In this document: positions 1 to 64,000 of the stretch, piece by piece
Numbering within the stretch: position 1 is the first letter of the stretch
Layout: each line of letters begins with the position of its first letter
DNA from: a candidate division FCPU426 bacterium
Lineage (GTDB): Bacteria > Oederibacteriota > Muellerivitia > Muellerivitales > Muellerivitaceae
DNA: 64,000 nucleotides
Direction: 5' to 3'
NCBI GenBank assembly: GCA_963847625.1
Contig: CAWKAR010000045.1
Coordinates: 96,001 to 160,000 of the forward strand
Notes under the pieces: model-generated
What the model was told of the DNA's origin: nothing
The model's input: the letters and a program-made list of their open reading frames with translations, nothing else
Databases searched by the model: none
Translations under genes and position numbers: made by a program

Positions 1-173
1 GCGCAACCCGTGAGATCCTCCTGCGTATCCGCAAGCAATTGGGATCGGTGGCACCCGCAATCGCAACCGGAGGTTACTGCCACTGGTTCAAAGGAACCAA
101 TGTATTCCACCATATCGAGCCTGACTTAACTTTGATAGGACTTGCCATGATCTGGAATAAAAAATATGGATAA
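1..173 (+). CDS. coaX: Type III pantothenate kinase, C-terminal fragment (5' end outside window)
   Basis: Frame from position 3 reads ATREILLRIRKQLGSVAPAIATGGYCHWF...HIEPDLTLIGLAMIWNKKYG*, stop TAA at 171-173. IATGG and PDLTLxGL are CoaX C-terminal motifs. Not in the ORF track. Confidence 0.85.
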   Translation, partial: ATREILLRIRKQLGSVAPAIATGGYCHWFKGTNVFHHIEPDLTLIGLAMIWNKKYG

Positions 174-346
174 TCAAAACTTTTTTCCGGGTTCACGAGG
201 TAACCGCATTATAGCCCTGGGGTTGCGACTCGAAAACATTGTGGTTCGAGAACTTATTCTTGTGAGTTCTCGGGTCCGCCCTTTTATCTGTCACGGGCTA
301 ACTCGGGGTCAGAGCTTGAAGATGAACCTTCATTCGGGCGTGATGC

Positions 347-2707
347 GTGCCTAGTATCGAGGAAATCGCGGCGGAAGAAGAAATCCGATACCGGGAGATT
401 TCCCGGGAGAGGAGACGCAGGCTTTTAATCTTTTTTGGTATAGTTTTTTCTGCATTGGGATGGTTTTATTTTGCAAAAGGCTGGATGGGCAAGGGCGGTT
501 TACTCATCCTGCTTTCCCTTGCTTTTTTACTGTCCGCGTTAGAGTTTAAAAAGTATTTTCAAAAATTTTCCCCTTATTTTTTATTATTCAGCCTGCCGGT
601 CGCGTTGTTATTGTTCATACTCTACGGCACTACCCACATTTCTTCTTTCTATTGGGGGAAAGATCCTTCTTTTTGGCTTTCAGTCCATGCGGGTGCTGTG
701 GGGGAACCATTCTGGTCACCCCTGCCCACTCTTTTGGGACAAGCCGCTTGCTACTTATTTCCAACCCGGCAGTTCACACTTCTTCCATTACTTTCGGGCC
801 TGGTTCTTTCCACGGTTTCAGTATTTGTCCTTATAAGTTATTTTCTGCAATTGAAAACACGCAACAGCATAAACATGGCGTTAGCAAGCATTATTTGCTT
901 AACCATGGGATTCAGCCACCCCTGGTGGGATTCCGGCACCATAGGATCCGGATTGATCGCATCCCTGGGCCTATTTCTTTTCCTCATCCAACGAGAACTT
1001 CTTCGATGCGAGGAAAAGCCCTGGAAATGCCTCTGCCTGGTCCTCGGGTTGTTATTTAGCGTCCACCCTTTTTGGGGAATATTAGGATTTGTGAACCATT
1101 TTGCCCATATGGATTACCTGGGAAGGGACTTGAAAGCTGGGTTGAGCCCCTTTCTTCTGGGACTCACTCCTTACCTTTGGTTATATTTCCGCGCCGGGTG
1201 TTTTTTCCCCTCTTGGGGCGGGACCCATCCATTTTTTATTTTCCTGAAAGAATGGCGGGGTCTTTGGGAATGGCATCTGTCCGCGGATTGGGATCCGAAG
1301 AGGGCCTTGGAAGCTTTCGGTATTCCGTTGGGCATCATGTGTTTAATGCTGCTCTTTTTGGCAGGGTTTAATCTTTTCTACTGGAAAACTGGTAATCCCA
1401 GAATGATCCGCATTCCAGATGTATGGGTTTGTATTTTAGCCGCATTATTCGGCTGGGCATCCTATTCTTCCTCTTCTGGACAATTAGGGCCCACTGCCCT
1501 CTGGGTGCCTGCGGGTTTGGGCAGCCTTCTTCTTTCTTTCATCGAGAAAGGCATGGACCGGAAACTATCCGGTTATTTTTCGGGCCTTCCTTTGGCTCTG
1601 GGTGTGGCGGTTATTCTCTTACTAACCATAGGTCTTGCTTTTCTTCCGGGACAAGACTGTTTGCGAAACCTTTTAAATTTTCCAGAGCAGCATGCCCTAA
1701 ACTTGTTGCGGGTCTTAAATGGAAAATCCCTGTTAATTTTCGATGATCCCTTCGAAGCCGCGGCCTGCCGGGAAATACGCCTAATCGAACCTTTTCAACC
1801 CAAGGCTGTTTTTTTAGAGGAACGTTACTTGAACCGCCGTTGGTACATGGCCCAATGCATCGATCGCGAGCCGGATTTGGTTTTCAGTTCCATTCAAGGC
1901 TCCCCTGAGGGAGCCCTGAATGACCTGGTTGTGAATAACTATCCGGATTGGGAGATCCATTGGGCCTGTTCCCGAATGCCCAGCGATTGGAAAGGACTGA
2001 AAACTTTTCCGACTGTTTTGACCCAGGAATTCACCGGACCGGATTTATCCTCGCATCCGCCCGAGAATGTGCAATTCCGTTACGATTTAACCTCGCTACC
2101 TGAGCCGGATAATCGCGAGTGGGATCCTTCCACCCGCTATATCTTGCGTTATTCACAAGGATTTGATGAATTGGGCATGGCTTTGATGGGGTTGGGACAA
2201 TATTCTGCCGCCATCCGGTCCTTTGAAAGGGCTGCTCACCTGGATCCCATGGATGAGGAGCCCCGGAAAGCACTCTCGCAAATATTCACCCAGCAAAATC
2301 TTCTGGAAGCGGCGCGCCTGGACTTCGAAAAAACCATTAAACAACACCCTGCCCGAATCGAAGATTTGATGCATCAAATAGAACAGGTCAAGAAGAATCA
2401 GGATGAAGTCCGGACTGTCTTGTTGCTGGATGAAATGATTAGATTGAATCAGGAGCTGTCAGACGCACAGTATCATTTGGCGATGATTTATGAAAAACAA
2501 GGCAATCTTACGGAATCAAAAGCCCTACTCGAATCGTCGGTAAAATTAAACCCCCAAAGGTTGGAGGCGCAACTGACCCTCGGCCACTTGATGGCGAAAT
2601 TGGGCAATCGCATTCGGGCGGAGGAGGCCTTTCGATCGGTTCTTGGCATTGACCCACAGAACAAGGACGCCCAAAAGGAACTTTGGAGACTTTTAAACCA
2701 ACCTTAA
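347..2707 (+). CDS. Multi-pass membrane protein, divergent DUF2723/TMEM260-like GT-C fold, with C-terminal TPRs
   Basis: Many hydrophobic segments. FLLGLTPYLWLYFRA...PSWG parallels LIGISPYLYLPFRA...PCWG in the next gene. C-terminal TPRs (AIRSFERAAHLDP, ESSVKLNP, VLGIDP). Confidence 0.65.
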   Translation: MPSIEEIAAEEEIRYREISRERRRRLLIFFGIVFSALGWFYFAKGWMGKGGLLILLSLAFLLSALEFKKYFQKFSPYFLLFSLPVALLLFILYGTTHISSFYWGKDPSFWLSVHAGAVGEPFWSPLPTLLGQAACYLFPTRQFTLLPLLSGLVLSTVSVFVLISYFLQLKTRNSINMALASIICLTMGFSHPWWDSGTIGSGLIASLGLFLFLIQRELLRCEEKPWKCLCLVLGLLFSVHPFWGILGFVNHFAHMDYLGRDLKAGLSPFLLGLTPYLWLYFRAGCFFPSWGGTHPFFIFLKEWRGLWEWHLSADWDPKRALEAFGIPLGIMCLMLLFLAGFNLFYWKTGNPRMIRIPDVWVCILAALFGWASYSSSSGQLGPTALWVPAGLGSLLLSFIEKGMDRKLSGYFSGLPLALGVAVILLLTIGLAFLPGQDCLRNLLNFPEQHALNLLRVLNGKSLLIFDDPFEAAACREIRLIEPFQPKAVFLEERYLNRRWYMAQCIDREPDLVFSSIQGSPEGALNDLVVNNYPDWEIHWACSRMPSDWKGLKTFPTVLTQEFTGPDLSSHPPENVQFRYDLTSLPEPDNREWDPSTRYILRYSQGFDELGMALMGLGQYSAAIRSFERAAHLDPMDEEPRKALSQIFTQQNLLEAARLDFEKTIKQHPARIEDLMHQIEQVKKNQDEVRTVLLLDEMIRLNQELSDAQYHLAMIYEKQGNLTESKALLESSVKLNPQRLEAQLTLGHLMAKLGNRIRAEEAFRSVLGIDPQNKDAQKELWRLLNQP

Positions 2708-2745
2708 GGGATGATGGGCTATGACACGAATCACGGAGTGATGGC

Positions 2746-4923
2746 TTGAGAACAAGCAAAAACACAGGGGCAATCGGAATCAATATTTTGTTTTTCCTGT
2801 CATTGTGGTGTGTCCTATTAAGGGCACAGAACCCGGGTATTATGTCCGATGATAGCGGGGAGATGGCCGCATCCGCTTGGAACCTGGGATTGCCCCATCC
2901 GCCGGGCTATCCTTTGTTCAACCTTCTAGGATACTTTTTTATCTGGTTTCCTGTTGGATCTCCGGCTTTCAGGCTGAATCTTTTTTCACAATTGCTGGTT
3001 CTGGTCTCCCTCTGGTTCACCCTGGATTCAAGCCGACGGCTCGGATCAAGCGATAAATGGTTTAATTCACCATCGCGGCAGAAGATCTATCAAGTGCTCC
3101 TGGCCTGCATGGGGTTCCTTTTTGTTTCATGCCGCAGTATTTTCGCTCAAAGCCTCACGGCCAAAGGCTGCATTTACAACCTGTCACTTTGCCTGTCCGC
3201 TTTCCTAGTTTGGCTTTTCATCCGACGGCCCAAAAGCCGGGGCGGCTTTTTCGCGCTAGCTAGTTTCCTTTGGGGACTGGGGCTTGCCCATCACTGGCAA
3301 ACCTTTATTTTATTCATTCCTTTCCTTTTGGTTTGGGCCGAGTTTTCCCCAACAAAGCTTAGTGCCAAAGCTGTTCTTCATTCTTTTTCTTTCGCCTTGA
3401 TTGGGATTTCGCCGTATCTCTACCTTCCTTTCCGGGCCGCCTTGTGCGCTCAACCATGCTGGGGCAACCCGGTAAACTTGAAGGAATTCCTTTGGGTGAT
3501 TTCCCGGCGGTTGGTCTCAGGACTCGAGCCCTGGGTCCAGCCGCCCGTTTTTTATCTAGAAACCCTAAGGGAATTTTTCATGACCGCCTTTTGGTACTGG
3601 ATGCCGGGCTTTGCCATCCTGGCCGTGATAGGCTCCATTTACCTTTGGGGAAGGGACAAGCAGTTTTTTTTCGCTCTTTTCTCGTTTATTGTGCCGGTGT
3701 CAGCGGCGGTATTTTTTATCCACGAACTTAAAAACCTGTATCTTCTCCACCTTTACCTTATCCCGCTTGCTGGTGCTTGGGTGGTACTTGGTTTTTTAGG
3801 CGTCCTGTGGTTATTGACCAGCTTTTTCAAAAAAGAAAAAACGGCTTGGACTTTATCGATTTGCCTGGCTTTGCTTTCTTGCGGGTGGCTCGTTCATGTA
3901 TTTCACCTCGAGGACAAAAGCCGCTATACCCTGGCGGAGGATTTCGGTTTGAACGCCTTGAAGGATATTCCCAAAGGCGCGGTATTCTTAGGGGATGGCG
4001 ACCATTATGTGATGCCCATCTGGTATGTGAAATACGTCCGAGGATTCAGGCCAGATGTCTCATTCATTCCCTCTGTTTTTCTACTTCACAGTTGGGGATG
4101 GAAACAGCTATTGCCGGAACGCGATGGGCTATCCTGTACTCCGGTCGATGATGCCCAGGTGGGGGAATGTCTCGGGAAACTCACGGGCGGCGGTCTGAAC
4201 CGGCCCTTGTTTCATTCCCTGGGTTGGGAATTCCTGCCAATCCTGGAACATCCAAAGAATGGGGTTTGGTCACCTTACGGACTGGCTTACGAATGGGCGG
4301 CCCAGCTTCCCTCAATCGACATGATTTCCGATTCCACCAGGGTGCTTTCAAGCCAGGGAAGATACCGGGGGCTCGAGGAATATTGGAGGAGCCCGGGTAG
4401 GGACTTTTCAAGCACTGAAATGTACCGCTATTACTCCAACCAGCATTTTGAAATTGCCCATCTACTTTATCTGGGCTCAAAAGATCTTCCGGCGTTGAGA
4501 CAATTTGAAAAAGGGTTGGATTTTTATCCAAAGGCGGCCTTTGCTTACGCCGACCTGGCGGTCATTCTGGGAAAGTGGGGATACCTGGAGATGTCGAAAG
4601 GTTTGTGCGAAATAGGTTTCCAATGCGATCCGAACTATTTGCCTTGTTACTTGAATTACGCGAACGCCTGTTGGTTGGCCGGGGACAAGGACTCCGCCAT
4701 CGGCTGCTGCCAAAAAGCTCTGCTTTTTTACCCCCAATCCCGGGAAATTCTGTCAAAAATCGGTGAAATCAAGGCGTGGCCTTCCGGAAATGTCCCGGCG
4801 AAATATAAAAAAACACCAGGGGATTACGGGAAGTTGGCACAATATTTCCAAGACCAAGGCTTGAACCGGCTTTCGGCATTGGCCTCCACATGTATCAGCG
4901 TGGTTGAAAGGGGAAACAAATAG
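2746..4923 (+). CDS. DUF2723/TMEM260-like membrane glycosyltransferase (putative protein O-glycosyltransferase) with C-terminal TPRs
   Basis: N-terminal DSGEM...GLPHPPGYPLF signature, GLGLAHH, PYLYLPFRA, GDGD...PIWY, followed by TPRs. Confidence 0.8.
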   Translation: MRTSKNTGAIGINILFFLSLWCVLLRAQNPGIMSDDSGEMAASAWNLGLPHPPGYPLFNLLGYFFIWFPVGSPAFRLNLFSQLLVLVSLWFTLDSSRRLGSSDKWFNSPSRQKIYQVLLACMGFLFVSCRSIFAQSLTAKGCIYNLSLCLSAFLVWLFIRRPKSRGGFFALASFLWGLGLAHHWQTFILFIPFLLVWAEFSPTKLSAKAVLHSFSFALIGISPYLYLPFRAALCAQPCWGNPVNLKEFLWVISRRLVSGLEPWVQPPVFYLETLREFFMTAFWYWMPGFAILAVIGSIYLWGRDKQFFFALFSFIVPVSAAVFFIHELKNLYLLHLYLIPLAGAWVVLGFLGVLWLLTSFFKKEKTAWTLSICLALLSCGWLVHVFHLEDKSRYTLAEDFGLNALKDIPKGAVFLGDGDHYVMPIWYVKYVRGFRPDVSFIPSVFLLHSWGWKQLLPERDGLSCTPVDDAQVGECLGKLTGGGLNRPLFHSLGWEFLPILEHPKNGVWSPYGLAYEWAAQLPSIDMISDSTRVLSSQGRYRGLEEYWRSPGRDFSSTEMYRYYSNQHFEIAHLLYLGSKDLPALRQFEKGLDFYPKAAFAYADLAVILGKWGYLEMSKGLCEIGFQCDPNYLPCYLNYANACWLAGDKDSAIGCCQKALLFYPQSREILSKIGEIKAWPSGNVPAKYKKTPGDYGKLAQYFQDQGLNRLSALASTCISVVERGNK

Positions 4924-4942
4924 GCCTGGCCTTTAGGGATGG

Positions 4943-7216
4943 CTACCGGGGACGGGAACGGCGCAGGGATTCGGCCGGAATAACTTGGAATTTACCGTCG
5001 CCCTTCTTCTTCCACAACAGGGTGAAAGACGTGTCAACACCGGAAGTTTTCCTCAAAGCGGCCTGTAACCGGTGGAACCCTTTGTGAAGGTAAACCTTCT
5101 CGGAAATCTTATTTTCCTCCTGAAGAATCCACTTCCCATCGATTAAAAGTTCGGATGGGTCGTTGCCTAGTTCAAGGAAAAGATAAGGGCCTTCCTGGGG
5201 GCATAGGAGCCACCCATCCCACCGGGCCAGAAGCGGCGGAAAGTGCGTTATGGAAAAATCATTGCGGAAGGTGAAATTCAACAATGGATCCAGGTGACTG
5301 AAAGTGACGGTCCGTCCCTTGCCGTCCAGAACCTGGTAACGTCCCTCCAGACCGAAATTCCGCGGCAGGATTTTTTCCACTGGGAAAGCTTTTTCTAACA
5401 CCAAACGGCTGAGTCGGTAAAGATAGGCGACACTGGCTCCGCTGGGGGTTTTGAGTGTTTGAACATCCCCACCCGGGTAAAGTTCCTGGAACAATCCCAA
5501 AATCCCCGTTTGTCCCTCCTCGAAAACCAGGCATATGCATTTTTCCTTCGGAAGAAAATTGAGGTCCAACGACTCGGGCAAGCGCAAGGGATACATGGCA
5601 TCCCTGTGGTCGAAACCCAGGAACTGCACGGTATATTGGCCGTAAAAATGTGAACAGATGAGGTAGGAACATGTGTCGCCGTCCCGGGCAATGGCCTTTC
5701 CGATCCAGGACGCCTCTGCCCCGTTTCCAACCCGCCAACAGTCCTCTTGGACCGCTTGCTCATGGAAGTAATCCCGGAAGTTCTGGCCGGCGCAAAAAAT
5801 GAGAAATACTACCAGGAGAAAAACGCTTCCCTTGCGCCCGGACTTCGAGGCTCCCAGTGTGGTGATGAGGCGGGAAAGGAAACTACCGCATAAGAGAACA
5901 ATGAATGGGATGGTTCCAAAAAGCCGGCTGGCATGATTGGGATTCACCGAGAGAAAGGCGGGAAGGCACATGACGGCCAGGCCCGTCACTGCATAAAAAG
6001 ACGCCCGCTCCCTGATCCGGAATAGGGCGTGAAAAAATCCGAGAACCAAAAGAATTCCCATTCCATCATCCAAAAGACGGTGTCCCGGGATATTGTGGTA
6101 ATACCAGACGTCCCCCCATCGATTAAAAGAGAAAACCGTTCCGAGAAAATGTTCCCAGATTCCCCTGAGGCCTCCATGGACGTAAACTCCAGGAAAAGCC
6201 ATCAACTCCTTTTCGCGCCAACCCAGGGACTGTTGGGACGTCATTTCCCGCAAGAGGGGAAAACAAAGGGTCCCGCAAATCGAAAAAAGCAGGGCCAGTT
6301 GGCCCAAAAAACGGTTCCGGAATTTTGAGTTCCTCAGCCATTCATAGGCCGCATAAACCGCCATGAGGACCACGAATGCCTTGCTTACCTGGTAGGAATA
6401 AAGCGACGCGGCCAAAAAAACACCGGTCAAGGCGAAAGCCCAGGTTTTCCTGTGTTTGACAGAGTAAAGCCAAAAGGCCAAGGATAGGGCCATGTAAAAA
6501 GGGATCTCAATGGCGGGATGCCCGTCCCGGCTGTAGGTGATATGCCAGCGCATGACGGCCAGGAAAAAAACAGCGAAGAGGGCCGTCGTCGAACCGGATA
6601 AATGGCGGAAAATCCGGTACAGGAAAGGAAACGCCGCCAGGGACATCACCACCGAAGCGAGGAAAAATGAAACTTGGGTTGCCGGAAAGAATTTGAACCA
6701 AAAGAGAAGGTAACCGTAAACACTGGGTACGCAGACCGGCTGCTGGAATAAATCGGAGAAAGAAGGACGCCAGCCTTCCCGCAATATGCGCAGGACATTC
6801 AGGCATTCGGAACTCTGGTCGGTGAACATACCCGCAGGAAATTCCCCGATTCGGTAAATCCGGAGGAAGAACGCGAGAAACAGAATGAGGAAGAAGAAAA
6901 GCCTTTCCCGAGCACCTTCCAAGATAAAGCCCCCGGCCGGGGCCGAAGGGCCGTTTTTATGGAATAACCGTTCGAAGAGAAAAACAGCCGCGGAGAAAAA
7001 AAGAAAGCCGGTCAAGACCGTCAGTGGCTTTTCACGTTGGATCCATTGGGTTTGACCGAGAACCGCAAGCGCCAAAGCACTTAGGCCCAGCGGGAAAAGA
7101 TTTAAGGATCGGATCGTTTTTGATTTCAGGGAGTGCCCGTCCAGGGAGCGTGGGATTTTAGTCCGGATGCCATTATATACAAATTCAGAAACATGGAAGG
7201 AATTGCCCCTTTTCAA
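4943..7216 (-). CDS. GT-C (PMT_2/ArnT-like) membrane glycosyltransferase with C-terminal PA14 domain; start uncertain
   Basis: LRIYRIGEFPAGMFTDQ loop, WHITYSR, many TM segments. PA14-like tail (DPLLNFTF...ARWDGWL...GPYLF...SELLIDG...VYLHKGFHRL...LLWKK). Confidence 0.75.
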   Translation of the reverse strand: MKRGNSFHVSEFVYNGIRTKIPRSLDGHSLKSKTIRSLNLFPLGLSALALAVLGQTQWIQREKPLTVLTGFLFFSAAVFLFERLFHKNGPSAPAGGFILEGARERLFFFLILFLAFFLRIYRIGEFPAGMFTDQSSECLNVLRILREGWRPSFSDLFQQPVCVPSVYGYLLFWFKFFPATQVSFFLASVVMSLAAFPFLYRIFRHLSGSTTALFAVFFLAVMRWHITYSRDGHPAIEIPFYMALSLAFWLYSVKHRKTWAFALTGVFLAASLYSYQVSKAFVVLMAVYAAYEWLRNSKFRNRFLGQLALLFSICGTLCFPLLREMTSQQSLGWREKELMAFPGVYVHGGLRGIWEHFLGTVFSFNRWGDVWYYHNIPGHRLLDDGMGILLVLGFFHALFRIRERASFYAVTGLAVMCLPAFLSVNPNHASRLFGTIPFIVLLCGSFLSRLITTLGASKSGRKGSVFLLVVFLIFCAGQNFRDYFHEQAVQEDCWRVGNGAEASWIGKAIARDGDTCSYLICSHFYGQYTVQFLGFDHRDAMYPLRLPESLDLNFLPKEKCICLVFEEGQTGILGLFQELYPGGDVQTLKTPSGASVAYLYRLSRLVLEKAFPVEKILPRNFGLEGRYQVLDGKGRTVTFSHLDPLLNFTFRNDFSITHFPPLLARWDGWLLCPQEGPYLFLELGNDPSELLIDGKWILQEENKISEKVYLHKGFHRLQAALRKTSGVDTSFTLLWKKKGDGKFQVIPAESLRRSRPR

Positions 7217-7257
7217 AAAATATCCTCAATCAACCCACAGACCATTAAAATAGCGCA

Positions 7258-9705
7258 ATGGCTTCCTCCTGGCGCACTCAATCTCTTTTAACCTCGCTCC
7301 TGCTGGCTGTTGTTGCGCAGTTTTTGATGGCAAACAATAGGGAAGCTTGGACCCTGCTCCCCGGAATCATGCTTTACGCTTTCGCGATTTTTATTTTTGT
7401 TTACTCAAGTTCAGGGCATAAAAAGACCTATTTCCCAACCGGAAGCCTCTCTTTAACGGCCGAAATATTTCTCGCCTCGGGAATTGGTTTGGTGGCGTTG
7501 TTTTTCCGTCTCTACAAAATCCCGGATATACCCCAGGGCATGACCATTGAGGAGACTTGCGGGCCTTGGCTGGGTTTTTCATCACCGCCTTCTCAATGGG
7601 TCATGTTCGACCCGAACCACATTGCCATGGCCTACCTGGACATAGATTTTCTTTCCTACCTCTGGTTCCACATTTTCGCTCCGAGCCGATTGACCTACAG
7701 TTTTTTCTTTGTTTTTTTCTCTTTGATATCCTTTCCACTGGCTTACTGGTTTTTCCGGGACTTGGCCGGGCCCAAGACCGCACTTTTAACCCTTTTCCTT
7801 TGGTCGGTGATGCAATGGCATGTCACTTTGAGCCGCAACGGGCACCCCATCGTCACAACTGTTTTTTACGTCGTGGCCATGCTGACCTTTTGCCGAATGG
7901 GCTGGCGGAAAGGACAGATTATTTATTGGGTGCTGTCTGGTTTTTTCGCTGGCGTGGGTTTTTACGCGCATCCATCCTTCCGGGCCTGTTTCTTGCTTCT
8001 CGTCGTGCTTCTTGTTTTTGAATATCGTTTCGACAAGGGAAAAACGCGGTCCCATCTAAAAGGGATCGGGATTTTCGTGCTGGTTTGCCTGGCGGTTTCC
8101 TGGCCATGTTGGAAATCCATGTTACATAACCATTGGCTGATCGGCGCCACCTACGATGATCACCTTTTTGTGGGTCAAAAAATGCTCGAAGAAAAAAGCC
8201 TGGAACCTTTTTGGAAAAACCTATATCGGGCACCGTTGGTTTTAATCCGAATAGGTTCCCCTTATACGCAAGACAGCTTGCCCGGCCACCCCCTCTTGGA
8301 CCACGTTACCGCGGTATTTTTTGTTCTTGGTTTTTTTGCCGGGATCAGGCGTTGGAAAGAAAGGAAATATTTCTACGGGCTCGCCGGTTTGACTGTGCTC
8401 TGCCTGCCAGGCCTGCTTTCGATTGATCCGACACATGCCAGCCGTGTATTGTGCATCTCCCCTTTCGTTGCCTATTTGGCGGCAAACGCAGTTTTTGAAT
8501 TTTGGGAAAGACTTTCCTTTTCGGCGGGAGGCCGCAAGTTTTTCATGGTTTTGGGCGTTTGCCTCGCGTTGTTCATCGTCTCCGAGAACTTCATGGTTTA
8601 TTTCATCGACCGTCCCCGGGATATGGCGGTCTGGCTGGAAGCCGACGCAGCGCCGATGAAAATAGGGCAAGCGATCGCCCGGGAGGGGGACGCTTATGAC
8701 TACTACCTTTCTCCAGCTTTTTTCGGGCGGTTCGTCGTGCTTTTCCTGGGCCATTCACAACAAAGCCACATGCACTCCCTTGATTTGCCCGGCTCCTTCC
8801 GGTTTCTTTCACCCTCCTCGGGCCGGGGGCTTTTTTTCATTCTCCAGGAGGGTCGTACTGGTGTTTTAAAGGTTCTTCAGGAACTTTATCCGGAAGGCGT
8901 CACTGAAAAGTTATTGGATCCTTGGGACCAGCCCTATTTATATTTTTTCCATGTGCCGCCCAGGGCTTGCGGCTTAAACCGGGGATTGCGCGGTGTTCCT
9001 TACGGTTCTTATGTCGATTTCCCGCGAAATCTGCCGAAGAAACCCTTTAAGATTCATTTGACCGGAAGTTACTGGGTGGAACAACAGGGAACATACCGCT
9101 ATCGAATAAAGGATCCTGCCAAAGTGGGCCCATTGGATGAGTGCCCCTGGAGTTCAACCCGGCTCCAGTATTTGGCCCGGGGTTTTCATCCCTTGGATTT
9201 CACCCTGAGTTCCCAGTCCGGGGAGAGTGTCTTGATTGAGGAATCTTTTGAAGAACAATCTTATCACCCCCTGGATTCCAGCCGTTTTATACCCCATCGC
9301 TTTTCGCACGGCTGGATGGGAACTTACCGACTTTCCAGCGCCCCGGATTCCACTCCATTGCTGGTGGAATCCGAACCGATCTTAAATTTCTCCCATCGAG
9401 ATGATTTTCCCCTGAAAAACACCGTAAATCTGCTGGCGGAGTGGCGGGGGATCCTTCATCCCGGCAAGGCTGGCTTTTACCATTTCCTGATGCTCAACAC
9501 CGATCACATTAACGCCGAAATGGATATCAACGGGAAAAAGACCGCGGTATCCAACCAGGAAGCCGGGCTTTTATTTGGGAAAAAAGATTATTCGGTGATC
9601 ATTCGACTTCAGCAGGAGGGCGGATTTGAAAACGCATTCCACCTGCTTTGGAAACAGCCAGGTCAAAGTAATTACGAAGTCCTACCCCCATCGGTTTTGA
9701 AATAA
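7258..9705 (+). CDS. GT-C (PMT_2/ArnT-like) membrane glycosyltransferase with PA14-like domain(s); paralog of the divergent gene
   Basis: FRLYKIPDIPQGMTIEE, WHVTLSRNGHP. Shares blocks with 4943..7216 (PGHxLLD, HASR, IGxAIARxG, EGxTGxLxxxQELYP). PA14-like C-terminus. Confidence 0.75.
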   Translation: MASSWRTQSLLTSLLLAVVAQFLMANNREAWTLLPGIMLYAFAIFIFVYSSSGHKKTYFPTGSLSLTAEIFLASGIGLVALFFRLYKIPDIPQGMTIEETCGPWLGFSSPPSQWVMFDPNHIAMAYLDIDFLSYLWFHIFAPSRLTYSFFFVFFSLISFPLAYWFFRDLAGPKTALLTLFLWSVMQWHVTLSRNGHPIVTTVFYVVAMLTFCRMGWRKGQIIYWVLSGFFAGVGFYAHPSFRACFLLLVVLLVFEYRFDKGKTRSHLKGIGIFVLVCLAVSWPCWKSMLHNHWLIGATYDDHLFVGQKMLEEKSLEPFWKNLYRAPLVLIRIGSPYTQDSLPGHPLLDHVTAVFFVLGFFAGIRRWKERKYFYGLAGLTVLCLPGLLSIDPTHASRVLCISPFVAYLAANAVFEFWERLSFSAGGRKFFMVLGVCLALFIVSENFMVYFIDRPRDMAVWLEADAAPMKIGQAIAREGDAYDYYLSPAFFGRFVVLFLGHSQQSHMHSLDLPGSFRFLSPSSGRGLFFILQEGRTGVLKVLQELYPEGVTEKLLDPWDQPYLYFFHVPPRACGLNRGLRGVPYGSYVDFPRNLPKKPFKIHLTGSYWVEQQGTYRYRIKDPAKVGPLDECPWSSTRLQYLARGFHPLDFTLSSQSGESVLIEESFEEQSYHPLDSSRFIPHRFSHGWMGTYRLSSAPDSTPLLVESEPILNFSHRDDFPLKNTVNLLAEWRGILHPGKAGFYHFLMLNTDHINAEMDINGKKTAVSNQEAGLLFGKKDYSVIIRLQQEGGFENAFHLLWKQPGQSNYEVLPPSVLK

Positions 9706-9988
9706 CGGATGGTCCCGAGACCATATTTAAAATCAATACTAATGTTCGGCCTTTAATAGAAATTGTTTTACCTGTTGTTATCCCAAATAGTGAGCCGGTT
9801 AAAACCAACGCAAAAAATTAGGTCAAGAATTCCCGTCTCATTCGCTTAAAACCGTCAAGGATTACCTGAAGTTGTAGGATTTCTTCCAAAGGGGAAGAGT
9901 TGATCTTTCTCACCGGAATAGCTTTTCAAATTCCACGAGATTTTCTCAGGCGGGTAAAAACGTTAAAATATTGGGTTTTTCCAATGGG

Positions 9989-10005
9989 ACTATTGATATA
10001 ATAGT
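9989..10005 (+). promoter_or_regulatory. Extended -10 promoter element (TGATATAAT, 9994-10002) inside a palindrome ACTATT-GATAT-AATAGT
   Basis: Perfect TGnTATAAT about 40 bp upstream of the ATG at 10042. RBS AGGAG at 10032-10036. Confidence 0.55.
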
Positions 10006-10041
10006 TTGTTAAATGGTTATACGGCGTTCATAGGAGATGGA

Positions 10042-12345
10042 ATGGACCTGCAAGAAATCCTTAATTCCATGGTTAACAAAAAGGCCTCTGACGTCCATTT
10101 AAAAGCAGGCGCACCTCCACTTTTCCGCATTGACGGGGACCTATTCCCGCAAAGTGATGTCCCCCTTTCACCTCAGGAACTGGCCGAAGTCGCATCCTAT
10201 TTAATGGACGAGAAACAGCAAAAGTCTTTTTTTGAGGATCACCACGAAGTGGACCTGGCATATGCGGTGGAAGGTTTGGCCCGTTTCAGAACGAACGCCA
10301 TGTGGCAAAGGGGCCTGCCGGAGATCATCATGCGGGTTATTCCTCAGATTGTTCCCCGTATTGAAGACATCAACATGCCCACATCGGTTTTAAAACAGAT
10401 CGCCATGGAACCACGTGGAATGGTCCTAGTGACTGGTATCACCGGTTCCGGCAAATCAACCACCCTTGCGGCCATAATCCACGAAATCAACGTAAACCGA
10501 TCCACCCATATTGTCACCGTTGAAGACCCAATCGAATTTGTGCACCAGGACGTCAAATCCAGCCTGACCCAGAGGGAGGTGGGTTTAGACACGGAAAATT
10601 TTAAAACAGCATTAAAGTATGTATTGAGGCAGGATCCTGATGTCATTCTCATTGGCGAAATGCGGGACGTTGAAACGGTCCAAGCCGCTATAACGGCCGC
10701 TGAAACAGGTCACTTAGTGTTTTCGACTCTTCATACCATGGATACTATCCAGACTATCGAGAGAATTTTAGACTTTTTCCCTCCTGACCAGCAAAACCAG
10801 ATGCGAATCCAACTATCCAACACCCTCCGGGCAGTCATTTCGCAGCGCTTGGTCTCCAAGGCGGATGGAGCTGGAGTGGTCCCAGCCTGTGAAATCATGG
10901 TCGTGACACCCACCATCAAGTCCCTTATTGCCGATGATAAAATTAGCTCAATTCGCAGCTTCATTGCGGAAGGACACAGCCAGTACGGCATGCAAACTTT
11001 CGACCAATCTCTTATCGAACTTGTACGGAAGGGCTTTATCACCAAAGAAAGCGCCATGGAACAGGCCACCTCCCCCAGTGAAATCGATCTAGGCCTTAAG
11101 GGTATTTCCTCGTCAAAAGCTTCTGCACAGTCTCTCATTTCCCAAATGGAGAGTTCCCAGCAAAAGGAACGCGTTGGTGGTTGGCTTAAAAGGGCCCAAG
11201 AACTTTATGAAAAGCGACGCAATGATGAGGCGAAAGCTGAATTAAAGCGGATTCTTCAGGAGATTCCCGAACATAAGGAAGCCAATGCATTGATGGCTCG
11301 GCTTCGGGAAATGGAGGATAAAACCGACAAAAAAAAGGACGCGTCTTCCTCTGTCAAGTCAGCGCTCCAGCTTTACCGGGAGAGTAAATACCAAGCCGCC
11401 ATCTTGGAATTCCAGAAAGCCTTGGAAATCGACCCCGGCAACAAACAAGCCGAAGCTTATATCCGGTCCATTCAAACAGAAATGGATAATCGTGTCCGTG
11501 CCCGGGAGTTTGTACAGGCGGCCATGCAAAAACAACAGCAGAATGATCTTGGAACAGCTCTCAAACACTTGGAGCAAGCCCTTATTCTCGACCCGGAAAA
11601 TGAGCAAGCTCGGGTTCTCCAAAGAGACCTTAAAAACGCTATCCAGAAGGATCAGGCGAAAGAAAAAGCCAAAGAACAAAACCAAACCGCGATTGAACTT
11701 TATAAAGCAGGCGATTTGCTCGGGGCCTTGGTGGCTTGGAACAGGGCTTACGAGTTTAATTCTGAGCTTGAGGAAGTTTCCCGCTATTTGCAGCAAGGCA
11801 TCTCCAAACTACTTTCCTTCGGGGTTGAAGGATTGGAAGGGAACCCTGAAACACAAAATGTTCTTGCCCTCTTTGAGCAAGGTATCCGTAGTTATGTAAG
11901 GAGCGATTTCCAAACGGCTATAGAATTTTTTAAGAAGGCACTTGTCAAGGCCGATGGAAACGCTTATTTGAATGCGTATCTTGAAAAATCTCTACAGATG
12001 GAAGAACAGCAAGTTGAAGAGTTGTTTCGACAAGGTTGGAAAGCTCAAGAGGCGGGAGACTTGGCTGCCGCCCAGAAGGAGTACACAAAGGTTTTAAGAC
12101 TTTCACCTGGACATCCTGAAACAGTCAAACAATTAGCGATCCTCAAGGCTGCCATACAGCAAAAAACCGAAAAATTATACAACGATGGAAAAGTATATTT
12201 CGATCAAAATGACATGGATCGAGCTATTCGAATCTGGGAAAACATACTGAACTTGGATCCGACCAATGAACGGGCTCATAAGAAGATTGAAGAGGCGAAA
12301 ATTAAAAAAAGCACTCTGACTGGAATTTTTTCCAAGATCAGCTAG
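10042..12345 (+). CDS. pilT: PilT/PilU-family type IV pilus retraction ATPase fused to a ~400-aa C-terminal TPR array
   Basis: ASDVHLKAG, Walker A GITGSGKST, TVEDPIEF, LRQDPDVILIGEMRD, ETGHLVFSTLH, GMQTFDQSL, then repeated TPRs. Start moved to ATG 10042 behind AGGAG. Confidence 0.9.
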   Translation: MDLQEILNSMVNKKASDVHLKAGAPPLFRIDGDLFPQSDVPLSPQELAEVASYLMDEKQQKSFFEDHHEVDLAYAVEGLARFRTNAMWQRGLPEIIMRVIPQIVPRIEDINMPTSVLKQIAMEPRGMVLVTGITGSGKSTTLAAIIHEINVNRSTHIVTVEDPIEFVHQDVKSSLTQREVGLDTENFKTALKYVLRQDPDVILIGEMRDVETVQAAITAAETGHLVFSTLHTMDTIQTIERILDFFPPDQQNQMRIQLSNTLRAVISQRLVSKADGAGVVPACEIMVVTPTIKSLIADDKISSIRSFIAEGHSQYGMQTFDQSLIELVRKGFITKESAMEQATSPSEIDLGLKGISSSKASAQSLISQMESSQQKERVGGWLKRAQELYEKRRNDEAKAELKRILQEIPEHKEANALMARLREMEDKTDKKKDASSSVKSALQLYRESKYQAAILEFQKALEIDPGNKQAEAYIRSIQTEMDNRVRAREFVQAAMQKQQQNDLGTALKHLEQALILDPENEQARVLQRDLKNAIQKDQAKEKAKEQNQTAIELYKAGDLLGALVAWNRAYEFNSELEEVSRYLQQGISKLLSFGVEGLEGNPETQNVLALFEQGIRSYVRSDFQTAIEFFKKALVKADGNAYLNAYLEKSLQMEEQQVEELFRQGWKAQEAGDLAAAQKEYTKVLRLSPGHPETVKQLAILKAAIQQKTEKLYNDGKVYFDQNDMDRAIRIWENILNLDPTNERAHKKIEEAKIKKSTLTGIFSKIS

Positions 12346-12465
12346 GATGGTATTAATAGGAAGTGCTTTATTTCACTGCTTAGAAACTTCTTGTCTTCTT
12401 CACTAATAAAAGAAGACAAATGTGCAAATGAAATTGATTAATAATTTTTAAGGACGGGTGTTGGA

Positions 12466-12864
12466 ATGAAAAAATTGGTCATTGCGATTTTGGTTTTGAT
12501 AGTCTTGTTTTTCCTGGCGTTGAACACTTCCATGATGGCTGATCAAGCTTTGAAATGGGTTAAAGAAAATCCTAAGGATCCCCACGCGCCAAAGGTTCTT
12601 TATGACGCGGCACGCTGGTGCGATATATTGGGTGATAATAAAAAAGCCTTGGAAGTTTATTGGGACCTTTATCAACAATATCCTGAAAACTCAGCTTTGT
12701 CCGCAGCAGCTTTATATTACAGCGCCCAAATTGAAGTGGATACGAGCGTTTCAAAACGTCTAGCGGATCCGTTCTTGGCAATCATTTTTAACCAGTATTC
12801 TGGTGAAAGTGATTGGGTGGGAAAGGCCCGAAAGTTACAGGATGAGGTGAATTATGTTCGTTAA
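12466..12864 (+). CDS. Small exported or membrane-anchored TPR-like protein
   Basis: MKK plus hydrophobic N-terminus; TPR-like pattern (APKVLYDAA...KALEVYWDLYQQYPENS...AALY). Confidence 0.6.
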   Translation: MKKLVIAILVLIVLFFLALNTSMMADQALKWVKENPKDPHAPKVLYDAARWCDILGDNKKALEVYWDLYQQYPENSALSAAALYYSAQIEVDTSVSKRLADPFLAIIFNQYSGESDWVGKARKLQDEVNYVR

Positions 12865-13831
12865 ATACGATCGCTGGCTTGTTTTCTACTTTATAGGTTT
12901 GATTACCTTAAGTTGGGGTTCATGTGGTTTTGCTAAGACTATTGAGGTGGAAGAAGATTCTGAAAGCTTGTCGGCATCACCCACCCCTGTCGCTGTCTCG
13001 CCTGCACAAAAAACTCAAAAAACAACGGCCAAATCAATTACAACTAAAACCAAACCGGTTTTAAATAATAATGACACTTTAGAAGCTTCACCATCTGGTT
13101 CTCTGACTGCGCGGGTCCGGGCCGGAGATAATATCAGCTTTTATTATTTTACCAAGGCTGGCTTCGTGGCCAACCAACCTTCTCAAATTCCTTCCATTGG
13201 AAAGATCGTGGGTGATCTCAGCGAAAACGAAACATCGGGTTCTGGGGATATAAGTTACAGCATGGCGAAAAAACCCTACGTTGAAATTTCCTCCAAAGTG
13301 GAATTGAAAAAAGGTGATTTGCTGGTTGTATATCAGTTTGGCCCTGACAAATTAAACGAACCCAGATCGAATTTTACGGGTTTTTTGGTTGAAAATAATG
13401 CAATCGTCAAAGTGAGTAGTGCCCAAAAAAAATATTGCGAAATCGAAATCGTGAAGTCCTTCACTCCTTTTCATGCCGGAGACCATGTTAAATATTACAG
13501 TGATGAGTTGCAAAGATGGAGAAAGGCTCAAACAAAAAAATCTATGCCTAACAAAGAAGTGCGGTGTTTTGTCGCGGGGGGTGATCCGCAAAAAAGCGGT
13601 TATTCTCAAACCGATTTCATTGTGTTGACGGCCGGTTCCAATAACGGTGTTGTTGAAGGCCAAACCTTTCAAATATGCCAACCCGTGAGGAACTCTGGAA
13701 TAAGCGATGAGCTTCATGTCCCCAGGGGTATGGCCCGCGTTTTTTATGCCGGACCAAATTATTCGATGGCCCAAATCCTTTCTAGCCATGAAGCCATCCA
13801 AAAGGGGTTTGAGGCGATTTACCGGCCTTAG
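12854..13831 (+). CDS. Exported protein resembling the C-terminal part of TsaP/LysM-domain proteins (FlgT_C-like), no LysM visible
   Basis: Signal-like N-terminus, low-complexity linker, KAGFV...GKIVG, LKKGDLLVVY, DFIVLTAGSNNGVVEGQTFQI, GMARV...SMAQILSSHEAIQKG. Confidence 0.5.
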   Translation: MFVKYDRWLVFYFIGLITLSWGSCGFAKTIEVEEDSESLSASPTPVAVSPAQKTQKTTAKSITTKTKPVLNNNDTLEASPSGSLTARVRAGDNISFYYFTKAGFVANQPSQIPSIGKIVGDLSENETSGSGDISYSMAKKPYVEISSKVELKKGDLLVVYQFGPDKLNEPRSNFTGFLVENNAIVKVSSAQKKYCEIEIVKSFTPFHAGDHVKYYSDELQRWRKAQTKKSMPNKEVRCFVAGGDPQKSGYSQTDFIVLTAGSNNGVVEGQTFQICQPVRNSGISDELHVPRGMARVFYAGPNYSMAQILSSHEAIQKGFEAIYRP

Positions 13832-13853
13832 GTTGGATCGGGCTAGGCCCAGC

Positions 13854-14690
13854 ATGGATTCTCCCAAACGTACAATGATCGAAGAAGAGCCGTATTTTAG
13901 AAAAATTCTTGAACATATCCTGAATGAAAAAGGTTTTGACGGAAATCAGTATAAATTAAATTACATAAAAAGAAGGTTGGCAGTCCGTATGCGGGCGACT
14001 GGGTCCCGCACATATATGGAATATCTCCGGGTCTTGCATAAAAATCTCAATGAAGTTTCTTTGCTTTTTGATCGTTTAACCATCCACGTAACAGATTTTT
14101 TTAGGGATGCCGATGTTTACCAGTCCTTGAAGGTTCGGGTTCTGCCGGAAATCATCAGAAGCCCAGAAACCCATCTGAAAGTTTGGTGCGCTGGATGCAG
14201 TACGGGCCAAGAACCTTATTCAGTCGCCATCACATTGAAAGAAAGCACTTTGGAAAATGAAGAATTCGATTTTGGAATTATTGCCACGGATATTGACGAA
14301 TCTAGCATCCGCGCAGCAGAACGCGGAGTTTATCCCAAAGTTTCTCTAAATAAACTTACCAAAAGCCAAATCCTAAAATGGTTTTCGGTTGAAGAAGAAC
14401 AAGTTCGGGTTTCGGAAGAACTCCGGAAACACATAAGATTTAAAACCCATGATTTACTTGGCCGATGGAACACGGAACTTTCCGGCTTTCAACTTATCCT
14501 GTGCCGGAATCTTTTTATTTACCTCACTTCCACTCAACAACAAAAGCTTTACGAAAGGTTTAGCCGAGCATTGAAACCCTGTGGTTATTTAGTTCTTGGC
14601 TTAACTGAAACTTTGATGGGTAAAGCTCGGGATTTATTCCATTGCGTGGACGTTCGGAACCGCATTTATCAAGCATACGGTCAGGACTAG
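13854..14690 (+). CDS. cheR: Chemotaxis protein methyltransferase CheR
   Basis: LTIHVTDFFRD, KVWCAGCSTGQEPYS, ATDID, ILCRNLFIY, GYLVLGLTETL. Start moved to ATG 13854, after the upstream stop. Confidence 0.93.
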   Translation: MDSPKRTMIEEEPYFRKILEHILNEKGFDGNQYKLNYIKRRLAVRMRATGSRTYMEYLRVLHKNLNEVSLLFDRLTIHVTDFFRDADVYQSLKVRVLPEIIRSPETHLKVWCAGCSTGQEPYSVAITLKESTLENEEFDFGIIATDIDESSIRAAERGVYPKVSLNKLTKSQILKWFSVEEEQVRVSEELRKHIRFKTHDLLGRWNTELSGFQLILCRNLFIYLTSTQQQKLYERFSRALKPCGYLVLGLTETLMGKARDLFHCVDVRNRIYQAYGQD

Positions 14691-14722
14691 TTTAAAAATA
14701 GTTTTACCGAGGTTTATGGGTA

Positions 14723-15904
14723 ATGGACAAGGCTCAAGACCATATCAATTTGGGAACCGCTTTTACCCTCTCCAAACGCTACGAAGACGCGATTGTGGAG
14801 TTTAAAAAGGCTCTTGCCTTAAGTCCTTCAGACGGTGAAATCCTTTTTCAACTCGGTGGACTTTGTACTAATGTCGGGAATTACGAAGAAGCGGAAGGGT
14901 TTTACCGCAACGCACTTGGGATTAATCCCATGAACTTGAACGCACATTGCAAGTTGGGGTTATTGTTGGAAGTCCAAGGCAAGTATCAGGAGTCTATTCT
15001 TGAATTCCAAAAGGCTACTGAACTGAATCCCACGGATGCAGGCCTTTATAATAACTTGGGAAATGTTTATTCCAAAATGGGAAAATACCAGGACTCTATT
15101 GAACAGTTTAAGAAATATATCAGTATCAATCCGAGCAATGCGGAAATATTTTTCAAAATGGGTTTTTCCTTTGAACAATTGGCAAGACTTGATGAAACCA
15201 TTAATTCCTATGAGAAGGCTCTGGTTCTCAACCCCCGCCACGCGGCTGTTTATTCCATCCTCGGAAATGCCTACGCAAAAAAAGGGGATTATCAGGAAGC
15301 CATTTCCCTTTATCAACAGGCCCTTCGCCTAAACCCTCATGAGCCGGAAGTCCATTTAAAACTAGGTATAGCCTTTATGTCCCTCGGTCAATACGATAAG
15401 GCCCTTGAGGTTTTGGAGGAAGCTCGTCAAAAGAATCCTAAAAATGCTGAAGTCTATTTGAAATTCGGAATGATTTACGCCGGTCGAGGTCAACATGAGG
15501 AAGCTATCCAAATGTATCGCAAAGTCATGGAAATTAACCCGCATGATGCAAGTGTTCATAACGTATTGGGGTATATTTACGACCGTCAAGGAGAAGCAGA
15601 GAAGGCCATGGAAGAATACCGCGCGGCCAAACTCATTAACCCAAACGATATTTCGATTTTGGACAATCTAGGCAACTTAAATTACAAGCAAGGATATTTT
15701 GACGAGGCTGCCCAGGATTTCGAGAACCTCGTGCGTCTCAATCCTTCTCACAGCGATGCTCACGCCAAATTGGGAAATGTCTATTTAAAAAAAGGCGAAA
15801 AAGATAAAGCCATTACACATTGGGAAAGGGCCCTGGAATTGGATCCTTCCAACGAAATCTTGAAGAATAATCTGAGGATTGTGAAGGGGAGCCCCGCTTC
15901 ATGA
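14723..15904 (+). CDS. Cytoplasmic all-TPR protein (~11 repeats)
   Basis: Continuous 34-aa TPR periodicity (e.g. YNNLGNVYSKMGKYQDSIEQFKKYISINP); no signal peptide. Confidence 0.9.
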   Translation: MDKAQDHINLGTAFTLSKRYEDAIVEFKKALALSPSDGEILFQLGGLCTNVGNYEEAEGFYRNALGINPMNLNAHCKLGLLLEVQGKYQESILEFQKATELNPTDAGLYNNLGNVYSKMGKYQDSIEQFKKYISINPSNAEIFFKMGFSFEQLARLDETINSYEKALVLNPRHAAVYSILGNAYAKKGDYQEAISLYQQALRLNPHEPEVHLKLGIAFMSLGQYDKALEVLEEARQKNPKNAEVYLKFGMIYAGRGQHEEAIQMYRKVMEINPHDASVHNVLGYIYDRQGEAEKAMEEYRAAKLINPNDISILDNLGNLNYKQGYFDEAAQDFENLVRLNPSHSDAHAKLGNVYLKKGEKDKAITHWERALELDPSNEILKNNLRIVKGSPAS

Positions 15905-16539
15905 TGAAAACTCAAGAGAAATCACTTGGCGAATTACTGCGCCAAGCTGGGAAAATCACTTCCCGGCAAATTCAAGTAGCACTGGCTGAACAACGAAAAA
16001 CACATGAACCCATCGGAAAAATCCTAGTGGCGCTAGGATTTGTCGAAGATAGGGATATTTTGCAGGTTATGGAAGGCATGGTGGTATTAACATTCCGGAT
16101 TGAAAAAGAGCTTTATGGCATAGAAACTTTTCGGACGAGAGAGGTATTGAAATTTACACCTTTAAAATCCATTACCCAATCCACGCGAAATTGGGAAGGA
16201 ATTTTTTTGCTTCGCGGTGAGGAAATTCCCGTGTTGTCCTTCCGGAAATACCTTGGCCTTCCGGCAGTTTCCTGCCCCAATCAGAGTTGGTTTGTCGTTC
16301 TTGAAAAAAAAGGAAAGTCTTTCGCCCTTTGGGTTGATCAAGTAAAAGAGGTCACCCGCTTCAAGATTGAACAAATAGAACCTGTCCCACCATATCTTTT
16401 TGGAAAAAAATCCGATTTATATTATTGTTTAGGTAAAATAAAAGATGAGCTTTATTCGATTATCAATCCCGATAAAATAATGGAGGATAGCATCCAAATG
16501 CAACAATCCTCTGAGGATGACCATGTCAGCCCGACCTGA
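15901..16539 (+). CDS. MshEN-like N-terminal domain fused to a CheW-like domain
   Basis: SLGELLRQAGKITSRQIQVALAEQRKTHEPIGKILVALGFV matches the tandem MshEN pattern. The remainder (TFRIEKELYGI...EGIFLLRGEEIPVL...ALWVDQVKEV...IINPDKI) is CheW-like. Confidence 0.8.
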   Translation: MMKTQEKSLGELLRQAGKITSRQIQVALAEQRKTHEPIGKILVALGFVEDRDILQVMEGMVVLTFRIEKELYGIETFRTREVLKFTPLKSITQSTRNWEGIFLLRGEEIPVLSFRKYLGLPAVSCPNQSWFVVLEKKGKSFALWVDQVKEVTRFKIEQIEPVPPYLFGKKSDLYYCLGKIKDELYSIINPDKIMEDSIQMQQSSEDDHVSPT

Positions 16540-18733
16540 AACCAAAACCATTCGCGAATTAGCCCATGGAAGTGACCAAGGGGATGCATCTACCCATAAC
16601 AATCTTGGTGTTTTTTATTATTCAAAGGGTATGTATGCAGAAGCCATTAAAGAGTTCAAGACTGCGCTGGAAGTTGACCCGGAAAACATCCAGTCCTTGG
16701 AAAACCTCAAGGCTGTCAACCGCCACACCGGCCTCTACGACCGATCCATTGAAGCCTACAAAAAATCCGTCCAAATGTTCCCCTCGGATCCCGAGGCCTG
16801 TTATAACCTCGCCAATTCCTACCGATATACAGGGCAATATGAAAAGGCTGTGGCCGAATATCAAAAAACCATCGTCTTAAATCCCGAACACCCCTTTGCA
16901 CGAAACTACCTTGGTATAACCTATAAGTGCATGGGGCAATTAGAGGATGCCATAAAGGAATTTAAGAAGGCCATCGAGGATAATCCCTATTTTGCTGACC
17001 TTCACAACAATTTGGGCGAAGTCTATTACAAAAAAGCCATGCTCAATGAAGCCCTCGTTGAGTTCAAAAAAGCTATTTCACTCAATCCCGATTATGCCAT
17101 TGCCCATTACAACCTGAGTTTCGTTTACGGCGACAAGAATATGATGGACGAAGCCGAAAGAGAGTTTAAAAAAGCTGTCGATTTGAATCCGAATTACGGG
17201 CAGGGGGCTCAGACACTTTTATCGATAGAACGATCAAAAAGCATGGAGGAAAAAGTCGCCGAAAAGATAGCTTCCCAGCCTCCTACCTCTGCTGTGGAAA
17301 CATACTTGAGCCTTGCCTCCGCTTATCGGGGGAAAGGACTTCTCGATGAGGCGATCCGGGAGTACAAAAGAGCCCTTGAAGTTATACCTAATGAAGAAAA
17401 ATCATATCGATCTTTGGGAGAAATCTATCTCCAGAAGGGAATGATGGAAGATGCTTTGATGTCCTTCCAAAAGGCCATCGATATTTCCCCTGGCAATATC
17501 GAAAATTACATTCAACGCGGCATCGCTCTTCGAGAGTTGAATCGGGTTGATGCGTCGGTCGATGAATTCCTAAAAGCCATTGATCTTTCACCTGATTCCA
17601 GCATGGCTCATTTTGAACTCGGAGTGACATACTTTAAAATGGGTGAAAGTGATAAAGCCACGCGAGAAGTCCGGCGCGCCTTGGAAATTGATCCGGAGAA
17701 CGCCGAAGCACATTATTACCTTGGCGTTTATTACTACAAAGTCAATCTTTATGACGAAGCCATCCGTGAAATCACTCAAGCAGTTGAACTGGATGTTTCC
17801 ATCGCCTCAAGTGCGGAAGCTCTGATATATTTAGGTTTGGCTCTTGCCGATAAGGGCCGATTTGAAGAAGCAATCGCCGAGTACAAGAAGGCGATGGAAT
17901 TGGATTCAAAAAATCCCATCATACATAACAGTTTGGGAGTGGCTTATAAAAACGCTGGTATGATCGAAGAAGCTATCCAACATTATCAGAAAGCTATCTC
18001 TCTAAATCCCCAATATGCTAAGGCTTATAACAATCTAGGTGTAGTTTATTTCAAGATGAGCCAGTATGAAAAAGCAATCGAAACGTTCAAAAAAGCTGTT
18101 GAAATCGAGCCGGAATACAAAACCGCACAAAACAATCTTTCGGTGGCTATGAAAAAAAGAAGTGTTCTTTCCGAAGCGTCAGAAGTCTTGATTAAGCAGA
18201 TCATGGCTGATCCGGAAAATTACTCCTTGCACCAAAACCTTGGGATACTTTATAAAAACACAGGACAGTTTTCCGAAGCCGTTCGCGAGTTCCAAGAGAC
18301 CATTCACTTAAGTCCGAAAAACCGGGAAGCCCTTACACAACTAGGCGAAACCCACCTCCAACTCGGGCAGTTGGACGAGGCGGTCAAAATTCTCGCCAGA
18401 GCGATTTCCTGCGATCCGGCGCATCCGGACGCACATTTGCAATTGGGAAAGGTTTATATCCAACGACAGTGGTGGGACGAGGCACTTGTGGAATTGAAGA
18501 AAAGCCTTGAAGGTAATACGGGTATGGCGGAAGTCTATTACTATCTCGGCCAAGTCTACCGCTTTAAGGGCTGGTGGGATGACGCCATTCAAAAATTCCA
18601 GATGTACCTAGATTCATCCAATACTGAAGAAGACAAGGTCATCCAATCCATTGATATAATCCAACAAATCCAAGTTTGGAGAAAAGAACTACAAGTTTCT
18701 CCAAGCGGGGATAAGTCAAAATATATAAAATAG
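16517..18733 (+). CDS. Large cytoplasmic all-TPR protein
   Basis: TPR repeats over nearly all 738 aa (HNNLGVFYYSKGMYAEAIKEFKTALEVDP etc.). Confidence 0.9.
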   Translation: MTMSARPETKTIRELAHGSDQGDASTHNNLGVFYYSKGMYAEAIKEFKTALEVDPENIQSLENLKAVNRHTGLYDRSIEAYKKSVQMFPSDPEACYNLANSYRYTGQYEKAVAEYQKTIVLNPEHPFARNYLGITYKCMGQLEDAIKEFKKAIEDNPYFADLHNNLGEVYYKKAMLNEALVEFKKAISLNPDYAIAHYNLSFVYGDKNMMDEAEREFKKAVDLNPNYGQGAQTLLSIERSKSMEEKVAEKIASQPPTSAVETYLSLASAYRGKGLLDEAIREYKRALEVIPNEEKSYRSLGEIYLQKGMMEDALMSFQKAIDISPGNIENYIQRGIALRELNRVDASVDEFLKAIDLSPDSSMAHFELGVTYFKMGESDKATREVRRALEIDPENAEAHYYLGVYYYKVNLYDEAIREITQAVELDVSIASSAEALIYLGLALADKGRFEEAIAEYKKAMELDSKNPIIHNSLGVAYKNAGMIEEAIQHYQKAISLNPQYAKAYNNLGVVYFKMSQYEKAIETFKKAVEIEPEYKTAQNNLSVAMKKRSVLSEASEVLIKQIMADPENYSLHQNLGILYKNTGQFSEAVREFQETIHLSPKNREALTQLGETHLQLGQLDEAVKILARAISCDPAHPDAHLQLGKVYIQRQWWDEALVELKKSLEGNTGMAEVYYYLGQVYRFKGWWDDAIQKFQMYLDSSNTEEDKVIQSIDIIQQIQVWRKELQVSPSGDKSKYIK

Positions 18734-18739
18734 GTAAAA

Positions 18740-19078
18740 ATGAAACTACTTCTTTGTGTCATTTCGCCGAAAAAAATCGAACAGGTAAAAAAGGCCCTAT
18801 GGGAAGCGGGCGTGAGAGGTGTTACTCTATCAGAAGGATCGGGTTACGGTTATCAAAAGGTCCAAGTAGATTCGGTTCGCGGAACTGATTACAAGGTACA
18901 ATATCAAGACCGCATCCGTTTGGAAATTGTTTTACCGGATGACGAAGTGGAAGCGGTCATTGACTTGCTGTTGGATAACATCCGGACTGGAAGAATCGGG
19001 GACGGGAAGTTATTTGTTCTTCCGGTTGAGGAGGTTATCCGCGTTCGGACTGGCGAGAGGGGAGAAAGTGGATTATAA
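18740..19078 (+). CDS. PII-family (GlnB/GlnK-like) signal transduction protein with variant ligand-site residues
   Basis: 112 aa. B-loop RTGRIGDGKLFV, C-loop RVRTGERG, T-loop RGTDY with Tyr at position 51. Confidence 0.92.
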   Translation: MKLLLCVISPKKIEQVKKALWEAGVRGVTLSEGSGYGYQKVQVDSVRGTDYKVQYQDRIRLEIVLPDDEVEAVIDLLLDNIRTGRIGDGKLFVLPVEEVIRVRTGERGESGL

Positions 19079-19167
19079 AACCGTATTCCTTTGTTGAAAT
19101 ACGGAATTATTAAAGGTTTTGTCTTTCGTGTAATTCGGAATGGAAATTTCCGTTGAAGGAGGGTGTG

Positions 19168-19530
19168 GTGGCCCATCGTGTTTTAATCGTCGACGACGCT
19201 TCGTTTATGCGGATGATGTTAAAAAACATTTTAGTGGGTGCAGGCTATGAGGTGGCAGGAGAAGCTGAAAACGGATCAAAGGCAATTGAACAGTTCATGG
19301 CCCTAAAACCTGATCTGACCATTATGGATATCATTATGCCTGAAATGGGTGGTATTGATGCCGTGCGAGAAATTATCAAAAACGTGCCAAACGCGAAAAT
19401 TCTGATTTGCAGTTCTATGGGCCAGCAGTCACTGGTCGTAGAAGCCATACAAGCCGGCGCGAAAGATTATATCGTAAAACCGTTCCAACCATCCAATGTG
19501 CTGGAAGCGGTAAAAAAGGCCTTGGCGTGA
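19168..19530 (+). CDS. cheY: Response regulator CheY (copy 1)
   Basis: VLIVDDASFMRMMLK, MDIIMPEMGG, AGAKDYIVKPF. GTG start at 19168 behind GAAGGAGG. Confidence 0.92.
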   Translation: MAHRVLIVDDASFMRMMLKNILVGAGYEVAGEAENGSKAIEQFMALKPDLTIMDIIMPEMGGIDAVREIIKNVPNAKILICSSMGQQSLVVEAIQAGAKDYIVKPFQPSNVLEAVKKALA

Positions 19531-19578
19531 TGACTGGTCTTTTGATCCTTTCCGGATGGAGATTTTTGGTATGAAGGG

Positions 19579-20226
19579 ATGAATCCTATGGGTAAGGAAT
19601 CGGAATCTTTTTCGGAACTTCAATTGGACGCTCTTCGCGAAATAGGTAATGTGGGGGCCGGTAATGCTGCAACCGCTCTTTCTCAAATGGTGGGGCGACC
19701 CATTGAAATGTCCGTTACTCGTGTGAAGGTTCTTCCCACAGAAGAGATCGCGAAATTCCTGGGCGGAATGGAAAAAAATGTTGCCGCCGTCCATATGCCC
19801 GTTTATGGAGATATTTCCGGCGTTGTCCTTATATTCTTTCCTATTGAAGTATTACCTGGTTTGGCAGTTTCCTTACTTCAAAGGGAAATAACAACGACAA
19901 CCGACCTCATGGAATTGGACCGATCCGCTATCAAAGAATTAGGAAGCATTTTAACTGGTTCTTATTTGAGTGCTTTGTTCCGCTTTGTCCAAGTTCAAAT
20001 GATTCATGGGGTTCCTACCCTTGTTATCGACATGGCCCAAGCAATACTAGATACAGTACTGGTCGACCTGGAGCAAAAAGAGGAAATCGCTATTGTGATT
20101 GAAACAGAGTTTTTGGAGAAAGATCGAAAAATTACCGGTAGTTTCTTTCTATTACCTGAAACCGGCACTTTGAAAAGATTTTTTACCTCATTTTCAAAGT
20201 CAATTGGGTCACTCGGTGATGTATGA
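19579..20226 (+). CDS. cheC: CheY-P phosphatase CheC (copy 1)
   Basis: LDALREIGNVGAGNAATALSQM and SAIKELGSILTGSYLSAL. The second site has S where the ExxN motif has N. Confidence 0.92.
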   Translation: MNPMGKESESFSELQLDALREIGNVGAGNAATALSQMVGRPIEMSVTRVKVLPTEEIAKFLGGMEKNVAAVHMPVYGDISGVVLIFFPIEVLPGLAVSLLQREITTTTDLMELDRSAIKELGSILTGSYLSALFRFVQVQMIHGVPTLVIDMAQAILDTVLVDLEQKEEIAIVIETEFLEKDRKITGSFFLLPETGTLKRFFTSFSKSIGSLGDV

Positions 20227-20704
20227 AACGGATAGGGTGGTTGGAATTGCCGAATATTTAACCGCTCAGAATCCTGACCGACTAGTGGCATATGGTTTAG
20301 GTTCTTGTGTAGGAATAGCATTATATGACCCTAGGCTTAAATTGGGCGGTTTGGCACACGCCATGCTGCCATTGAGTCAGTTTCACCCACAATCCAAGTC
20401 ACGTGGGAAATTTGTCGACACCGCTTTAGAAGAGCTTTTAGGAATAATGAAAAAGGTGGGGGGGCGCCAAAAACGTTTGCAAGCTAAGCTGGTTGGAGGT
20501 GCGAATATGTTTACCTCGATTGTTAGGAATCCCCTTCCTATTGGGCTCCGAAATATCATGGCCGCCAGAGAAATATTAAAAAATTACCAAATTCCCATCG
20601 TTAGCGAGGAGGTGGGAGGGATGCAGGGACGAACGATGTTCTTTTCTCTATCCGATGGAAGAATTCAGATAAGGAAATTAAACCAGGTGGATCAATGGAT
20701 TTGA
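20219..20704 (+). CDS. cheD: Chemoreceptor glutamine deamidase CheD
   Basis: GLGSCVGIALYD, GGLAHAMLP, AKLVGGANMF, IGLRN, EEVGGMQGRT. Confidence 0.93.
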   Translation: MYETDRVVGIAEYLTAQNPDRLVAYGLGSCVGIALYDPRLKLGGLAHAMLPLSQFHPQSKSRGKFVDTALEELLGIMKKVGGRQKRLQAKLVGGANMFTSIVRNPLPIGLRNIMAAREILKNYQIPIVSEEVGGMQGRTMFFSLSDGRIQIRKLNQVDQWI

Positions 20705-20859
20705 CAAAAGTGTTTTGTAATTTAAAAGTTTAAGCTTTAAAAACAATAATATTGATTAAAAAATCAAAAAGAACTTGAATAGAAAATATTTTGATTGATC
20801 GCTTCTTTTTTTTCTGACTTAGATCTGTTTTATATCAACGCAAAGGAGTGAATTGACGG

Positions 20860-21375
20860 ATGGCCACAGAGGTGTCAGAAGTTGTCAATACATCTTCACA
20901 GGAAAGCACTCAAACTCAGCTGGTAGTTTTCGCGCTTTCGAGTTGTTTATTCGGCGCGGGGATTCGACAGGTCCGAGAGATTATCCGTTTGACCGAAATG
21001 ACACTGGTCCCCAAGACACCCGCATTCGTAGAAGGAATCATCCATTTACGGGGAAAGATCATTCCTATCATGGACTTGAAAAAGCGTTTTGGAATGCCAC
21101 TTATAGAATATACCCCTGAAAGCCGAATTCTTATCATGGATTGGCAGGAACAGACGATGGGTCTTTTGGTAGACAAGGTTTTAGAGATTGGGCGCATTGC
21201 TCCCGATACTCTTGTTCCGGTTACTGAACCTATTTTGGATATTAACGAGACTTTTTTTGAGGGGAGGTTGAAGTGGAGGGAGCAAATGGTTTTACTGTTA
21301 AACTTGGAAAAGGTATTTTGGTTTGAAGGCTGGAAAATATTACCGGAATACGAGATGAATTCCCAGGAGGAGTAA
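20860..21375 (+). CDS. cheW: Coupling protein CheW
   Basis: QLVVFAL, VREII, VPKTPAFVEGIIHLRGKIIPIMDLKKRF, GLLVDKV. Confidence 0.92.
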   Translation: MATEVSEVVNTSSQESTQTQLVVFALSSCLFGAGIRQVREIIRLTEMTLVPKTPAFVEGIIHLRGKIIPIMDLKKRFGMPLIEYTPESRILIMDWQEQTMGLLVDKVLEIGRIAPDTLVPVTEPILDINETFFEGRLKWREQMVLLLNLEKVFWFEGWKILPEYEMNSQEE

Positions 21376-21378
21376 CCC

Positions 21379-21741
21379 TTGGCTTATCGAGTTTTATTCG
21401 TCGACGATTCGTCTTTTATGCGCACCATCCTGAAGGGAATTATTTTGAAAGAACCTTTTGTTTTAGCGGGGGAAGCCTCCAATGGCAAGGAAGCATTAGA
21501 AATTTTCAAAAAGGAAAATCCCGATTTGGTAACCATGGACATTGTCATGCCCGAAATGGATGGTATTGAAGCCGTGCGTCAGATCCGAGCCCTTAAACCT
21601 GATGCAAAAATCATCATGGTTAGCGCAATGGGACAACAAAGCATGGTGATTGACGCCATTCAGGCAGGCGCTCGTGATTTTATTATTAAACCCTTTCAAC
21701 CACCCCGTGTCCAAGAAGCTTTGAAGAGAGTGATGGGCTAA
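21379..21741 (+). CDS. cheY: Response regulator CheY (copy 2)
   Basis: VDDSSFMR, PDLVTMDIVMPEMDG, MVSAMGQQ, FIIKPF. TTG start behind AGGAGGAG. Confidence 0.92.
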   Translation: MAYRVLFVDDSSFMRTILKGIILKEPFVLAGEASNGKEALEIFKKENPDLVTMDIVMPEMDGIEAVRQIRALKPDAKIIMVSAMGQQSMVIDAIQAGARDFIIKPFQPPRVQEALKRVMG

Positions 21742-21779
21742 GGTATAAATAAAGATCGGGATATTTCCCAGGAGATTTC

Positions 21780-22880
21780 ATGCCCGCTGAAAAAAATCCC
21801 ACCGTACGGGTTCTGGTGGTGGACGATTCTTTTTTCATCCGGAAAATTCTATCAGAAATTCTCAATGCACCCGGAAACAATATAATCGTTTTAGATACAG
21901 CCCAAGACGGTTTAGAAGCCGTAAAAAAAGCAAAAGATTTAAAGCCGGATGTGATTACTCTTGATATTGAAATGCCCCGCCTGAATGGTATCGCTGCTCT
22001 TGAAAAAATCATGATGGAAAATCCAACTCCCGTGGTCATGCTTTCAAGCCATACGGGGAAGGGCACCGAAGCCACTCTTCGTGCTCTTGAAATCGGCGCT
22101 GTGGATTGCGTCTTAAAACCATCGGCCAAACCTCTTGTGGATTTGCGAAGTATCCAGCAGGAATTAGTGGAAAAAATTAAAATGGCCGCACTTTGCCGCC
22201 CACGTTTTGGTCATTTGAATCTGGGCGGGATGTTGTCCACCGCTTTAGAAACTGCGCCTACAACGGTTTCACAGCCATTTGAAGGGTTGGGAATTTCGGA
22301 ACAACCTGCCCAATTCTTAATTACTGTTGCATCTTCAACCGGCGGTCCCAGGGCTTTAAACGAATTTTTTTCGAAAATTGAGACCAATCCTTTAAACGCT
22401 TTCCTAATCGTCCAGCATATTCCGGTGGGTTTCACCAAAGCATTGGCAAAACGCCTCTGCGAAGTTAGCGCCATGATGATCACGGAGGCGATGGATGAAG
22501 AAATTATATTGGGGGGACATGCTTACGTAGCCCGGGCGGGAAGTCATTTAACCGTGACCGGAAAACCTGGAAATTTCAAGCTGGCCTTGAATGACTTACC
22601 TCCCCGTCTCGGAGTAAAACCTTCCGCGGACATCCTTATGAACTCGGTCGCCAAGGCCGCGGGAATTCGTTGTGCGGGTGTGATTTTGACTGGGATGGGC
22701 CGGGATGGGACCGCCGGGTTGAAGGAAATCCGTTTAGTTGGGGGCAAAACCTTCGCGCAAGACGCGGAAAGCTGTGTTATTTACGGTATGCCCAAATCAG
22801 CAGTGGAATCGGGAGTGGTGGATCGCCAGTTGCCTCTGGACCAATTGGCCCGAGAGTTGAATATTCTGTTCAAGGGGTAA
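21780..22880 (+). CDS. cheB: Chemotaxis methylesterase CheB (REC plus methylesterase)
   Basis: PDVITLDIEMP, ASSTGGP, VQHIP, KPSAD, LTGMGRDG, YGMP. Confidence 0.95.
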   Translation: MPAEKNPTVRVLVVDDSFFIRKILSEILNAPGNNIIVLDTAQDGLEAVKKAKDLKPDVITLDIEMPRLNGIAALEKIMMENPTPVVMLSSHTGKGTEATLRALEIGAVDCVLKPSAKPLVDLRSIQQELVEKIKMAALCRPRFGHLNLGGMLSTALETAPTTVSQPFEGLGISEQPAQFLITVASSTGGPRALNEFFSKIETNPLNAFLIVQHIPVGFTKALAKRLCEVSAMMITEAMDEEIILGGHAYVARAGSHLTVTGKPGNFKLALNDLPPRLGVKPSADILMNSVAKAAGIRCAGVILTGMGRDGTAGLKEIRLVGGKTFAQDAESCVIYGMPKSAVESGVVDRQLPLDQLARELNILFKG

Positions 22881-22949
22881 TAATGGAACCATTAAATTGT
22901 TTTAGGATGAAATGCAACTACTCAGACAATTCTTGACGGGAGTCGGATT

Positions 22950-25034
22950 TTGAACGGAAACGAATACAAGGATGTTTTCCTCAACGAAGCAAGAGAATAC
23001 CTTTCTTCACTGAACAACGCCCTCGTGGTTTTAGAAAAAGATCCCACACAAATTGAACCCATTCGGGAAATATTCCGAGTGGCCCATACAATGAAAAGTA
23101 TGTCCGCTACCATGGGTTATGAACCCATGTCACGTCTTACCCATCAGATGGAATCTGTCATGGAACCAATACGCTCCGGCTCGGGTTTCCTATCATCAAG
23201 GTTAGTGGACAGCCTTTTTTCTTGCCTCGACCAATTGGAAAACTGGATTAAAACGCTAGAAACCCAGGATGAAATCAAGGAAGGAGATTTGGAAAAGAAA
23301 TTAAATATGCTTAAAGAGAATGCCGGGGAGAAAGTCCCGGGGCCCGTTTCAACTCCCGCTGGCGCAGTTTCCCCTGACGAAATATTTCCGTTTCAAATTT
23401 CCGATTCTGAAGAAGAAGTTCTTTCCCAGGCTAGAATGAGCGGATTTTTTGTGTATGAAATTAACGTTGTGCTTGATCCGGAATGTGTATTCAAGGAAGC
23501 CCGGGCTTTTTTAGTGCTCCGAACCGTCAACGAGCTTGGGGAAATTGTAAAATCAAGCATATCTCCGAAAGATTTGGAAAAAGGCCAATTTGATAGGAGA
23601 TTTTGCCTTATCGTGGTATCGGAAAAATCCAAAGAAAGTATTAAGGAAGCTATTTTAGGAATTTCCGAAATTCAACATGTGCGAGTGGAAAATTTCCAAC
23701 AGGGGATAAAAGAAACGGTGGACCCCTTGCCCAATAACGAAGTACAGTTCCCGTCAACCGTTGAACAAAGTGGTTCCGCCCTGACGGAAGAAAAAACATA
23801 TATCCTTTCCACAGTCCGGGTACACACCTCGAAACTCGATAAACTCATGGCTTTAGTGCAGGAATTAATGATTTCAAAAAGCCGATTTGAACAGGTGATT
23901 CGCACGAACGCCATAAAGGAATTGGTTGAACCACTCTCCCGGCTTAATTTCATCACCGATGAGCTCCAGGACGAGATCATGAAAGTCCGTTTAATCCCAG
24001 TAAAACAAATATTCGAACGCTTTCCACGGATGGTTCGTGATTTGGCTAAAACCTTGGACAAGAAAATAAATCTGGAAATAGAAGGCGCCGAGGTGGAACT
24101 AGATCGGACTGTTATTGACGAAATTAGTGAGCCCCTTGTTCACTTGCTTAGAAACGCGGTAGACCATGGCATTGAGCACTCCGATGAACGTGTACGGGAG
24201 AGAAAGGAAGCCTTCGGTACGATTCGTCTCCAGGCAAAACGTGACCGATCCTACGTGATAATTTCCGTTTCTGACGACGGACGGGGAATCGACCCGGAAA
24301 AAATACGCCAAACTTCTGTTGCGAAGGGATTAATATCAGCTGAAGATGCATTGAAATTGACCGACGAGGAGGCCTTGCGCTTGATTGGTCTTCCGGGCTT
24401 TTCCACCGTAGAAAAACCAACGGAAATCTCTGGACGCGGGGTTGGCGTAGAAGTAGTGAAAACCCGGGTCGAAGCGATGGGAGGAAGCTTTCGCATTCTC
24501 AGCCGAAAGGGCCAGGGGACAACGATGATTCTCCGCTTTCCATTAACCTTAGCCATTATTAAAGTCCTGCTTGTTAAATGTGACGAGGAAACATTTGCTA
24601 TTCCCGTCGTAAACGTCGTGGAAACCATTGATTTGATTCCGGCCGAAATCAAAGTGGTACAACAACAGGAAACATTCGTTTTGAGGGACGAAGTCATACC
24701 ACTTTATCAGCTTCATGATTTGTTGGAATTGGAAGGCACCCTTGAAAGAATAAACTTGAATGATTATGAGTCTTTGATTATCGCTGAGGTTGGGGATTCA
24801 AGAATCGGTATTAAGGTTGACCAGATTCTCAGCCAACAGGAAGTGGCTATTAAATCACTCGATAAAGCGCTGAAGGGAATCAGGGGTTTTTCAGGCGCCA
24901 CCATACTGGGTAATGGGGAAATCGCCCTCATATTGGATATTAACGGCTTAGTGGAAGACCTTAAAGATCGGCGGATTCGTGCCGATTCATTTTATCCACG
25001 GAAGGGGATTCACCATGTTACCCAATCTCGATGA
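22950..25034 (+). CDS. cheA: Histidine kinase CheA (HPt-P2-dimerisation-HATPase-CheW)
   Basis: IFRVAHTMKSMSATMG, P2-like region (ARAFLV...GEIVKS), HLLRNAVDHGIE, DDGRGID, SGRGVG, GATILGNG. Confidence 0.96.
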   Translation: MNGNEYKDVFLNEAREYLSSLNNALVVLEKDPTQIEPIREIFRVAHTMKSMSATMGYEPMSRLTHQMESVMEPIRSGSGFLSSRLVDSLFSCLDQLENWIKTLETQDEIKEGDLEKKLNMLKENAGEKVPGPVSTPAGAVSPDEIFPFQISDSEEEVLSQARMSGFFVYEINVVLDPECVFKEARAFLVLRTVNELGEIVKSSISPKDLEKGQFDRRFCLIVVSEKSKESIKEAILGISEIQHVRVENFQQGIKETVDPLPNNEVQFPSTVEQSGSALTEEKTYILSTVRVHTSKLDKLMALVQELMISKSRFEQVIRTNAIKELVEPLSRLNFITDELQDEIMKVRLIPVKQIFERFPRMVRDLAKTLDKKINLEIEGAEVELDRTVIDEISEPLVHLLRNAVDHGIEHSDERVRERKEAFGTIRLQAKRDRSYVIISVSDDGRGIDPEKIRQTSVAKGLISAEDALKLTDEEALRLIGLPGFSTVEKPTEISGRGVGVEVVKTRVEAMGGSFRILSRKGQGTTMILRFPLTLAIIKVLLVKCDEETFAIPVVNVVETIDLIPAEIKVVQQQETFVLRDEVIPLYQLHDLLELEGTLERINLNDYESLIIAEVGDSRIGIKVDQILSQQEVAIKSLDKALKGIRGFSGATILGNGEIALILDINGLVEDLKDRRIRADSFYPRKGIHHVTQSR

Positions 25035-25629
25035 TTTAACCCCTTCCCAGTTGGACGCTTTGAAGGAGGTTGGGAATATAGGTGCTGGGCATGGGGCGAC
25101 AGCTCTTTCTCAACTTTTAAGGAAAAAAATTCTAATAACGGTTCCAAAGGCCAATATTCTCGCCTTTTCAGATGTACCCAAATTAATGGGAGACCCGAAT
25201 ACCTTGGTTGCAGGCTTGGTCTTGAATATTCTTGGGGATGCTACCGGGAAAATACTTTTATTATTCCCAAGGGATTCTGCCCTTCATTTAGCCGATTTAC
25301 TCTTGAAACAACAAGTGGGTACCAGCCAGATCCTAACTGAAATGGGACATTCCGCAATCAAGGAGGCTGGAAATATCCTAACGGGAGCCTATTTGAGCGC
25401 GTTAAATGAATTTTTAGGAATGCTCTTGTTGATTTCCGTGCCTACACTTGTCTTTGACATGGCTGGAGCCCTATTGACCACTATCACCCAGGGAATGGAG
25501 GACGTAACAAAGGTCATTTGTATTGAAACACAATTTATCGATTCCAACGAGGTGGTGGGTGGCTATTTCATTTTGGTTCCAGATGCCACTTCCTTGAGGG
25601 CTATATTTCAGGCTATTAAATTGAGATAA
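25015..25629 (+). CDS. cheC: CheY-P phosphatase CheC (copy 2)
   Basis: LDALKEVGNIGAGHGATALSQL and SAIKEAGNILTGAYLSAL, both ExxN sites intact. ATG at 25015. Confidence 0.92.
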   Translation: MLPNLDDLTPSQLDALKEVGNIGAGHGATALSQLLRKKILITVPKANILAFSDVPKLMGDPNTLVAGLVLNILGDATGKILLLFPRDSALHLADLLLKQQVGTSQILTEMGHSAIKEAGNILTGAYLSALNEFLGMLLLISVPTLVFDMAGALLTTITQGMEDVTKVICIETQFIDSNEVVGGYFILVPDATSLRAIFQAIKLR

Positions 25630-25906
25630 ATTTAGAATAAGTATCAAACTTCTCTTTTATTCAGCCTAATCGTTAATTGTGTACCAGCTGTTCAATTATC
25701 TTGTTCCACATAAGGCGATACTTTATTTTATGTTATTTCGGCTACCAGCGAATAGTCACAAATCTTTTACGTTAAACAACCGGGGTTCTGGGAATTCAAA
25801 TATTATGATAAATGAAAGTATTCATCGTAAAAAGAACAGTGTACTATTTGAAAAAATCTGATCGAATAACCCTGATAATAAAACAATAACGGTTGGGAAG
25901 GACTTT

Positions 25907-27001
25907 ATGATCTCAATTTCTCTCATCGCAGGAAAAATCATTGTTTTTTGTAAACACCCTAAACCCACCAAGACTCAATTAGGTGCCTGCTGCAAGGAAA
26001 TATTAGAAAATTTTAAATTTGATTGCGTTTTCCTCGCGCACTCCACCCTTCCGGAAGGCGAATTGAATAAAGTGGCATTTGAAGGCAAGGAAGAAATTAT
26101 GGAAGCTTGTATTTACCGGTTGGGTGTTGAAGAAAGGTTGGCATTGACAAAGCTTTCGTATAAGACTTATTCGGATATCACCGGAAAACCCGTATTTAAT
26201 AAGTCGGGATCCTTGCGCATCCAAAAACCCAATAGCGGAGTTTACCTGGTTCTGTATCGGCCTAAAAAAGATTTTTTAATATTAGGATGCGCTCATCAAG
26301 AGCCCCGAACCTATGATTCCAAAATGTTGAACGATCTTGCTGATGTTTGGAAAGCCTCCCGTGAAGACTTATGTGAAACAGTCCGTAAAGTTCAGGGATT
26401 GGGAATGGCTTCCGACCAAACGGTGACTACGCCACTCTCCGCACCTCCAGTCCAGCCCAAGCTAGATTTAAAGATACCAGATATCCAAAGGCCAACCCAA
26501 AAGACCGTATCCAATGGAAAACACCGCAAGTCTACCCTTCTTGTGGATGAGGTTACAAAGCTTTTCAACCGTGATTACTTTGAGGATTGCCTGGCAATCG
26601 AGGTGGAGAGGGCAAAACGGTATTCCAGGCATCTAAGTCTTATTTTCTTAAGTGTGTCCCCAATGAACCAATCTGTGCAGAAAGAGGATGAGATTGCGCT
26701 CCAAATCACCGAAATTCTTTCCCGCAGTTTGCGCCGGGTGGACGTGATCTGCAGGCTTGAAAAAAACAAATACGCGCTAATTTTACCGGATACAGCGACC
26801 AACACTTACGGCACAATCGCCAAGAGGATTTTCAAGCATTTCAAAGATGTCATGGGTCCTAACCCGCCCGTTTTTCTCAATGTTAGTGCGTCATCTTATC
26901 CAAAACATGCCGATAACCATCTTTCGTTGTTTCAAAACGCCGAAAATTTATTAATTCAGGCCAAGGAAGTCGGACCCAATAAAGCTGTTCTTCCGGAATA
27001 G
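25907..27001 (+). CDS. Degenerate GGDEF-domain protein (likely catalytically inactive) with an unknown N-terminal domain
   Basis: DEVTKLFNRDYF...EVERAKRY...LRRVDVICRLEKNKYALILPDT: GGDEF replaced by EKNKY, RxxD I-site retained. Confidence 0.8.
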   Translation: MISISLIAGKIIVFCKHPKPTKTQLGACCKEILENFKFDCVFLAHSTLPEGELNKVAFEGKEEIMEACIYRLGVEERLALTKLSYKTYSDITGKPVFNKSGSLRIQKPNSGVYLVLYRPKKDFLILGCAHQEPRTYDSKMLNDLADVWKASREDLCETVRKVQGLGMASDQTVTTPLSAPPVQPKLDLKIPDIQRPTQKTVSNGKHRKSTLLVDEVTKLFNRDYFEDCLAIEVERAKRYSRHLSLIFLSVSPMNQSVQKEDEIALQITEILSRSLRRVDVICRLEKNKYALILPDTATNTYGTIAKRIFKHFKDVMGPNPPVFLNVSASSYPKHADNHLSLFQNAENLLIQAKEVGPNKAVLPE

Positions 27002-27039
27002 GGTAGTCTGCTGATGAAGCCCTCGGAGAAATAACAAAT

Positions 27040-28152
27040 ATGGACAATCGGAAAGTCTTATTGGCCCTTCACTTAACGGGTGTTGTCGGCCCAAGGCGTT
27101 TACATTCTGCCAAGGAATCCTTCGCAAACCTAGAGGATGTTTTTGGGGCCTCCGAGGAGCAACTTGCGTCTCTTCAGGATTGGAACTCTTCATCTGCTCT
27201 GAAAGTACTGCGTTTAAAAAATCCTGGAGATCGAGTGAACCAAGAGTTGGAAGAAGCCGAAACCCATCAGATTAAAGTTGTCGTGGAAGGAGAAGAGGAT
27301 TTCCCGGGAGTTTTTGATGAACTGTACGATCCTCCTTTTGTTTTATGGCGGTTGGGCCAATATTTACCAGGCGATATAAACGCTGTAGCTATGATAGGCT
27401 GCCGGAAACCAAGCCCTTATGGCCGGCATGCTGCTTTATATCTTTCCGAAGGTATCGCGCGTGCCGGTTATACGGTGATTTCCGGGTTGGCCCGAGGGAT
27501 CGATTGCCTTTCGCACTTGGGGGCCTTGAAATATTCCAAGGGAAGAACTGTCGCGTTCTTGGGAAGCGGCCTTTTGAATATTTATCCTCCCGAAAACAGC
27601 AAATTAGCCTTGGAAATCATTGATCGGGGTGCCCTTTTCAGTGAATACCCGTTGCATGCCAAACCGTTAGCACTTCATTTTCCCCAGCGCAACCGTCTCA
27701 TTAGCGGAGCATCCCGGGGTATTTTGGTCGTCGAAGCTAAAAAAGACAGTGGTACTTTCATCACAGTTGACCATGGGATCGACCAGGGGAAACCCGTATT
27801 TGCAGTACCGGGCCCAATAGATCATCCCCAATCGGAAGGAACTCATTCTCTGATTCAACAGGGTGCCAAGCTTGTCACCTGCGTTGAGGATATTTTTCAC
27901 GAATTTCAGGACCGCAGGGCGGAGGCATTATACCGTTCACGAAAATCGAACGAAGCACCCCAGGTTCCTTTGGAAGATCTCACGGACGAAGAGAAATTAG
28001 TTTTGGAAAAACTTTCCCATTCTCCGATCCATGTGGATTCATTAGCGAGGGAGACACAACTTTTGTTACGAAAATTAAATGAACTGCTTTTAATGTTGGA
28101 GATGAAGGGTTTCGTCCAACAAACACCCGGCCATTGCTACTTTAAAATTTAA
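27040..28152 (+). CDS. dprA: DNA-processing protein DprA
   Basis: DPPFVL, SGLARGID, FPQRNRLISG, VVEAKKDSG, FAVPG, LIQQGAKL, C-terminal winged helix (LEMKG). Confidence 0.96.
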   Translation: MDNRKVLLALHLTGVVGPRRLHSAKESFANLEDVFGASEEQLASLQDWNSSSALKVLRLKNPGDRVNQELEEAETHQIKVVVEGEEDFPGVFDELYDPPFVLWRLGQYLPGDINAVAMIGCRKPSPYGRHAALYLSEGIARAGYTVISGLARGIDCLSHLGALKYSKGRTVAFLGSGLLNIYPPENSKLALEIIDRGALFSEYPLHAKPLALHFPQRNRLISGASRGILVVEAKKDSGTFITVDHGIDQGKPVFAVPGPIDHPQSEGTHSLIQQGAKLVTCVEDIFHEFQDRRAEALYRSRKSNEAPQVPLEDLTDEEKLVLEKLSHSPIHVDSLARETQLLLRKLNELLLMLEMKGFVQQTPGHCYFKI

Positions 28153-28212
28153 TGATGAGTTTCAAATTGGTTGAATTTATTATTCCCTCCTGAACACAAT
28201 TCACCCTGAAAC

Positions 28213-28241
28213 TTGACAAAGTGTTGATGCATGCCTATTCT
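28213..28241 (+). promoter_or_regulatory. Sigma70-type promoter upstream of topA
   Basis: TTGACA (28213-28218), 17-bp spacer, TATTCT (28236-28241). Confidence 0.55.
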
Positions 28242-28302
28242 TGCCCTTCAAAGGGAACCTTGAGAAACCCCTCGTTCATAAATATTATTTCAGGAATACT
28301 TT

Positions 28303-30648
28303 GTGACAAAAGCGAAAAAAATAAAAAAAGTCTCCATGAAAAAATTGGTAATAGTGGAGTCGCCTTCCAAGGCCAAGACCATCAACAAATATCTCGGGCC
28401 GGAATTTTTGGTTTTAGCTTCCAAGGGCCACCTGATTGACCTCCCGAAAAGTAAGTTGGGTGTTGATTTGGTTAATAATTTTGAACCTCTTTATATTCCT
28501 ATTCGGGGAAAGGCTCCTATCATTAATGAGCTTAAAAAAGCCTCCCAAAAGGCTTCCGTAGTCTATCTCGCCACGGACCCCGATCGGGAGGGGGAAGCCA
28601 TTGGCTGGCATATTAAGAATTTCCTTTCTGCATTGGCAATCACCCCGCCTATGTACCGCCTTCGTTTGAATGAAATAACGAAGCATGCCATTGAGGAGGC
28701 CATTAAAGAACCCAATGAAATGGATTTGAATATGGTCAATGCCCAACAGGCTCGAAGAGTTTTAGACCGCTTGGTGGGTTACGGCATTTCTCCCATACTT
28801 CAGCATACTATCCGAAGGGGGCTTTCCGCCGGCCGTGTCCAGTCTGTTGCCCTTCGGCTTATCTATGAACGGGAAAAGGAAATCGAGGGGTTTAAGCCGG
28901 TTGAGTATTGGAGCTTGGAAACCGACTTTTTGACAAGCGATGGAAGGATTATTCGAACCAAGCTTTCCAAGGTGAATGGGGAAAAGCCGGAGTTGAAAAC
29001 GCAGGAAGAAACCCTCAATTTGATCAAACGATTGGAGGGTGCTGATTTTAAGGTTTCAGCGGTTTTGCACCGTGAAAAATCCAAAAAACCACCCATGCCT
29101 TTCACGACATCCAAGCTTCAACAAGAAGCCTATAAAAGGCTTCATTTTGGCGCCCGTAAAACCATGTCCATCGCGCAAGGTTTGTATGAGGGGGTGGAAA
29201 TTGGGGAATCGGGGCCTGTGGGTCTTATCACCTATATGAGGACAGACTCCCGCAGAATTTCACCTGAATTTAAGGCGGAAACATCAAAGTATATCGTTGA
29301 AACCTACGGTGAAAAATATCAGGGCCCTGGGGACCGGGATACCTCCAGTAAAGGAAAGATCCAGGACGCCCATGAGGCTATTCGCCCGACGTCCATTTAT
29401 AGAAGCCCGGAAAAAATCAAGCAATTCTTGACCCCTGAACAGTTCAAGCTTTATCAACTGGTTTGGGAAGACTGTTTGGCGAGCCAGATGGCAAACGCGC
29501 TTTACCGGGAAACCACTATTGAAATAAGCGGCGGGGAGGCTCTTTTCCGGGCGACCGGCACCGAGACTCTTTTTGACGGGTTCACGAAAGTTTATGAGGA
29601 AGCCGCCGATGAGGATAAAAAGACAGAGAATTCGGAATCTGAGGAGACCGAAGAGGTAAATCCGAACAAGTTATCGGGAATTGAGGAAGAGCAGGATATG
29701 GAGTGGAAAGAACCCATTCCCGAACAGCATTTTACCCAGCCGCCTCCCCGCTTTACCGATGCCTCCATGGTTAAAACTTTGGAAGAATTGGGTATCGGTA
29801 GGCCCTCTACCTATGCCCCCACCCTTGAAACCATTCAAGCGCGTCATTATGTCAAAAAAGAGAGTGGAAGATTTTTCCTGGCAGAATTGGGGAACTTGGT
29901 ATTGGGACTTTTATTGAAAAATTTTCCGCAAATTCTTGATTATGAGTTCACCGCCAAAATGGAATCGGAATTGGATCTGGTGGAATCAGGCGAGCAGGAA
30001 TGGCGAAAAATCATCGGCGATTTTTACGAGCCATTTAAGGGTACGTTAGCCGAGGCTGAGAAATTAATGGGCGAGGAGAAATCAAAAATTGAGCAGGTGA
30101 CGGATATCCCCTGCGAAAAATGCGGAAATCCCATGATTGTGAAGTGGGGGCGGCATGGAAAATTCCTCGCTTGCTCAAAATACCCCGAGTGCCAATCCAC
30201 CAAAAGCTTGAAGGAGACCTCGGATGGTTCCATTCAAGTGGATACGGACGTGGTGACTAACGAGAAATGCCCGAAATGCGAAAGCCCCATGGTCGTCAAA
30301 ATGGGACGGTTCGGGAAGTTCTTGGCTTGCTCAAAATATCCCGAATGCAAGACGGCCAAACCCATCTCGTTGAATATCCCCTGCCCATTGGGCTGCGGAG
30401 GTGAAGTTGTTACCCGCCGTGCTTTTAGGGGGTCGGTCTTTTATGGCTGTAACCGATATCCGGAATGCCAATTCCGCTCTTGGAACAAACCGGTCAACCG
30501 TCCTTGCCCGCAATGTAATAACCCATTTCTGGTTGAAAAATATACTAAAACCCTGGGGCCCCATATTTCTTGCCCCAATAAAGAATGCGATTACAAGGAA
30601 TTACAAAAGACTGAGGAAGGACCCCCGGTACAAACACCTGTTTCTTAA
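28303..30648 (+). CDS. topA: DNA topoisomerase I with C-terminal zinc ribbons
   Basis: LVIVESPSKAKTI, LATDPDREGE, SAGRVQS, LITYMRTDS, QDAHEAIRP, GIGRPSTY, repeated CxxC...C ribbons. Confidence 0.98.
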   Translation: MTKAKKIKKVSMKKLVIVESPSKAKTINKYLGPEFLVLASKGHLIDLPKSKLGVDLVNNFEPLYIPIRGKAPIINELKKASQKASVVYLATDPDREGEAIGWHIKNFLSALAITPPMYRLRLNEITKHAIEEAIKEPNEMDLNMVNAQQARRVLDRLVGYGISPILQHTIRRGLSAGRVQSVALRLIYEREKEIEGFKPVEYWSLETDFLTSDGRIIRTKLSKVNGEKPELKTQEETLNLIKRLEGADFKVSAVLHREKSKKPPMPFTTSKLQQEAYKRLHFGARKTMSIAQGLYEGVEIGESGPVGLITYMRTDSRRISPEFKAETSKYIVETYGEKYQGPGDRDTSSKGKIQDAHEAIRPTSIYRSPEKIKQFLTPEQFKLYQLVWEDCLASQMANALYRETTIEISGGEALFRATGTETLFDGFTKVYEEAADEDKKTENSESEETEEVNPNKLSGIEEEQDMEWKEPIPEQHFTQPPPRFTDASMVKTLEELGIGRPSTYAPTLETIQARHYVKKESGRFFLAELGNLVLGLLLKNFPQILDYEFTAKMESELDLVESGEQEWRKIIGDFYEPFKGTLAEAEKLMGEEKSKIEQVTDIPCEKCGNPMIVKWGRHGKFLACSKYPECQSTKSLKETSDGSIQVDTDVVTNEKCPKCESPMVVKMGRFGKFLACSKYPECKTAKPISLNIPCPLGCGGEVVTRRAFRGSVFYGCNRYPECQFRSWNKPVNRPCPQCNNPFLVEKYTKTLGPHISCPNKECDYKELQKTEEGPPVQTPVS

Positions 30649-30800
30649 AAAGGAATCCAATAGATGGATCCAAAGAAAAATGTTTTAGAGCTGTTATTAC
30701 AACTTATAATTTCTGTGCGGTAAGAACAATTTGTTCTTGGTTTATTGAGTAATAGTGTCCCGAAACAATAGTTTTTTCATTTCTTGGCAAATCTCGAAAG

Positions 30801-31670
30801 GTGACAATGAAAGATTCCATTCGGAAAGCTCAAATACTGGTTGAGGCTTTTCCCTACATTCGCCAATGGTTCGGGGCCACAGTGGTCGTGAAATACGGCG
30901 GTAGCACGCGCGCGGGGACTGAGGAATTAAAAACAACGCTTCAGGACATCATTTTGATGAAATTCGTCGGGATGAGACCTGTGGTAGTCCATGGGGGCGG
31001 AAAGGACATCACACGGCTCACTGAAAAGCTGGGAATCCATTCCCAGTTCGTGGACGGCCTGCGGGTGACTGATTTACCAACGATGGAAGTGGTTGAAATG
31101 GTGCTCGGCGGAAAAATCAATAAAGAGTTGGTCAGCATGATCCACCATCTTGGCGGGCAAGCGGTTGGGCTATCGGGGAAAGACGGCGCAATGCTGGAGG
31201 CTTCCAGGATTACCTCGAAGACCGGGAAAGATATCGGCTTCGTGGGAAAAGTTTCAAAAGTGAACACGGCCATATTGGAGATCTTGGATAAAGAACAATT
31301 TATTCCCGTCATCGCGCCATTAGGATTGGGAAAAGACGGTAACACTTATAACATTAACGCGGATGAGGCCGCCGGTGCCATCGCGGGAGCTTTGAAAGCC
31401 GAAAAACTTGTTTTCCTGACGGATGTCCCCGGCATATGCAAGAAAAAGGAAAATCCAAAAAGTCTTCTTACTACTGTTAAAGCGAAGGATGTGGCGAAAT
31501 TAATAAAATCCGGGATTATCGTAGGGGGAATGATTCCTAAAGTGGAGGCTTGCCTTTTGGCCTTGAAGTCGGGGGTGAAGAAAACGCATATTATCAACGG
31601 AACGCTTTCACATGCTTTATTATTGGAAATTTTCACTCCCGAGGGTGTTGGAACCGAAATTATCCCGTAA
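30801..31670 (+). CDS. argB: Acetylglutamate kinase
   Basis: VVKYGG, VVHGGG, GLRVTD, GLSGKDG, NINAD, GGMIPKV, LLLEIFT-GVGT. Confidence 0.96.
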   Translation: MTMKDSIRKAQILVEAFPYIRQWFGATVVVKYGGSTRAGTEELKTTLQDIILMKFVGMRPVVVHGGGKDITRLTEKLGIHSQFVDGLRVTDLPTMEVVEMVLGGKINKELVSMIHHLGGQAVGLSGKDGAMLEASRITSKTGKDIGFVGKVSKVNTAILEILDKEQFIPVIAPLGLGKDGNTYNINADEAAGAIAGALKAEKLVFLTDVPGICKKKENPKSLLTTVKAKDVAKLIKSGIIVGGMIPKVEACLLALKSGVKKTHIINGTLSHALLLEIFTPEGVGTEIIP

Positions 31671-31732
31671 ACCGCATATATTCCTCATGACTCTTCAACA
31701 GCTTGATAGTTACCCGCCCTAAATTCTACCTA

Positions 31733-31774
31733 TGGTATAATCACAATTGCGACAAAATCCACAACAGGTTGAGG
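31733..31774 (+). promoter_or_regulatory. Extended -10 (TGGTATAAT) and a possible NrdR box (CCACAACAGGTTGAGG, 31759-31774) upstream of nrdR
   Basis: Perfect TGnTATAAT. The 16-mer resembles the NrdR-box palindrome and overlaps the RBS. Confidence 0.4.
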
Positions 31775-31782
31775 TTTAATCC

Positions 31783-32241
31783 ATGAAGTGCCCTTTCTGC
31801 GGACATCAAGAAGATAAAGTGATGGATTCAAGGCCCAGTAAAGGAGGATCGGCTATCCGCCGTCGGCGTGAATGCCTTAAATGTGAGAAACGCTTCACGA
31901 CCTACGAGCAAATCGAGGAAATCCTTCCCATGGTCGTCAAAAGAGACGGCCGCCGTGAGCCTTTTGACCGGTTGAAGATCGTCGCCGGAATCAGAAAGGC
32001 GGTCGAGAAACGGCCGGTGTCCTCGGAAAAAATCGAGGCCCTTGTCGATGATATTGAAACTAACCTTATGGAAAGAACCGCCAAGGAAATCAATTCCACG
32101 GAAGTCGGGGAAATGGTGATTCGAAGACTGCAAGACCTGGATGACGTGGCCTATGTCCGCTTTGCCAGCGTTTACCGCCAATTTAAGGATATCAACGCTT
32201 TCATGGACGAGGTCAAGAAACTCCTGGCGCGACGATCCTGA
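31783..32241 (+). CDS. nrdR: Transcriptional repressor NrdR
   Basis: MKCPFC...[18 protein letters not shown] zinc ribbon, ATP cone, [13 protein letters not shown]. Confidence 0.98.
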
Positions 32242-32326
32242 TTCATTCCCGGCAAGAAAGCTTCCTTTTGTTGAAAGTCTTATTCCGTTGAAACCCACAT
32301 TTAAATCTAATTGAAAGGTTGAATCC

Positions 32327-33637
32327 ATGGCGAATGTTTTTCCATTTCGGGGACAGCGTTACCAGTCAAATTCCATTTCCAATTTGGGAAAGGTTTTAGC
32401 CCCGCCTTACGATGTGATAACACCCTCCCAGAAAAAAGAGCTCCAGTCCGCCAGCCCCTATAACGTCATCCGGCTCATTCTTGGAAACCCCAGCCATGAA
32501 ACCCACAAGAATTCCGATTATTCAGGCGCGGGAAAAACCTATTCCACCTGGAAAAAATCGGGCATCTTGAAACGGGATGGGGAACCATCCATTTATATCT
32601 ACCAACAGTCCTTTCTCATCAACAAGCGATTGTTCAAACGAACCGGATTTATCGGCTTGTCGAAATTGACCCCTTTCGGGCAAAAAAAAGGGGGCATCCT
32701 GGCTCACGAGCATACCTTGATCGGGCCCAAAGCCGACCGCTTGCGTCTCATGAAGGCCGCCCACGCGAATTTCAGTTGCGTCTTTTCCCTCTATCCGGAC
32801 AAAAACGGGGTCGGCAAGCTCCTTAAAAAAATGACAGCCCGTAAACCGGATACCAGCGTGGATTTTCCAAAGGGAGTGAATAACCGGGTCTGGAAAATTT
32901 CCGATGCCAAGTGGATTAACGAACTGCGGAAAAAAATCAAGAATCAAACTTTATTCATCGCCGATGGCCATCATAGGTATGAAACAGCGCTTAATTACCA
33001 AAGTTTTAGGTCCGGGGGCAGGAAGCATAAAATTGGGACTGAACCGTATGATTTCGTCATGATGATGTTCGTGTCTATGGAAGATCCTGGTTTGGTGATA
33101 TTGCCTACCCACCGGATGCTTCCAAAGAGTTTGGTGAAATCTCCCGCTTCACTGCTGAGTTATATTTCCTCCATAGGGGAAGTGACTCAATACAAGGGTA
33201 ACCTTAATGGCTTAGGCCCTTGGAATTGGATGAAAAGCTTGGGGAAAAAGAAAATCACCTTGGGGCTTTCCCTTGACGGGAAAAAACTTTATGCTATTCA
33301 ATTCGATGAAAAAGTACTCCATTCACCCTTGCTGAAGGATGCTTCCGCCGCGCAAAGGAAATTGGATGTTACCCTGCTTCACAGCTTGATCCTGGAGCCT
33401 TTTTATGGCATCACCCGCGAAAAAGTTGAACACGAATTATCTTTTACCAGTAAGGCGGACGAGGCGGTGGAACAGCTGAGGAAAAAGAAATTCGGGGCCG
33501 TGTTTTTCCTCAACCCGACCCGGATCGAGCAATTGAGAGAAGTGGCCATGAACAGGGAACGGATGCCGCAAAAATCCACTTATTTTTATCCCAAACTCGT
33601 CACAGGGCTAGTTTTTAATGATTTGGATTCGTTTTGA
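32327..33637 (+). CDS. DUF1015 family protein
   Basis: APPYDVI, HEHT, IADGHHRYETA, ILPTHR, MPQKSTYFYPK. Confidence 0.92.
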   Translation: MANVFPFRGQRYQSNSISNLGKVLAPPYDVITPSQKKELQSASPYNVIRLILGNPSHETHKNSDYSGAGKTYSTWKKSGILKRDGEPSIYIYQQSFLINKRLFKRTGFIGLSKLTPFGQKKGGILAHEHTLIGPKADRLRLMKAAHANFSCVFSLYPDKNGVGKLLKKMTARKPDTSVDFPKGVNNRVWKISDAKWINELRKKIKNQTLFIADGHHRYETALNYQSFRSGGRKHKIGTEPYDFVMMMFVSMEDPGLVILPTHRMLPKSLVKSPASLLSYISSIGEVTQYKGNLNGLGPWNWMKSLGKKKITLGLSLDGKKLYAIQFDEKVLHSPLLKDASAAQRKLDVTLLHSLILEPFYGITREKVEHELSFTSKADEAVEQLRKKKFGAVFFLNPTRIEQLREVAMNRERMPQKSTYFYPKLVTGLVFNDLDSF

Positions 33638-33673
33638 AAGGCTGCTGAATACGGCGTGGTTCGATTGTCCTAG

Positions 33674-33750
33674 CCTGTCCCCCGAAGTTGCTTGTCTATC
33701 GAAGTTGCCTGTCTACCAAAGCTTTAGCGAAGGTAGATAATGAAGGGGGA
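33674..33750. repeat. Nested REP-like palindromic units (~30-bp element inside a related copy)
   Basis: Three 17-bp left arms (CCTGTCCCCCGAAGTTG, CTTGTCTATCGAAGTTG, CCTGTCTACCAAAGCTT) followed by two 13-bp right arms (TAGCGAAGGTAGA, TAATGAAGGGGGA). Confidence 0.65.
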
Positions 33751-33806
33751 TTAACCCCGCCAGCATCAATCATTTTCCACTTCTTCTCCTTCTGAATTTA
33801 ATGACT

Positions 33807-34861
33807 GCCGAATTCACGGAGTAAGTGCAACACTTCGCCGGAAGACTTCCGCCGGAGTTTTAAAGCCCAAACATTTCCTGGGCCTGTTATTGAGCCATCT
33901 TTCTATGGTCCTGAATTCTTTGAAGGACACTTTAGCAAGATCAGTCTTTTTAGGCAAATGGCGGCGGACAAGACCGATAGTATTTTCCACCGTACCTTTT
34001 TCCCAACTGTGGAAAGGGGCGCAGAAAAAGGATTTTGTACCAAGCACGTGGTTGGTTTCCAAGTGGTTGGTGTTTTCGGTTCCGTTGTCATAGGTCAGAC
34101 TCAGGCGGGCGTCTTGAGGGAAGCGGCATAAAGCGCGGTTGAGGCTATGACTCATTTGGCGAGCGGTCTTTCGTTTGAGCTTTCCCAACTTGGAAAAACG
34201 GCTTTGACGCTCGACGAGAGCCCGCATAGCCACTTTACTCTGACGAGAGACCATGGTGTCGGTTTCCCAATGGCCGAATTGCTTGCGTTGATTGGCGATC
34301 TCGGAGCGCTTATCGATGGAAACACGGCCTGGGATATGGTTTTTGGCGTGCTTACGGCTATGGCCAAATGAGAATCGTCGCCGGTGGTGTCGAACTAGGC
34401 AAGGAATCAGCTCAGTGGCTTCAGCATAAACCCACTGATAGATAGCTTCAGGACCAATGGTTTGCTTAGGCCGTAGGTGACCTAATCGACCTGAAATGAG
34501 TTCTGGAGACCAGCCTCGTTTCAATTGACGACGGACGTAGGCACGAATTCGTTTTGTTTTCAGGCGTAAACGGCGTGCTCGTTGTTGGTTGCGGTCAACA
34601 TACCGTTGATGGGCTCGATGAGAAAGATAATAACCAGAACGGATAGGGGGAGCATTGCGCTTGAGTTCCCTGGAGAGGGTGGAAGGAGACCTCTTCAAGG
34701 CGCGTGAAATTGCTCGAAGGCTAAGACCCTTTCCTTTCAAGACGGATAAATGATCTCTTTCTTCAACGCTTAAATGCTTGTATTTCTTTTTCATAGCCGC
34801 ATATCCTATTCATGCGGCCTTCTTCAGACACTAAGTGTTGCACTTACTTATGGAACTCGGG
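33807..34861 (-). mobile_element. Complete IS30-family insertion sequence
   Basis: Terminal inverted repeats CCGAATTCACGGAGTAAGTGCAACACTT vs CCGAGTTCCATAAGTAAGTGCAACACTT (23/28). ACT direct repeat on both flanks (33804-33806, 34862-34864). Ends uncertain by 1 bp. Confidence 0.88.
33814..34794 (-). CDS. IS30-family transposase
   Basis: YKHLSVEER...RSPSTLSRELKRN HTH, WSPELI, DDE motifs GHWETDT, TYDNGTE, WEKGTVEN, LNNRPRKCLGFKTP. Confidence 0.96.
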   Translation of the reverse strand: MKKKYKHLSVEERDHLSVLKGKGLSLRAISRALKRSPSTLSRELKRNAPPIRSGYYLSHRAHQRYVDRNQQRARRLRLKTKRIRAYVRRQLKRGWSPELISGRLGHLRPKQTIGPEAIYQWVYAEATELIPCLVRHHRRRFSFGHSRKHAKNHIPGRVSIDKRSEIANQRKQFGHWETDTMVSRQSKVAMRALVERQSRFSKLGKLKRKTARQMSHSLNRALCRFPQDARLSLTYDNGTENTNHLETNHVLGTKSFFCAPFHSWEKGTVENTIGLVRRHLPKKTDLAKVSFKEFRTIERWLNNRPRKCLGFKTPAEVFRRSVALTP

Positions 34862-35846
34862 ACTTATAATTTTAATGATTCCAAGAATTCGCTTGTGATG
34901 GGATTTATGCCGAAAAATCAATTTATAAATTATTGGTTGTTTTATATGGCTGTTATTTTTTTACTGATTTTAGAATTATCAGGATATTTCCCTTTTTATT
35001 CATATCTTGTGAGATATCCAACTGATTGGTTTTTTAATCTTTTCGGACGTTGGCCTTGTTGCTTTATGAACATAGTTTCTATTTTGTTCGGTCTTATATT
35101 CCCGTTTCTATTGGTTATTCTTTTATGGCGGATGTTTATAAATCGTAAAATTTTAAGTCTGATTGTTATGATGGGAACAGTTTTAACAGGCGTCATTGGT
35201 ATTTTAATCTATTTTTTGTTATTTGAATTTTCCAATTGGAAGGGCCATATATTTTGGCTACTTGTTCTGGGTCTTTATTTGTTTTTGTATTTAATTGTCA
35301 TAAAGATGGATGAGAAATTTAAATATATAAAATTTTGGCTTGGCACATTAGGTTTATATGTTTTTCCTTTAATAACTGGTTATGCGGTTTATATTTTAGC
35401 TGTTTCTCCAAGATTCGGTATTAACCCTTTTTTTTCTCCAACTCGAATAAGCCTGACATTTTTAACTCCGATATCAGGCATTCCTTTTTATTTCATTGTA
35501 AAAAAATATATAAATTCAAAAAAATTATTGATTTACTTTTCGGCCACGAGTTTATTGTTCTTGGCGGGCATCTTTTTAATGGGGGCTTTAATAACTGAAT
35601 TTTTTCCGTATCAGGTTTGTATTTTTCCCGGGTCTGAACATGTGGATAAGGCAAAGCTGAATGTTTACTCTTATCAAGGTAAAGTACCAATAAATAAGGC
35701 TAATGCTATTTTAATCGCTCAAAATAAGATTATTCGACTTGGGTATCAATATGATCCGAAGTGTTTGAAAGCGGAACTAATGACCTTTCCCCCGAAAACT
35801 GATCCAAAAATATGTTAGTTTTGGATTATAGATCGGGAGGGGAAAG

Positions 35847-36182
35847 ATGGCAAAGAAACGGTTTTTATCTGAGCAGATAGTGGCTATTCTCCGCGAGGCG
35901 GAGAAAGCTCCCGCCGTTGAGGAAGTTCTCCGAAAGCATGGCATTTCCGAGCAGACTTACTACCGCTGGAAACGCATGTACGGAAGCCTTGGAGTTTCCG
36001 AAGTCCACCGCATCAAACAGCTGGAAGAAGAAAACCGGAAACTCAAGCAGTTAGCGGGTGATCAGGCCCTGGCTATTCAGGTTCTCCAAGAGCACATAAA
36101 AAAAAGGGGTATTGATCGAGGAGCAAAAAGGCATGGTGGAAGCCCTGAAGGCTCAGGAAGTACCGGAAAGACGAGCCTGTGA
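35847..36182 (+). CDS. IS3-family transposase OrfA (HTH)
   Basis: RFLSEQIVAILRE...RKHGISEQTYYRWK...LEEENRKLKQL. Confidence 0.92.
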   Translation: MAKKRFLSEQIVAILREAEKAPAVEEVLRKHGISEQTYYRWKRMYGSLGVSEVHRIKQLEEENRKLKQLAGDQALAIQVLQEHIKKRGIDRGAKRHGGSPEGSGSTGKTSL

Positions 36183-36942
36183 TGTTCTTGGGGTAAATCG
36201 ATCGAGTTTTCGATATGAGGCCCAGCCAGAAGATCCGTTGAACCAGGTGATCCTGCAGGAAATGGTTAAGTTAGCGCAAAGAAACCGACGTTTCGGAAGC
36301 CCTCGGATGTTGTGGATGTTGGAACGCAGAGGCCTTGATGTGAATCACAAGCGGGTGGAGAGGCTCTACCAGGTAGCAGGGCTTCAATTACCGCGCAGGA
36401 GACCCAGGAAGAAGAGGGTTCCGACGGAATGGAGAAGGCCCCACCCGGCTTTGGGTTCCAACGAGGTGTGGACGATGGACTTCGTGCATGACCTGACATG
36501 GTTCGGGGGAAAGGTGAAGTTTTTGACGGTGTTGGATGAAGGATTTAGGGAATGCTTGGAGATCCGGGCGGAGAAGCGAATGAGAAGCCGGGACGTGCTG
36601 GAGACGCTGGACGAGTTGATGACGGAGTACGGGACACCAAAGTGCCTGCGGGTGGACAACGGGCCAGAGTTCGTGGCGAAAGAACTGAGGAACTGGCTTG
36701 AGGAGAAGGGCGTAGAGGTGCTATATATCGAACCAGGGAGTCCATGGCAGAATGGATTCATCGAAAGTTTCAACGGAAAGTTTAGGGATGAGTGCCTGAA
36801 CCAAGAAATTTTTCTTTCAAAAGCGGAGGCCCAGGTAGTCGTGGATTGGTGGAGGCAGGTGTATAACTGGCAGAGACCGCACAGCAGTTTGGGGGGAAAA
36901 ACCCCAATGGAAGCAAAGGCCGAAAAGTTGGGCCTTAACTAA
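36112..36942 (+). CDS. IS3-family transposase OrfB (DDE), probably expressed as an OrfAB fusion
   Basis: VNHKRVERLY, WTMDFVHD, RVDNGPEF, PGSPWQNGFIESFNGKFRDECLN, YNWQRPHSSLG. Confidence 0.93.
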   Translation: MIEEQKGMVEALKAQEVPERRACDVLGVNRSSFRYEAQPEDPLNQVILQEMVKLAQRNRRFGSPRMLWMLERRGLDVNHKRVERLYQVAGLQLPRRRPRKKRVPTEWRRPHPALGSNEVWTMDFVHDLTWFGGKVKFLTVLDEGFRECLEIRAEKRMRSRDVLETLDELMTEYGTPKCLRVDNGPEFVAKELRNWLEEKGVEVLYIEPGSPWQNGFIESFNGKFRDECLNQEIFLSKAEAQVVVDWWRQVYNWQRPHSSLGGKTPMEAKAEKLGLN

Positions 36943-37462
36943 CTTAAATTTGGATCAAACATTGGGGGAAGGTCACTAATAGGGGATAAATATTTTCATA
37001 TCTATTTAAATATTTTGAATAATAAATTTGATGGTATCGCATTTTGGATTCTGAAAAAATCAGGGGAAATAACTATGGCATCATCATATCATTTACAAAA
37101 AGAATGCATATTTTATGATCAATATCATTAGAAAATAAAAACGCTCGTTTTTTTTGAAGAAATAAAGTTCTAACTTTCGACCAATGTAGGCCGCCACACT
37201 TTGCTATAGGCCCCCAGTCTTTAAATTTAAATCTAAAAATCTTCGCTTTGTCCTTACCCTCCTGCATAAAACGACACTATAGCCCCGAATGAACTAAACT
37301 TACCCCGAGTCGGGGCAAATCGGATAGAAAACACGACAAAAATAACAAAGTTAGTCCCGATTCGTGACAAGATTGACTAAAACCCCGACTCATAACGCTA
37401 GGTTTGTCCGGCCGCCGGACAAAATGCCACTCGGAAACCCGAATATTCGGACAGAGGAATTC

Positions 37463-37760
37463 TGGCTTACTGTCCTTACTGTCTTGCTGGTTTACCGCCT
37501 CAAATTACGGGTTTACAGGCTTACCGGCCTTAAATTAATGGCTTACCGGCTTGCAGGCTTACCGACTTTGAGGCTTACCGACTTACTGGCTTTCCAACTT
37601 ACCGGCGTTAAAATAACGGCTTACCGGCTTACTGGCTTGTAGGCTTACCGGCCTTAAATTAACGGCTTACCGCCCAACTTACCGCCTCACCGCCCTGATT
37701 TACCGCCTTACCTGCTTACCGCCCGACTTACCGCCTTACTGATTTACCGGTTTACTGCCT
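37463..37760. repeat. Repeat block A: degenerate tandem octamer, consensus about GGCTTACC, roughly 30 units
   Basis: TTAC core recurring mostly every 8 bp. Higher-order 22-bp exact duplicate AGGCTTACCGGCCTTAAATTAA at 37517 and 37641. Confidence 0.9.
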
Positions 37761-37804
37761 ATAGGGGGGCGTACCCCTAGTAGGAAGATCCTCTAGACAT
37801 TGGC

Positions 37805-37884
37805 CGGGAGTTCTGTAGGCATGGGTCGGGGTCCTGTAGGCATGAGTCGGGGTCCTGTAGGCACGGGCCGCGGGTCCTGTGGGT
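37805..37884. repeat. Repeat block B: four ~21-bp tandem units (GGGTCCTGTAGGCATGRGTCG)
   Basis: CTGT(A/G)GG core at 37813, 37834, 37855, 37877 (periods 21, 21, 22). Confidence 0.9.
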
Positions 37885-37895
37885 AGGGGCTGCAT

Positions 37896-38004
37896 CCCTG
37901 TCGGAAGCCCTGTCGGAAGGGCCGGGCCCCCTGTCGGAATCCCTGTCGGAAGGCTGGGCCCCTGTCGGAATCCCTGTCGGAAAGGGGCGGGTCTCCCGTC
38001 GGAA
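37896..38004. repeat. Repeat block C: CCCTGTCGGAA, six exact copies in three pairs plus one degenerate copy
   Basis: Copies at 37896, 37908, 37929, 37941, 37960, 37972; degenerate copy at 37994. Confidence 0.92.
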
Positions 38005-38011
38005 AAGATCC

Positions 38012-38235
38012 CGGGTTATCGGCTTAGTTCTCGGGTTCTCGGGCAGTTCTCGGGTTCTCGGCCAGTTCCGGGGTTCCGGCCAGTTCCGGGGTTCCGGGCT
38101 AGTTCCGGAGTTATCGGGTTATCGGCCTATTTCTCGGGTTCTCGGCCAGTTCTCGGGTTCCCGGGCAGTTCCGGGGTTCCGGGCAGTTCCCGAGTTCCAG
38201 TGGTTCCAGGCCGGTTCCAGGGTTCCCGGCAGTCC
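38012..38235. repeat. Repeat block D: degenerate 8-10-bp units around GTT(C/A)YCGG / GTTCCGG
   Basis: Over 20 GTTC/GTTA-cored units, e.g. CAGTTCCGGGGTTCCGG and GTTCTCGGGTTCTCGG recurring. Confidence 0.88.
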
Positions 38236-38451
38236 TGCACGCGGGTGTTGGGGTCCTCGGTGTTTATTAAATCCCATGAATCCCATGCATGCCAGCCATC
38301 AATAATTCTTTTAATGAGGCTGGTATCGTACCGATTTCTTTAACTGTCTTAATGTGAATCGGCACATCCGTCGCTAGGTATTATTTTAGACAGGTGTGTT
38401 TTAAAATGAGCTTTCAGAGTTAGCCTGAAGCAGGAAAGGGAAGGTGAAATC

Positions 38452-38865
38452 ATGAAATTTCTGACGGAACACCTTTGGTTCAATACCAAGAAGCACCGGG
38501 AATACATCAACGTCACCCCAGAAGTGGAAAAAGCCGTGAAGAAAAGCGGGATTAAAGAAGGCATGGTGCTTGTTTCCGCCATGCATATCACCGCCGGTGT
38601 CTACGTGAATGACGCGGAAGACGGGCTGATCGGGGATATCGATGAATGGCTTGAAAAGCTGGCCCCTTTTCGCTCGGATTACCGACATCACCGGACAGGG
38701 GAAACCAACGGGGATTCCCACTTGAAAAGCATGCTCGTACACCACCAGGTGATCGTGCCGGTGACGGAGGGAAAATTGGATTTCGGCCCATGGCAGCAGA
38801 TTTATTACGCTGAGTTCGACGGTCAGAGAAAGAAGAGATTGATCATTAAAGTAATGGGCGAGTAG
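38452..38865 (+). CDS. yjbQ: YjbQ/UPF0047 family protein
   Basis: [46 protein letters not shown]. Confidence 0.93.
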
Positions 38866-38893
38866 CTCCCATAATCCGCGCTAGGAGGTTTAA

Positions 38894-39190
38894 TTGGAAT
38901 CCTCGAAGCCTGAATTTGAGAAATACATCTTCGTCTGCGTCAACGAAAGGCCCTCAGGGGAGCGGGTTTCCTGCGGCGGCACAGGTTGCGGAAGGGAAAT
39001 CGCCGCGCGCCTTAAGGACGAGGTGAAAAAAGCCGGGTTGGCGGGTAAAATTCGGGTTTCAAAATCACATTGCCTGGATGTTTGCGAGGATGGGCCCAAC
39101 GCCATTCTCTATCCGGATAATATCTGGTTTAAAAATATAGATTTAGTTGATATTCCCGCGATCCTTGCAAAAGTTGGAATCCAGCCCTAA
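38894..39190 (+). CDS. Thioredoxin-like [2Fe-2S] ferredoxin
   Basis: IFVCVNER...SC...RVSKSHCLDVCEDGPNAILYPDNIW. TTG start behind AGGAGG. Confidence 0.88.
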   Translation: MESSKPEFEKYIFVCVNERPSGERVSCGGTGCGREIAARLKDEVKKAGLAGKIRVSKSHCLDVCEDGPNAILYPDNIWFKNIDLVDIPAILAKVGIQP

Positions 39191-39222
39191 AGTAGTTGAG
39201 TTGTGTGGAATTTTTTGAAAGT

Positions 39223-39565
39223 GGGGGTGACCGGTTTCGACTGGGGAACTGAACTTTTGGATGCGTGTCGAGGCGCCATCGCTCGTCAAACATGGCAACG
39301 GTTTAACTGCCGACAATCAGTTAGCTCTCGCCGCTTAAAGCGGCTAGCGTTTTACCCTTGATGCCTATTAGGGGGATAAAACGTAAGCAGTAGGCTGGTC
39401 CGGATCAGGGTTGCTCCACCGATGGACGGACGAGAACCAATGGGGCTGGCTCTCCGCCGGCCGCTCGGGAGCGAGCGGGGGGCGAGACTCTTTCCTGAGC
39501 TACGCACGTAGTGTCCATAACGGATGTTTTTCAGGACGTGGGTTCGATTCCCACCACCTCCACCA
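39223..39565 (+). ncRNA. ssrA: tmRNA; proteolysis tag (A)ADNQLALAA*
   Basis: 5' GGGGGTGACCGGTTTCGAC and 3' GGACGTGGGTTCGATTCCCACCACCTCCACCA. TAACT then resume codon GCC at 39309, stop at 39336-39338. Confidence 0.97.
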
Positions 39566-39603
39566 TTTTTTATAAAAAAGAATTGAACCCATGGGAAAAG
39601 GTT

Positions 39604-39631
39604 CGGGAAAACAGGGGTTTTCCCGTTTGTT
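39604..39631 (+). terminator. Probable intrinsic terminator after ssrA
   Basis: CGGGAAAAC-AGGG-GTTTTCCCG stem followed by TTTGTT. Confidence 0.55.
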
Positions 39632-39672
39632 CAAAGGGGTACACAGGAGGATTTTCCCATGTGAGCGCGAAG

Positions 39673-39705
39673 CGCGGGTTCCATTCCAATCACCTCCACC
39701 ATTTT
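39673..39705 (+). repeat. Degenerate direct repeat of the tmRNA 3' end (att-like)
   Basis: CGCGGGTTCCATTCCAATCACCTCCACCATTTT vs CGTGGGTTCGATTCCCACCACCTCCACCATTTT (39537-39569), 29/33 identical. Confidence 0.85.
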
Positions 39706-40213
39706 ATTCCGTCATAACCTTGCTGATCCCGTTTCAAACCCATTGCCTAAATTTCTTTCCCTCCTTGATTTTGGTAAATTCCATTTCCATGCGTTGATTT
39801 AAATCCATTGACAGAGTGTCTCTATTCTCAAAATTAATGAATAGGCTTATAAATTTTTTGAAACCGATTACGAATAAAATACTTTCTCGTCAGGGGACGG
39901 CCCTCTGCACCGCAGCGTAGGGCAGGGCTTTGGGTCGCCACTTGGTCGGGGTATGCACCGATTCACCGTAAGACTTTTATGATAATCGGTGCTATACCGA
40001 CCTCTATAAAAGCTTTATGTAAGGTTGGCATGATCCCGGCCAAGTACACGGCTTATCCCCGGCTAAAGCCGGGGCAAGAAATCAGCCGGTTAAAACCAGT
40101 TTGGTATCCAAAGGGACATTTCAACGCTGAATTCCAACCGCCTCAGTCCCCAAAACCGTCCATCCAGTAAAATCGAGGGATTAACTGCCCGAGTTTTTCC
40201 GGGAATTTAAACT

Positions 40214-40241
40214 TTGCAAAGCATAGGGCTTTTGTTAAACT
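40214..40241 (+). promoter_or_regulatory. Sigma70-type promoter for the 40283 gene
   Basis: TTGCAA, 16-bp spacer, TAAACT with extended TG. Confidence 0.45.
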
Positions 40242-40282
40242 ACGACTTAATTTATTCCATCTTTAAATAAAGAGGTTCTTAA

Positions 40283-41356
40283 ATGAAATCAATAAAAGTT
40301 TTGACTGCTGGCTTGATTCTTATATTCGCGGCGCAATGTGTTTTTGCCGCTGGGCCCACGTATATTAAAGACACTATCACCGCATCCACTAGTTGGATCA
40401 AGGATAATAGCCCCTATGTCATCCAAAATGACATCACCGTCGCTAAGGGGGCAATTCTAACCATCGACCCGGGTGTTGAAGTCCAATTTTCGACTCCTCC
40501 CACCGCAAAATCGGGTAAAGAACCAAACCTGGTCATCCAGGGGGGCATTAAAGCTGTTGGCAACGCTACTTCCACCATTTCTTTTGTACCTTCTGTTGCA
40601 GGCGGTCTATGGGGTGCCATTTATTTTTACAACAGTGATCCGGCCAATTCCGTCCTACAGGGATGCCTTATCAAGGGTGGACACATCGTATGCAACGGTT
40701 CCTCGCCGAACATTTCACAATGTTCCATTTATGGTGGGAAAAGCGGTGTTGAGATTGCCGTGAATTCCCAACCTCAAATTATTAATAACCGTATCACTGC
40801 CAACATATACGGCTTAATCCTTTTGTCGGATTCGGCTAACCCGGTTGTTACGAAAAATGAGATTTATAACAATAACTATGGAATTTATTTTAAGGATTTT
40901 GGAACGCCGAATATCTCGGACAACAAAATTTACAACAACCTCAAATATAACCTTGTGAACTACTCGGCAAAACCGCTTTCTATGCCAAATAATGATTTTC
41001 ACTCCGCTGATCCACTGGTAGTTGTAAAAACTATTTATGACGGCGCCAGCAATCCTGCTTATGGGCGTTTGACTGTGGTACCTTTCGCCAGCGCAGGTGT
41101 GGCTGTTCCTGGAACAACTACTACCGCCGCAAACCCTGCTCCCGTCGCTAATGTCACACCAGCCGCCGCAGCGGTTGTGTCCGCGCCCCAAGCGAAACCT
41201 GCGATCCAGGAAGAAGATTTCTGGAGTTATGGAAGGCCTTTTGACGCGATGAAAATCAGCAACTTAGAGCAAAACAAACAGCAACCCTCTGGTGTGGTGA
41301 AGATACTTGCGGTTGGTGCTACCGCTGTTGTTACCGCAGTGCTTTTGTTCTTATAA
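40283..41356 (+). CDS. Exported right-handed beta-helix (NosD/pectin-lyase-like) protein with a C-terminal hydrophobic tail
   Basis: Signal peptide, W-KDNSPYVIQNDITVAKGAILTIDPGVEVQF, PxIxxNxIxxN repeats, Ala/Pro/Thr linker, terminal ILAVGATAVVTAVLLFL. Confidence 0.75.
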   Translation: MKSIKVLTAGLILIFAAQCVFAAGPTYIKDTITASTSWIKDNSPYVIQNDITVAKGAILTIDPGVEVQFSTPPTAKSGKEPNLVIQGGIKAVGNATSTISFVPSVAGGLWGAIYFYNSDPANSVLQGCLIKGGHIVCNGSSPNISQCSIYGGKSGVEIAVNSQPQIINNRITANIYGLILLSDSANPVVTKNEIYNNNYGIYFKDFGTPNISDNKIYNNLKYNLVNYSAKPLSMPNNDFHSADPLVVVKTIYDGASNPAYGRLTVVPFASAGVAVPGTTTTAANPAPVANVTPAAAAVVSAPQAKPAIQEEDFWSYGRPFDAMKISNLEQNKQQPSGVVKILAVGATAVVTAVLLFL

Positions 41357-41645
41357 AATCAATAGGCATTGCCGTTTATCTTCTCGGGCATCTTCAAACA
41401 TAATTCCTGCTAAGTTTTTCTTTATAACATCATTCAGTTCCTTACCTGATCCATGCATGAAAAAAGTGATATATTAGAAAGAGAAATATTTTTTTGAACA
41501 TAGGTTTATAACAAACATCCCGCGTAGAAATTACTTTTCTAAACGGCGGTGGTGGAAGAAGAACAGCGCGGAATCAAATTTTCCTTGATTAATAAATCGC
41601 ACTTGCGGAAAATCGCCTGATTTTTTCAAAAGGTGGACATGGCTA

Positions 41646-42023
41646 ATGTCACCAACATTTGGTGAAAGACGACTTTCTCCCCGCTACCCGGTTAAAATCC
41701 CAATCCGTTTAAGGCTTTTGAAATCGCCAACAGGTGAGAAAGCCGAAACACAGTTACATAACGGGAACAATGTTATGTCCGACATCGGCCGGACAGGATT
41801 TTTCCTGACCACCAAGAATTATTTCGAAATCGACTCGGCCCTCGAGATTGAGTTTCCCCTGGAAGAACTAAAAGAAGTCGTGCGGGCCGAAGTGGAAATT
41901 GTGCGTGCGAATAACCAGAATTTCCCCCATCACGGCCGATATGAATATGGTCTTAGGTTCAATTCCATGCATCCTCATTTCCGGGAAGTGCTTGAAAATT
42001 ATCTGAAGATAGTCGCGGGATAA
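41646..42023 (+). CDS. Single-domain PilZ protein
   Basis: ERRLSPRYPV (RxxxR), DIGRTG (variant of DxSxxG), AEVEIVR, YEYGLRF. Confidence 0.82.
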   Translation: MSPTFGERRLSPRYPVKIPIRLRLLKSPTGEKAETQLHNGNNVMSDIGRTGFFLTTKNYFEIDSALEIEFPLEELKEVVRAEVEIVRANNQNFPHHGRYEYGLRFNSMHPHFREVLENYLKIVAG

Positions 42024-42122
42024 CTGCCAATTTATATTCCTTTCTCAATAGAAAGTTGCCTCGAATGTTGTTCTTGTGCCCCCCGCGTGTTAGAATCTCG
42101 TTTATTTTTCAAAGGAGCTTCC

Positions 42123-42635
42123 ATGCGTTTTATCACCATTTTGTGCTGCTTTTTAGTCGCGTCGGTCTCATTTGCCAAGGATTTCAAGGTCGCGACTGTT
42201 GATTTGAAAAAACTTTTTAACGAGTATCCAGGCAAGAAGAGCGCCGATTTAAAAATGAAGGAATTGATACAGGAAAAACAGAAGGAATTGGCGCCCTTAA
42301 AGAAAGATTTGGAGAAACTTCAGGAGGAGCTGAGCAGTTCCAGTTCCGTTTTGTCCAAAAGCGAGAAAAAGGAAAAAACTTATGTTTTCCAGAAAAAAAT
42401 GGACGATTTCACCAAGCAGCAAACCCAGATGCAATCGGATTTGGCTGACAAGGATACCGAGATGACCCAAAAGCTCCTGGACCGGATCAAGGTTATCATT
42501 GGAAAAGTTTCCAAGGACAAGGGCGTCGACCTGGTTTTGGATTCAGATAAAACTGTTTACGCCAAGGACGCGGTGGACCTGACAGACGATATTTTGAAGT
42601 CTTATAAGGACCTGTCCGCGGATTCCGAAAAGTAA
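42123..42635 (+). CDS. skp: Periplasmic chaperone Skp/OmpH
   Basis: Signal peptide, KVATVDLKKLF, coiled coil, DLVLD...VYA...DLTDDIL. ATG 42123 behind AAAGGAG; upstream of lpxD. Confidence 0.92.
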   Translation: MRFITILCCFLVASVSFAKDFKVATVDLKKLFNEYPGKKSADLKMKELIQEKQKELAPLKKDLEKLQEELSSSSSVLSKSEKKEKTYVFQKKMDDFTKQQTQMQSDLADKDTEMTQKLLDRIKVIIGKVSKDKGVDLVLDSDKTVYAKDAVDLTDDILKSYKDLSADSEK

Positions 42636-42656
42636 ATAACGATCTTATATATTCCC

Positions 42657-43700
42657 ATGGGCGCTTCCCTCACATTGCAAGATTTGGCCTTGAAGATCGG
42701 CGGAACTTTCAAGGGCGAGGGAACCTTGCGCTTAGAGGGTGTGGCACCCTTAGACTCGGCTAAAGCGGGTGACCTGACATTTATCACCAATCCCCGTTAT
42801 GCCAAACTCGCAACAGCCACCCTGGGATCCGCCATCCTTTGCGAAAAAGAAATTCCCGGGGTCTCGAAACCATTTCTTCTGGTTAAAAACCCCTATGCGG
42901 CATTGGCCCGGATCATCAGTTTCTTTTACCCAAGCCGTGTTTTTAACCCTGGCATCCAGGAAGGAGCTTGGGTCCATCCCACAGCCACAGTCCATCCGCA
43001 CGCCAGCGTTTTTCCAGGTGTTGCTGTCTCGGCCGGAGTTAGGATCGGCCGGGGTACGGTCTTGTTTCCGGGAGTTTTCATCGGGGAAGAAGCGGTTGTG
43101 GGGGAAGACTGCATTTTCTACTCGAATGTTACGGTGCGAGAGAAATGCCTGGTCGGGAACCGTGTTATCCTACAGCCAGGCGCGGTTGTGGGCGCTGATG
43201 GGTTCGGTTTCGCTCCCGAGACGGAAGCCTATGTTAAAATTCCGCAAGTGGGAAATGTAATCATCGAGGATGACGTGGAATTGGGGGCGAACACCTGTGT
43301 GGATCGGGCAGCCTTGGGATCTACCCGAATCGGAAAAGGCACGAAAATCGACAATCTTGTCCAGATCGGACATAACGTCGTCATCGGAGTGAATACGGTA
43401 ATTGTATCCCAAACGGGCATATCCGGTTCCACACAGGTTGGGGACCACGTCGTGATGGGTGGGCAAGTGGGTTTAGCCGGTCACTTAAAAATTGGTAATC
43501 ACGTGACTCTGGCCACAAGAACAGGTGTCATGGAGGATATTCCTGAAAAGGGGGTCTATTGGGGCTCTCCTTCCACCGAAATAGCGAATGAAATGAAAAA
43601 TGTTGCGGCTTACCGCCAACTTCCGGCGCTTATCAAGCGCATACGGCAACTGGAAAAAACCCTGGAAGTATTGCGCGACGGCAAAATTCGTGAAAAGTGA
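42657..43700 (+). CDS. lpxD: UDP-3-O-acylglucosamine N-acyltransferase
   Basis: Hexapeptide repeats, GADGFGF, KIPQVGNV, KIDNLVQIGHNV. Confidence 0.97.
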   Translation: MGASLTLQDLALKIGGTFKGEGTLRLEGVAPLDSAKAGDLTFITNPRYAKLATATLGSAILCEKEIPGVSKPFLLVKNPYAALARIISFFYPSRVFNPGIQEGAWVHPTATVHPHASVFPGVAVSAGVRIGRGTVLFPGVFIGEEAVVGEDCIFYSNVTVREKCLVGNRVILQPGAVVGADGFGFAPETEAYVKIPQVGNVIIEDDVELGANTCVDRAALGSTRIGKGTKIDNLVQIGHNVVIGVNTVIVSQTGISGSTQVGDHVVMGGQVGLAGHLKIGNHVTLATRTGVMEDIPEKGVYWGSPSTEIANEMKNVAAYRQLPALIKRIRQLEKTLEVLRDGKIREK

Positions 43701-43707
43701 AAAGTTC

Positions 43708-45021
43708 ATGCGTGGACCCAGGACAATCGCCCGGGGATTCCATTTCGAGGGAATCGGTCTCCATACCGGATGCTTTTGCCGGGTCCGCGTGCTTCCGGCT
43801 TCTCCGGGATCAGGAATATCCTTTTTCCGAACCGACTTACAGGCCCGCATCCCCCTGTCGCCGGATTCCGTCACGAGCACAACAAGGGGAACAACCCTCT
43901 CCGGCGAGAAGGGAGCCACCGTCCATACCATCGAGCATTTTCTCGCCTCGGTGGCGGGGGCCGGCATCGATAACCTACGGGTGGAAATGGATTCGGATGA
44001 GATGCCCATCCTGGACGGAAGCGCCGATTATTTTTCAAGTGAATTTACAAAAGCGGGATGGACGAACCAAGAAGGCAATTCCGTTCCCTTGATCGTCACC
44101 GAGCCTCTGGAACTCAAGTTTGGAGAGGTGATGGTCAAGGCTGAGCCGGCTGATGGGCTCATTTTGGATGTTTTAATATCCTTCCCTTACCCGGGATTGG
44201 AGGAACAACGCTGTACTTTTGCCCTGGAGGACGGCTCTTTTGCCAGGGAACTGGCGAAGGCAAGAACCTTTTGCTTCGAGGAAGAAGTGGAGCAACTGCG
44301 CAGCAACGGCTTGATCAAGGGTGGGAACCTCAACTGTGCTGTTGTGATCGGGGAAAAAGGCATTTTGAACGGCCCGCTGCGTTTTAGCGATGAATTCGTC
44401 CGGCACAAGACCTTGGACCTGTTGGGGGACTTGATGTTGTTGAACCGGCCGCTGAGAGCGAAAGTGACCGCCAGAAAAGCCGGACATAAGACGCACTTAG
44501 AACTAGTAAAGGCCTTAGTAAAAAGATTTTCCAAGGAGGAGGGAAGGGTGAACTCAAAGCCAAACGAGCCCAAGACGCTCGATATAGTAGGGATCCAGGG
44601 GATTTTGCCCCACCGGTACCCGTTTTTGCTGGTGGACAGAGTCCTGGAAGTTGAGCCATATAAAAGGTTGGTAGCCATCAAGAACGTAACCGCCAACGAG
44701 GCTTTTTTTCAGGGGCATTTTCCCGGCCATCCCATCATGCCGGGCGTCCTCGTGATCGAGGCGATGGCCCAGGCGGGAGGGATCTGCTTTCTGTGCGATG
44801 ACCACTCTGGAAAAATGCTTTATCTTGCCGGCGTGGACAAAGCGCGTTTCCGCAAGCCGGTAATGCCTGGGGACCAAATCCGCTTCGAGATCGATGTCCT
44901 GCAAATTAGGTCCAAGATCGGAAAAATCGCCGGAAAGGCGATCGTCGACGGACAGGTGGCCTGCGAAGCGGAGTTAACCTGCGCTATCATCGACCGGAAC
45001 GATGAAAAAGGAGCCCCCTGA
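43708..45021 (+). CDS. lpxC: Bifunctional LpxC/FabZ fusion
   Basis: GIGLHTG, TIEHFLA, PILDGS, ARTF, RHKTLDLLGDL, then LPHRYPFLLVDRV and GHFPGHPIMPGVLVIEAMAQ in one frame. Start at 43690 or 43708. Confidence 0.95.
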   Translation: MRGPRTIARGFHFEGIGLHTGCFCRVRVLPASPGSGISFFRTDLQARIPLSPDSVTSTTRGTTLSGEKGATVHTIEHFLASVAGAGIDNLRVEMDSDEMPILDGSADYFSSEFTKAGWTNQEGNSVPLIVTEPLELKFGEVMVKAEPADGLILDVLISFPYPGLEEQRCTFALEDGSFARELAKARTFCFEEEVEQLRSNGLIKGGNLNCAVVIGEKGILNGPLRFSDEFVRHKTLDLLGDLMLLNRPLRAKVTARKAGHKTHLELVKALVKRFSKEEGRVNSKPNEPKTLDIVGIQGILPHRYPFLLVDRVLEVEPYKRLVAIKNVTANEAFFQGHFPGHPIMPGVLVIEAMAQAGGICFLCDDHSGKMLYLAGVDKARFRKPVMPGDQIRFEIDVLQIRSKIGKIAGKAIVDGQVACEAELTCAIIDRNDEKGAP

Positions 45022-45022
45022 A

Positions 45023-45808
45023 ATGCCGGAAGCGTCCCTAAAAATCCATCCAACCGCCATTGTCCATCCCGGAGCCCACTTGGGGGAAGGGGTGGCTGTC
45101 GGGCCCTATGCGGTCGTGGACGAGCATGTGAGCCTGGACGATGGGACTGTCGTGGGTTCCCATTGCATCATCACGGGGCATACCCAGGTTGGGAAGCGGA
45201 ACCGATTTTTCACAGGTGCGATCATCGGAAGCGAACCCCAGGATGTGAAGTTCCACGGAGAGGAATCGTGGTTGGTGATAGGGGACGACAACCTGATCCG
45301 GGAGTACGTTACCATCAACCCTGGTACTGGGGAGGGAACCAAAACCATCATTGGGAACGACAACTGGCTTATGATCCAAACCCATGTGGGGCACAACTGC
45401 GTCATCGGCAGCCACGTAAAAATGGCCAATTTGGTCACTTTGGGTGGCCATGTTCAAATCGATGATTACGCCACCATTGGTGGCGCAACCCCCATCCACC
45501 AATTCGTCCGCGTTGGCCGGCACGCCATGATGGGGGGAGGATTCCGCGCGGTACAGGACATCACGCCTTACATGATCGCGGGTGACGAGCCGCTGAAAAT
45601 ATACGGCGTGAACCAAATCGGCCTTGAGCGAAACGGGTTCTGCAAGGAAACCATCGACTTGTTGAAAAAAGCCTATAAAGTCATATTCAGGAACAATTTG
45701 ACCCTCAAGGACGCCCTCCAAGCCCTTTCGAATGATTTTCCGCAAACGGAAGAGATTAAATGCCTGTTGGAGTTCCTGTCGTCTTCAACCCGTGGAATCG
45801 TTCGGTAA
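45023..45808 (+). CDS. lpxA: UDP-N-acetylglucosamine acyltransferase
   Basis: IHPTAIV, PQDVKF, IREYVTI, HVGHNC, LGGHV, HQFVRVG. Confidence 0.97.
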   Translation: MPEASLKIHPTAIVHPGAHLGEGVAVGPYAVVDEHVSLDDGTVVGSHCIITGHTQVGKRNRFFTGAIIGSEPQDVKFHGEESWLVIGDDNLIREYVTINPGTGEGTKTIIGNDNWLMIQTHVGHNCVIGSHVKMANLVTLGGHVQIDDYATIGGATPIHQFVRVGRHAMMGGGFRAVQDITPYMIAGDEPLKIYGVNQIGLERNGFCKETIDLLKKAYKVIFRNNLTLKDALQALSNDFPQTEEIKCLLEFLSSSTRGIVR

Positions 45809-45815
45809 TCATTTC

Positions 45816-46625
45816 ATGTTCCCAAAAGCCCAATTAGGTTTAGTCGCAGGATCAGGGGAATTGCCCTTGGAGTTCGCCCGCCAGGCCCATGCAAGAGGAT
45901 TTTCCCTCGCGACCGTGGCCCTCAAAGAATATTCCTCACCCCACTTGTCCCGGTATAGTGAAAAAATAACGTTGATTTCCCTTGGCCAGCTCGGTTCTCT
46001 GATCTCCTTTTTCCGGAAAAACAGAGTCAAAAAAATAGCCCTGCATGGAAAAGTTAGGCATTCCAGTTTGTTTAAAAATATCCGTTTTGATTTAAAAGCC
46101 CTGTCGTTATGGGTCCGGGCGAAAAATCGGTCAGGCGAGTCCCTCATGAAACTTTTGGCGGATGAATTGGGAAAATATGGGATCCGAGTTTTAGACAGCC
46201 GGTTTTTGATGGAAAAATTCCTATCCCCCAAGGGCCTTCTGACGCGTCCAAAACCCACGGCTGAAGAAAGGATGGATATCCGCTATGGTCTCCAACGTGC
46301 CCGCCTATTGGCGCGCTTGGGTATCGGGCAATCTTTGCTTGTCAAAAAGGGCGCGGTTGTAGCCGTGGAAGCCATGGAGGGAACGGATGAAACAGTTTTA
46401 CGGGCCGGGAAATGGGCCGGGAAAGGAACCATCCTGGTGAAGGCCGCCAGTCCCCGGCAGGATTGGCGTTTCGACGTCCCGACGATTGGGCCTCAGACCA
46501 TTCAAACCCTCGTCCGCGTCAAGGCGCGGGGAATTGTCCTGGAATCCGGAAAAGCTTTCTTACTCAAACGCGAGAAAACCATCCGCATGGCGGACCAAAA
46601 AGATATTTTTATTCTGGCCATCTAA
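45816..46625 (+). CDS. lpxI: UDP-2,3-diacylglucosamine hydrolase LpxI
   Basis: LGLVAGSGELP, IGQS, AVEAMEGTD, QDWRFDVPTIG; directly after lpxA. Confidence 0.92.
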   Translation: MFPKAQLGLVAGSGELPLEFARQAHARGFSLATVALKEYSSPHLSRYSEKITLISLGQLGSLISFFRKNRVKKIALHGKVRHSSLFKNIRFDLKALSLWVRAKNRSGESLMKLLADELGKYGIRVLDSRFLMEKFLSPKGLLTRPKPTAEERMDIRYGLQRARLLARLGIGQSLLVKKGAVVAVEAMEGTDETVLRAGKWAGKGTILVKAASPRQDWRFDVPTIGPQTIQTLVRVKARGIVLESGKAFLLKREKTIRMADQKDIFILAI

Positions 46626-46806
46626 CAGGGAAAATATTAATCCGTAAATGAAAGAAAAAGCGCGAATGAACTCAACTTTTATTTGACGGAAGTGAGCTGC
46701 TGATCATCGGGTAATTACAAACTCTCCTTGGCGCGCCGCCAACAAGCTTTTAAGGTTCAACGGGGACGATGGACCTGGACCAGATGGGTGCGAGTTCCTC
46801 AAATCT

Positions 46807-47895
46807 TCAGTGGTTTTTCTGGATTAACAAGAGGGGCCCGCCAATCGCGAAGATGATGTTCATAGTCCACATGGAAAAGAAAGGCGTCAGGAACCCAGAG
46901 TATCCCAATTCCTCCCCGATTTGCATACCTCCCAGATAGAAAAAAGCTACCAAGATACAAATGCCCAAGCTGAATATCACCCCGCTGTATTTCCCCATGC
47001 TCCATCCCCAGGGCACCCCGAGAATAGCTAGAATGACACAACCGAACGGGAAAGCCAGTTTTTTATGGAGGATGACCAATTCCTTGTGACAATCCGACCC
47101 GTTACGTTTGAGTTGCCGGATATAGGTAATCAATTCGGCGAGGTTGAGTTCGCCCGCTTCTTTTTGTTCCTTCAGGAAATCCGATGGCTTTTCCGGGAGA
47201 TCAAAGGGCCTTCGATCGAAGGGCTCTGCAGTAACTTCGGAATCCGAATCGTTGAAAGCCCGGAAATATCCATCGTAAAAAACCCAACGGCCCGACTCGT
47301 ATTTGGCACTTTTGGCGTCAATCCTCGATTTCAAGTGAACGCCAGAGTCGAATTCCAAGACCAGGACATCCTTCATCGTTTGGGTTGTCCCGTCGAAAGA
47401 GCCGAGGTGGTAGATTTGGTTGTCGGCGCCCCTCAAGGAAATGTTTTGGCGGTAGGTGGCCAAGGAAGCTTCGGGTTGTTTCTCGATTTCCACTATTTTC
47501 GCGTGATGCATCATTCGGGAAGTCTTGGGAACGACGATTTCATCAAAAACCACACTGATCAGGCAGACCGTTAAACCGCAGAAAAACAAAGGTATGGCGA
47601 CCATGAAGATATGGACACCCCCGGCGCGCATGGCTAACAGCTCATTGGTCTTAGCCAATCCTCCCAACGCGAAAAGCACCGCGAATAAAACCGCCAATGG
47701 AATGATTCGTATCAAAAGCTCGGGAATCTGTAGGGAAAAGTATTTAATTGCCAGGAAGATCCCCGGCTTATGATCCATGATGAGCTTCATGTCATTGAAG
47801 ACCTGGATGATGAGGATGACTACCGAGAAAAACAACAGGGCCATGATAAAGGGTTTTAAAAACTCCTTGAGAATATAACGGGTAATGATTTTCAT
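46807..47895 (-). CDS. lptG: LPS export ABC permease (LptG-like)
   Basis: MKIITRYIL, NELLAMRAGG, three TMs plus a periplasmic domain plus three TMs, HKKLAFPF. Confidence 0.88.
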   Translation of the reverse strand: MKIITRYILKEFLKPFIMALLFFSVVILIIQVFNDMKLIMDHKPGIFLAIKYFSLQIPELLIRIIPLAVLFAVLFALGGLAKTNELLAMRAGGVHIFMVAIPLFFCGLTVCLISVVFDEIVVPKTSRMMHHAKIVEIEKQPEASLATYRQNISLRGADNQIYHLGSFDGTTQTMKDVLVLEFDSGVHLKSRIDAKSAKYESGRWVFYDGYFRAFNDSDSEVTAEPFDRRPFDLPEKPSDFLKEQKEAGELNLAELITYIRQLKRNGSDCHKELVILHKKLAFPFGCVILAILGVPWGWSMGKYSGVIFSLGICILVAFFYLGGMQIGEELGYSGFLTPFFSMWTMNIIFAIGGPLLLIQKNH

Positions 47896-47994
47896 GATCC
47901 GGCCTCGGTGTTCGGACAGGCCTGAGGTGAAAGCCGATCTTTACCAAATGACAGCATTGCTGCGACCGGGTTTAATCGTTTATTGCTCATGTTT

Positions 47995-49146
47995 TTAACC
48001 CATCCCAGTTTTCCTGAGGCCAGTGGGGTTCCATCGGAATTTAAACGCCGAGTGCTCGTTGACCACAAGGTAATAAAGCAGGAAACCCGTTAAGGCGATA
48101 AAACCGTTGGCCCACCAAAGGCCCAAATAGGGGCTGACGGAACCCCTCTGGCTGAGGATTTCACCTAGGAAAAACATGAGGTAATAAAGGAAAATCATCA
48201 CAATCCCCAGGACGAAGGCGATGAAACCTTTAGACCGGACCCAGAGACCCAGGGGGGCGCATAACCAAGTGAGCGCCAGGCATGCGAAGGGAAGAGAAAG
48301 TCTTTTTTGATATTCCACCCGGACATTGTTCCGCCGGGTTTCGTCGGTGGTTCGGTTAATTTCCTGGGAAAGCTCGGTCAAATTCATTTCTTCGAAATCT
48401 TTTTTCACGTCGGCCAAATGGGCCAATTGGTTTTCCAACTTGAGCCGGATGACGTATTGATCGAAATAGAGCCGGTTGTAGGTGTTGTAATTGGCGTTGT
48501 TCCAGGTCATAACCCCGTCATGAAGCTGGAAGAAGATCTGGAAGCCCTTTGGATCGTTGACCAAGTTTCCGGTCTTGGCCAGGGTGGTTTGGAGTGGATT
48601 CTGGGGGGAAAATCGGCTGAACATTTTCACGTTCGAGAAATTCCCATCCGGATCCTGTTGGTCGATGAAAAATTGATACCCCTCGAAAAGGTCGATAAAA
48701 ACCCGTTCCCGGATGGCGACATTGGCTCGGTTTTGTATGATTTTATAATGGATTTTTTTGAATGTGGAATTGGCTGCAGGGAGGACCTTGTGGTTGAAGA
48801 ATATCATGACACCGGTCATGACCATCCCGAATAGGAGGACCGGGCCAATCAATCGGAATAAATGGACCCCGCTGCTCTTGAAGGCTGTGACTTCCATATC
48901 GGAGCTCATGCGGCCGAAATTCAGGAGGGTGGCCATCATCAAGGACATGGGGACTGTCAGGGACAGGACAAAGGGGATTAAGCTTACGTAAAGAAGCAGG
49001 ATGTCCGTCAGGGGAACCTTCTTGTTTACGAATAAGTCCAAAAGCAAAAAAACTTTATTAGTCATAAAAATAAAGGTCAAAATAAACACGCAAAGCGCAA
49101 AAGGGGGCAACGTTTCTTTGAGGACATAGAGGTAAACCGTTTTCAA
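47995..49146 (-). CDS. lptF: LPS export ABC permease (LptF-like)
   Basis: YVLKE, TVPMS, GRMSSDMEVTAFKSSG, EYQKRLSLPF; upstream of lptG. Confidence 0.88.
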   Translation of the reverse strand: MKTVYLYVLKETLPPFALCVFILTFIFMTNKVFLLLDLFVNKKVPLTDILLLYVSLIPFVLSLTVPMSLMMATLLNFGRMSSDMEVTAFKSSGVHLFRLIGPVLLFGMVMTGVMIFFNHKVLPAANSTFKKIHYKIIQNRANVAIRERVFIDLFEGYQFFIDQQDPDGNFSNVKMFSRFSPQNPLQTTLAKTGNLVNDPKGFQIFFQLHDGVMTWNNANYNTYNRLYFDQYVIRLKLENQLAHLADVKKDFEEMNLTELSQEINRTTDETRRNNVRVEYQKRLSLPFACLALTWLCAPLGLWVRSKGFIAFVLGIVMIFLYYLMFFLGEILSQRGSVSPYLGLWWANGFIALTGFLLYYLVVNEHSAFKFRWNPTGLRKTGMG

Positions 49147-49447
49147 GCTGGAACCTTTGGGTTATTTTTCGGCAGTATAACCCGCTTTTTCGAGTTTGTA
49201 ACCCGTTGGTCAAGCCGATACGTCAAAAGGAAAACAGGAAATAACTTTTTTTGTTAGAAAAAATTGTTTTTAATTACTTTTCCACTTAGGGTTTAACGAG
49301 AAGAACATCACGTTTTTCCATCGCCATCATGTTCTTTTTGCGGCCGTTTCCTCCCATTGGGCCCTTGTAAACGACAGTTGGGTCTTTGGAAACGTCCTTT
49401 TAGACTTTGAATTAATGGCTGGATTTTGAAGAAGATAAAATAGTTTT

Positions 49448-52400
49448 ATGGGGAATTTCCTTGATTTTCTTTTACCCTCGCCACGACGGGATGGGGACAA
49501 AAAAATGAGATTTATCACCTTACCTCGGCTCCTTTTCCGGCGGGTTAGGAATAGATTCATTTTCCAACGATTTCTTCGGGTTAATCCAAAACCATCCGCT
49601 TCAATTTCACACTATTTCTTTGGCTTTTTTACCTTGAGTTTAGGCTTCTTTTTAATGTTTGCCCGCCCCTCCCAGGGATGGGGACAGGACGCTGTCGACA
49701 AGGTAGTTCCTTCACCTACATCGGTTATGAACGGATCATCGGCCACCTCCATTTTAGCGCCCCTCACCACGGGTCAGGAAATCCAAATCTTGGAATCCAT
49801 CGATGCCCAGTCCAATACCTCCCCGCCGAGTTCCGGAAAAACCCTTACTTCGGGCTCTCCCACTTTATCGGCGTCCACTTCAGGGCAGGCTCAAGGGAGT
49901 GTCGTCTCCCCAGCGGAAACAGCCGGGAACACCAGTACCCCTGCTGCGGTGAATTTAGGGTCTCCTCCAGCGCCGGTAGGCTTAAACGCACTCATTCTAA
50001 AGGAGGGAGTTTATCTTTCTTGGAATTCGGCTATTCCTGGTTCCTCCGTGGTCGGCTACAACGTCTACCGGTCGGATAAACCGGGAAACGGTTACCGTAT
50101 GGTTAACATGAAACCTCTGGCGGTTGCCAATTTTCTGGATGGACCCCCAAACAGCCTGGACCCGCCCCGAAACGGGGAGACTTATTTTTACGTGGTCGCC
50201 TCCATCGACGGGCAGGGGAACGTGAGCCCCTATTCGGAGGAAATCTCGGCCCAGCCACAGGGTATGCAATACGCAGCCGCTACCGAGGAAGCCACGCCAA
50301 CTCCGACTCCAGCGAAGGAGGAGGAAAAGATCCTGAACATCCCCGAAAACAAGCTTGTCAATCTGCAGTTGCCTGCGGACACCCAGCTTTCCATACAGGG
50401 CTACAAGAAAATCGAGGTGCAACTTGGCTTCCAGAAATACAACCGTCCCGCCCTGAACGGTGTCAGCGCGGAACAGGACACCCAGTTGGTCAACCAGGAA
50501 TTAGTGGTGAACCTGGACGGAAAAGTTGGGAAAAACGTGGATGTTCACGTGGACTACAGCGACGTCAACCGGGCCGGGGGCGTGGACCAGAGCAAGCAGG
50601 AAATTTCAATAGCCTACCATGGCGACGAAAACAGCCCAGTACAGGAAGTGGATTTCGGCGACCTTCAACTCCTGCTTCCCAACACCGAATTCGCGGGTTT
50701 CAGCAAACAGCTATTCGGGCTCCAGGCTAAATTGAAATTCGACAATTTCAAGATGACCACTTTTTTCGCGCAGACAAAGGGAATTTCCGAGACGAAAGTT
50801 TTCACGGGGAACTCATCCCAGATCGACAAAACCTACAACGACATCGATTACATCCGGCAAAAGTATTATCTTTTGACGAAAAGGCCCTACCACAACGGTT
50901 CCACGACCATCAGCACGGCCGACCTGCCCAAACCCAACTCGGAGCAAATTTGGGTCAATCCCAGCAACGGTTCTCCTCCCATCAATTCCCCCCCGAATTT
51001 CATTAACACTTTTGAGCGCTGGCTCCCAGGACGGGATTATACCGTCGACTATACAACCGGGATCATCACTTTCATCCGGGGCCTTTCCAGCACGGCCCAG
51101 ATCGCCGTGGGTTACGATGACCAAGCCGGGGTCACATACGGCCTAAATAATGCCGGCATGACTGCCGCGCTAGCTTATCCTGTTTCCTTGATGAGCCCCG
51201 AAGGAATCCTCGATCAAGATTCCAACGGAAATGTCGATCACCGGTATTTTCTCATAAAAAACAACGACAACACCACCAGCCCCTTTTATATGGTGGACTA
51301 TTACGACTTGGGCCATGACAAAATCATACCGCCGAATCAAGACCCGAATTTCATTTTCGAGATCATTGACGCGGGGAACAGCAACGTCATACAGGAGATG
51401 TCCAATGGGCCGGTCAGCTATTTTATCAACCAGGACCTGAACCTCCTGACCGTTTACAACACCCACAACAGTTCTGTGTCCTACACCACCACTTCCAACG
51501 GGACGCCTGTCACGACGACGGGGAATTTCATGGAAAGAGCCTTCGTGGACTCGACTGATCCCTCATTGGGAACCAGCATCAACGGCATCTATAACGAGAC
51601 CACTGTCCCCACCAGCTTGAGGAGAATCCATATCCGGTATAAAACCCAGTTGAATTTTTATTCCCTGAACCGCTTTAACATCATCAAGGCCAGCGAGGCG
51701 GTCTACCTGGACGGCAGGCGCTTGCGCCGGGACGTGGATTACACCATCGACTATACCTCCGGCTTCCTGGACTTTGTGGACAAGAGTATTCTCAGGACCG
51801 ACAGCCAGGTGGTGGTGACCTACGAGTACTCGCCCTTCGGTTCCTTTGCTCAGGAGAATATCCTGGGCGCCCGGGCCGAGTACGACCTCACGGATCATTT
51901 TTTCGTGGGTTCGACCTTCCTTTACAGTTCCACCCAGACACCCATCGATCAGCCCCAGATCGGTTCCACCCCGAATTCCCTGACCCTATTGGACGCGGAC
52001 GCCAAGTACGACCTCGGGCCGGAGGATGTCCAATCGCTCACCGGTTTGCTCCCAGGTCTGGCGGACTGGAAACCACCCGTAGCCGTGAAATTGTCGGGGG
52101 AAGTCGCCGACAGCATTTTCGACCCCGACACCTACAACGCAGAGGGGGAAACGGGCGTGGCCATGGTCGACAGCATGGAAGGCATCGACAACGTGATCGG
52201 CCCCACCATAAACGCCACCAATTGGATTGTTTCCTCCCCCCCCCAGTCCGTACCGGCTTTTTTGGGAAACGTCACTTACAATGGAAGCAATGATCCCACA
52301 AGTAACAACCGCATCCGTTTTTATGCCAATGACAACGCTGTTACTGGATACTTGGGAACTCTTCCGGCAACGTTTACAGGGATCAATGGGGCCGGAGGGC

Positions 52401-55400
52401 ATCTTTACTCGCAGACGCAGAACGCGACCGATGAAATACCGGTGATGGTTTTTCCCTATGCGAACCTCACGAACCAAAGATGGGCTGGTGTCCGTCAAAT
52501 CCTCTCTACCTCGGGGGAGGACCTTTCAACCACCACCTTTCTCCAAACCTGGATCTACAACGACAACACAAGTGATGACAAATGGATCATGTTGGATTTT
52601 GGGATCATGAATGAAAGCGTGAACGGTGCCGCAACCATTCAAAATGAATGGGTGACCGCCGGATCTGGGGCGGTTACAAACGGCGATTTTGGGATTCCGA
52701 CTTTTTATTTGGGTACAGGTACGCCACTATTGCAACCTGTTTGCGGGCCAGGCAGTAATAATAATTTCCCATCAGAAACCTCCACCCAAGAAGGAGCTAG
52801 AAACGGAGTTGTGGATACGACGGACATCAACAATGACGGTGTCCTGGAAGATAACGACCAATATTTTGAGTACGGAATCCGGGCGAACTGGTACGGCTGG
52901 AAGCTGGTCAAGATCCCCGTCAATTTTGCAGCCTCACCCGGTTCAAATACTACCGACCAAGGTATCGATTATTTTTACAATGTCGTCGGGGCCGCCAGTT
53001 CATCCTTAATCCGGCAGATTCGATTATGGGTGACGGGGGCGAGCCCTTCCGCGGTTTCAGGTTATTTCCTCGTGGACAGCATCGGCTTTACCCATAACCT
53101 TTGGCAGGACCAGGTGGACCCGAACGCCAACCTTTACCAGGGGGTGACGGTCAACACCTCCAAATTCGACGCGACTTCTATCAGCCAGACCCAGGATTCC
53201 GGGTACGTGCCCACGCAAAGATTTATTGTCCTCCAGGAAGGCCAGAACCAAAACACCGTGCTTGAAAATGAAAAATCACTCAGGATCACTTACAACCTTT
53301 CCACGGCGGACCAGTACAACGGGGAACCGGCTTATTACTGCACACGTTCCTTCGGACAAGGGGTGGATTTCACGGACTACCAGAATTTGGCCTTCGACCT
53401 TTATATCCGGACACCCCAGGTAAACCCCGGGGATATTCTGTTTATTCGGCTGGCCAACGACTCCCTGGATTATTACCAATTCAACGTGCCGCTTAAAACT
53501 GCCTACGTTGGAAACTGGAACCCGATTTCCCTGGCCCTGGACGGCTCCCAAGGAAACCGCCAAACGGTGGGCACCCCCTTCATCAACCGCACGGCCCAGA
53601 TTTCAATCGGGATCCTCTCACCCAACCCGGTCCCGGGCGGAACCAAGGAATTGTGGATCAACAACTTGCGGACCAACAACCCCAACCAGAGGTCGGGCTT
53701 GGCCCGGCGGGCCAATGCGGCGGTCATACTCGGCGATAACTTCGCCACCCTCAACGGCCGTTACCGTGAAGTGGACTCCGGCTTCACCGAAATGGACCAG
53801 ACCTCCACCCATTTCCAGCATTCCACACAATTGGGGGCGGATTATTCATCCGGCGGGATCAAGCTTTTCGGCCAACCCCTGGCGACCCAAGCCTCCTACA
53901 CCGTCCAGGACCTCACTACCGAGCAGGACCTGCTTCAAAACCCTTACTACAGCGCATTGCCGGATACCCGCACGCAGAACGCCACGGGCAGCATCAGCTA
54001 CACCAAGGACCTGGGGGCCTCCTATGGGAAAATAACCAACCTCCGACTTTCCGCCAGTTCCAACAACGAGGTCGATGTTTACCAACCCGCCTACCTGACC
54101 CAGCCCGGAATCCAGGGCGATACCACCAAGGCGGATCAAACCTACACCCTGGCTTCCACCTACGACGCCCCACTCAAGTTATTAAATTTCCCCATCGGGA
54201 CCAACCAATTGAACGGGACCTATACCTTGACTCACGATACGCAGGAATTCGGTTTCGACACCTACGCCCCTTACGACCGGACGACCAAGGTTCAAACCTA
54301 CGGTTGGATCAACACCACCGAGATCCTCAAGAACCTCGTGTTTACCCCCGGTTACACCTTCTCGGAAACGGATGCGAAGGGCAACACGAACTCGCCCGGG
54401 GTTCCGGGCGGAGTGGATAATTACACCAACTTCCAGGACCGGTACCAGCCGAAAGCGGGCCTGGTTTTCCGTGGTATTCCTGGCATGATCCCCTCGGTAG
54501 ATTATTCCGGAAGCAACCAGTATGATTTCGAATCCTTTTCCGATGGGCCCCGTTTCAACAACGCCAATAATTTCAACAGCTCCCTGAATATGACCCCGGG
54601 CTCTTGGCTGCCATTGTTTCAAAAAATGAACCTGACAGTGTTCGCCGGTTTGACGGAAAGCGCCACTTCCTCGGTGCCGGATTACACCCTTCTTCCCACC
54701 CCACTCACTTTCAGCCAAAAATGGCTCATTAACCCGCCCTTCGGCGTCGCCCTAAACGCCACCGAGTCCACCACCAAGCAGTTGAACATGAGCTTTAAAC
54801 TTTTTGATGTCTGGGACGTTAAACCCACTGGGTCCTGGACGAACCAACTTAGCCTTCTTTCCCGGGGTTCCAACCCCGTTTCACAAGAGGGTAGGACGCT
54901 GGGAGGAACCACCGTTTTCAACCATACGATCCTCGCGGTGCCCCTCATCAAATTCAACTTAACCTCCGCCCAATTCCAGTACACCCATACCGAGAATACC
55001 CAGTACGACAGCAGCGGCTCGGGCCTGCCTTCCAACCAAACCTACAGCGACCTCTATTCCGTCACCTTGCCCTACGACATCAACAAGAAGGCGCAAGGCA
55101 ACTTCCACTACCAATTGACCGAGGGGCTTCAAAATACCAGCGGCTTGAATACCACACAGCACGATGAACTGTTCTCGGTGGAATACGACCAGAAATTCCT
55201 TGAAAACCAGTTTCTCCATATTCCCTTCACCAACTGGAAAATAAAATTCACCCAGGCCCTTGAATTCCGGGGCATCTTCACAACCGAATTCATTGACAAT
55301 GAGTCTGCCTACACCGTCAACGAACTCAAGACCCAGCGTTATCGTGGCCAAATCGACCTCAATTACAACGCCTTGAAAAATTTACGCGTTGGGATCAGCA

Positions 55401-55489
55401 CGGCGTACGAGAATTTAACCAATACCTATAACACCTACCTGGGGTATAGTTTGATTCAAGTCAATATTTCCGCCGAGGCGCGGTTTTGA
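49448..55489 (+). CDS. Giant outer-membrane protein, SprA/Sov-like (T9SS translocon-like), with an N-terminal Fn3 domain; start uncertain
   Basis: Ordered SprA-like blocks: LFGLQAKLKF, FNII-SE-V-LDGRRL--DVDYTIDY-SG, LGARAEY, GEVA...G-AMVDSMEG, DTTDIN-DG-L----QYFEY, WKLVKIPV, IRLWVTG, NEKSL, FIRLA-D--DYYQF-VPL, ELWINNLR. Beta-strand-rich C-terminus ending in Phe. Confidence 0.78.
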   Translation: MGNFLDFLLPSPRRDGDKKMRFITLPRLLFRRVRNRFIFQRFLRVNPKPSASISHYFFGFFTLSLGFFLMFARPSQGWGQDAVDKVVPSPTSVMNGSSATSILAPLTTGQEIQILESIDAQSNTSPPSSGKTLTSGSPTLSASTSGQAQGSVVSPAETAGNTSTPAAVNLGSPPAPVGLNALILKEGVYLSWNSAIPGSSVVGYNVYRSDKPGNGYRMVNMKPLAVANFLDGPPNSLDPPRNGETYFYVVASIDGQGNVSPYSEEISAQPQGMQYAAATEEATPTPTPAKEEEKILNIPENKLVNLQLPADTQLSIQGYKKIEVQLGFQKYNRPALNGVSAEQDTQLVNQELVVNLDGKVGKNVDVHVDYSDVNRAGGVDQSKQEISIAYHGDENSPVQEVDFGDLQLLLPNTEFAGFSKQLFGLQAKLKFDNFKMTTFFAQTKGISETKVFTGNSSQIDKTYNDIDYIRQKYYLLTKRPYHNGSTTISTADLPKPNSEQIWVNPSNGSPPINSPPNFINTFERWLPGRDYTVDYTTGIITFIRGLSSTAQIAVGYDDQAGVTYGLNNAGMTAALAYPVSLMSPEGILDQDSNGNVDHRYFLIKNNDNTTSPFYMVDYYDLGHDKIIPPNQDPNFIFEIIDAGNSNVIQEMSNGPVSYFINQDLNLLTVYNTHNSSVSYTTTSNGTPVTTTGNFMERAFVDSTDPSLGTSINGIYNETTVPTSLRRIHIRYKTQLNFYSLNRFNIIKASEAVYLDGRRLRRDVDYTIDYTSGFLDFVDKSILRTDSQVVVTYEYSPFGSFAQENILGARAEYDLTDHFFVGSTFLYSSTQTPIDQPQIGSTPNSLTLLDADAKYDLGPEDVQSLTGLLPGLADWKPPVAVKLSGEVADSIFDPDTYNAEGETGVAMVDSMEGIDNVIGPTINATNWIVSSPPQSVPAFLGNVTYNGSNDPTSNNRIRFYANDNAVTGYLGTLPATFTGINGAGGHLYSQTQNATDEIPVMVFPYANLTNQRWAGVRQILSTSGEDLSTTTFLQTWIYNDNTSDDKWIMLDFGIMNESVNGAATIQNEWVTAGSGAVTNGDFGIPTFYLGTGTPLLQPVCGPGSNNNFPSETSTQEGARNGVVDTTDINNDGVLEDNDQYFEYGIRANWYGWKLVKIPVNFAASPGSNTTDQGIDYFYNVVGAASSSLIRQIRLWVTGASPSAVSGYFLVDSIGFTHNLWQDQVDPNANLYQGVTVNTSKFDATSISQTQDSGYVPTQRFIVLQEGQNQNTVLENEKSLRITYNLSTADQYNGEPAYYCTRSFGQGVDFTDYQNLAFDLYIRTPQVNPGDILFIRLANDSLDYYQFNVPLKTAYVGNWNPISLALDGSQGNRQTVGTPFINRTAQISIGILSPNPVPGGTKELWINNLRTNNPNQRSGLARRANAAVILGDNFATLNGRYREVDSGFTEMDQTSTHFQHSTQLGADYSSGGIKLFGQPLATQASYTVQDLTTEQDLLQNPYYSALPDTRTQNATGSISYTKDLGASYGKITNLRLSASSNNEVDVYQPAYLTQPGIQGDTTKADQTYTLASTYDAPLKLLNFPIGTNQLNGTYTLTHDTQEFGFDTYAPYDRTTKVQTYGWINTTEILKNLVFTPGYTFSETDAKGNTNSPGVPGGVDNYTNFQDRYQPKAGLVFRGIPGMIPSVDYSGSNQYDFESFSDGPRFNNANNFNSSLNMTPGSWLPLFQKMNLTVFAGLTESATSSVPDYTLLPTPLTFSQKWLINPPFGVALNATESTTKQLNMSFKLFDVWDVKPTGSWTNQLSLLSRGSNPVSQEGRTLGGTTVFNHTILAVPLIKFNLTSAQFQYTHTENTQYDSSGSGLPSNQTYSDLYSVTLPYDINKKAQGNFHYQLTEGLQNTSGLNTTQHDELFSVEYDQKFLENQFLHIPFTNWKIKFTQALEFRGIFTTEFIDNESAYTVNELKTQRYRGQIDLNYNALKNLRVGISTAYENLTNTYNTYLGYSLIQVNISAEARF

Positions 55490-58400
55490 AAAAGGGAACT
55501 GCGATGGATTTGAGACCACATAATATGGTTGAAAGGCAACTACGCCCTTTATCCGGAAGGTGGGAATCATGGGTTAAGATATTTTTGTTGCTGTTTGTTT
55601 TTCTTGGTTCCCGGGCGCAAGCCCAAGTGCCGACACCGAGTGGATTAACAGCTCTTCCCGGGAACGGGGCTGTTACCCTGGAATGGACACCTATCCCGTC
55701 GCTTTCACCGACCGCTTACTTTATTTACAGGGTCTTGTGCGATGACACACCCACACTTACTCCCACTCCGACGGTTACCCTAAATTCAACGACATCCCTT
55801 ACCAATACCCCCACCTATCCCACATACACACCCACGGAAACCTGCACCGATACGCCGACCCTTGCACCTATCGCCACTGTAGGTCCGGCAACTCCTCCCA
55901 TTTATACCGATTACCAAGTCACTAACGGAAGGTCTTATCTCTACCAAGTCGCGGCGATGGATATTACATTGGGTTCGCCGGCAGCGATAACAATAGTTCC
56001 CTATAGCCTGCCCGAACCAGTGCAGGTTACAGTTCAAAATCTCCATTCCGGCGCGTTGGATTTGTTCTGGGGCATCCCCCTGTCCACATATCCCGTTTCC
56101 ATATACCAGGTATTCAGGTGTTTTGTGGCGACCTCACCGACGGCTACAATAGGAACCCCTGTTAAAGCCAGCCCCACTTTTACACCCACTTCCGTGGCCG
56201 TGTCAGTTGTGTTGTCCACCACTCCCAATCCTATCGCTACCACATCGGAAACCTCCTATTCCGATATATTGACTCCTGCACCAGGAGTTTACTTTTACGT
56301 GGTCCAGGCGGTGGATGTACAGTCAAACCCGGGTTTATTACCAACTTATGCCACTGGCCCTGCAACATTATTGATCAACCTGACTCCCCATCCCCCAATC
56401 TTGACAGGCTATGTTCCGGTTACCCCGACTCCCACATACGGGGTACAACTTTATTGGAACGGCCCTTTGGCTTCAGAGGGAGTAACCGAATACGAGGTCG
56501 ATGTTTTAGTGAACCAAACACCGACCGCCATTGCCACCCTTACAACACTCTCGCCTACCATGAGTTACCTGGATGCATCCATTACCGAAACTAACAATTC
56601 CAGCAATTTCACGACATACCAAGTGAAGGCCTACAATAACTACGGATCCTCCGGGTCAAATGTCATCCAAGCTTACATTCTCAAATCCAATGTTCCTGGT
56701 GGCAATTTTCAGGTCACGCCAGTGGCCACCGCGAATGCGGTAACCTTGAGTTGGAACGATGGAATGCCGGGGACCTATGGATTGGGTGGTTATTGGGTTT
56801 TTAAGGGTTTATACGGATATTCTGGTTTAACCGGGACACCAACTCCCTACGCCTCCATTCTTGCAACCACGACACCGACCCCTGTCTTTGTGGATACCCC
56901 CATCGTCAACCATATGGGTTATTGGGTCCAACCTTTTGACAACGCCCCCATTCCAGTGGGAGGATCGGTTGCCACTTCGACACCGGTTTACCTCAACCTC
57001 GCACCCACCCCAGTGTCGACCGTGAGCGCGGCAACCGTAGCGGGAAGGAATAACCAAATAAGCGTAAGTTGGTCCGGTAATACCGGACCAAGTTTCTTCG
57101 GAGCACCGGCCGATTACGTGATTTACCGTTTTTATCCCACACCAACGCAAACACCAACGCTCTCCATCATTGCCACGGTTGGATTTTCACAAAACAATTA
57201 CACCGACTTTGTAGCGGGAGCGACCCCCGGTTCGCAAGTGGAATACCAAGTGGGAGTGGTGGATGCCTTGGGCAATACTTCCGATTTAACCACCCTATCC
57301 AATCCAGTAACTACAAATTCAAGCCTTGGATTGCCATTGAAACCAGCGGTTTTACCTCTGGCGGGTTCGTCGAACACGTTAGTGTATAGCTGGCTACAGA
57401 ATCCTCTATCGGACCAAGTCGACAATTATTATTTATTTGGCTCGGATTGGCCAACCCTGACCACAACACCAACTCCGGTTACTATCATTCCTGCCACCGC
57501 CACGCCCTCCCCAACTTTGTTCTACTCAAGTTCCGGTAGTAACTGGAACGCATCTTTTAATTATCTTTTAGCCCATAACTCTGTGGGCTACAGTTCGGCA
57601 ACGACTTTATCCGGAATCCCCGTACCGGCATATTCGGTCAGTGCCGCGCCTACGACTGGCCAACAGGTTATGGTTTCATGGAATTTAACCCCTACGCCGA
57701 ATCTTACCCCCGGCGTAGACGCCTTTGAGGTCTACCGTTCCGGTATTTCTGGATCGGATTTCACCCCTGTGGCGACTGTCCCAGTAACCCAATCCTATTT
57801 CATTGATACCAACGTCCAGCCGGCTAATAGCTATTTTTACCGCGTGACCGCCAGGGCGGATGGACCCGCTGGAGAATTAGCTGAAAGCCCGATTTATCCC
57901 ACACCTGTGGCGGAAGCTGGTTTGTTTACTTGGCCCAGCATCCCCGTGGGATTAATCGCCCAAGGCGGGGTGGACCAGACGATCCTCTATTGGGGGTTTA
58001 ATCCATCGGCTGACAACGTCGAAAGCTATTTAATTTATAACAACGGCACTCTAACACCTATTTTGACGGTGATGGCCACGATTTTGCCCACTAGTACATT
58101 TACTCCCTCCTCTCCTACCTCAACCCCCACTATTACCCCGACAACCAATTTGGTCACTCTCATCACCCCGACTCAGACCAATACTCCCAGTCCCACTTCC
58201 ACCGGTTATTACATTTCTCTTCCAGCTACCCCCGGGCTAGATTCGTCTTACGAAATCGTCGCCCAAAACGCACAAGGGTTAAGCACTCCGTCGTATTCTG
58301 CTTCGATTTTATGCCTTCCTGACATCACACCTATCGCAGGATTAACGCCACCTCCTGGATTTGCACCGACACCCAAAGTCACTCCGGCTTATCCGGCAGT

Positions 58401-60228
58401 GGTTTGGATTTCCGGCCTTTCCTACCCTGGAGTCGTCAGCAGTTATGCGATCTATCGGTCCACCGATACGAGTTTTTCATCATACGTTGATATCGTGACA
58501 GAACCCGTTTCTTTTATTTCGGATAATAGTGCTGTCTCCGGTTATACAAATAATTATGTTATCTTGGCTAAAGACGCCAACGGTGTAAGCGTCAACCCGT
58601 TGCCTGGGACAGCTCCTGAAGCTTCCGTTGATGTTTGGCCAAACGCCCCTTCAAGCATCGTTTGTCTGCCATCAACCGCTTCCATAAACTTATCCTGGGC
58701 GGTACCCTTAGGAAACCTTACTGTTACGGGATACGATATCCACCGGAGTACCTGCGCATCCTGTCCCCAGACATTACTTTCCTCCGGAATCACATCCCTT
58801 TCATACCCGGATAGCATCGCGACCCCAAGAATCCCGTATTTTTATGAAGTGGACACTGTGGCGGCTAATGGTCTCACAAGCGTTCAAGCCACCGCTTCGG
58901 GCCTAGCCGTGGCCCCGGTATCCCTTCAAAATACCCCTAACGCCGCTTCCAACATCTTGAATTGGTCACCGGTCTCCAAAGGCGCACCCAGCAACATCAC
59001 AGGCTACGTGGTTTACCGGATGTCCTTACCCAACCCCGCAACCCTAACGCCCGTCCCTTTTACGGCCCTTTCACCGCTATTAGAAGGAATCAACAATACT
59101 GTTTACGCCGACATCAACGTGACCGAATCCGTGACCTATGCTTATGAGGTGGCGCCCGCCGCTTTGAATCCGGCCGGAGGGTACGTATTGGGTCCCTTTT
59201 CGAACGTGGTCACCCAATTAGTCTTTCCTCAGCCGGTGGCGGATTTGGAGGCGGCTTCGGGAAACGGGATTGTCCAATTGAGGTGGGATTACCAGGGAAC
59301 GGCAAACAACAAATTTACTTACACCATCCTGCGGAAGCTGGGGACGGCGCCGGACAGTGCCTATCAGGTCCTCAAGTCTGGTTTTTCCGGGTTGAACTTT
59401 ACCGACTCCTCGGTCCAGAACAAGACCTTTTATGATTATGAAATTGTCAGCGCGGACGCAAATGGTCTTACGTCTACCGCCCAATACGTGACCGCACTGC
59501 CGGCCAAGCCACCGATCATTCTCAACACGAGTGTTACCCTTAGCCAGAGTCAAGGAGGCACGATCCAAGGCAATACCTTGACATGGTGGGCGGCCAATAT
59601 GAACGGCAACAGTGTTACCTTTGACGCCGCCAATATGTATCCCTTGGGTGGTTATTTATTGTCCCGGTCCACTGACGGGGGAGGGATTTATTCCTACACC
59701 CATATTATTCCCGTGCCCACGTCAAGCGGAACAACACTCAATCCGATTAATTATTTCGACGCGGTGCAATTAATTCAGGGCGCGACGAACACCTATTTAA
59801 TCCAGGCTTTCGACGCCCCGCCGGACCTGCCAGTTCCCATGGCGCAAGCCGTAACACAAGATTGGGTGCACCTTTCAACTTACAACCTGGTGACTGCTTA
59901 TCTTTTGAACGCAGGGGCAGCCTTAACCCGCAACGCAATCCGGCCTTTCGGCAATCTTCGGAAAAGAGAAAATGTTGTCGACATCCGTTTTGTGGTTACA
60001 ACGCCCGGAAACGTGAATATCAAGGTTTATTCCTTGAATGGCACCTTCATTAAGGAACTGGTCAACCGCTGGTTCACGAGTGGTGTTTATGGGTTGCCGG
60101 ACAGTCCCTATCCCCTGACGTGGGATGCGAAAAATATGAACGGAACCCTGGTTTCTTCCGGAGTTTATCTCATTACTGTTGAGATGAACGGCCACCAGGA
60201 AATTGACAAGGTTGCGGTTATCAAATAA
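55486..60228 (+). CDS. Large exported Thr/Pro-rich multi-Fn3 protein with a C-terminal FlgD-Ig/T9SS-CTD-like domain
   Basis: Signal peptide ending AQA, repeated LxW...YxxYR...YxD...YxYxVxA Fn3 units, many TPTP motifs. C-terminus VNIKVYSLNG-FIKEL...TWDAKNMNG-LVSSGVYLI...KVAVIK. Confidence 0.85.
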   Translation: MKKGTAMDLRPHNMVERQLRPLSGRWESWVKIFLLLFVFLGSRAQAQVPTPSGLTALPGNGAVTLEWTPIPSLSPTAYFIYRVLCDDTPTLTPTPTVTLNSTTSLTNTPTYPTYTPTETCTDTPTLAPIATVGPATPPIYTDYQVTNGRSYLYQVAAMDITLGSPAAITIVPYSLPEPVQVTVQNLHSGALDLFWGIPLSTYPVSIYQVFRCFVATSPTATIGTPVKASPTFTPTSVAVSVVLSTTPNPIATTSETSYSDILTPAPGVYFYVVQAVDVQSNPGLLPTYATGPATLLINLTPHPPILTGYVPVTPTPTYGVQLYWNGPLASEGVTEYEVDVLVNQTPTAIATLTTLSPTMSYLDASITETNNSSNFTTYQVKAYNNYGSSGSNVIQAYILKSNVPGGNFQVTPVATANAVTLSWNDGMPGTYGLGGYWVFKGLYGYSGLTGTPTPYASILATTTPTPVFVDTPIVNHMGYWVQPFDNAPIPVGGSVATSTPVYLNLAPTPVSTVSAATVAGRNNQISVSWSGNTGPSFFGAPADYVIYRFYPTPTQTPTLSIIATVGFSQNNYTDFVAGATPGSQVEYQVGVVDALGNTSDLTTLSNPVTTNSSLGLPLKPAVLPLAGSSNTLVYSWLQNPLSDQVDNYYLFGSDWPTLTTTPTPVTIIPATATPSPTLFYSSSGSNWNASFNYLLAHNSVGYSSATTLSGIPVPAYSVSAAPTTGQQVMVSWNLTPTPNLTPGVDAFEVYRSGISGSDFTPVATVPVTQSYFIDTNVQPANSYFYRVTARADGPAGELAESPIYPTPVAEAGLFTWPSIPVGLIAQGGVDQTILYWGFNPSADNVESYLIYNNGTLTPILTVMATILPTSTFTPSSPTSTPTITPTTNLVTLITPTQTNTPSPTSTGYYISLPATPGLDSSYEIVAQNAQGLSTPSYSASILCLPDITPIAGLTPPPGFAPTPKVTPAYPAVVWISGLSYPGVVSSYAIYRSTDTSFSSYVDIVTEPVSFISDNSAVSGYTNNYVILAKDANGVSVNPLPGTAPEASVDVWPNAPSSIVCLPSTASINLSWAVPLGNLTVTGYDIHRSTCASCPQTLLSSGITSLSYPDSIATPRIPYFYEVDTVAANGLTSVQATASGLAVAPVSLQNTPNAASNILNWSPVSKGAPSNITGYVVYRMSLPNPATLTPVPFTALSPLLEGINNTVYADINVTESVTYAYEVAPAALNPAGGYVLGPFSNVVTQLVFPQPVADLEAASGNGIVQLRWDYQGTANNKFTYTILRKLGTAPDSAYQVLKSGFSGLNFTDSSVQNKTFYDYEIVSADANGLTSTAQYVTALPAKPPIILNTSVTLSQSQGGTIQGNTLTWWAANMNGNSVTFDAANMYPLGGYLLSRSTDGGGIYSYTHIIPVPTSSGTTLNPINYFDAVQLIQGATNTYLIQAFDAPPDLPVPMAQAVTQDWVHLSTYNLVTAYLLNAGAALTRNAIRPFGNLRKRENVVDIRFVVTTPGNVNIKVYSLNGTFIKELVNRWFTSGVYGLPDSPYPLTWDAKNMNGTLVSSGVYLITVEMNGHQEIDKVAVIK

Positions 60229-60288
60229 CGTCTTGTAGTTTTAACTCAAGTAAAACCACTGTGAATAATAAGCTTTTAAGAGTGCTTC

Positions 60289-61032
60289 ATGATTTTCAAC
60301 CCAACCGCCCGCATACAAAAATATTTAACCGACCTGGTATTTCCAAAAGTTTGTCAAAACTGCGGAGGTTCCTTCACTGATGGACTCTCGAACATTCTCT
60401 GCCGTTCCTGCTTCGATTCCATCCAGCCCTATGAGGACCCGGTTTGTTCGCACTGCGGGGTTTCCCTGCCTATCAGAGGATTCGAGGAAGCGATGAAAAT
60501 CCGTTGCCGGGATTGCGGGGAAGGGGATTATTACTTGGATTCCGTCCGTTCCCTGGGTCCTTACGAAGGGCCAATTCGGATTGCTCACCACGCTTTTAAG
60601 TTCGAGGGAATGGAAAACTTTAAAACAACCATTGCCGATAAGATAGTTCAACACGTCCCGCCCTTCTTTTGGGAGAGCGTGGAAGCCTTGGTGCCAATAC
60701 CCCTGAGCCCGGAGAAGGAACGGGAACGGGGATATAACCCTTCATTTTTATTGGCCGGGGAAATTTCCCGCCAAACGCGGATTCCGGTCAGACTGTTCTT
60801 AAAAAAAGTCAGATCCACCAAACCCCAGATGTCTTTGGATAAAACCGAACGTTTGAAAAATCCCAAAAACGCATATGCGGTCCTTGAAACGGCAATCATT
60901 CCGCAAAAAATAGTCCTGGTCGACGATGTCTTCACGACCGGATCGACCCTGGAGGAGTGTGCCAGGGTCTTAAAAAAGGCTGCCGATGCTTGGATCGGGG
61001 CTGTTGTTTTCGGCCGCACGCCGCACCGATGA
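60289..61032 (+). CDS. comF: ComF-family amidophosphoribosyltransferase-like competence protein
   Basis: Double zinc ribbon (CxxC repeats), VPIPL, ERGYN, LVDDVFTTGSTL. Confidence 0.92.
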   Translation: MIFNPTARIQKYLTDLVFPKVCQNCGGSFTDGLSNILCRSCFDSIQPYEDPVCSHCGVSLPIRGFEEAMKIRCRDCGEGDYYLDSVRSLGPYEGPIRIAHHAFKFEGMENFKTTIADKIVQHVPPFFWESVEALVPIPLSPEKERERGYNPSFLLAGEISRQTRIPVRLFLKKVRSTKPQMSLDKTERLKNPKNAYAVLETAIIPQKIVLVDDVFTTGSTLEECARVLKKAADAWIGAVVFGRTPHR

Positions 61033-61084
61033 TCCATTATTGGACTGTCTTTTTTTATCAAATTTTCATTTATGATCCCCGCTA

Positions 61085-61113
61085 TTGACCGCCTAAAACC
61101 CCTGTGTTAGCTT
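61085..61113 (+). promoter_or_regulatory. Sigma70-type promoter upstream of gap
   Basis: TTGACC, 17-bp spacer, TAGCTT with extended TG. Confidence 0.45.
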
Positions 61114-61187
61114 AACGCTTCATTAACGGCCCCTGTTTGACGTTTTCATTATTTTTGGCTTCTAGAAAAGGCCACTGAAAGCTTTAA

Positions 61188-62285
<1,098 letters not shown>

Positions 62286-62302
62286 GGTTAGAGGCCGCAT
62301 TT

Positions 62303-62340
62303 AAAGCCGCGGAAAGGTTTTTTGGAAATCCGCGGCTTTT
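62303..62340 (+). terminator. Stem-loop after gap (terminator or mRNA-stabilising hairpin)
   Basis: AAAGCCGCGGA / TCCGCGGCTTT 11-bp inverted repeat. Confidence 0.55.
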
Positions 62341-62357
62341 CCTTAAAAGGTGAAACT

Positions 62358-62789
62358 ATGTGGTATCCAGTGGTTTGGTGGGCAGTTACGGCGGTCGTTT
62401 TTTTCATATTGGAATTGGTTACCGCCTCCTTTTTTTTCATGTGGATCGGAGCGGGTGCCGCCGTTACGGCGATCTTAAGCTTTTTCGTGAGTAAGGCCTG
62501 GGTCCAATACACAACTTTCACGGTATCCTCCATCATTTTGGTCGCCGTTAGCCGCCGCTGGGCATCCTTATTAACCGGGAAAGCCGGTCGTCCCTCCAAC
62601 GTTGACTCCTTGGTAGGCCAAACCGCATTGATTACCAAGGTTTCCTCCACAGCCCCCTGGCAGGGTTACCTCAAGGTCGGGGGCGAAGCCTGGAAAGCCG
62701 AATCCGAGAACAAGGAACCATTGAGGGAAAACGGGCAGGCCACGGTCGTGGCTGTCCGGTCGAATGTGTTGGTGGTAAAAGTTTTGTGA
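62358..62789 (+). CDS. NfeD-like (YbbJ) membrane protein
   Basis: WW...ILEL...FFFMWIG-GA, SNVDSLVG, G-LKVGGEAWKA OB fold; upstream of an SPFH gene. Confidence 0.9.
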   Translation: MWYPVVWWAVTAVVFFILELVTASFFFMWIGAGAAVTAILSFFVSKAWVQYTTFTVSSIILVAVSRRWASLLTGKAGRPSNVDSLVGQTALITKVSSTAPWQGYLKVGGEAWKAESENKEPLRENGQATVVAVRSNVLVVKVL

Positions 62790-62809
62790 GCCGTTAAAAG
62801 GAGATTCCT

Positions 62810-63727
62810 ATGGAAAGTTCCGCTATCGTCGTTTTGGTCATTTTCGCCTTCATCTACGCTTCCCTGGCTATTCGTATCGTCCGGCCCTACGAGAAGGGGC
62901 TCGTCGAGCGGATGGGGAAATACATCCGCACCAGCGAGTCGGGTTTGACCGTCCTGGTTCCGTTCTTCGAGAAAATGATCAAGGTGGACATGAGGGAGCA
63001 GGTCATTTCGGTTCCTCCCCAGGAGGTCATCACAAAGGATAATGTTGTGGTGACCGTGGACGCTATCATTTATTTCCACGTCACTGATCCCTTCCGAGTG
63101 GTTTATAACATCCGATCCTTCGAGATGGCAGCAGTGAAATTAGCCCAAACGAACCTCAGGAACACGATCGGCGAATTGGACCTGGACCAGACACTCAATA
63201 GCCGGGAACGGATCAACTCCCAGCTTCGGGAAACCATGGACGAGGCCACGGACAAGTGGGGAGTCAAGGTCACCCGGGTGGAGATCCAGAAAATCGACCC
63301 CCCGGCGGATATCGTTAACGCCATGAGCGCCCAAATGAAGGCTGAGCGGACCAAACGGGCCGCAATCATTGAGGCGGAGGGCATCAAGCAGGCCGCCATC
63401 ACCAAAGCGGAAGGGGAAAAACAATCGGCAATCCTCAAGGCTGAGGGAGAAGCCGGGGCCATTGAACGCGTGGCTACCGCCAATAAGTTCCAAAAAATCG
63501 CCCTCGCCGAAGGGGAGGGACAGGCCATTTTGACGGTTTTCAAGTCGATTCATGACGGGAACCCGACCCAGGATCTATTGGCGCTCAAGTACATGGAAAT
63601 GCTTGGCCGTGTGGCTGATGGGCAGGCCACGAAGATCTTTTTGCCGTTGGAAGCCTCCGGAACCTTGGGCGCTTTGAGCAGCATTGCCGAAGCTTTCAAG
63701 ACCGACATCAAGCAAAAACAAAAATAA
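62810..63727 (+). CDS. SPFH/band-7 (QmcA/stomatin-like) protein
   Basis: VERMGKY, QEVITKDNV, AQTNLRNTIG, WGVKVTRVEI, QMKAER. Confidence 0.93.
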   Translation: MESSAIVVLVIFAFIYASLAIRIVRPYEKGLVERMGKYIRTSESGLTVLVPFFEKMIKVDMREQVISVPPQEVITKDNVVVTVDAIIYFHVTDPFRVVYNIRSFEMAAVKLAQTNLRNTIGELDLDQTLNSRERINSQLRETMDEATDKWGVKVTRVEIQKIDPPADIVNAMSAQMKAERTKRAAIIEAEGIKQAAITKAEGEKQSAILKAEGEAGAIERVATANKFQKIALAEGEGQAILTVFKSIHDGNPTQDLLALKYMEMLGRVADGQATKIFLPLEASGTLGALSSIAEAFKTDIKQKQK

Positions 63728-63808
63728 GAAACGATTCACGGATCGCGCAAAATCCCAGCGGATTCCGTAATGTTTTAGTTTATCAATCCAATCAGAAAGG
63801 GAATGAAG

Positions 63809-64000
63809 ATGGCGACCTATAACAAGATGAGCGTTGAAGATATCAACCCGGCCGGAAAAAAAGTTTTTGTGCGTGTGGATTTTAACGTGCCTCAGGACGA
63901 ATCACTCAAGATCACCGACGATACCCGTATCCGTGAGTCCTTAAAAACCATTCAATATCTTTCCAGTAAGGGGGCCAGGGTCATTCTTTGTTCGCACTTG
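63809..64000 (+). CDS. pgk: Phosphoglycerate kinase, N-terminal fragment (runs off the window)
   Basis: [28 protein letters not shown]...[14 protein letters not shown]...[10 protein letters not shown]. Not in the ORF track. Confidence 0.95.

Follow-up and report, generated by a model that had tools for sequence, protein, structure and literature searches.

A conserved non-flagellar Dif-like chemosensory cluster with an unlinked receptor gene and a possible role in type IVa pilus-based surface behaviour

Gene organization of the cluster

The window, that is, the whole 64,000-nucleotide stretch of DNA analysed, belongs to genome G000 and contains 16 co-oriented genes on the + strand plus a degenerate GGDEF gene (17 in total) at 10042-27001. 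Both the genes and their order agree with the original prediction.

10042..12345, +, PilT-family ATPase with a C-terminal TPR arm of ~400 aa (PilT-TPR), 767 aa; TIGR01420
12466..12864, +, small helical membrane-anchored protein, weakly TPR-like, 132 aa; TPR_14 below cut-off
12854..13831, +, TsaP-like secretin-associated protein without LysM, 325 aa; fold match to 6VE2
13854..14690, +, cheR methyltransferase (ORF opens at 13707; likely start 13854); Pfam CheR and CheR_N
14723..15904, +, cytoplasmic all-TPR protein TPR393, 393 aa; about 11 TPRs (Pfam)
15901..16539, +, MshEN-CheW fusion, predicted c-di-GMP-binding adaptor, 212 aa; NF053729 above cut-off
16523..18733, +, large cytoplasmic all-TPR protein TPR738, ~736 aa; 13-15 Pfam TPR stretches
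18740..19078, +, dedicated PII paralogue, 112 aa; Pfam P-II
19168..19530, +, cheY1 response regulator; phospho-Asp, Ser and Lys kept
19588..20226, +, cheC1 phosphatase; second E-x-x-N site is E-L-G-S in family f1
20219..20704, +, cheD deamidase; catalytic Cys and His retained
20705..20859, no strand, 155-bp gap; site of a DifA-type receptor gene in 12 relatives
20860..21375, +, cheW, DifC position; Pfam
21379..21741, +, cheY2, DifD position; Pfam and alignment
21780..22880, +, cheB with receiver domain; Pfam and NCBIfam
22950..25034, +, cheA with Hpt, P2, dimer, HATPase and CheW domains, no receiver
25015..25629, +, cheC2 phosphatase, DifG position; both sites intact
25907..27001, +, possibly GAF-like, degenerate GGDEF protein, predicted c-di-GMP receptor; RxxD intact

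With the chosen starts, five junctions overlapped by 4-20 bp and two had gaps of 3 and 6 bp, and the widest intergenic gaps were 155 bp (cheD-cheW) and 277 bp (cheC2-GGDEF). A scan for promoters and terminators gave 23 and 21 candidates against 30.0 and 23.4 in shuffles, which is chance level. The cluster is flanked by housekeeping genes (prfA-prmC and the dprA-topA neighbourhood).

Chemosensory core and flagellar genes

A whole-genome profile search identified the CheA of the cluster as the sole CheA of G000. It has one Hpt, a P2 domain and no receiver, and does not show the Tfp-class pattern of a C-terminal receiver and several Hpt domains. The cluster encodes all three CheW domains of G000, so no other kinase was found for the three MCPs of this genome. 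cheY1 was more conserved than cheY2 (67-94% identity over 18 relatives). cheC2 occupies what we take to be the difG position in the dif order.

In a CheA tree of 190 sequences (one left out, no named DifE included), the orthologues of the phylum formed a single clade with a support of 0.99. The named CheAs near it, in a tree whose root is unreliable, included ones from Euryarchaeota, Methanolobus and Pyrococcus and were of archaeal and Bacillota type; just 6 of the 30 near CheA clusters carried an organism name, none of them Myxococcus or Geobacter. The top NCBIfam model for CheA was CheA_Halo, with a score under its cut-off. Horizontal arrival, considered with regard to the lower GC (0.42-0.46), was rejected in view of the single clade of phylum CheAs and the conserved gene order.

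CheA-P2 without receiver, CheB, CheR, CheC, CheD and receptors of 44 heptads (44H) are all features of the F1 class, the list used being in part general knowledge, and CheA-P2, CheC, CheD and 44H receptors are of the Bacillus/Thermotoga type. The cluster could be a flagellar F1 system of the usual kind, its flagellar genes lost to gaps in the assemblies, or a decaying relic; flagellin was found in 10 of 60 phylum genomes and G000, whose assembly is 94% complete, gave one FliG_C match. However, this match was a lone 206-aa fragment, weak and under the NCBIfam cut-off, and no flagellin was found in any of the 25 genomes of family f1, some of which are 99% complete and assembled into about 5 contigs. 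The profile search of G000 gave no match for flagellin, FliM/N or FlhA, and no MCP or flagellar motor, filament or export family was matched among the 41 window proteins, just as the original prediction had stated for the window and had proposed for a non-flagellar output. Control of a flagellar motor, also an F1-class character, was not found. The flagellated genomes G036 and G037 have a second CheA from another clade, which in G037 adjoins the flagellin genes. The intact catalytic residues and the high conservation speak against a relic. The ordinary flagellar reading is largely refuted and, with the relic, very improbable. In G000 the type IVa pilus locus is complete (pilB-pilT-pilC-pilMNO-pilQ).

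The cognate receptor

The cluster had been described as receptor-less, which proved to be a local rearrangement. Twelve relatives, spread over seven other families, encode between cheD and cheW a sensor-less two-helix receptor of 44 heptads, and in G000 its orthologue lies on another contig (G000:C60:17309-18577, 422 aa). This C60 receptor was the best G000 match of five in-cluster receptors and was reciprocal in their genomes. By hydropathy its helices span residues 15-33 and 45-63 with a loop of about 11 aa; it has a HAMP domain and a 154-residue C-arm (22 heptads) and aligned to TM1143 with one gap position. Dif-like MCPs, as defined by Tran et al. (2008), are of the 44H type, cross the membrane twice and have a periplasmic loop of about 3-10 aa, and the C60 receptor, with 44H, two transmembrane segments and a short periplasmic loop, belongs with them. 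A second 44-heptad receptor of G000 (C39) carries a periplasmic domain.

c-di-GMP and PII parts

The MshEN domain scored 57.4 bits against a cut-off of 38 in the NCBIfam c-di-GMP-motif model NF053729. Its structural model overlaid MshE (5HTL) at 0.8 A over 51 columns (E 0.024), and the CheW fold was present. The tandem 24-residue motifs keep their four conserved Gly, the clusters of Leu and the first Gln; they start with Ser and Pro, not Arg, and the second has no final Gln. Arg-less MshEN c-di-GMP binders exist (PMC11731258). The MshEN-CheW profile matched in 48 of 60 phylum genomes, and the homologues among the matches listed (120 of 349) all looked in-phylum.

The nucleotide-binding motifs of PII (B-loop and C-terminal) were retained in 17 of 17 rows. 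In E. coli numbering, T-loop Tyr51 was present in families f1 and f2 only and position 58, a Lys in GlnB/GlnK, was Arg except in f8. G000 encodes GlnD next to another PII, and the PII gene of the cluster lies immediately upstream of cheY1 in 33/33 contiguous relatives. Our literature search turned up no account of the PII or MshEN-CheW components of such a cluster.

The degenerate GGDEF gene was seen in the cluster in families f1 and f2 only. Its RxxD inhibitory site was present in 12/12 rows and the GGDEF active site was replaced in all 11 rows that reached it, hence the predicted role as a c-di-GMP receptor; the GAF-like assignment is a lead. PelD is a c-di-GMP receptor of this I-site-only degenerate GGDEF type.

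TPR and envelope proteins

TPR393 adjoins cheR in 33/33 contiguous relatives. A TPR738 orthologue was found in 26 of 41 genomes but not in family f3 or in che-less genomes, and a search for relatives outside the phylum was swamped by generic TPR proteins. The original prediction of a small TPR adaptor stands in part: the 132-aa protein is weakly TPR-like, below cut-off, while a cytoplasmic adaptor role is not supported, because its N-terminal hydrophobic segment (residues 4-22) makes an envelope location likely. Wherever both were seen, its gene was immediately upstream of tsaP-like.

TsaP combines a C-terminal TsaP fold with an N-terminal LysM peptidoglycan-binding domain. The TsaP-like protein had no LysM match and no Pfam match above cut-off; FlgT_C, matched below it, was the single Pfam match in the window with a flagellar name. 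Its model had a pLDDT of 80, the N-terminal 80 residues being of low confidence. With Foldseek, the single match under 0.001 was P. aeruginosa TsaP 6VE2 (E 1.1e-5), overlaid with a TM of 0.59 by target length and an rmsd of 7.4 A; the atlas match was under the recognition threshold.

Conservation and pilus linkage

The cluster marker was detected in 48 of the 60 genomes of this uncultured, largely unflagellated phylum. In 39 of these 48 there was no flagellin match, and cheR to cheB was contiguous in 33 other genomes. As a baseline we used generic cheA loci among the matches listed in a metagenome scan: PII, TsaP-like and PilT were found in none of these 130 unrelated loci (80 of them at least 15 kb, 49 with cheC), so the association exceeds chance. 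In G013 and G023 (genus g13), cheR through GGDEF is missing as one block, and unlinked receptors, TPR738, MshEN-CheW and a cluster-type PII were not found in these two genomes. CheR to CheC, both large TPR proteins, MshEN-CheW, PII and the distant receptor were thus lost together, which makes them one module. The contiguous genomes and this co-loss bear out the co-inheritance of PII, TPRs and MshEN-CheW with the che core across the phylum, and the TPR genes and PII remain linked to che genes in relatives, as the original prediction expected. Loss events are few, with one in g13 and a likely second covering both f7 and f10, and counts of genomes therefore exaggerate how independent the cases are.

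The predicted linkage of pilus genes to the che cluster was also found. tsaP-like lies upstream of cheR in 10 families and is a steadier pilus link than PilT-TPR. In f7 and f10 the module is kept with tsaP-like absent or a remnant, and cheA-cheC lies a few genes away from pilT-pilMNOPQ-aroC. A secretin gene was present in 39 of 41 genomes, module-less ones included, so pilus presence does not discriminate. Such linkage might be incidental, through the conserved housekeeping neighbourhood that flanks the cluster, with another target such as a ~705-aa FtsA/PilM-like protein, whose gene lies downstream of cheC2 in most families (f2, f3, f7, f8, f10, f15, f17, f18, f20 and some f1). But G000 and most of f1 keep the module without this gene at the locus, lineages differ in which of three pilus genes or loci is linked, and the other MshEN domains of G000 sit on PilB copies only. 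We therefore consider incidental linkage improbable.

PilT-TPR

PilT-TPR is a second PilT of G000, the canonical copy being in pilBTC. It scored 463 bits with TIGR01420 (cut-off 319) and retained the Walker A, Asp, Walker B and His boxes in all 37 aligned rows. The AIRNLIRE helix, a motif of canonical PilT, is diverged in PilT-TPR and near-canonical in the pilBTC copy.

In the original prediction a CheY-P or TPR adaptor docks on the TPR arm of PilT and switches retraction, with motor and che genes as an obligate unit. The intact ATPase motifs fit this model, and so does the position of pilT-TPR at the head of the cluster in 19 of the 37 genomes with both (f1, f2, f3 and f14, a linkage across distant families; 2 more are cut by contig ends). 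However, the two dissociate both ways, 4 of 60 genomes having PilT-TPR without the module and 11 of 60 the module without PilT-TPR; they are unlinked in 16 of the 37; and reciprocal clean deletions of each occur at one locus. The PilT tail is also hardly less conserved without che (identity to the outgroup 0.49 in two che-less and 0.48-0.55 in 13 che-bearing genomes). The claimed wiring to PilT-TPR is weakened, and the docking model is unlikely. PilT-TPR belongs to a pilus-accessory block separable from the che module. These natural deletions delimit module membership and caution against PilT-TPR as an obligate target.

Proposed mechanism and alternatives

Our reading, held tentatively and with nearly even chances of being right, is that of a conserved non-flagellar Dif-like module whose receptor gene moved elsewhere and which controls type IVa pilus-based surface behaviour. 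We infer a Dif-like F1-type system gated by c-di-GMP and PII. The C60 receptor, without a ligand-binding domain, would read a membrane partner, as thought for DifA, and the C39 receptor with its periplasmic domain could add a chemical input. CheA would phosphorylate both CheY1 and CheY2, and CheR, CheB, CheD and the two CheCs would provide full adaptation, fitting the steering of movement. MshEN-CheW may make array coupling dependent on c-di-GMP, and the dedicated PII may bring in ATP/ADP (perhaps 2-oxoglutarate) via the TPR protein next to it. To take CheY-P to the pilus machine, the TPR proteins would act as adaptors, like CheF between archaeal F1 systems and the archaellum. PilT-TPR would be a neighbouring accessory motor, an optional target at most.

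It is possible, though we would not presume it, that a phylum-wide F1-type system steers type IVa pili directly, with TPR proteins comparable to CheF, a c-di-GMP-switched CheW and an array-dedicated PII. If true, this would be a third build of twitching chemotaxis besides Pil-Chp and Frz, with direct PII input to Che.

The direction of control may be reversed here, since in M. xanthus Dif acts downstream of the pilus and has exopolysaccharide as its output (PMC5544727). The pilus would then be the input: the receptor would report pilus or secretin state, CheY2 would be a phosphate sink like DifD, and the output would be exopolysaccharide, adhesion or c-di-GMP level via a regulator encoded elsewhere. 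The DifA-type receptor, the order mcp-cheW-cheY-(cheB)-cheA-cheC, an HD-GYP phosphodiesterase gene within the cluster in f8, f15, f18 and f20, the I-site-only GGDEF of f1 and f2 (similar to PelD or CdgA receptors) and the envelope TsaP-like protein, not a motor, as the steadiest pilus link all point this way. We nevertheless hold it doubtful: the Dif pathway of M. xanthus is reported to work independently of CheR (PMC2577667) while a full CheR/CheB/CheD adaptation set is present here, and no Myxococcus or Geobacter name occurs among the near CheA clusters, most of which are nameless.

The module offers small soluble parts amenable to study without culturing the host, and if its CheW fusion binds c-di-GMP, or PII a chemosensory scaffold, either would give signals a new way into receptor arrays.

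Comparison with known systems

In gene content and order the module fits the definition of Dif-like clusters published by Tran et al. (2008); relatives have the order mcp-cheW-cheY-cheB-cheA-cheC, and the dif order was taken from locus tags (PMC3945109). Like M. xanthus Dif and Geobacter Dif-like systems, the module has a two-helix 44H receptor of ~420 aa with almost no periplasmic domain (PMC5544727, PMC3945109, PMC2577667), CheA with P2 and no receiver, CheW, CheY and CheC, CheD and CheR as in Geobacter, and a non-flagellar, pilus-associated setting. Unlike Dif, it adds CheB, a second CheY, CheC and CheW, and also MshEN-CheW, PII, two TPR proteins, TsaP-like and PilT-TPR. Also unlike Dif, in G000 it has its receptor encoded away from the cluster, and the likeness is one of gene content and order.

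With Thermotoga, Bacillus and archaeal F1 systems the module shares CheA-P2, CheB, CheR, CheC, CheD and 44H receptors (PMC10782961, PMC13747009). Archaeal F1 systems steer the archaellum via the adaptor CheF (PMC10782961, PMC13747009). Unlike F1 systems, the module has TPR, PII and c-di-GMP parts, and lies in a diderm host with type IVa pili in which no flagellar switch or flagellin was found. Pil-Chp (Tfp class) and Frz are alike in the chemosensory control of type IV pili, but their CheAs carry receivers, in the Tfp class often with several Hpt, and the CheA here has one Hpt, a P2 and no receiver.

Like the accessory PilT paralogues of M. xanthus (PilU, MXAN_6705/6706; PMC13584747), PilT-TPR is an extra PilT-family ATPase with the four motifs beside a canonical PilT; its arm is a ~400-aa TPR array whereas that of PilU is described as disordered (PMC13584747). 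By locus tag, MXAN_6705/6706 are about ten genes from difA (MXAN_6696). The Bd2492 (TPR)-CdgA-MglA-RomR hub of Bdellovibrio (PMC3983030), likened here by its parts, also joins a TPR scaffold and a degenerate GGDEF c-di-GMP receptor in a type IV pilus-dependent process; unlike the module, that hub as described has no chemosensory core or PII.

Gene cluster and genomic setting

The cluster comprises 16 genes in one orientation (10042-25629), followed by a degenerate GGDEF gene extending to 27001 and then by dprA and topA. Domain assignments agreed with the gene list of the original prediction across the cluster. Fold comparison bore out the TsaP-like identity of a protein without LysM, and the MshEN-CheW fusion was supported by both profile search and fold comparison. 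CheA, CheB, CheD, CheC2, the two CheYs and the PilT domain all retain their catalytic residues. In the degenerate GGDEF protein the GGDEF site is dead, with RxxD retained in 12/12 rows.

The non-flagellar setting also held for the whole source genome (G000, 93.9% complete), where flagellin, FliM/N and FlhA had no match and a pilus locus is present. Relevant loci of this genome are as follows.

C38:79846-96002 (L093 and downstream): pilus locus pilB-pilT-pilC-pilMNOPQ-aroC; after aroC come aroB and the genes for a TPR protein of 436 aa and a Roadblock protein
C52:24524-25144 (L096): lone 206-aa protein, weakly matching FliG_C (FliG C-terminal), with no flagellar genes next to it
C27:172134-173953: a second pilB-like gene, lying across two reading frames
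C24:9654-11807: tandem pilT-like genes, the second one split

The layout of the pilus locus is presumably like that of Myxococcus and Geobacter. The genome has 20 GGDEF matches and GlnD. Its only three CheW domains all lie inside the cluster, and its three MCPs all lie outside it.

Other features of the window are four membrane glycosyltransferase-like genes directly 5' of the cluster (347-9705; TMEM260-like, PMT_2; two with TPRs), similar genes also preceding pilT-TPR in family f1; insertion-sequence transposase genes (33814-36942; HTH_38/rve and rve_3 types) ahead of lpx genes; and two adjoining giant ORFs of 2013 and 1580 aa (49448-60228), for which Pfam gave no match at E 0.01.

Conservation and receptor

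The host phylum is uncultured; the MshEN-CheW of one relative is 91.5% identical to a protein labelled 'Candidatus Goldbacteria'. The MshEN-CheW profile matched 48 of 60 phylum genomes, each at least 90% complete, with the match in one of the 48 (G045) covering the CheW part only. Flagellin matches occurred in 10/60 genomes, nine of them among the 48, and in 0/25 genomes of family f1. The stretch from cheR to cheB is contiguous in 33 relatives whose loci were read, these relatives having been picked by their matches, and loci outside the 33 were ended by contig edges or spanned another stretch. At one locus (L023, G018), cheC1 and cheA are broken into several parts, through either assembly error or decay.

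Among the 130 unrelated cheA loci listed, none had PII, TsaP-like or PilT genes, and three (L191, L192, L198) had MshEN-like motifs, within the linker of CheA itself. The CheAs of the phylum form one clade (support 0.99); near neighbours that carry a name include sequences from archaea, Omnitrophota and Geothermincolia and a single one from Deltaproteobacteria.

An MCP of 420-437 aa lies between cheD and cheW in 12/33 relatives from seven families, and is absent from this position in the other 21 (f1, f2, f7, f10). When five in-cluster MCPs were searched against the source genome, the best match was C60:17309-18577, and the reverse search recovered the five. The C60 receptor combines two helices, spaced by about 11 residues, with HAMP, a C-arm of 154 residues and methylation sites with Gln, and aligns nearly gap-free with TM1143. 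C39 encodes a second receptor of this length class, which has a periplasmic domain. The system is thus not receptor-less, contrary to the original prediction.

CheR, MshEN-CheW, PII, two CheYs, two CheCs, CheD, CheW, CheB, CheA, the receptor and the two large all-TPR proteins TPR393 and TPR738 constitute one co-inherited module, whose hosts are mostly non-flagellated, piliated bacteria.

Module boundaries and PilT-TPR

Obligate wiring of the che module to PilT-TPR, a PilT-family ATPase with a C-terminal TPR arm, is quite improbable. Both occur in 37 of the 60 genomes, the module alone in 11, PilT-TPR alone in four and neither in eight, counts that represent few independent events. In the 37, pilT-TPR adjoins the module in 19, is cut off by contig ends in two and lies apart in 16. 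In two genomes, G013 (99% complete) and G023, cheR through GGDEF is missing and pilT-TPR, small TPR and tsaP-like lead directly into dprA; neither genome has an unlinked DifA-type receptor, TPR738, MshEN-CheW or cluster-type PII, and G013 has no MCP match anywhere. In G030 and G036, pilT-TPR is missing, prfA-prmC run into cheR, and one PilT each lies above E 1e-75; because 17 candidates per genome were scored for the counts above, absence of PilT-TPR in the other f7 and f10 genomes means 'not found' only. Conservation of the PilT tail was 0.49 without che versus 0.48-0.55 with che. That each is kept without the other, with tail conservation alike, weakens the wiring originally proposed.

The tsaP-like gene sits before cheR in 10 families, and in four families an HD-GYP phosphodiesterase gene lies between them (L018:2705-4084; L020, L204, L205, L208, L209, L213). 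A protein of about 705 aa, FtsA/PilM-like with a weak MoaD-like C-terminal match, is encoded 3' of cheC2 in most families.

FtsA/PilM-like gene: L018:16634-18748; L014, L015, L016, L017, L019, L020, L022, L024, L204, L205, L208, L210, L213

In the source genome this position is a 277-bp gap (25630-25906), and none of its ORFs is a close copy.

PilT variants were also seen (G027, G034, G040, G041, G042, G043; L104, L105). Families f4, f11, f12 and f13 have a close orthologue without TPR tail, and f9 has pilT-TPR followed by a second PilT of about 480 aa. In G029 (L103; single contig, no che matches) pilT-TPR lies directly 3' of an apparent ribosomal alpha operon, judged by N-terminal sequences.

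Proposed output

MshEN-CheW is predicted to bind c-di-GMP. The leading Arg residues of the motifs matter in MshE (PMC5013675); both are lacking in MshEN-CheW, although an Arg-less domain binds tightly (PMC11731258). PII would sense nucleotides, the TPR proteins may act as scaffolds, and the pilus machine is the putative output. Our tentative reading, to which we give slightly less than an even chance, is a non-flagellar system acting on the pilus machine and steering movement. The reversed arrow, in which pili act upstream and exopolysaccharide is the output, is favoured by the precedent of Dif (PMC5544727), whereas the full adaptation set speaks for steering of movement instead; we consider the reversal rather unlikely.

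Comparison with known systems

DifA is a 413-aa receptor with two helices and 44H (44-heptad class), and DifE, the CheA, has P2 and lacks a receiver (PMC3945109). Tran et al. defined a Dif-like cluster by a 44H receptor of such kind together with CheA, W, Y, C and D (PMC2577667). By gene content, the present cluster is Dif-like under this definition, and the module is a real, conserved, non-flagellar system of Dif-like/F1 kind.

Full-text literature searches, in which subscription journals are little covered, found no description of MshEN-CheW, of PII within a che cluster or of the whole cluster. MshEN is unmentioned in the main text of two surveys of CheA/CheW architecture (PMC10782961, 10.1101/2022.05.07.491037), whose supplements may list it. 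The two inputs, MshEN-CheW and PII, are apparently new to the literature.

Other elements have precedents. The module would have a working mode like that of Dif in Myxococcus xanthus. Steering of type IV filaments by F1 systems is known in archaea and proposed for Chloroflexota (PMC13747009), a pilus-dependent hub with TPR and degenerate GGDEF proteins is already known in Bdellovibrio (PMC3983030), and accessory PilTs are already known in M. xanthus (PMC13584747).
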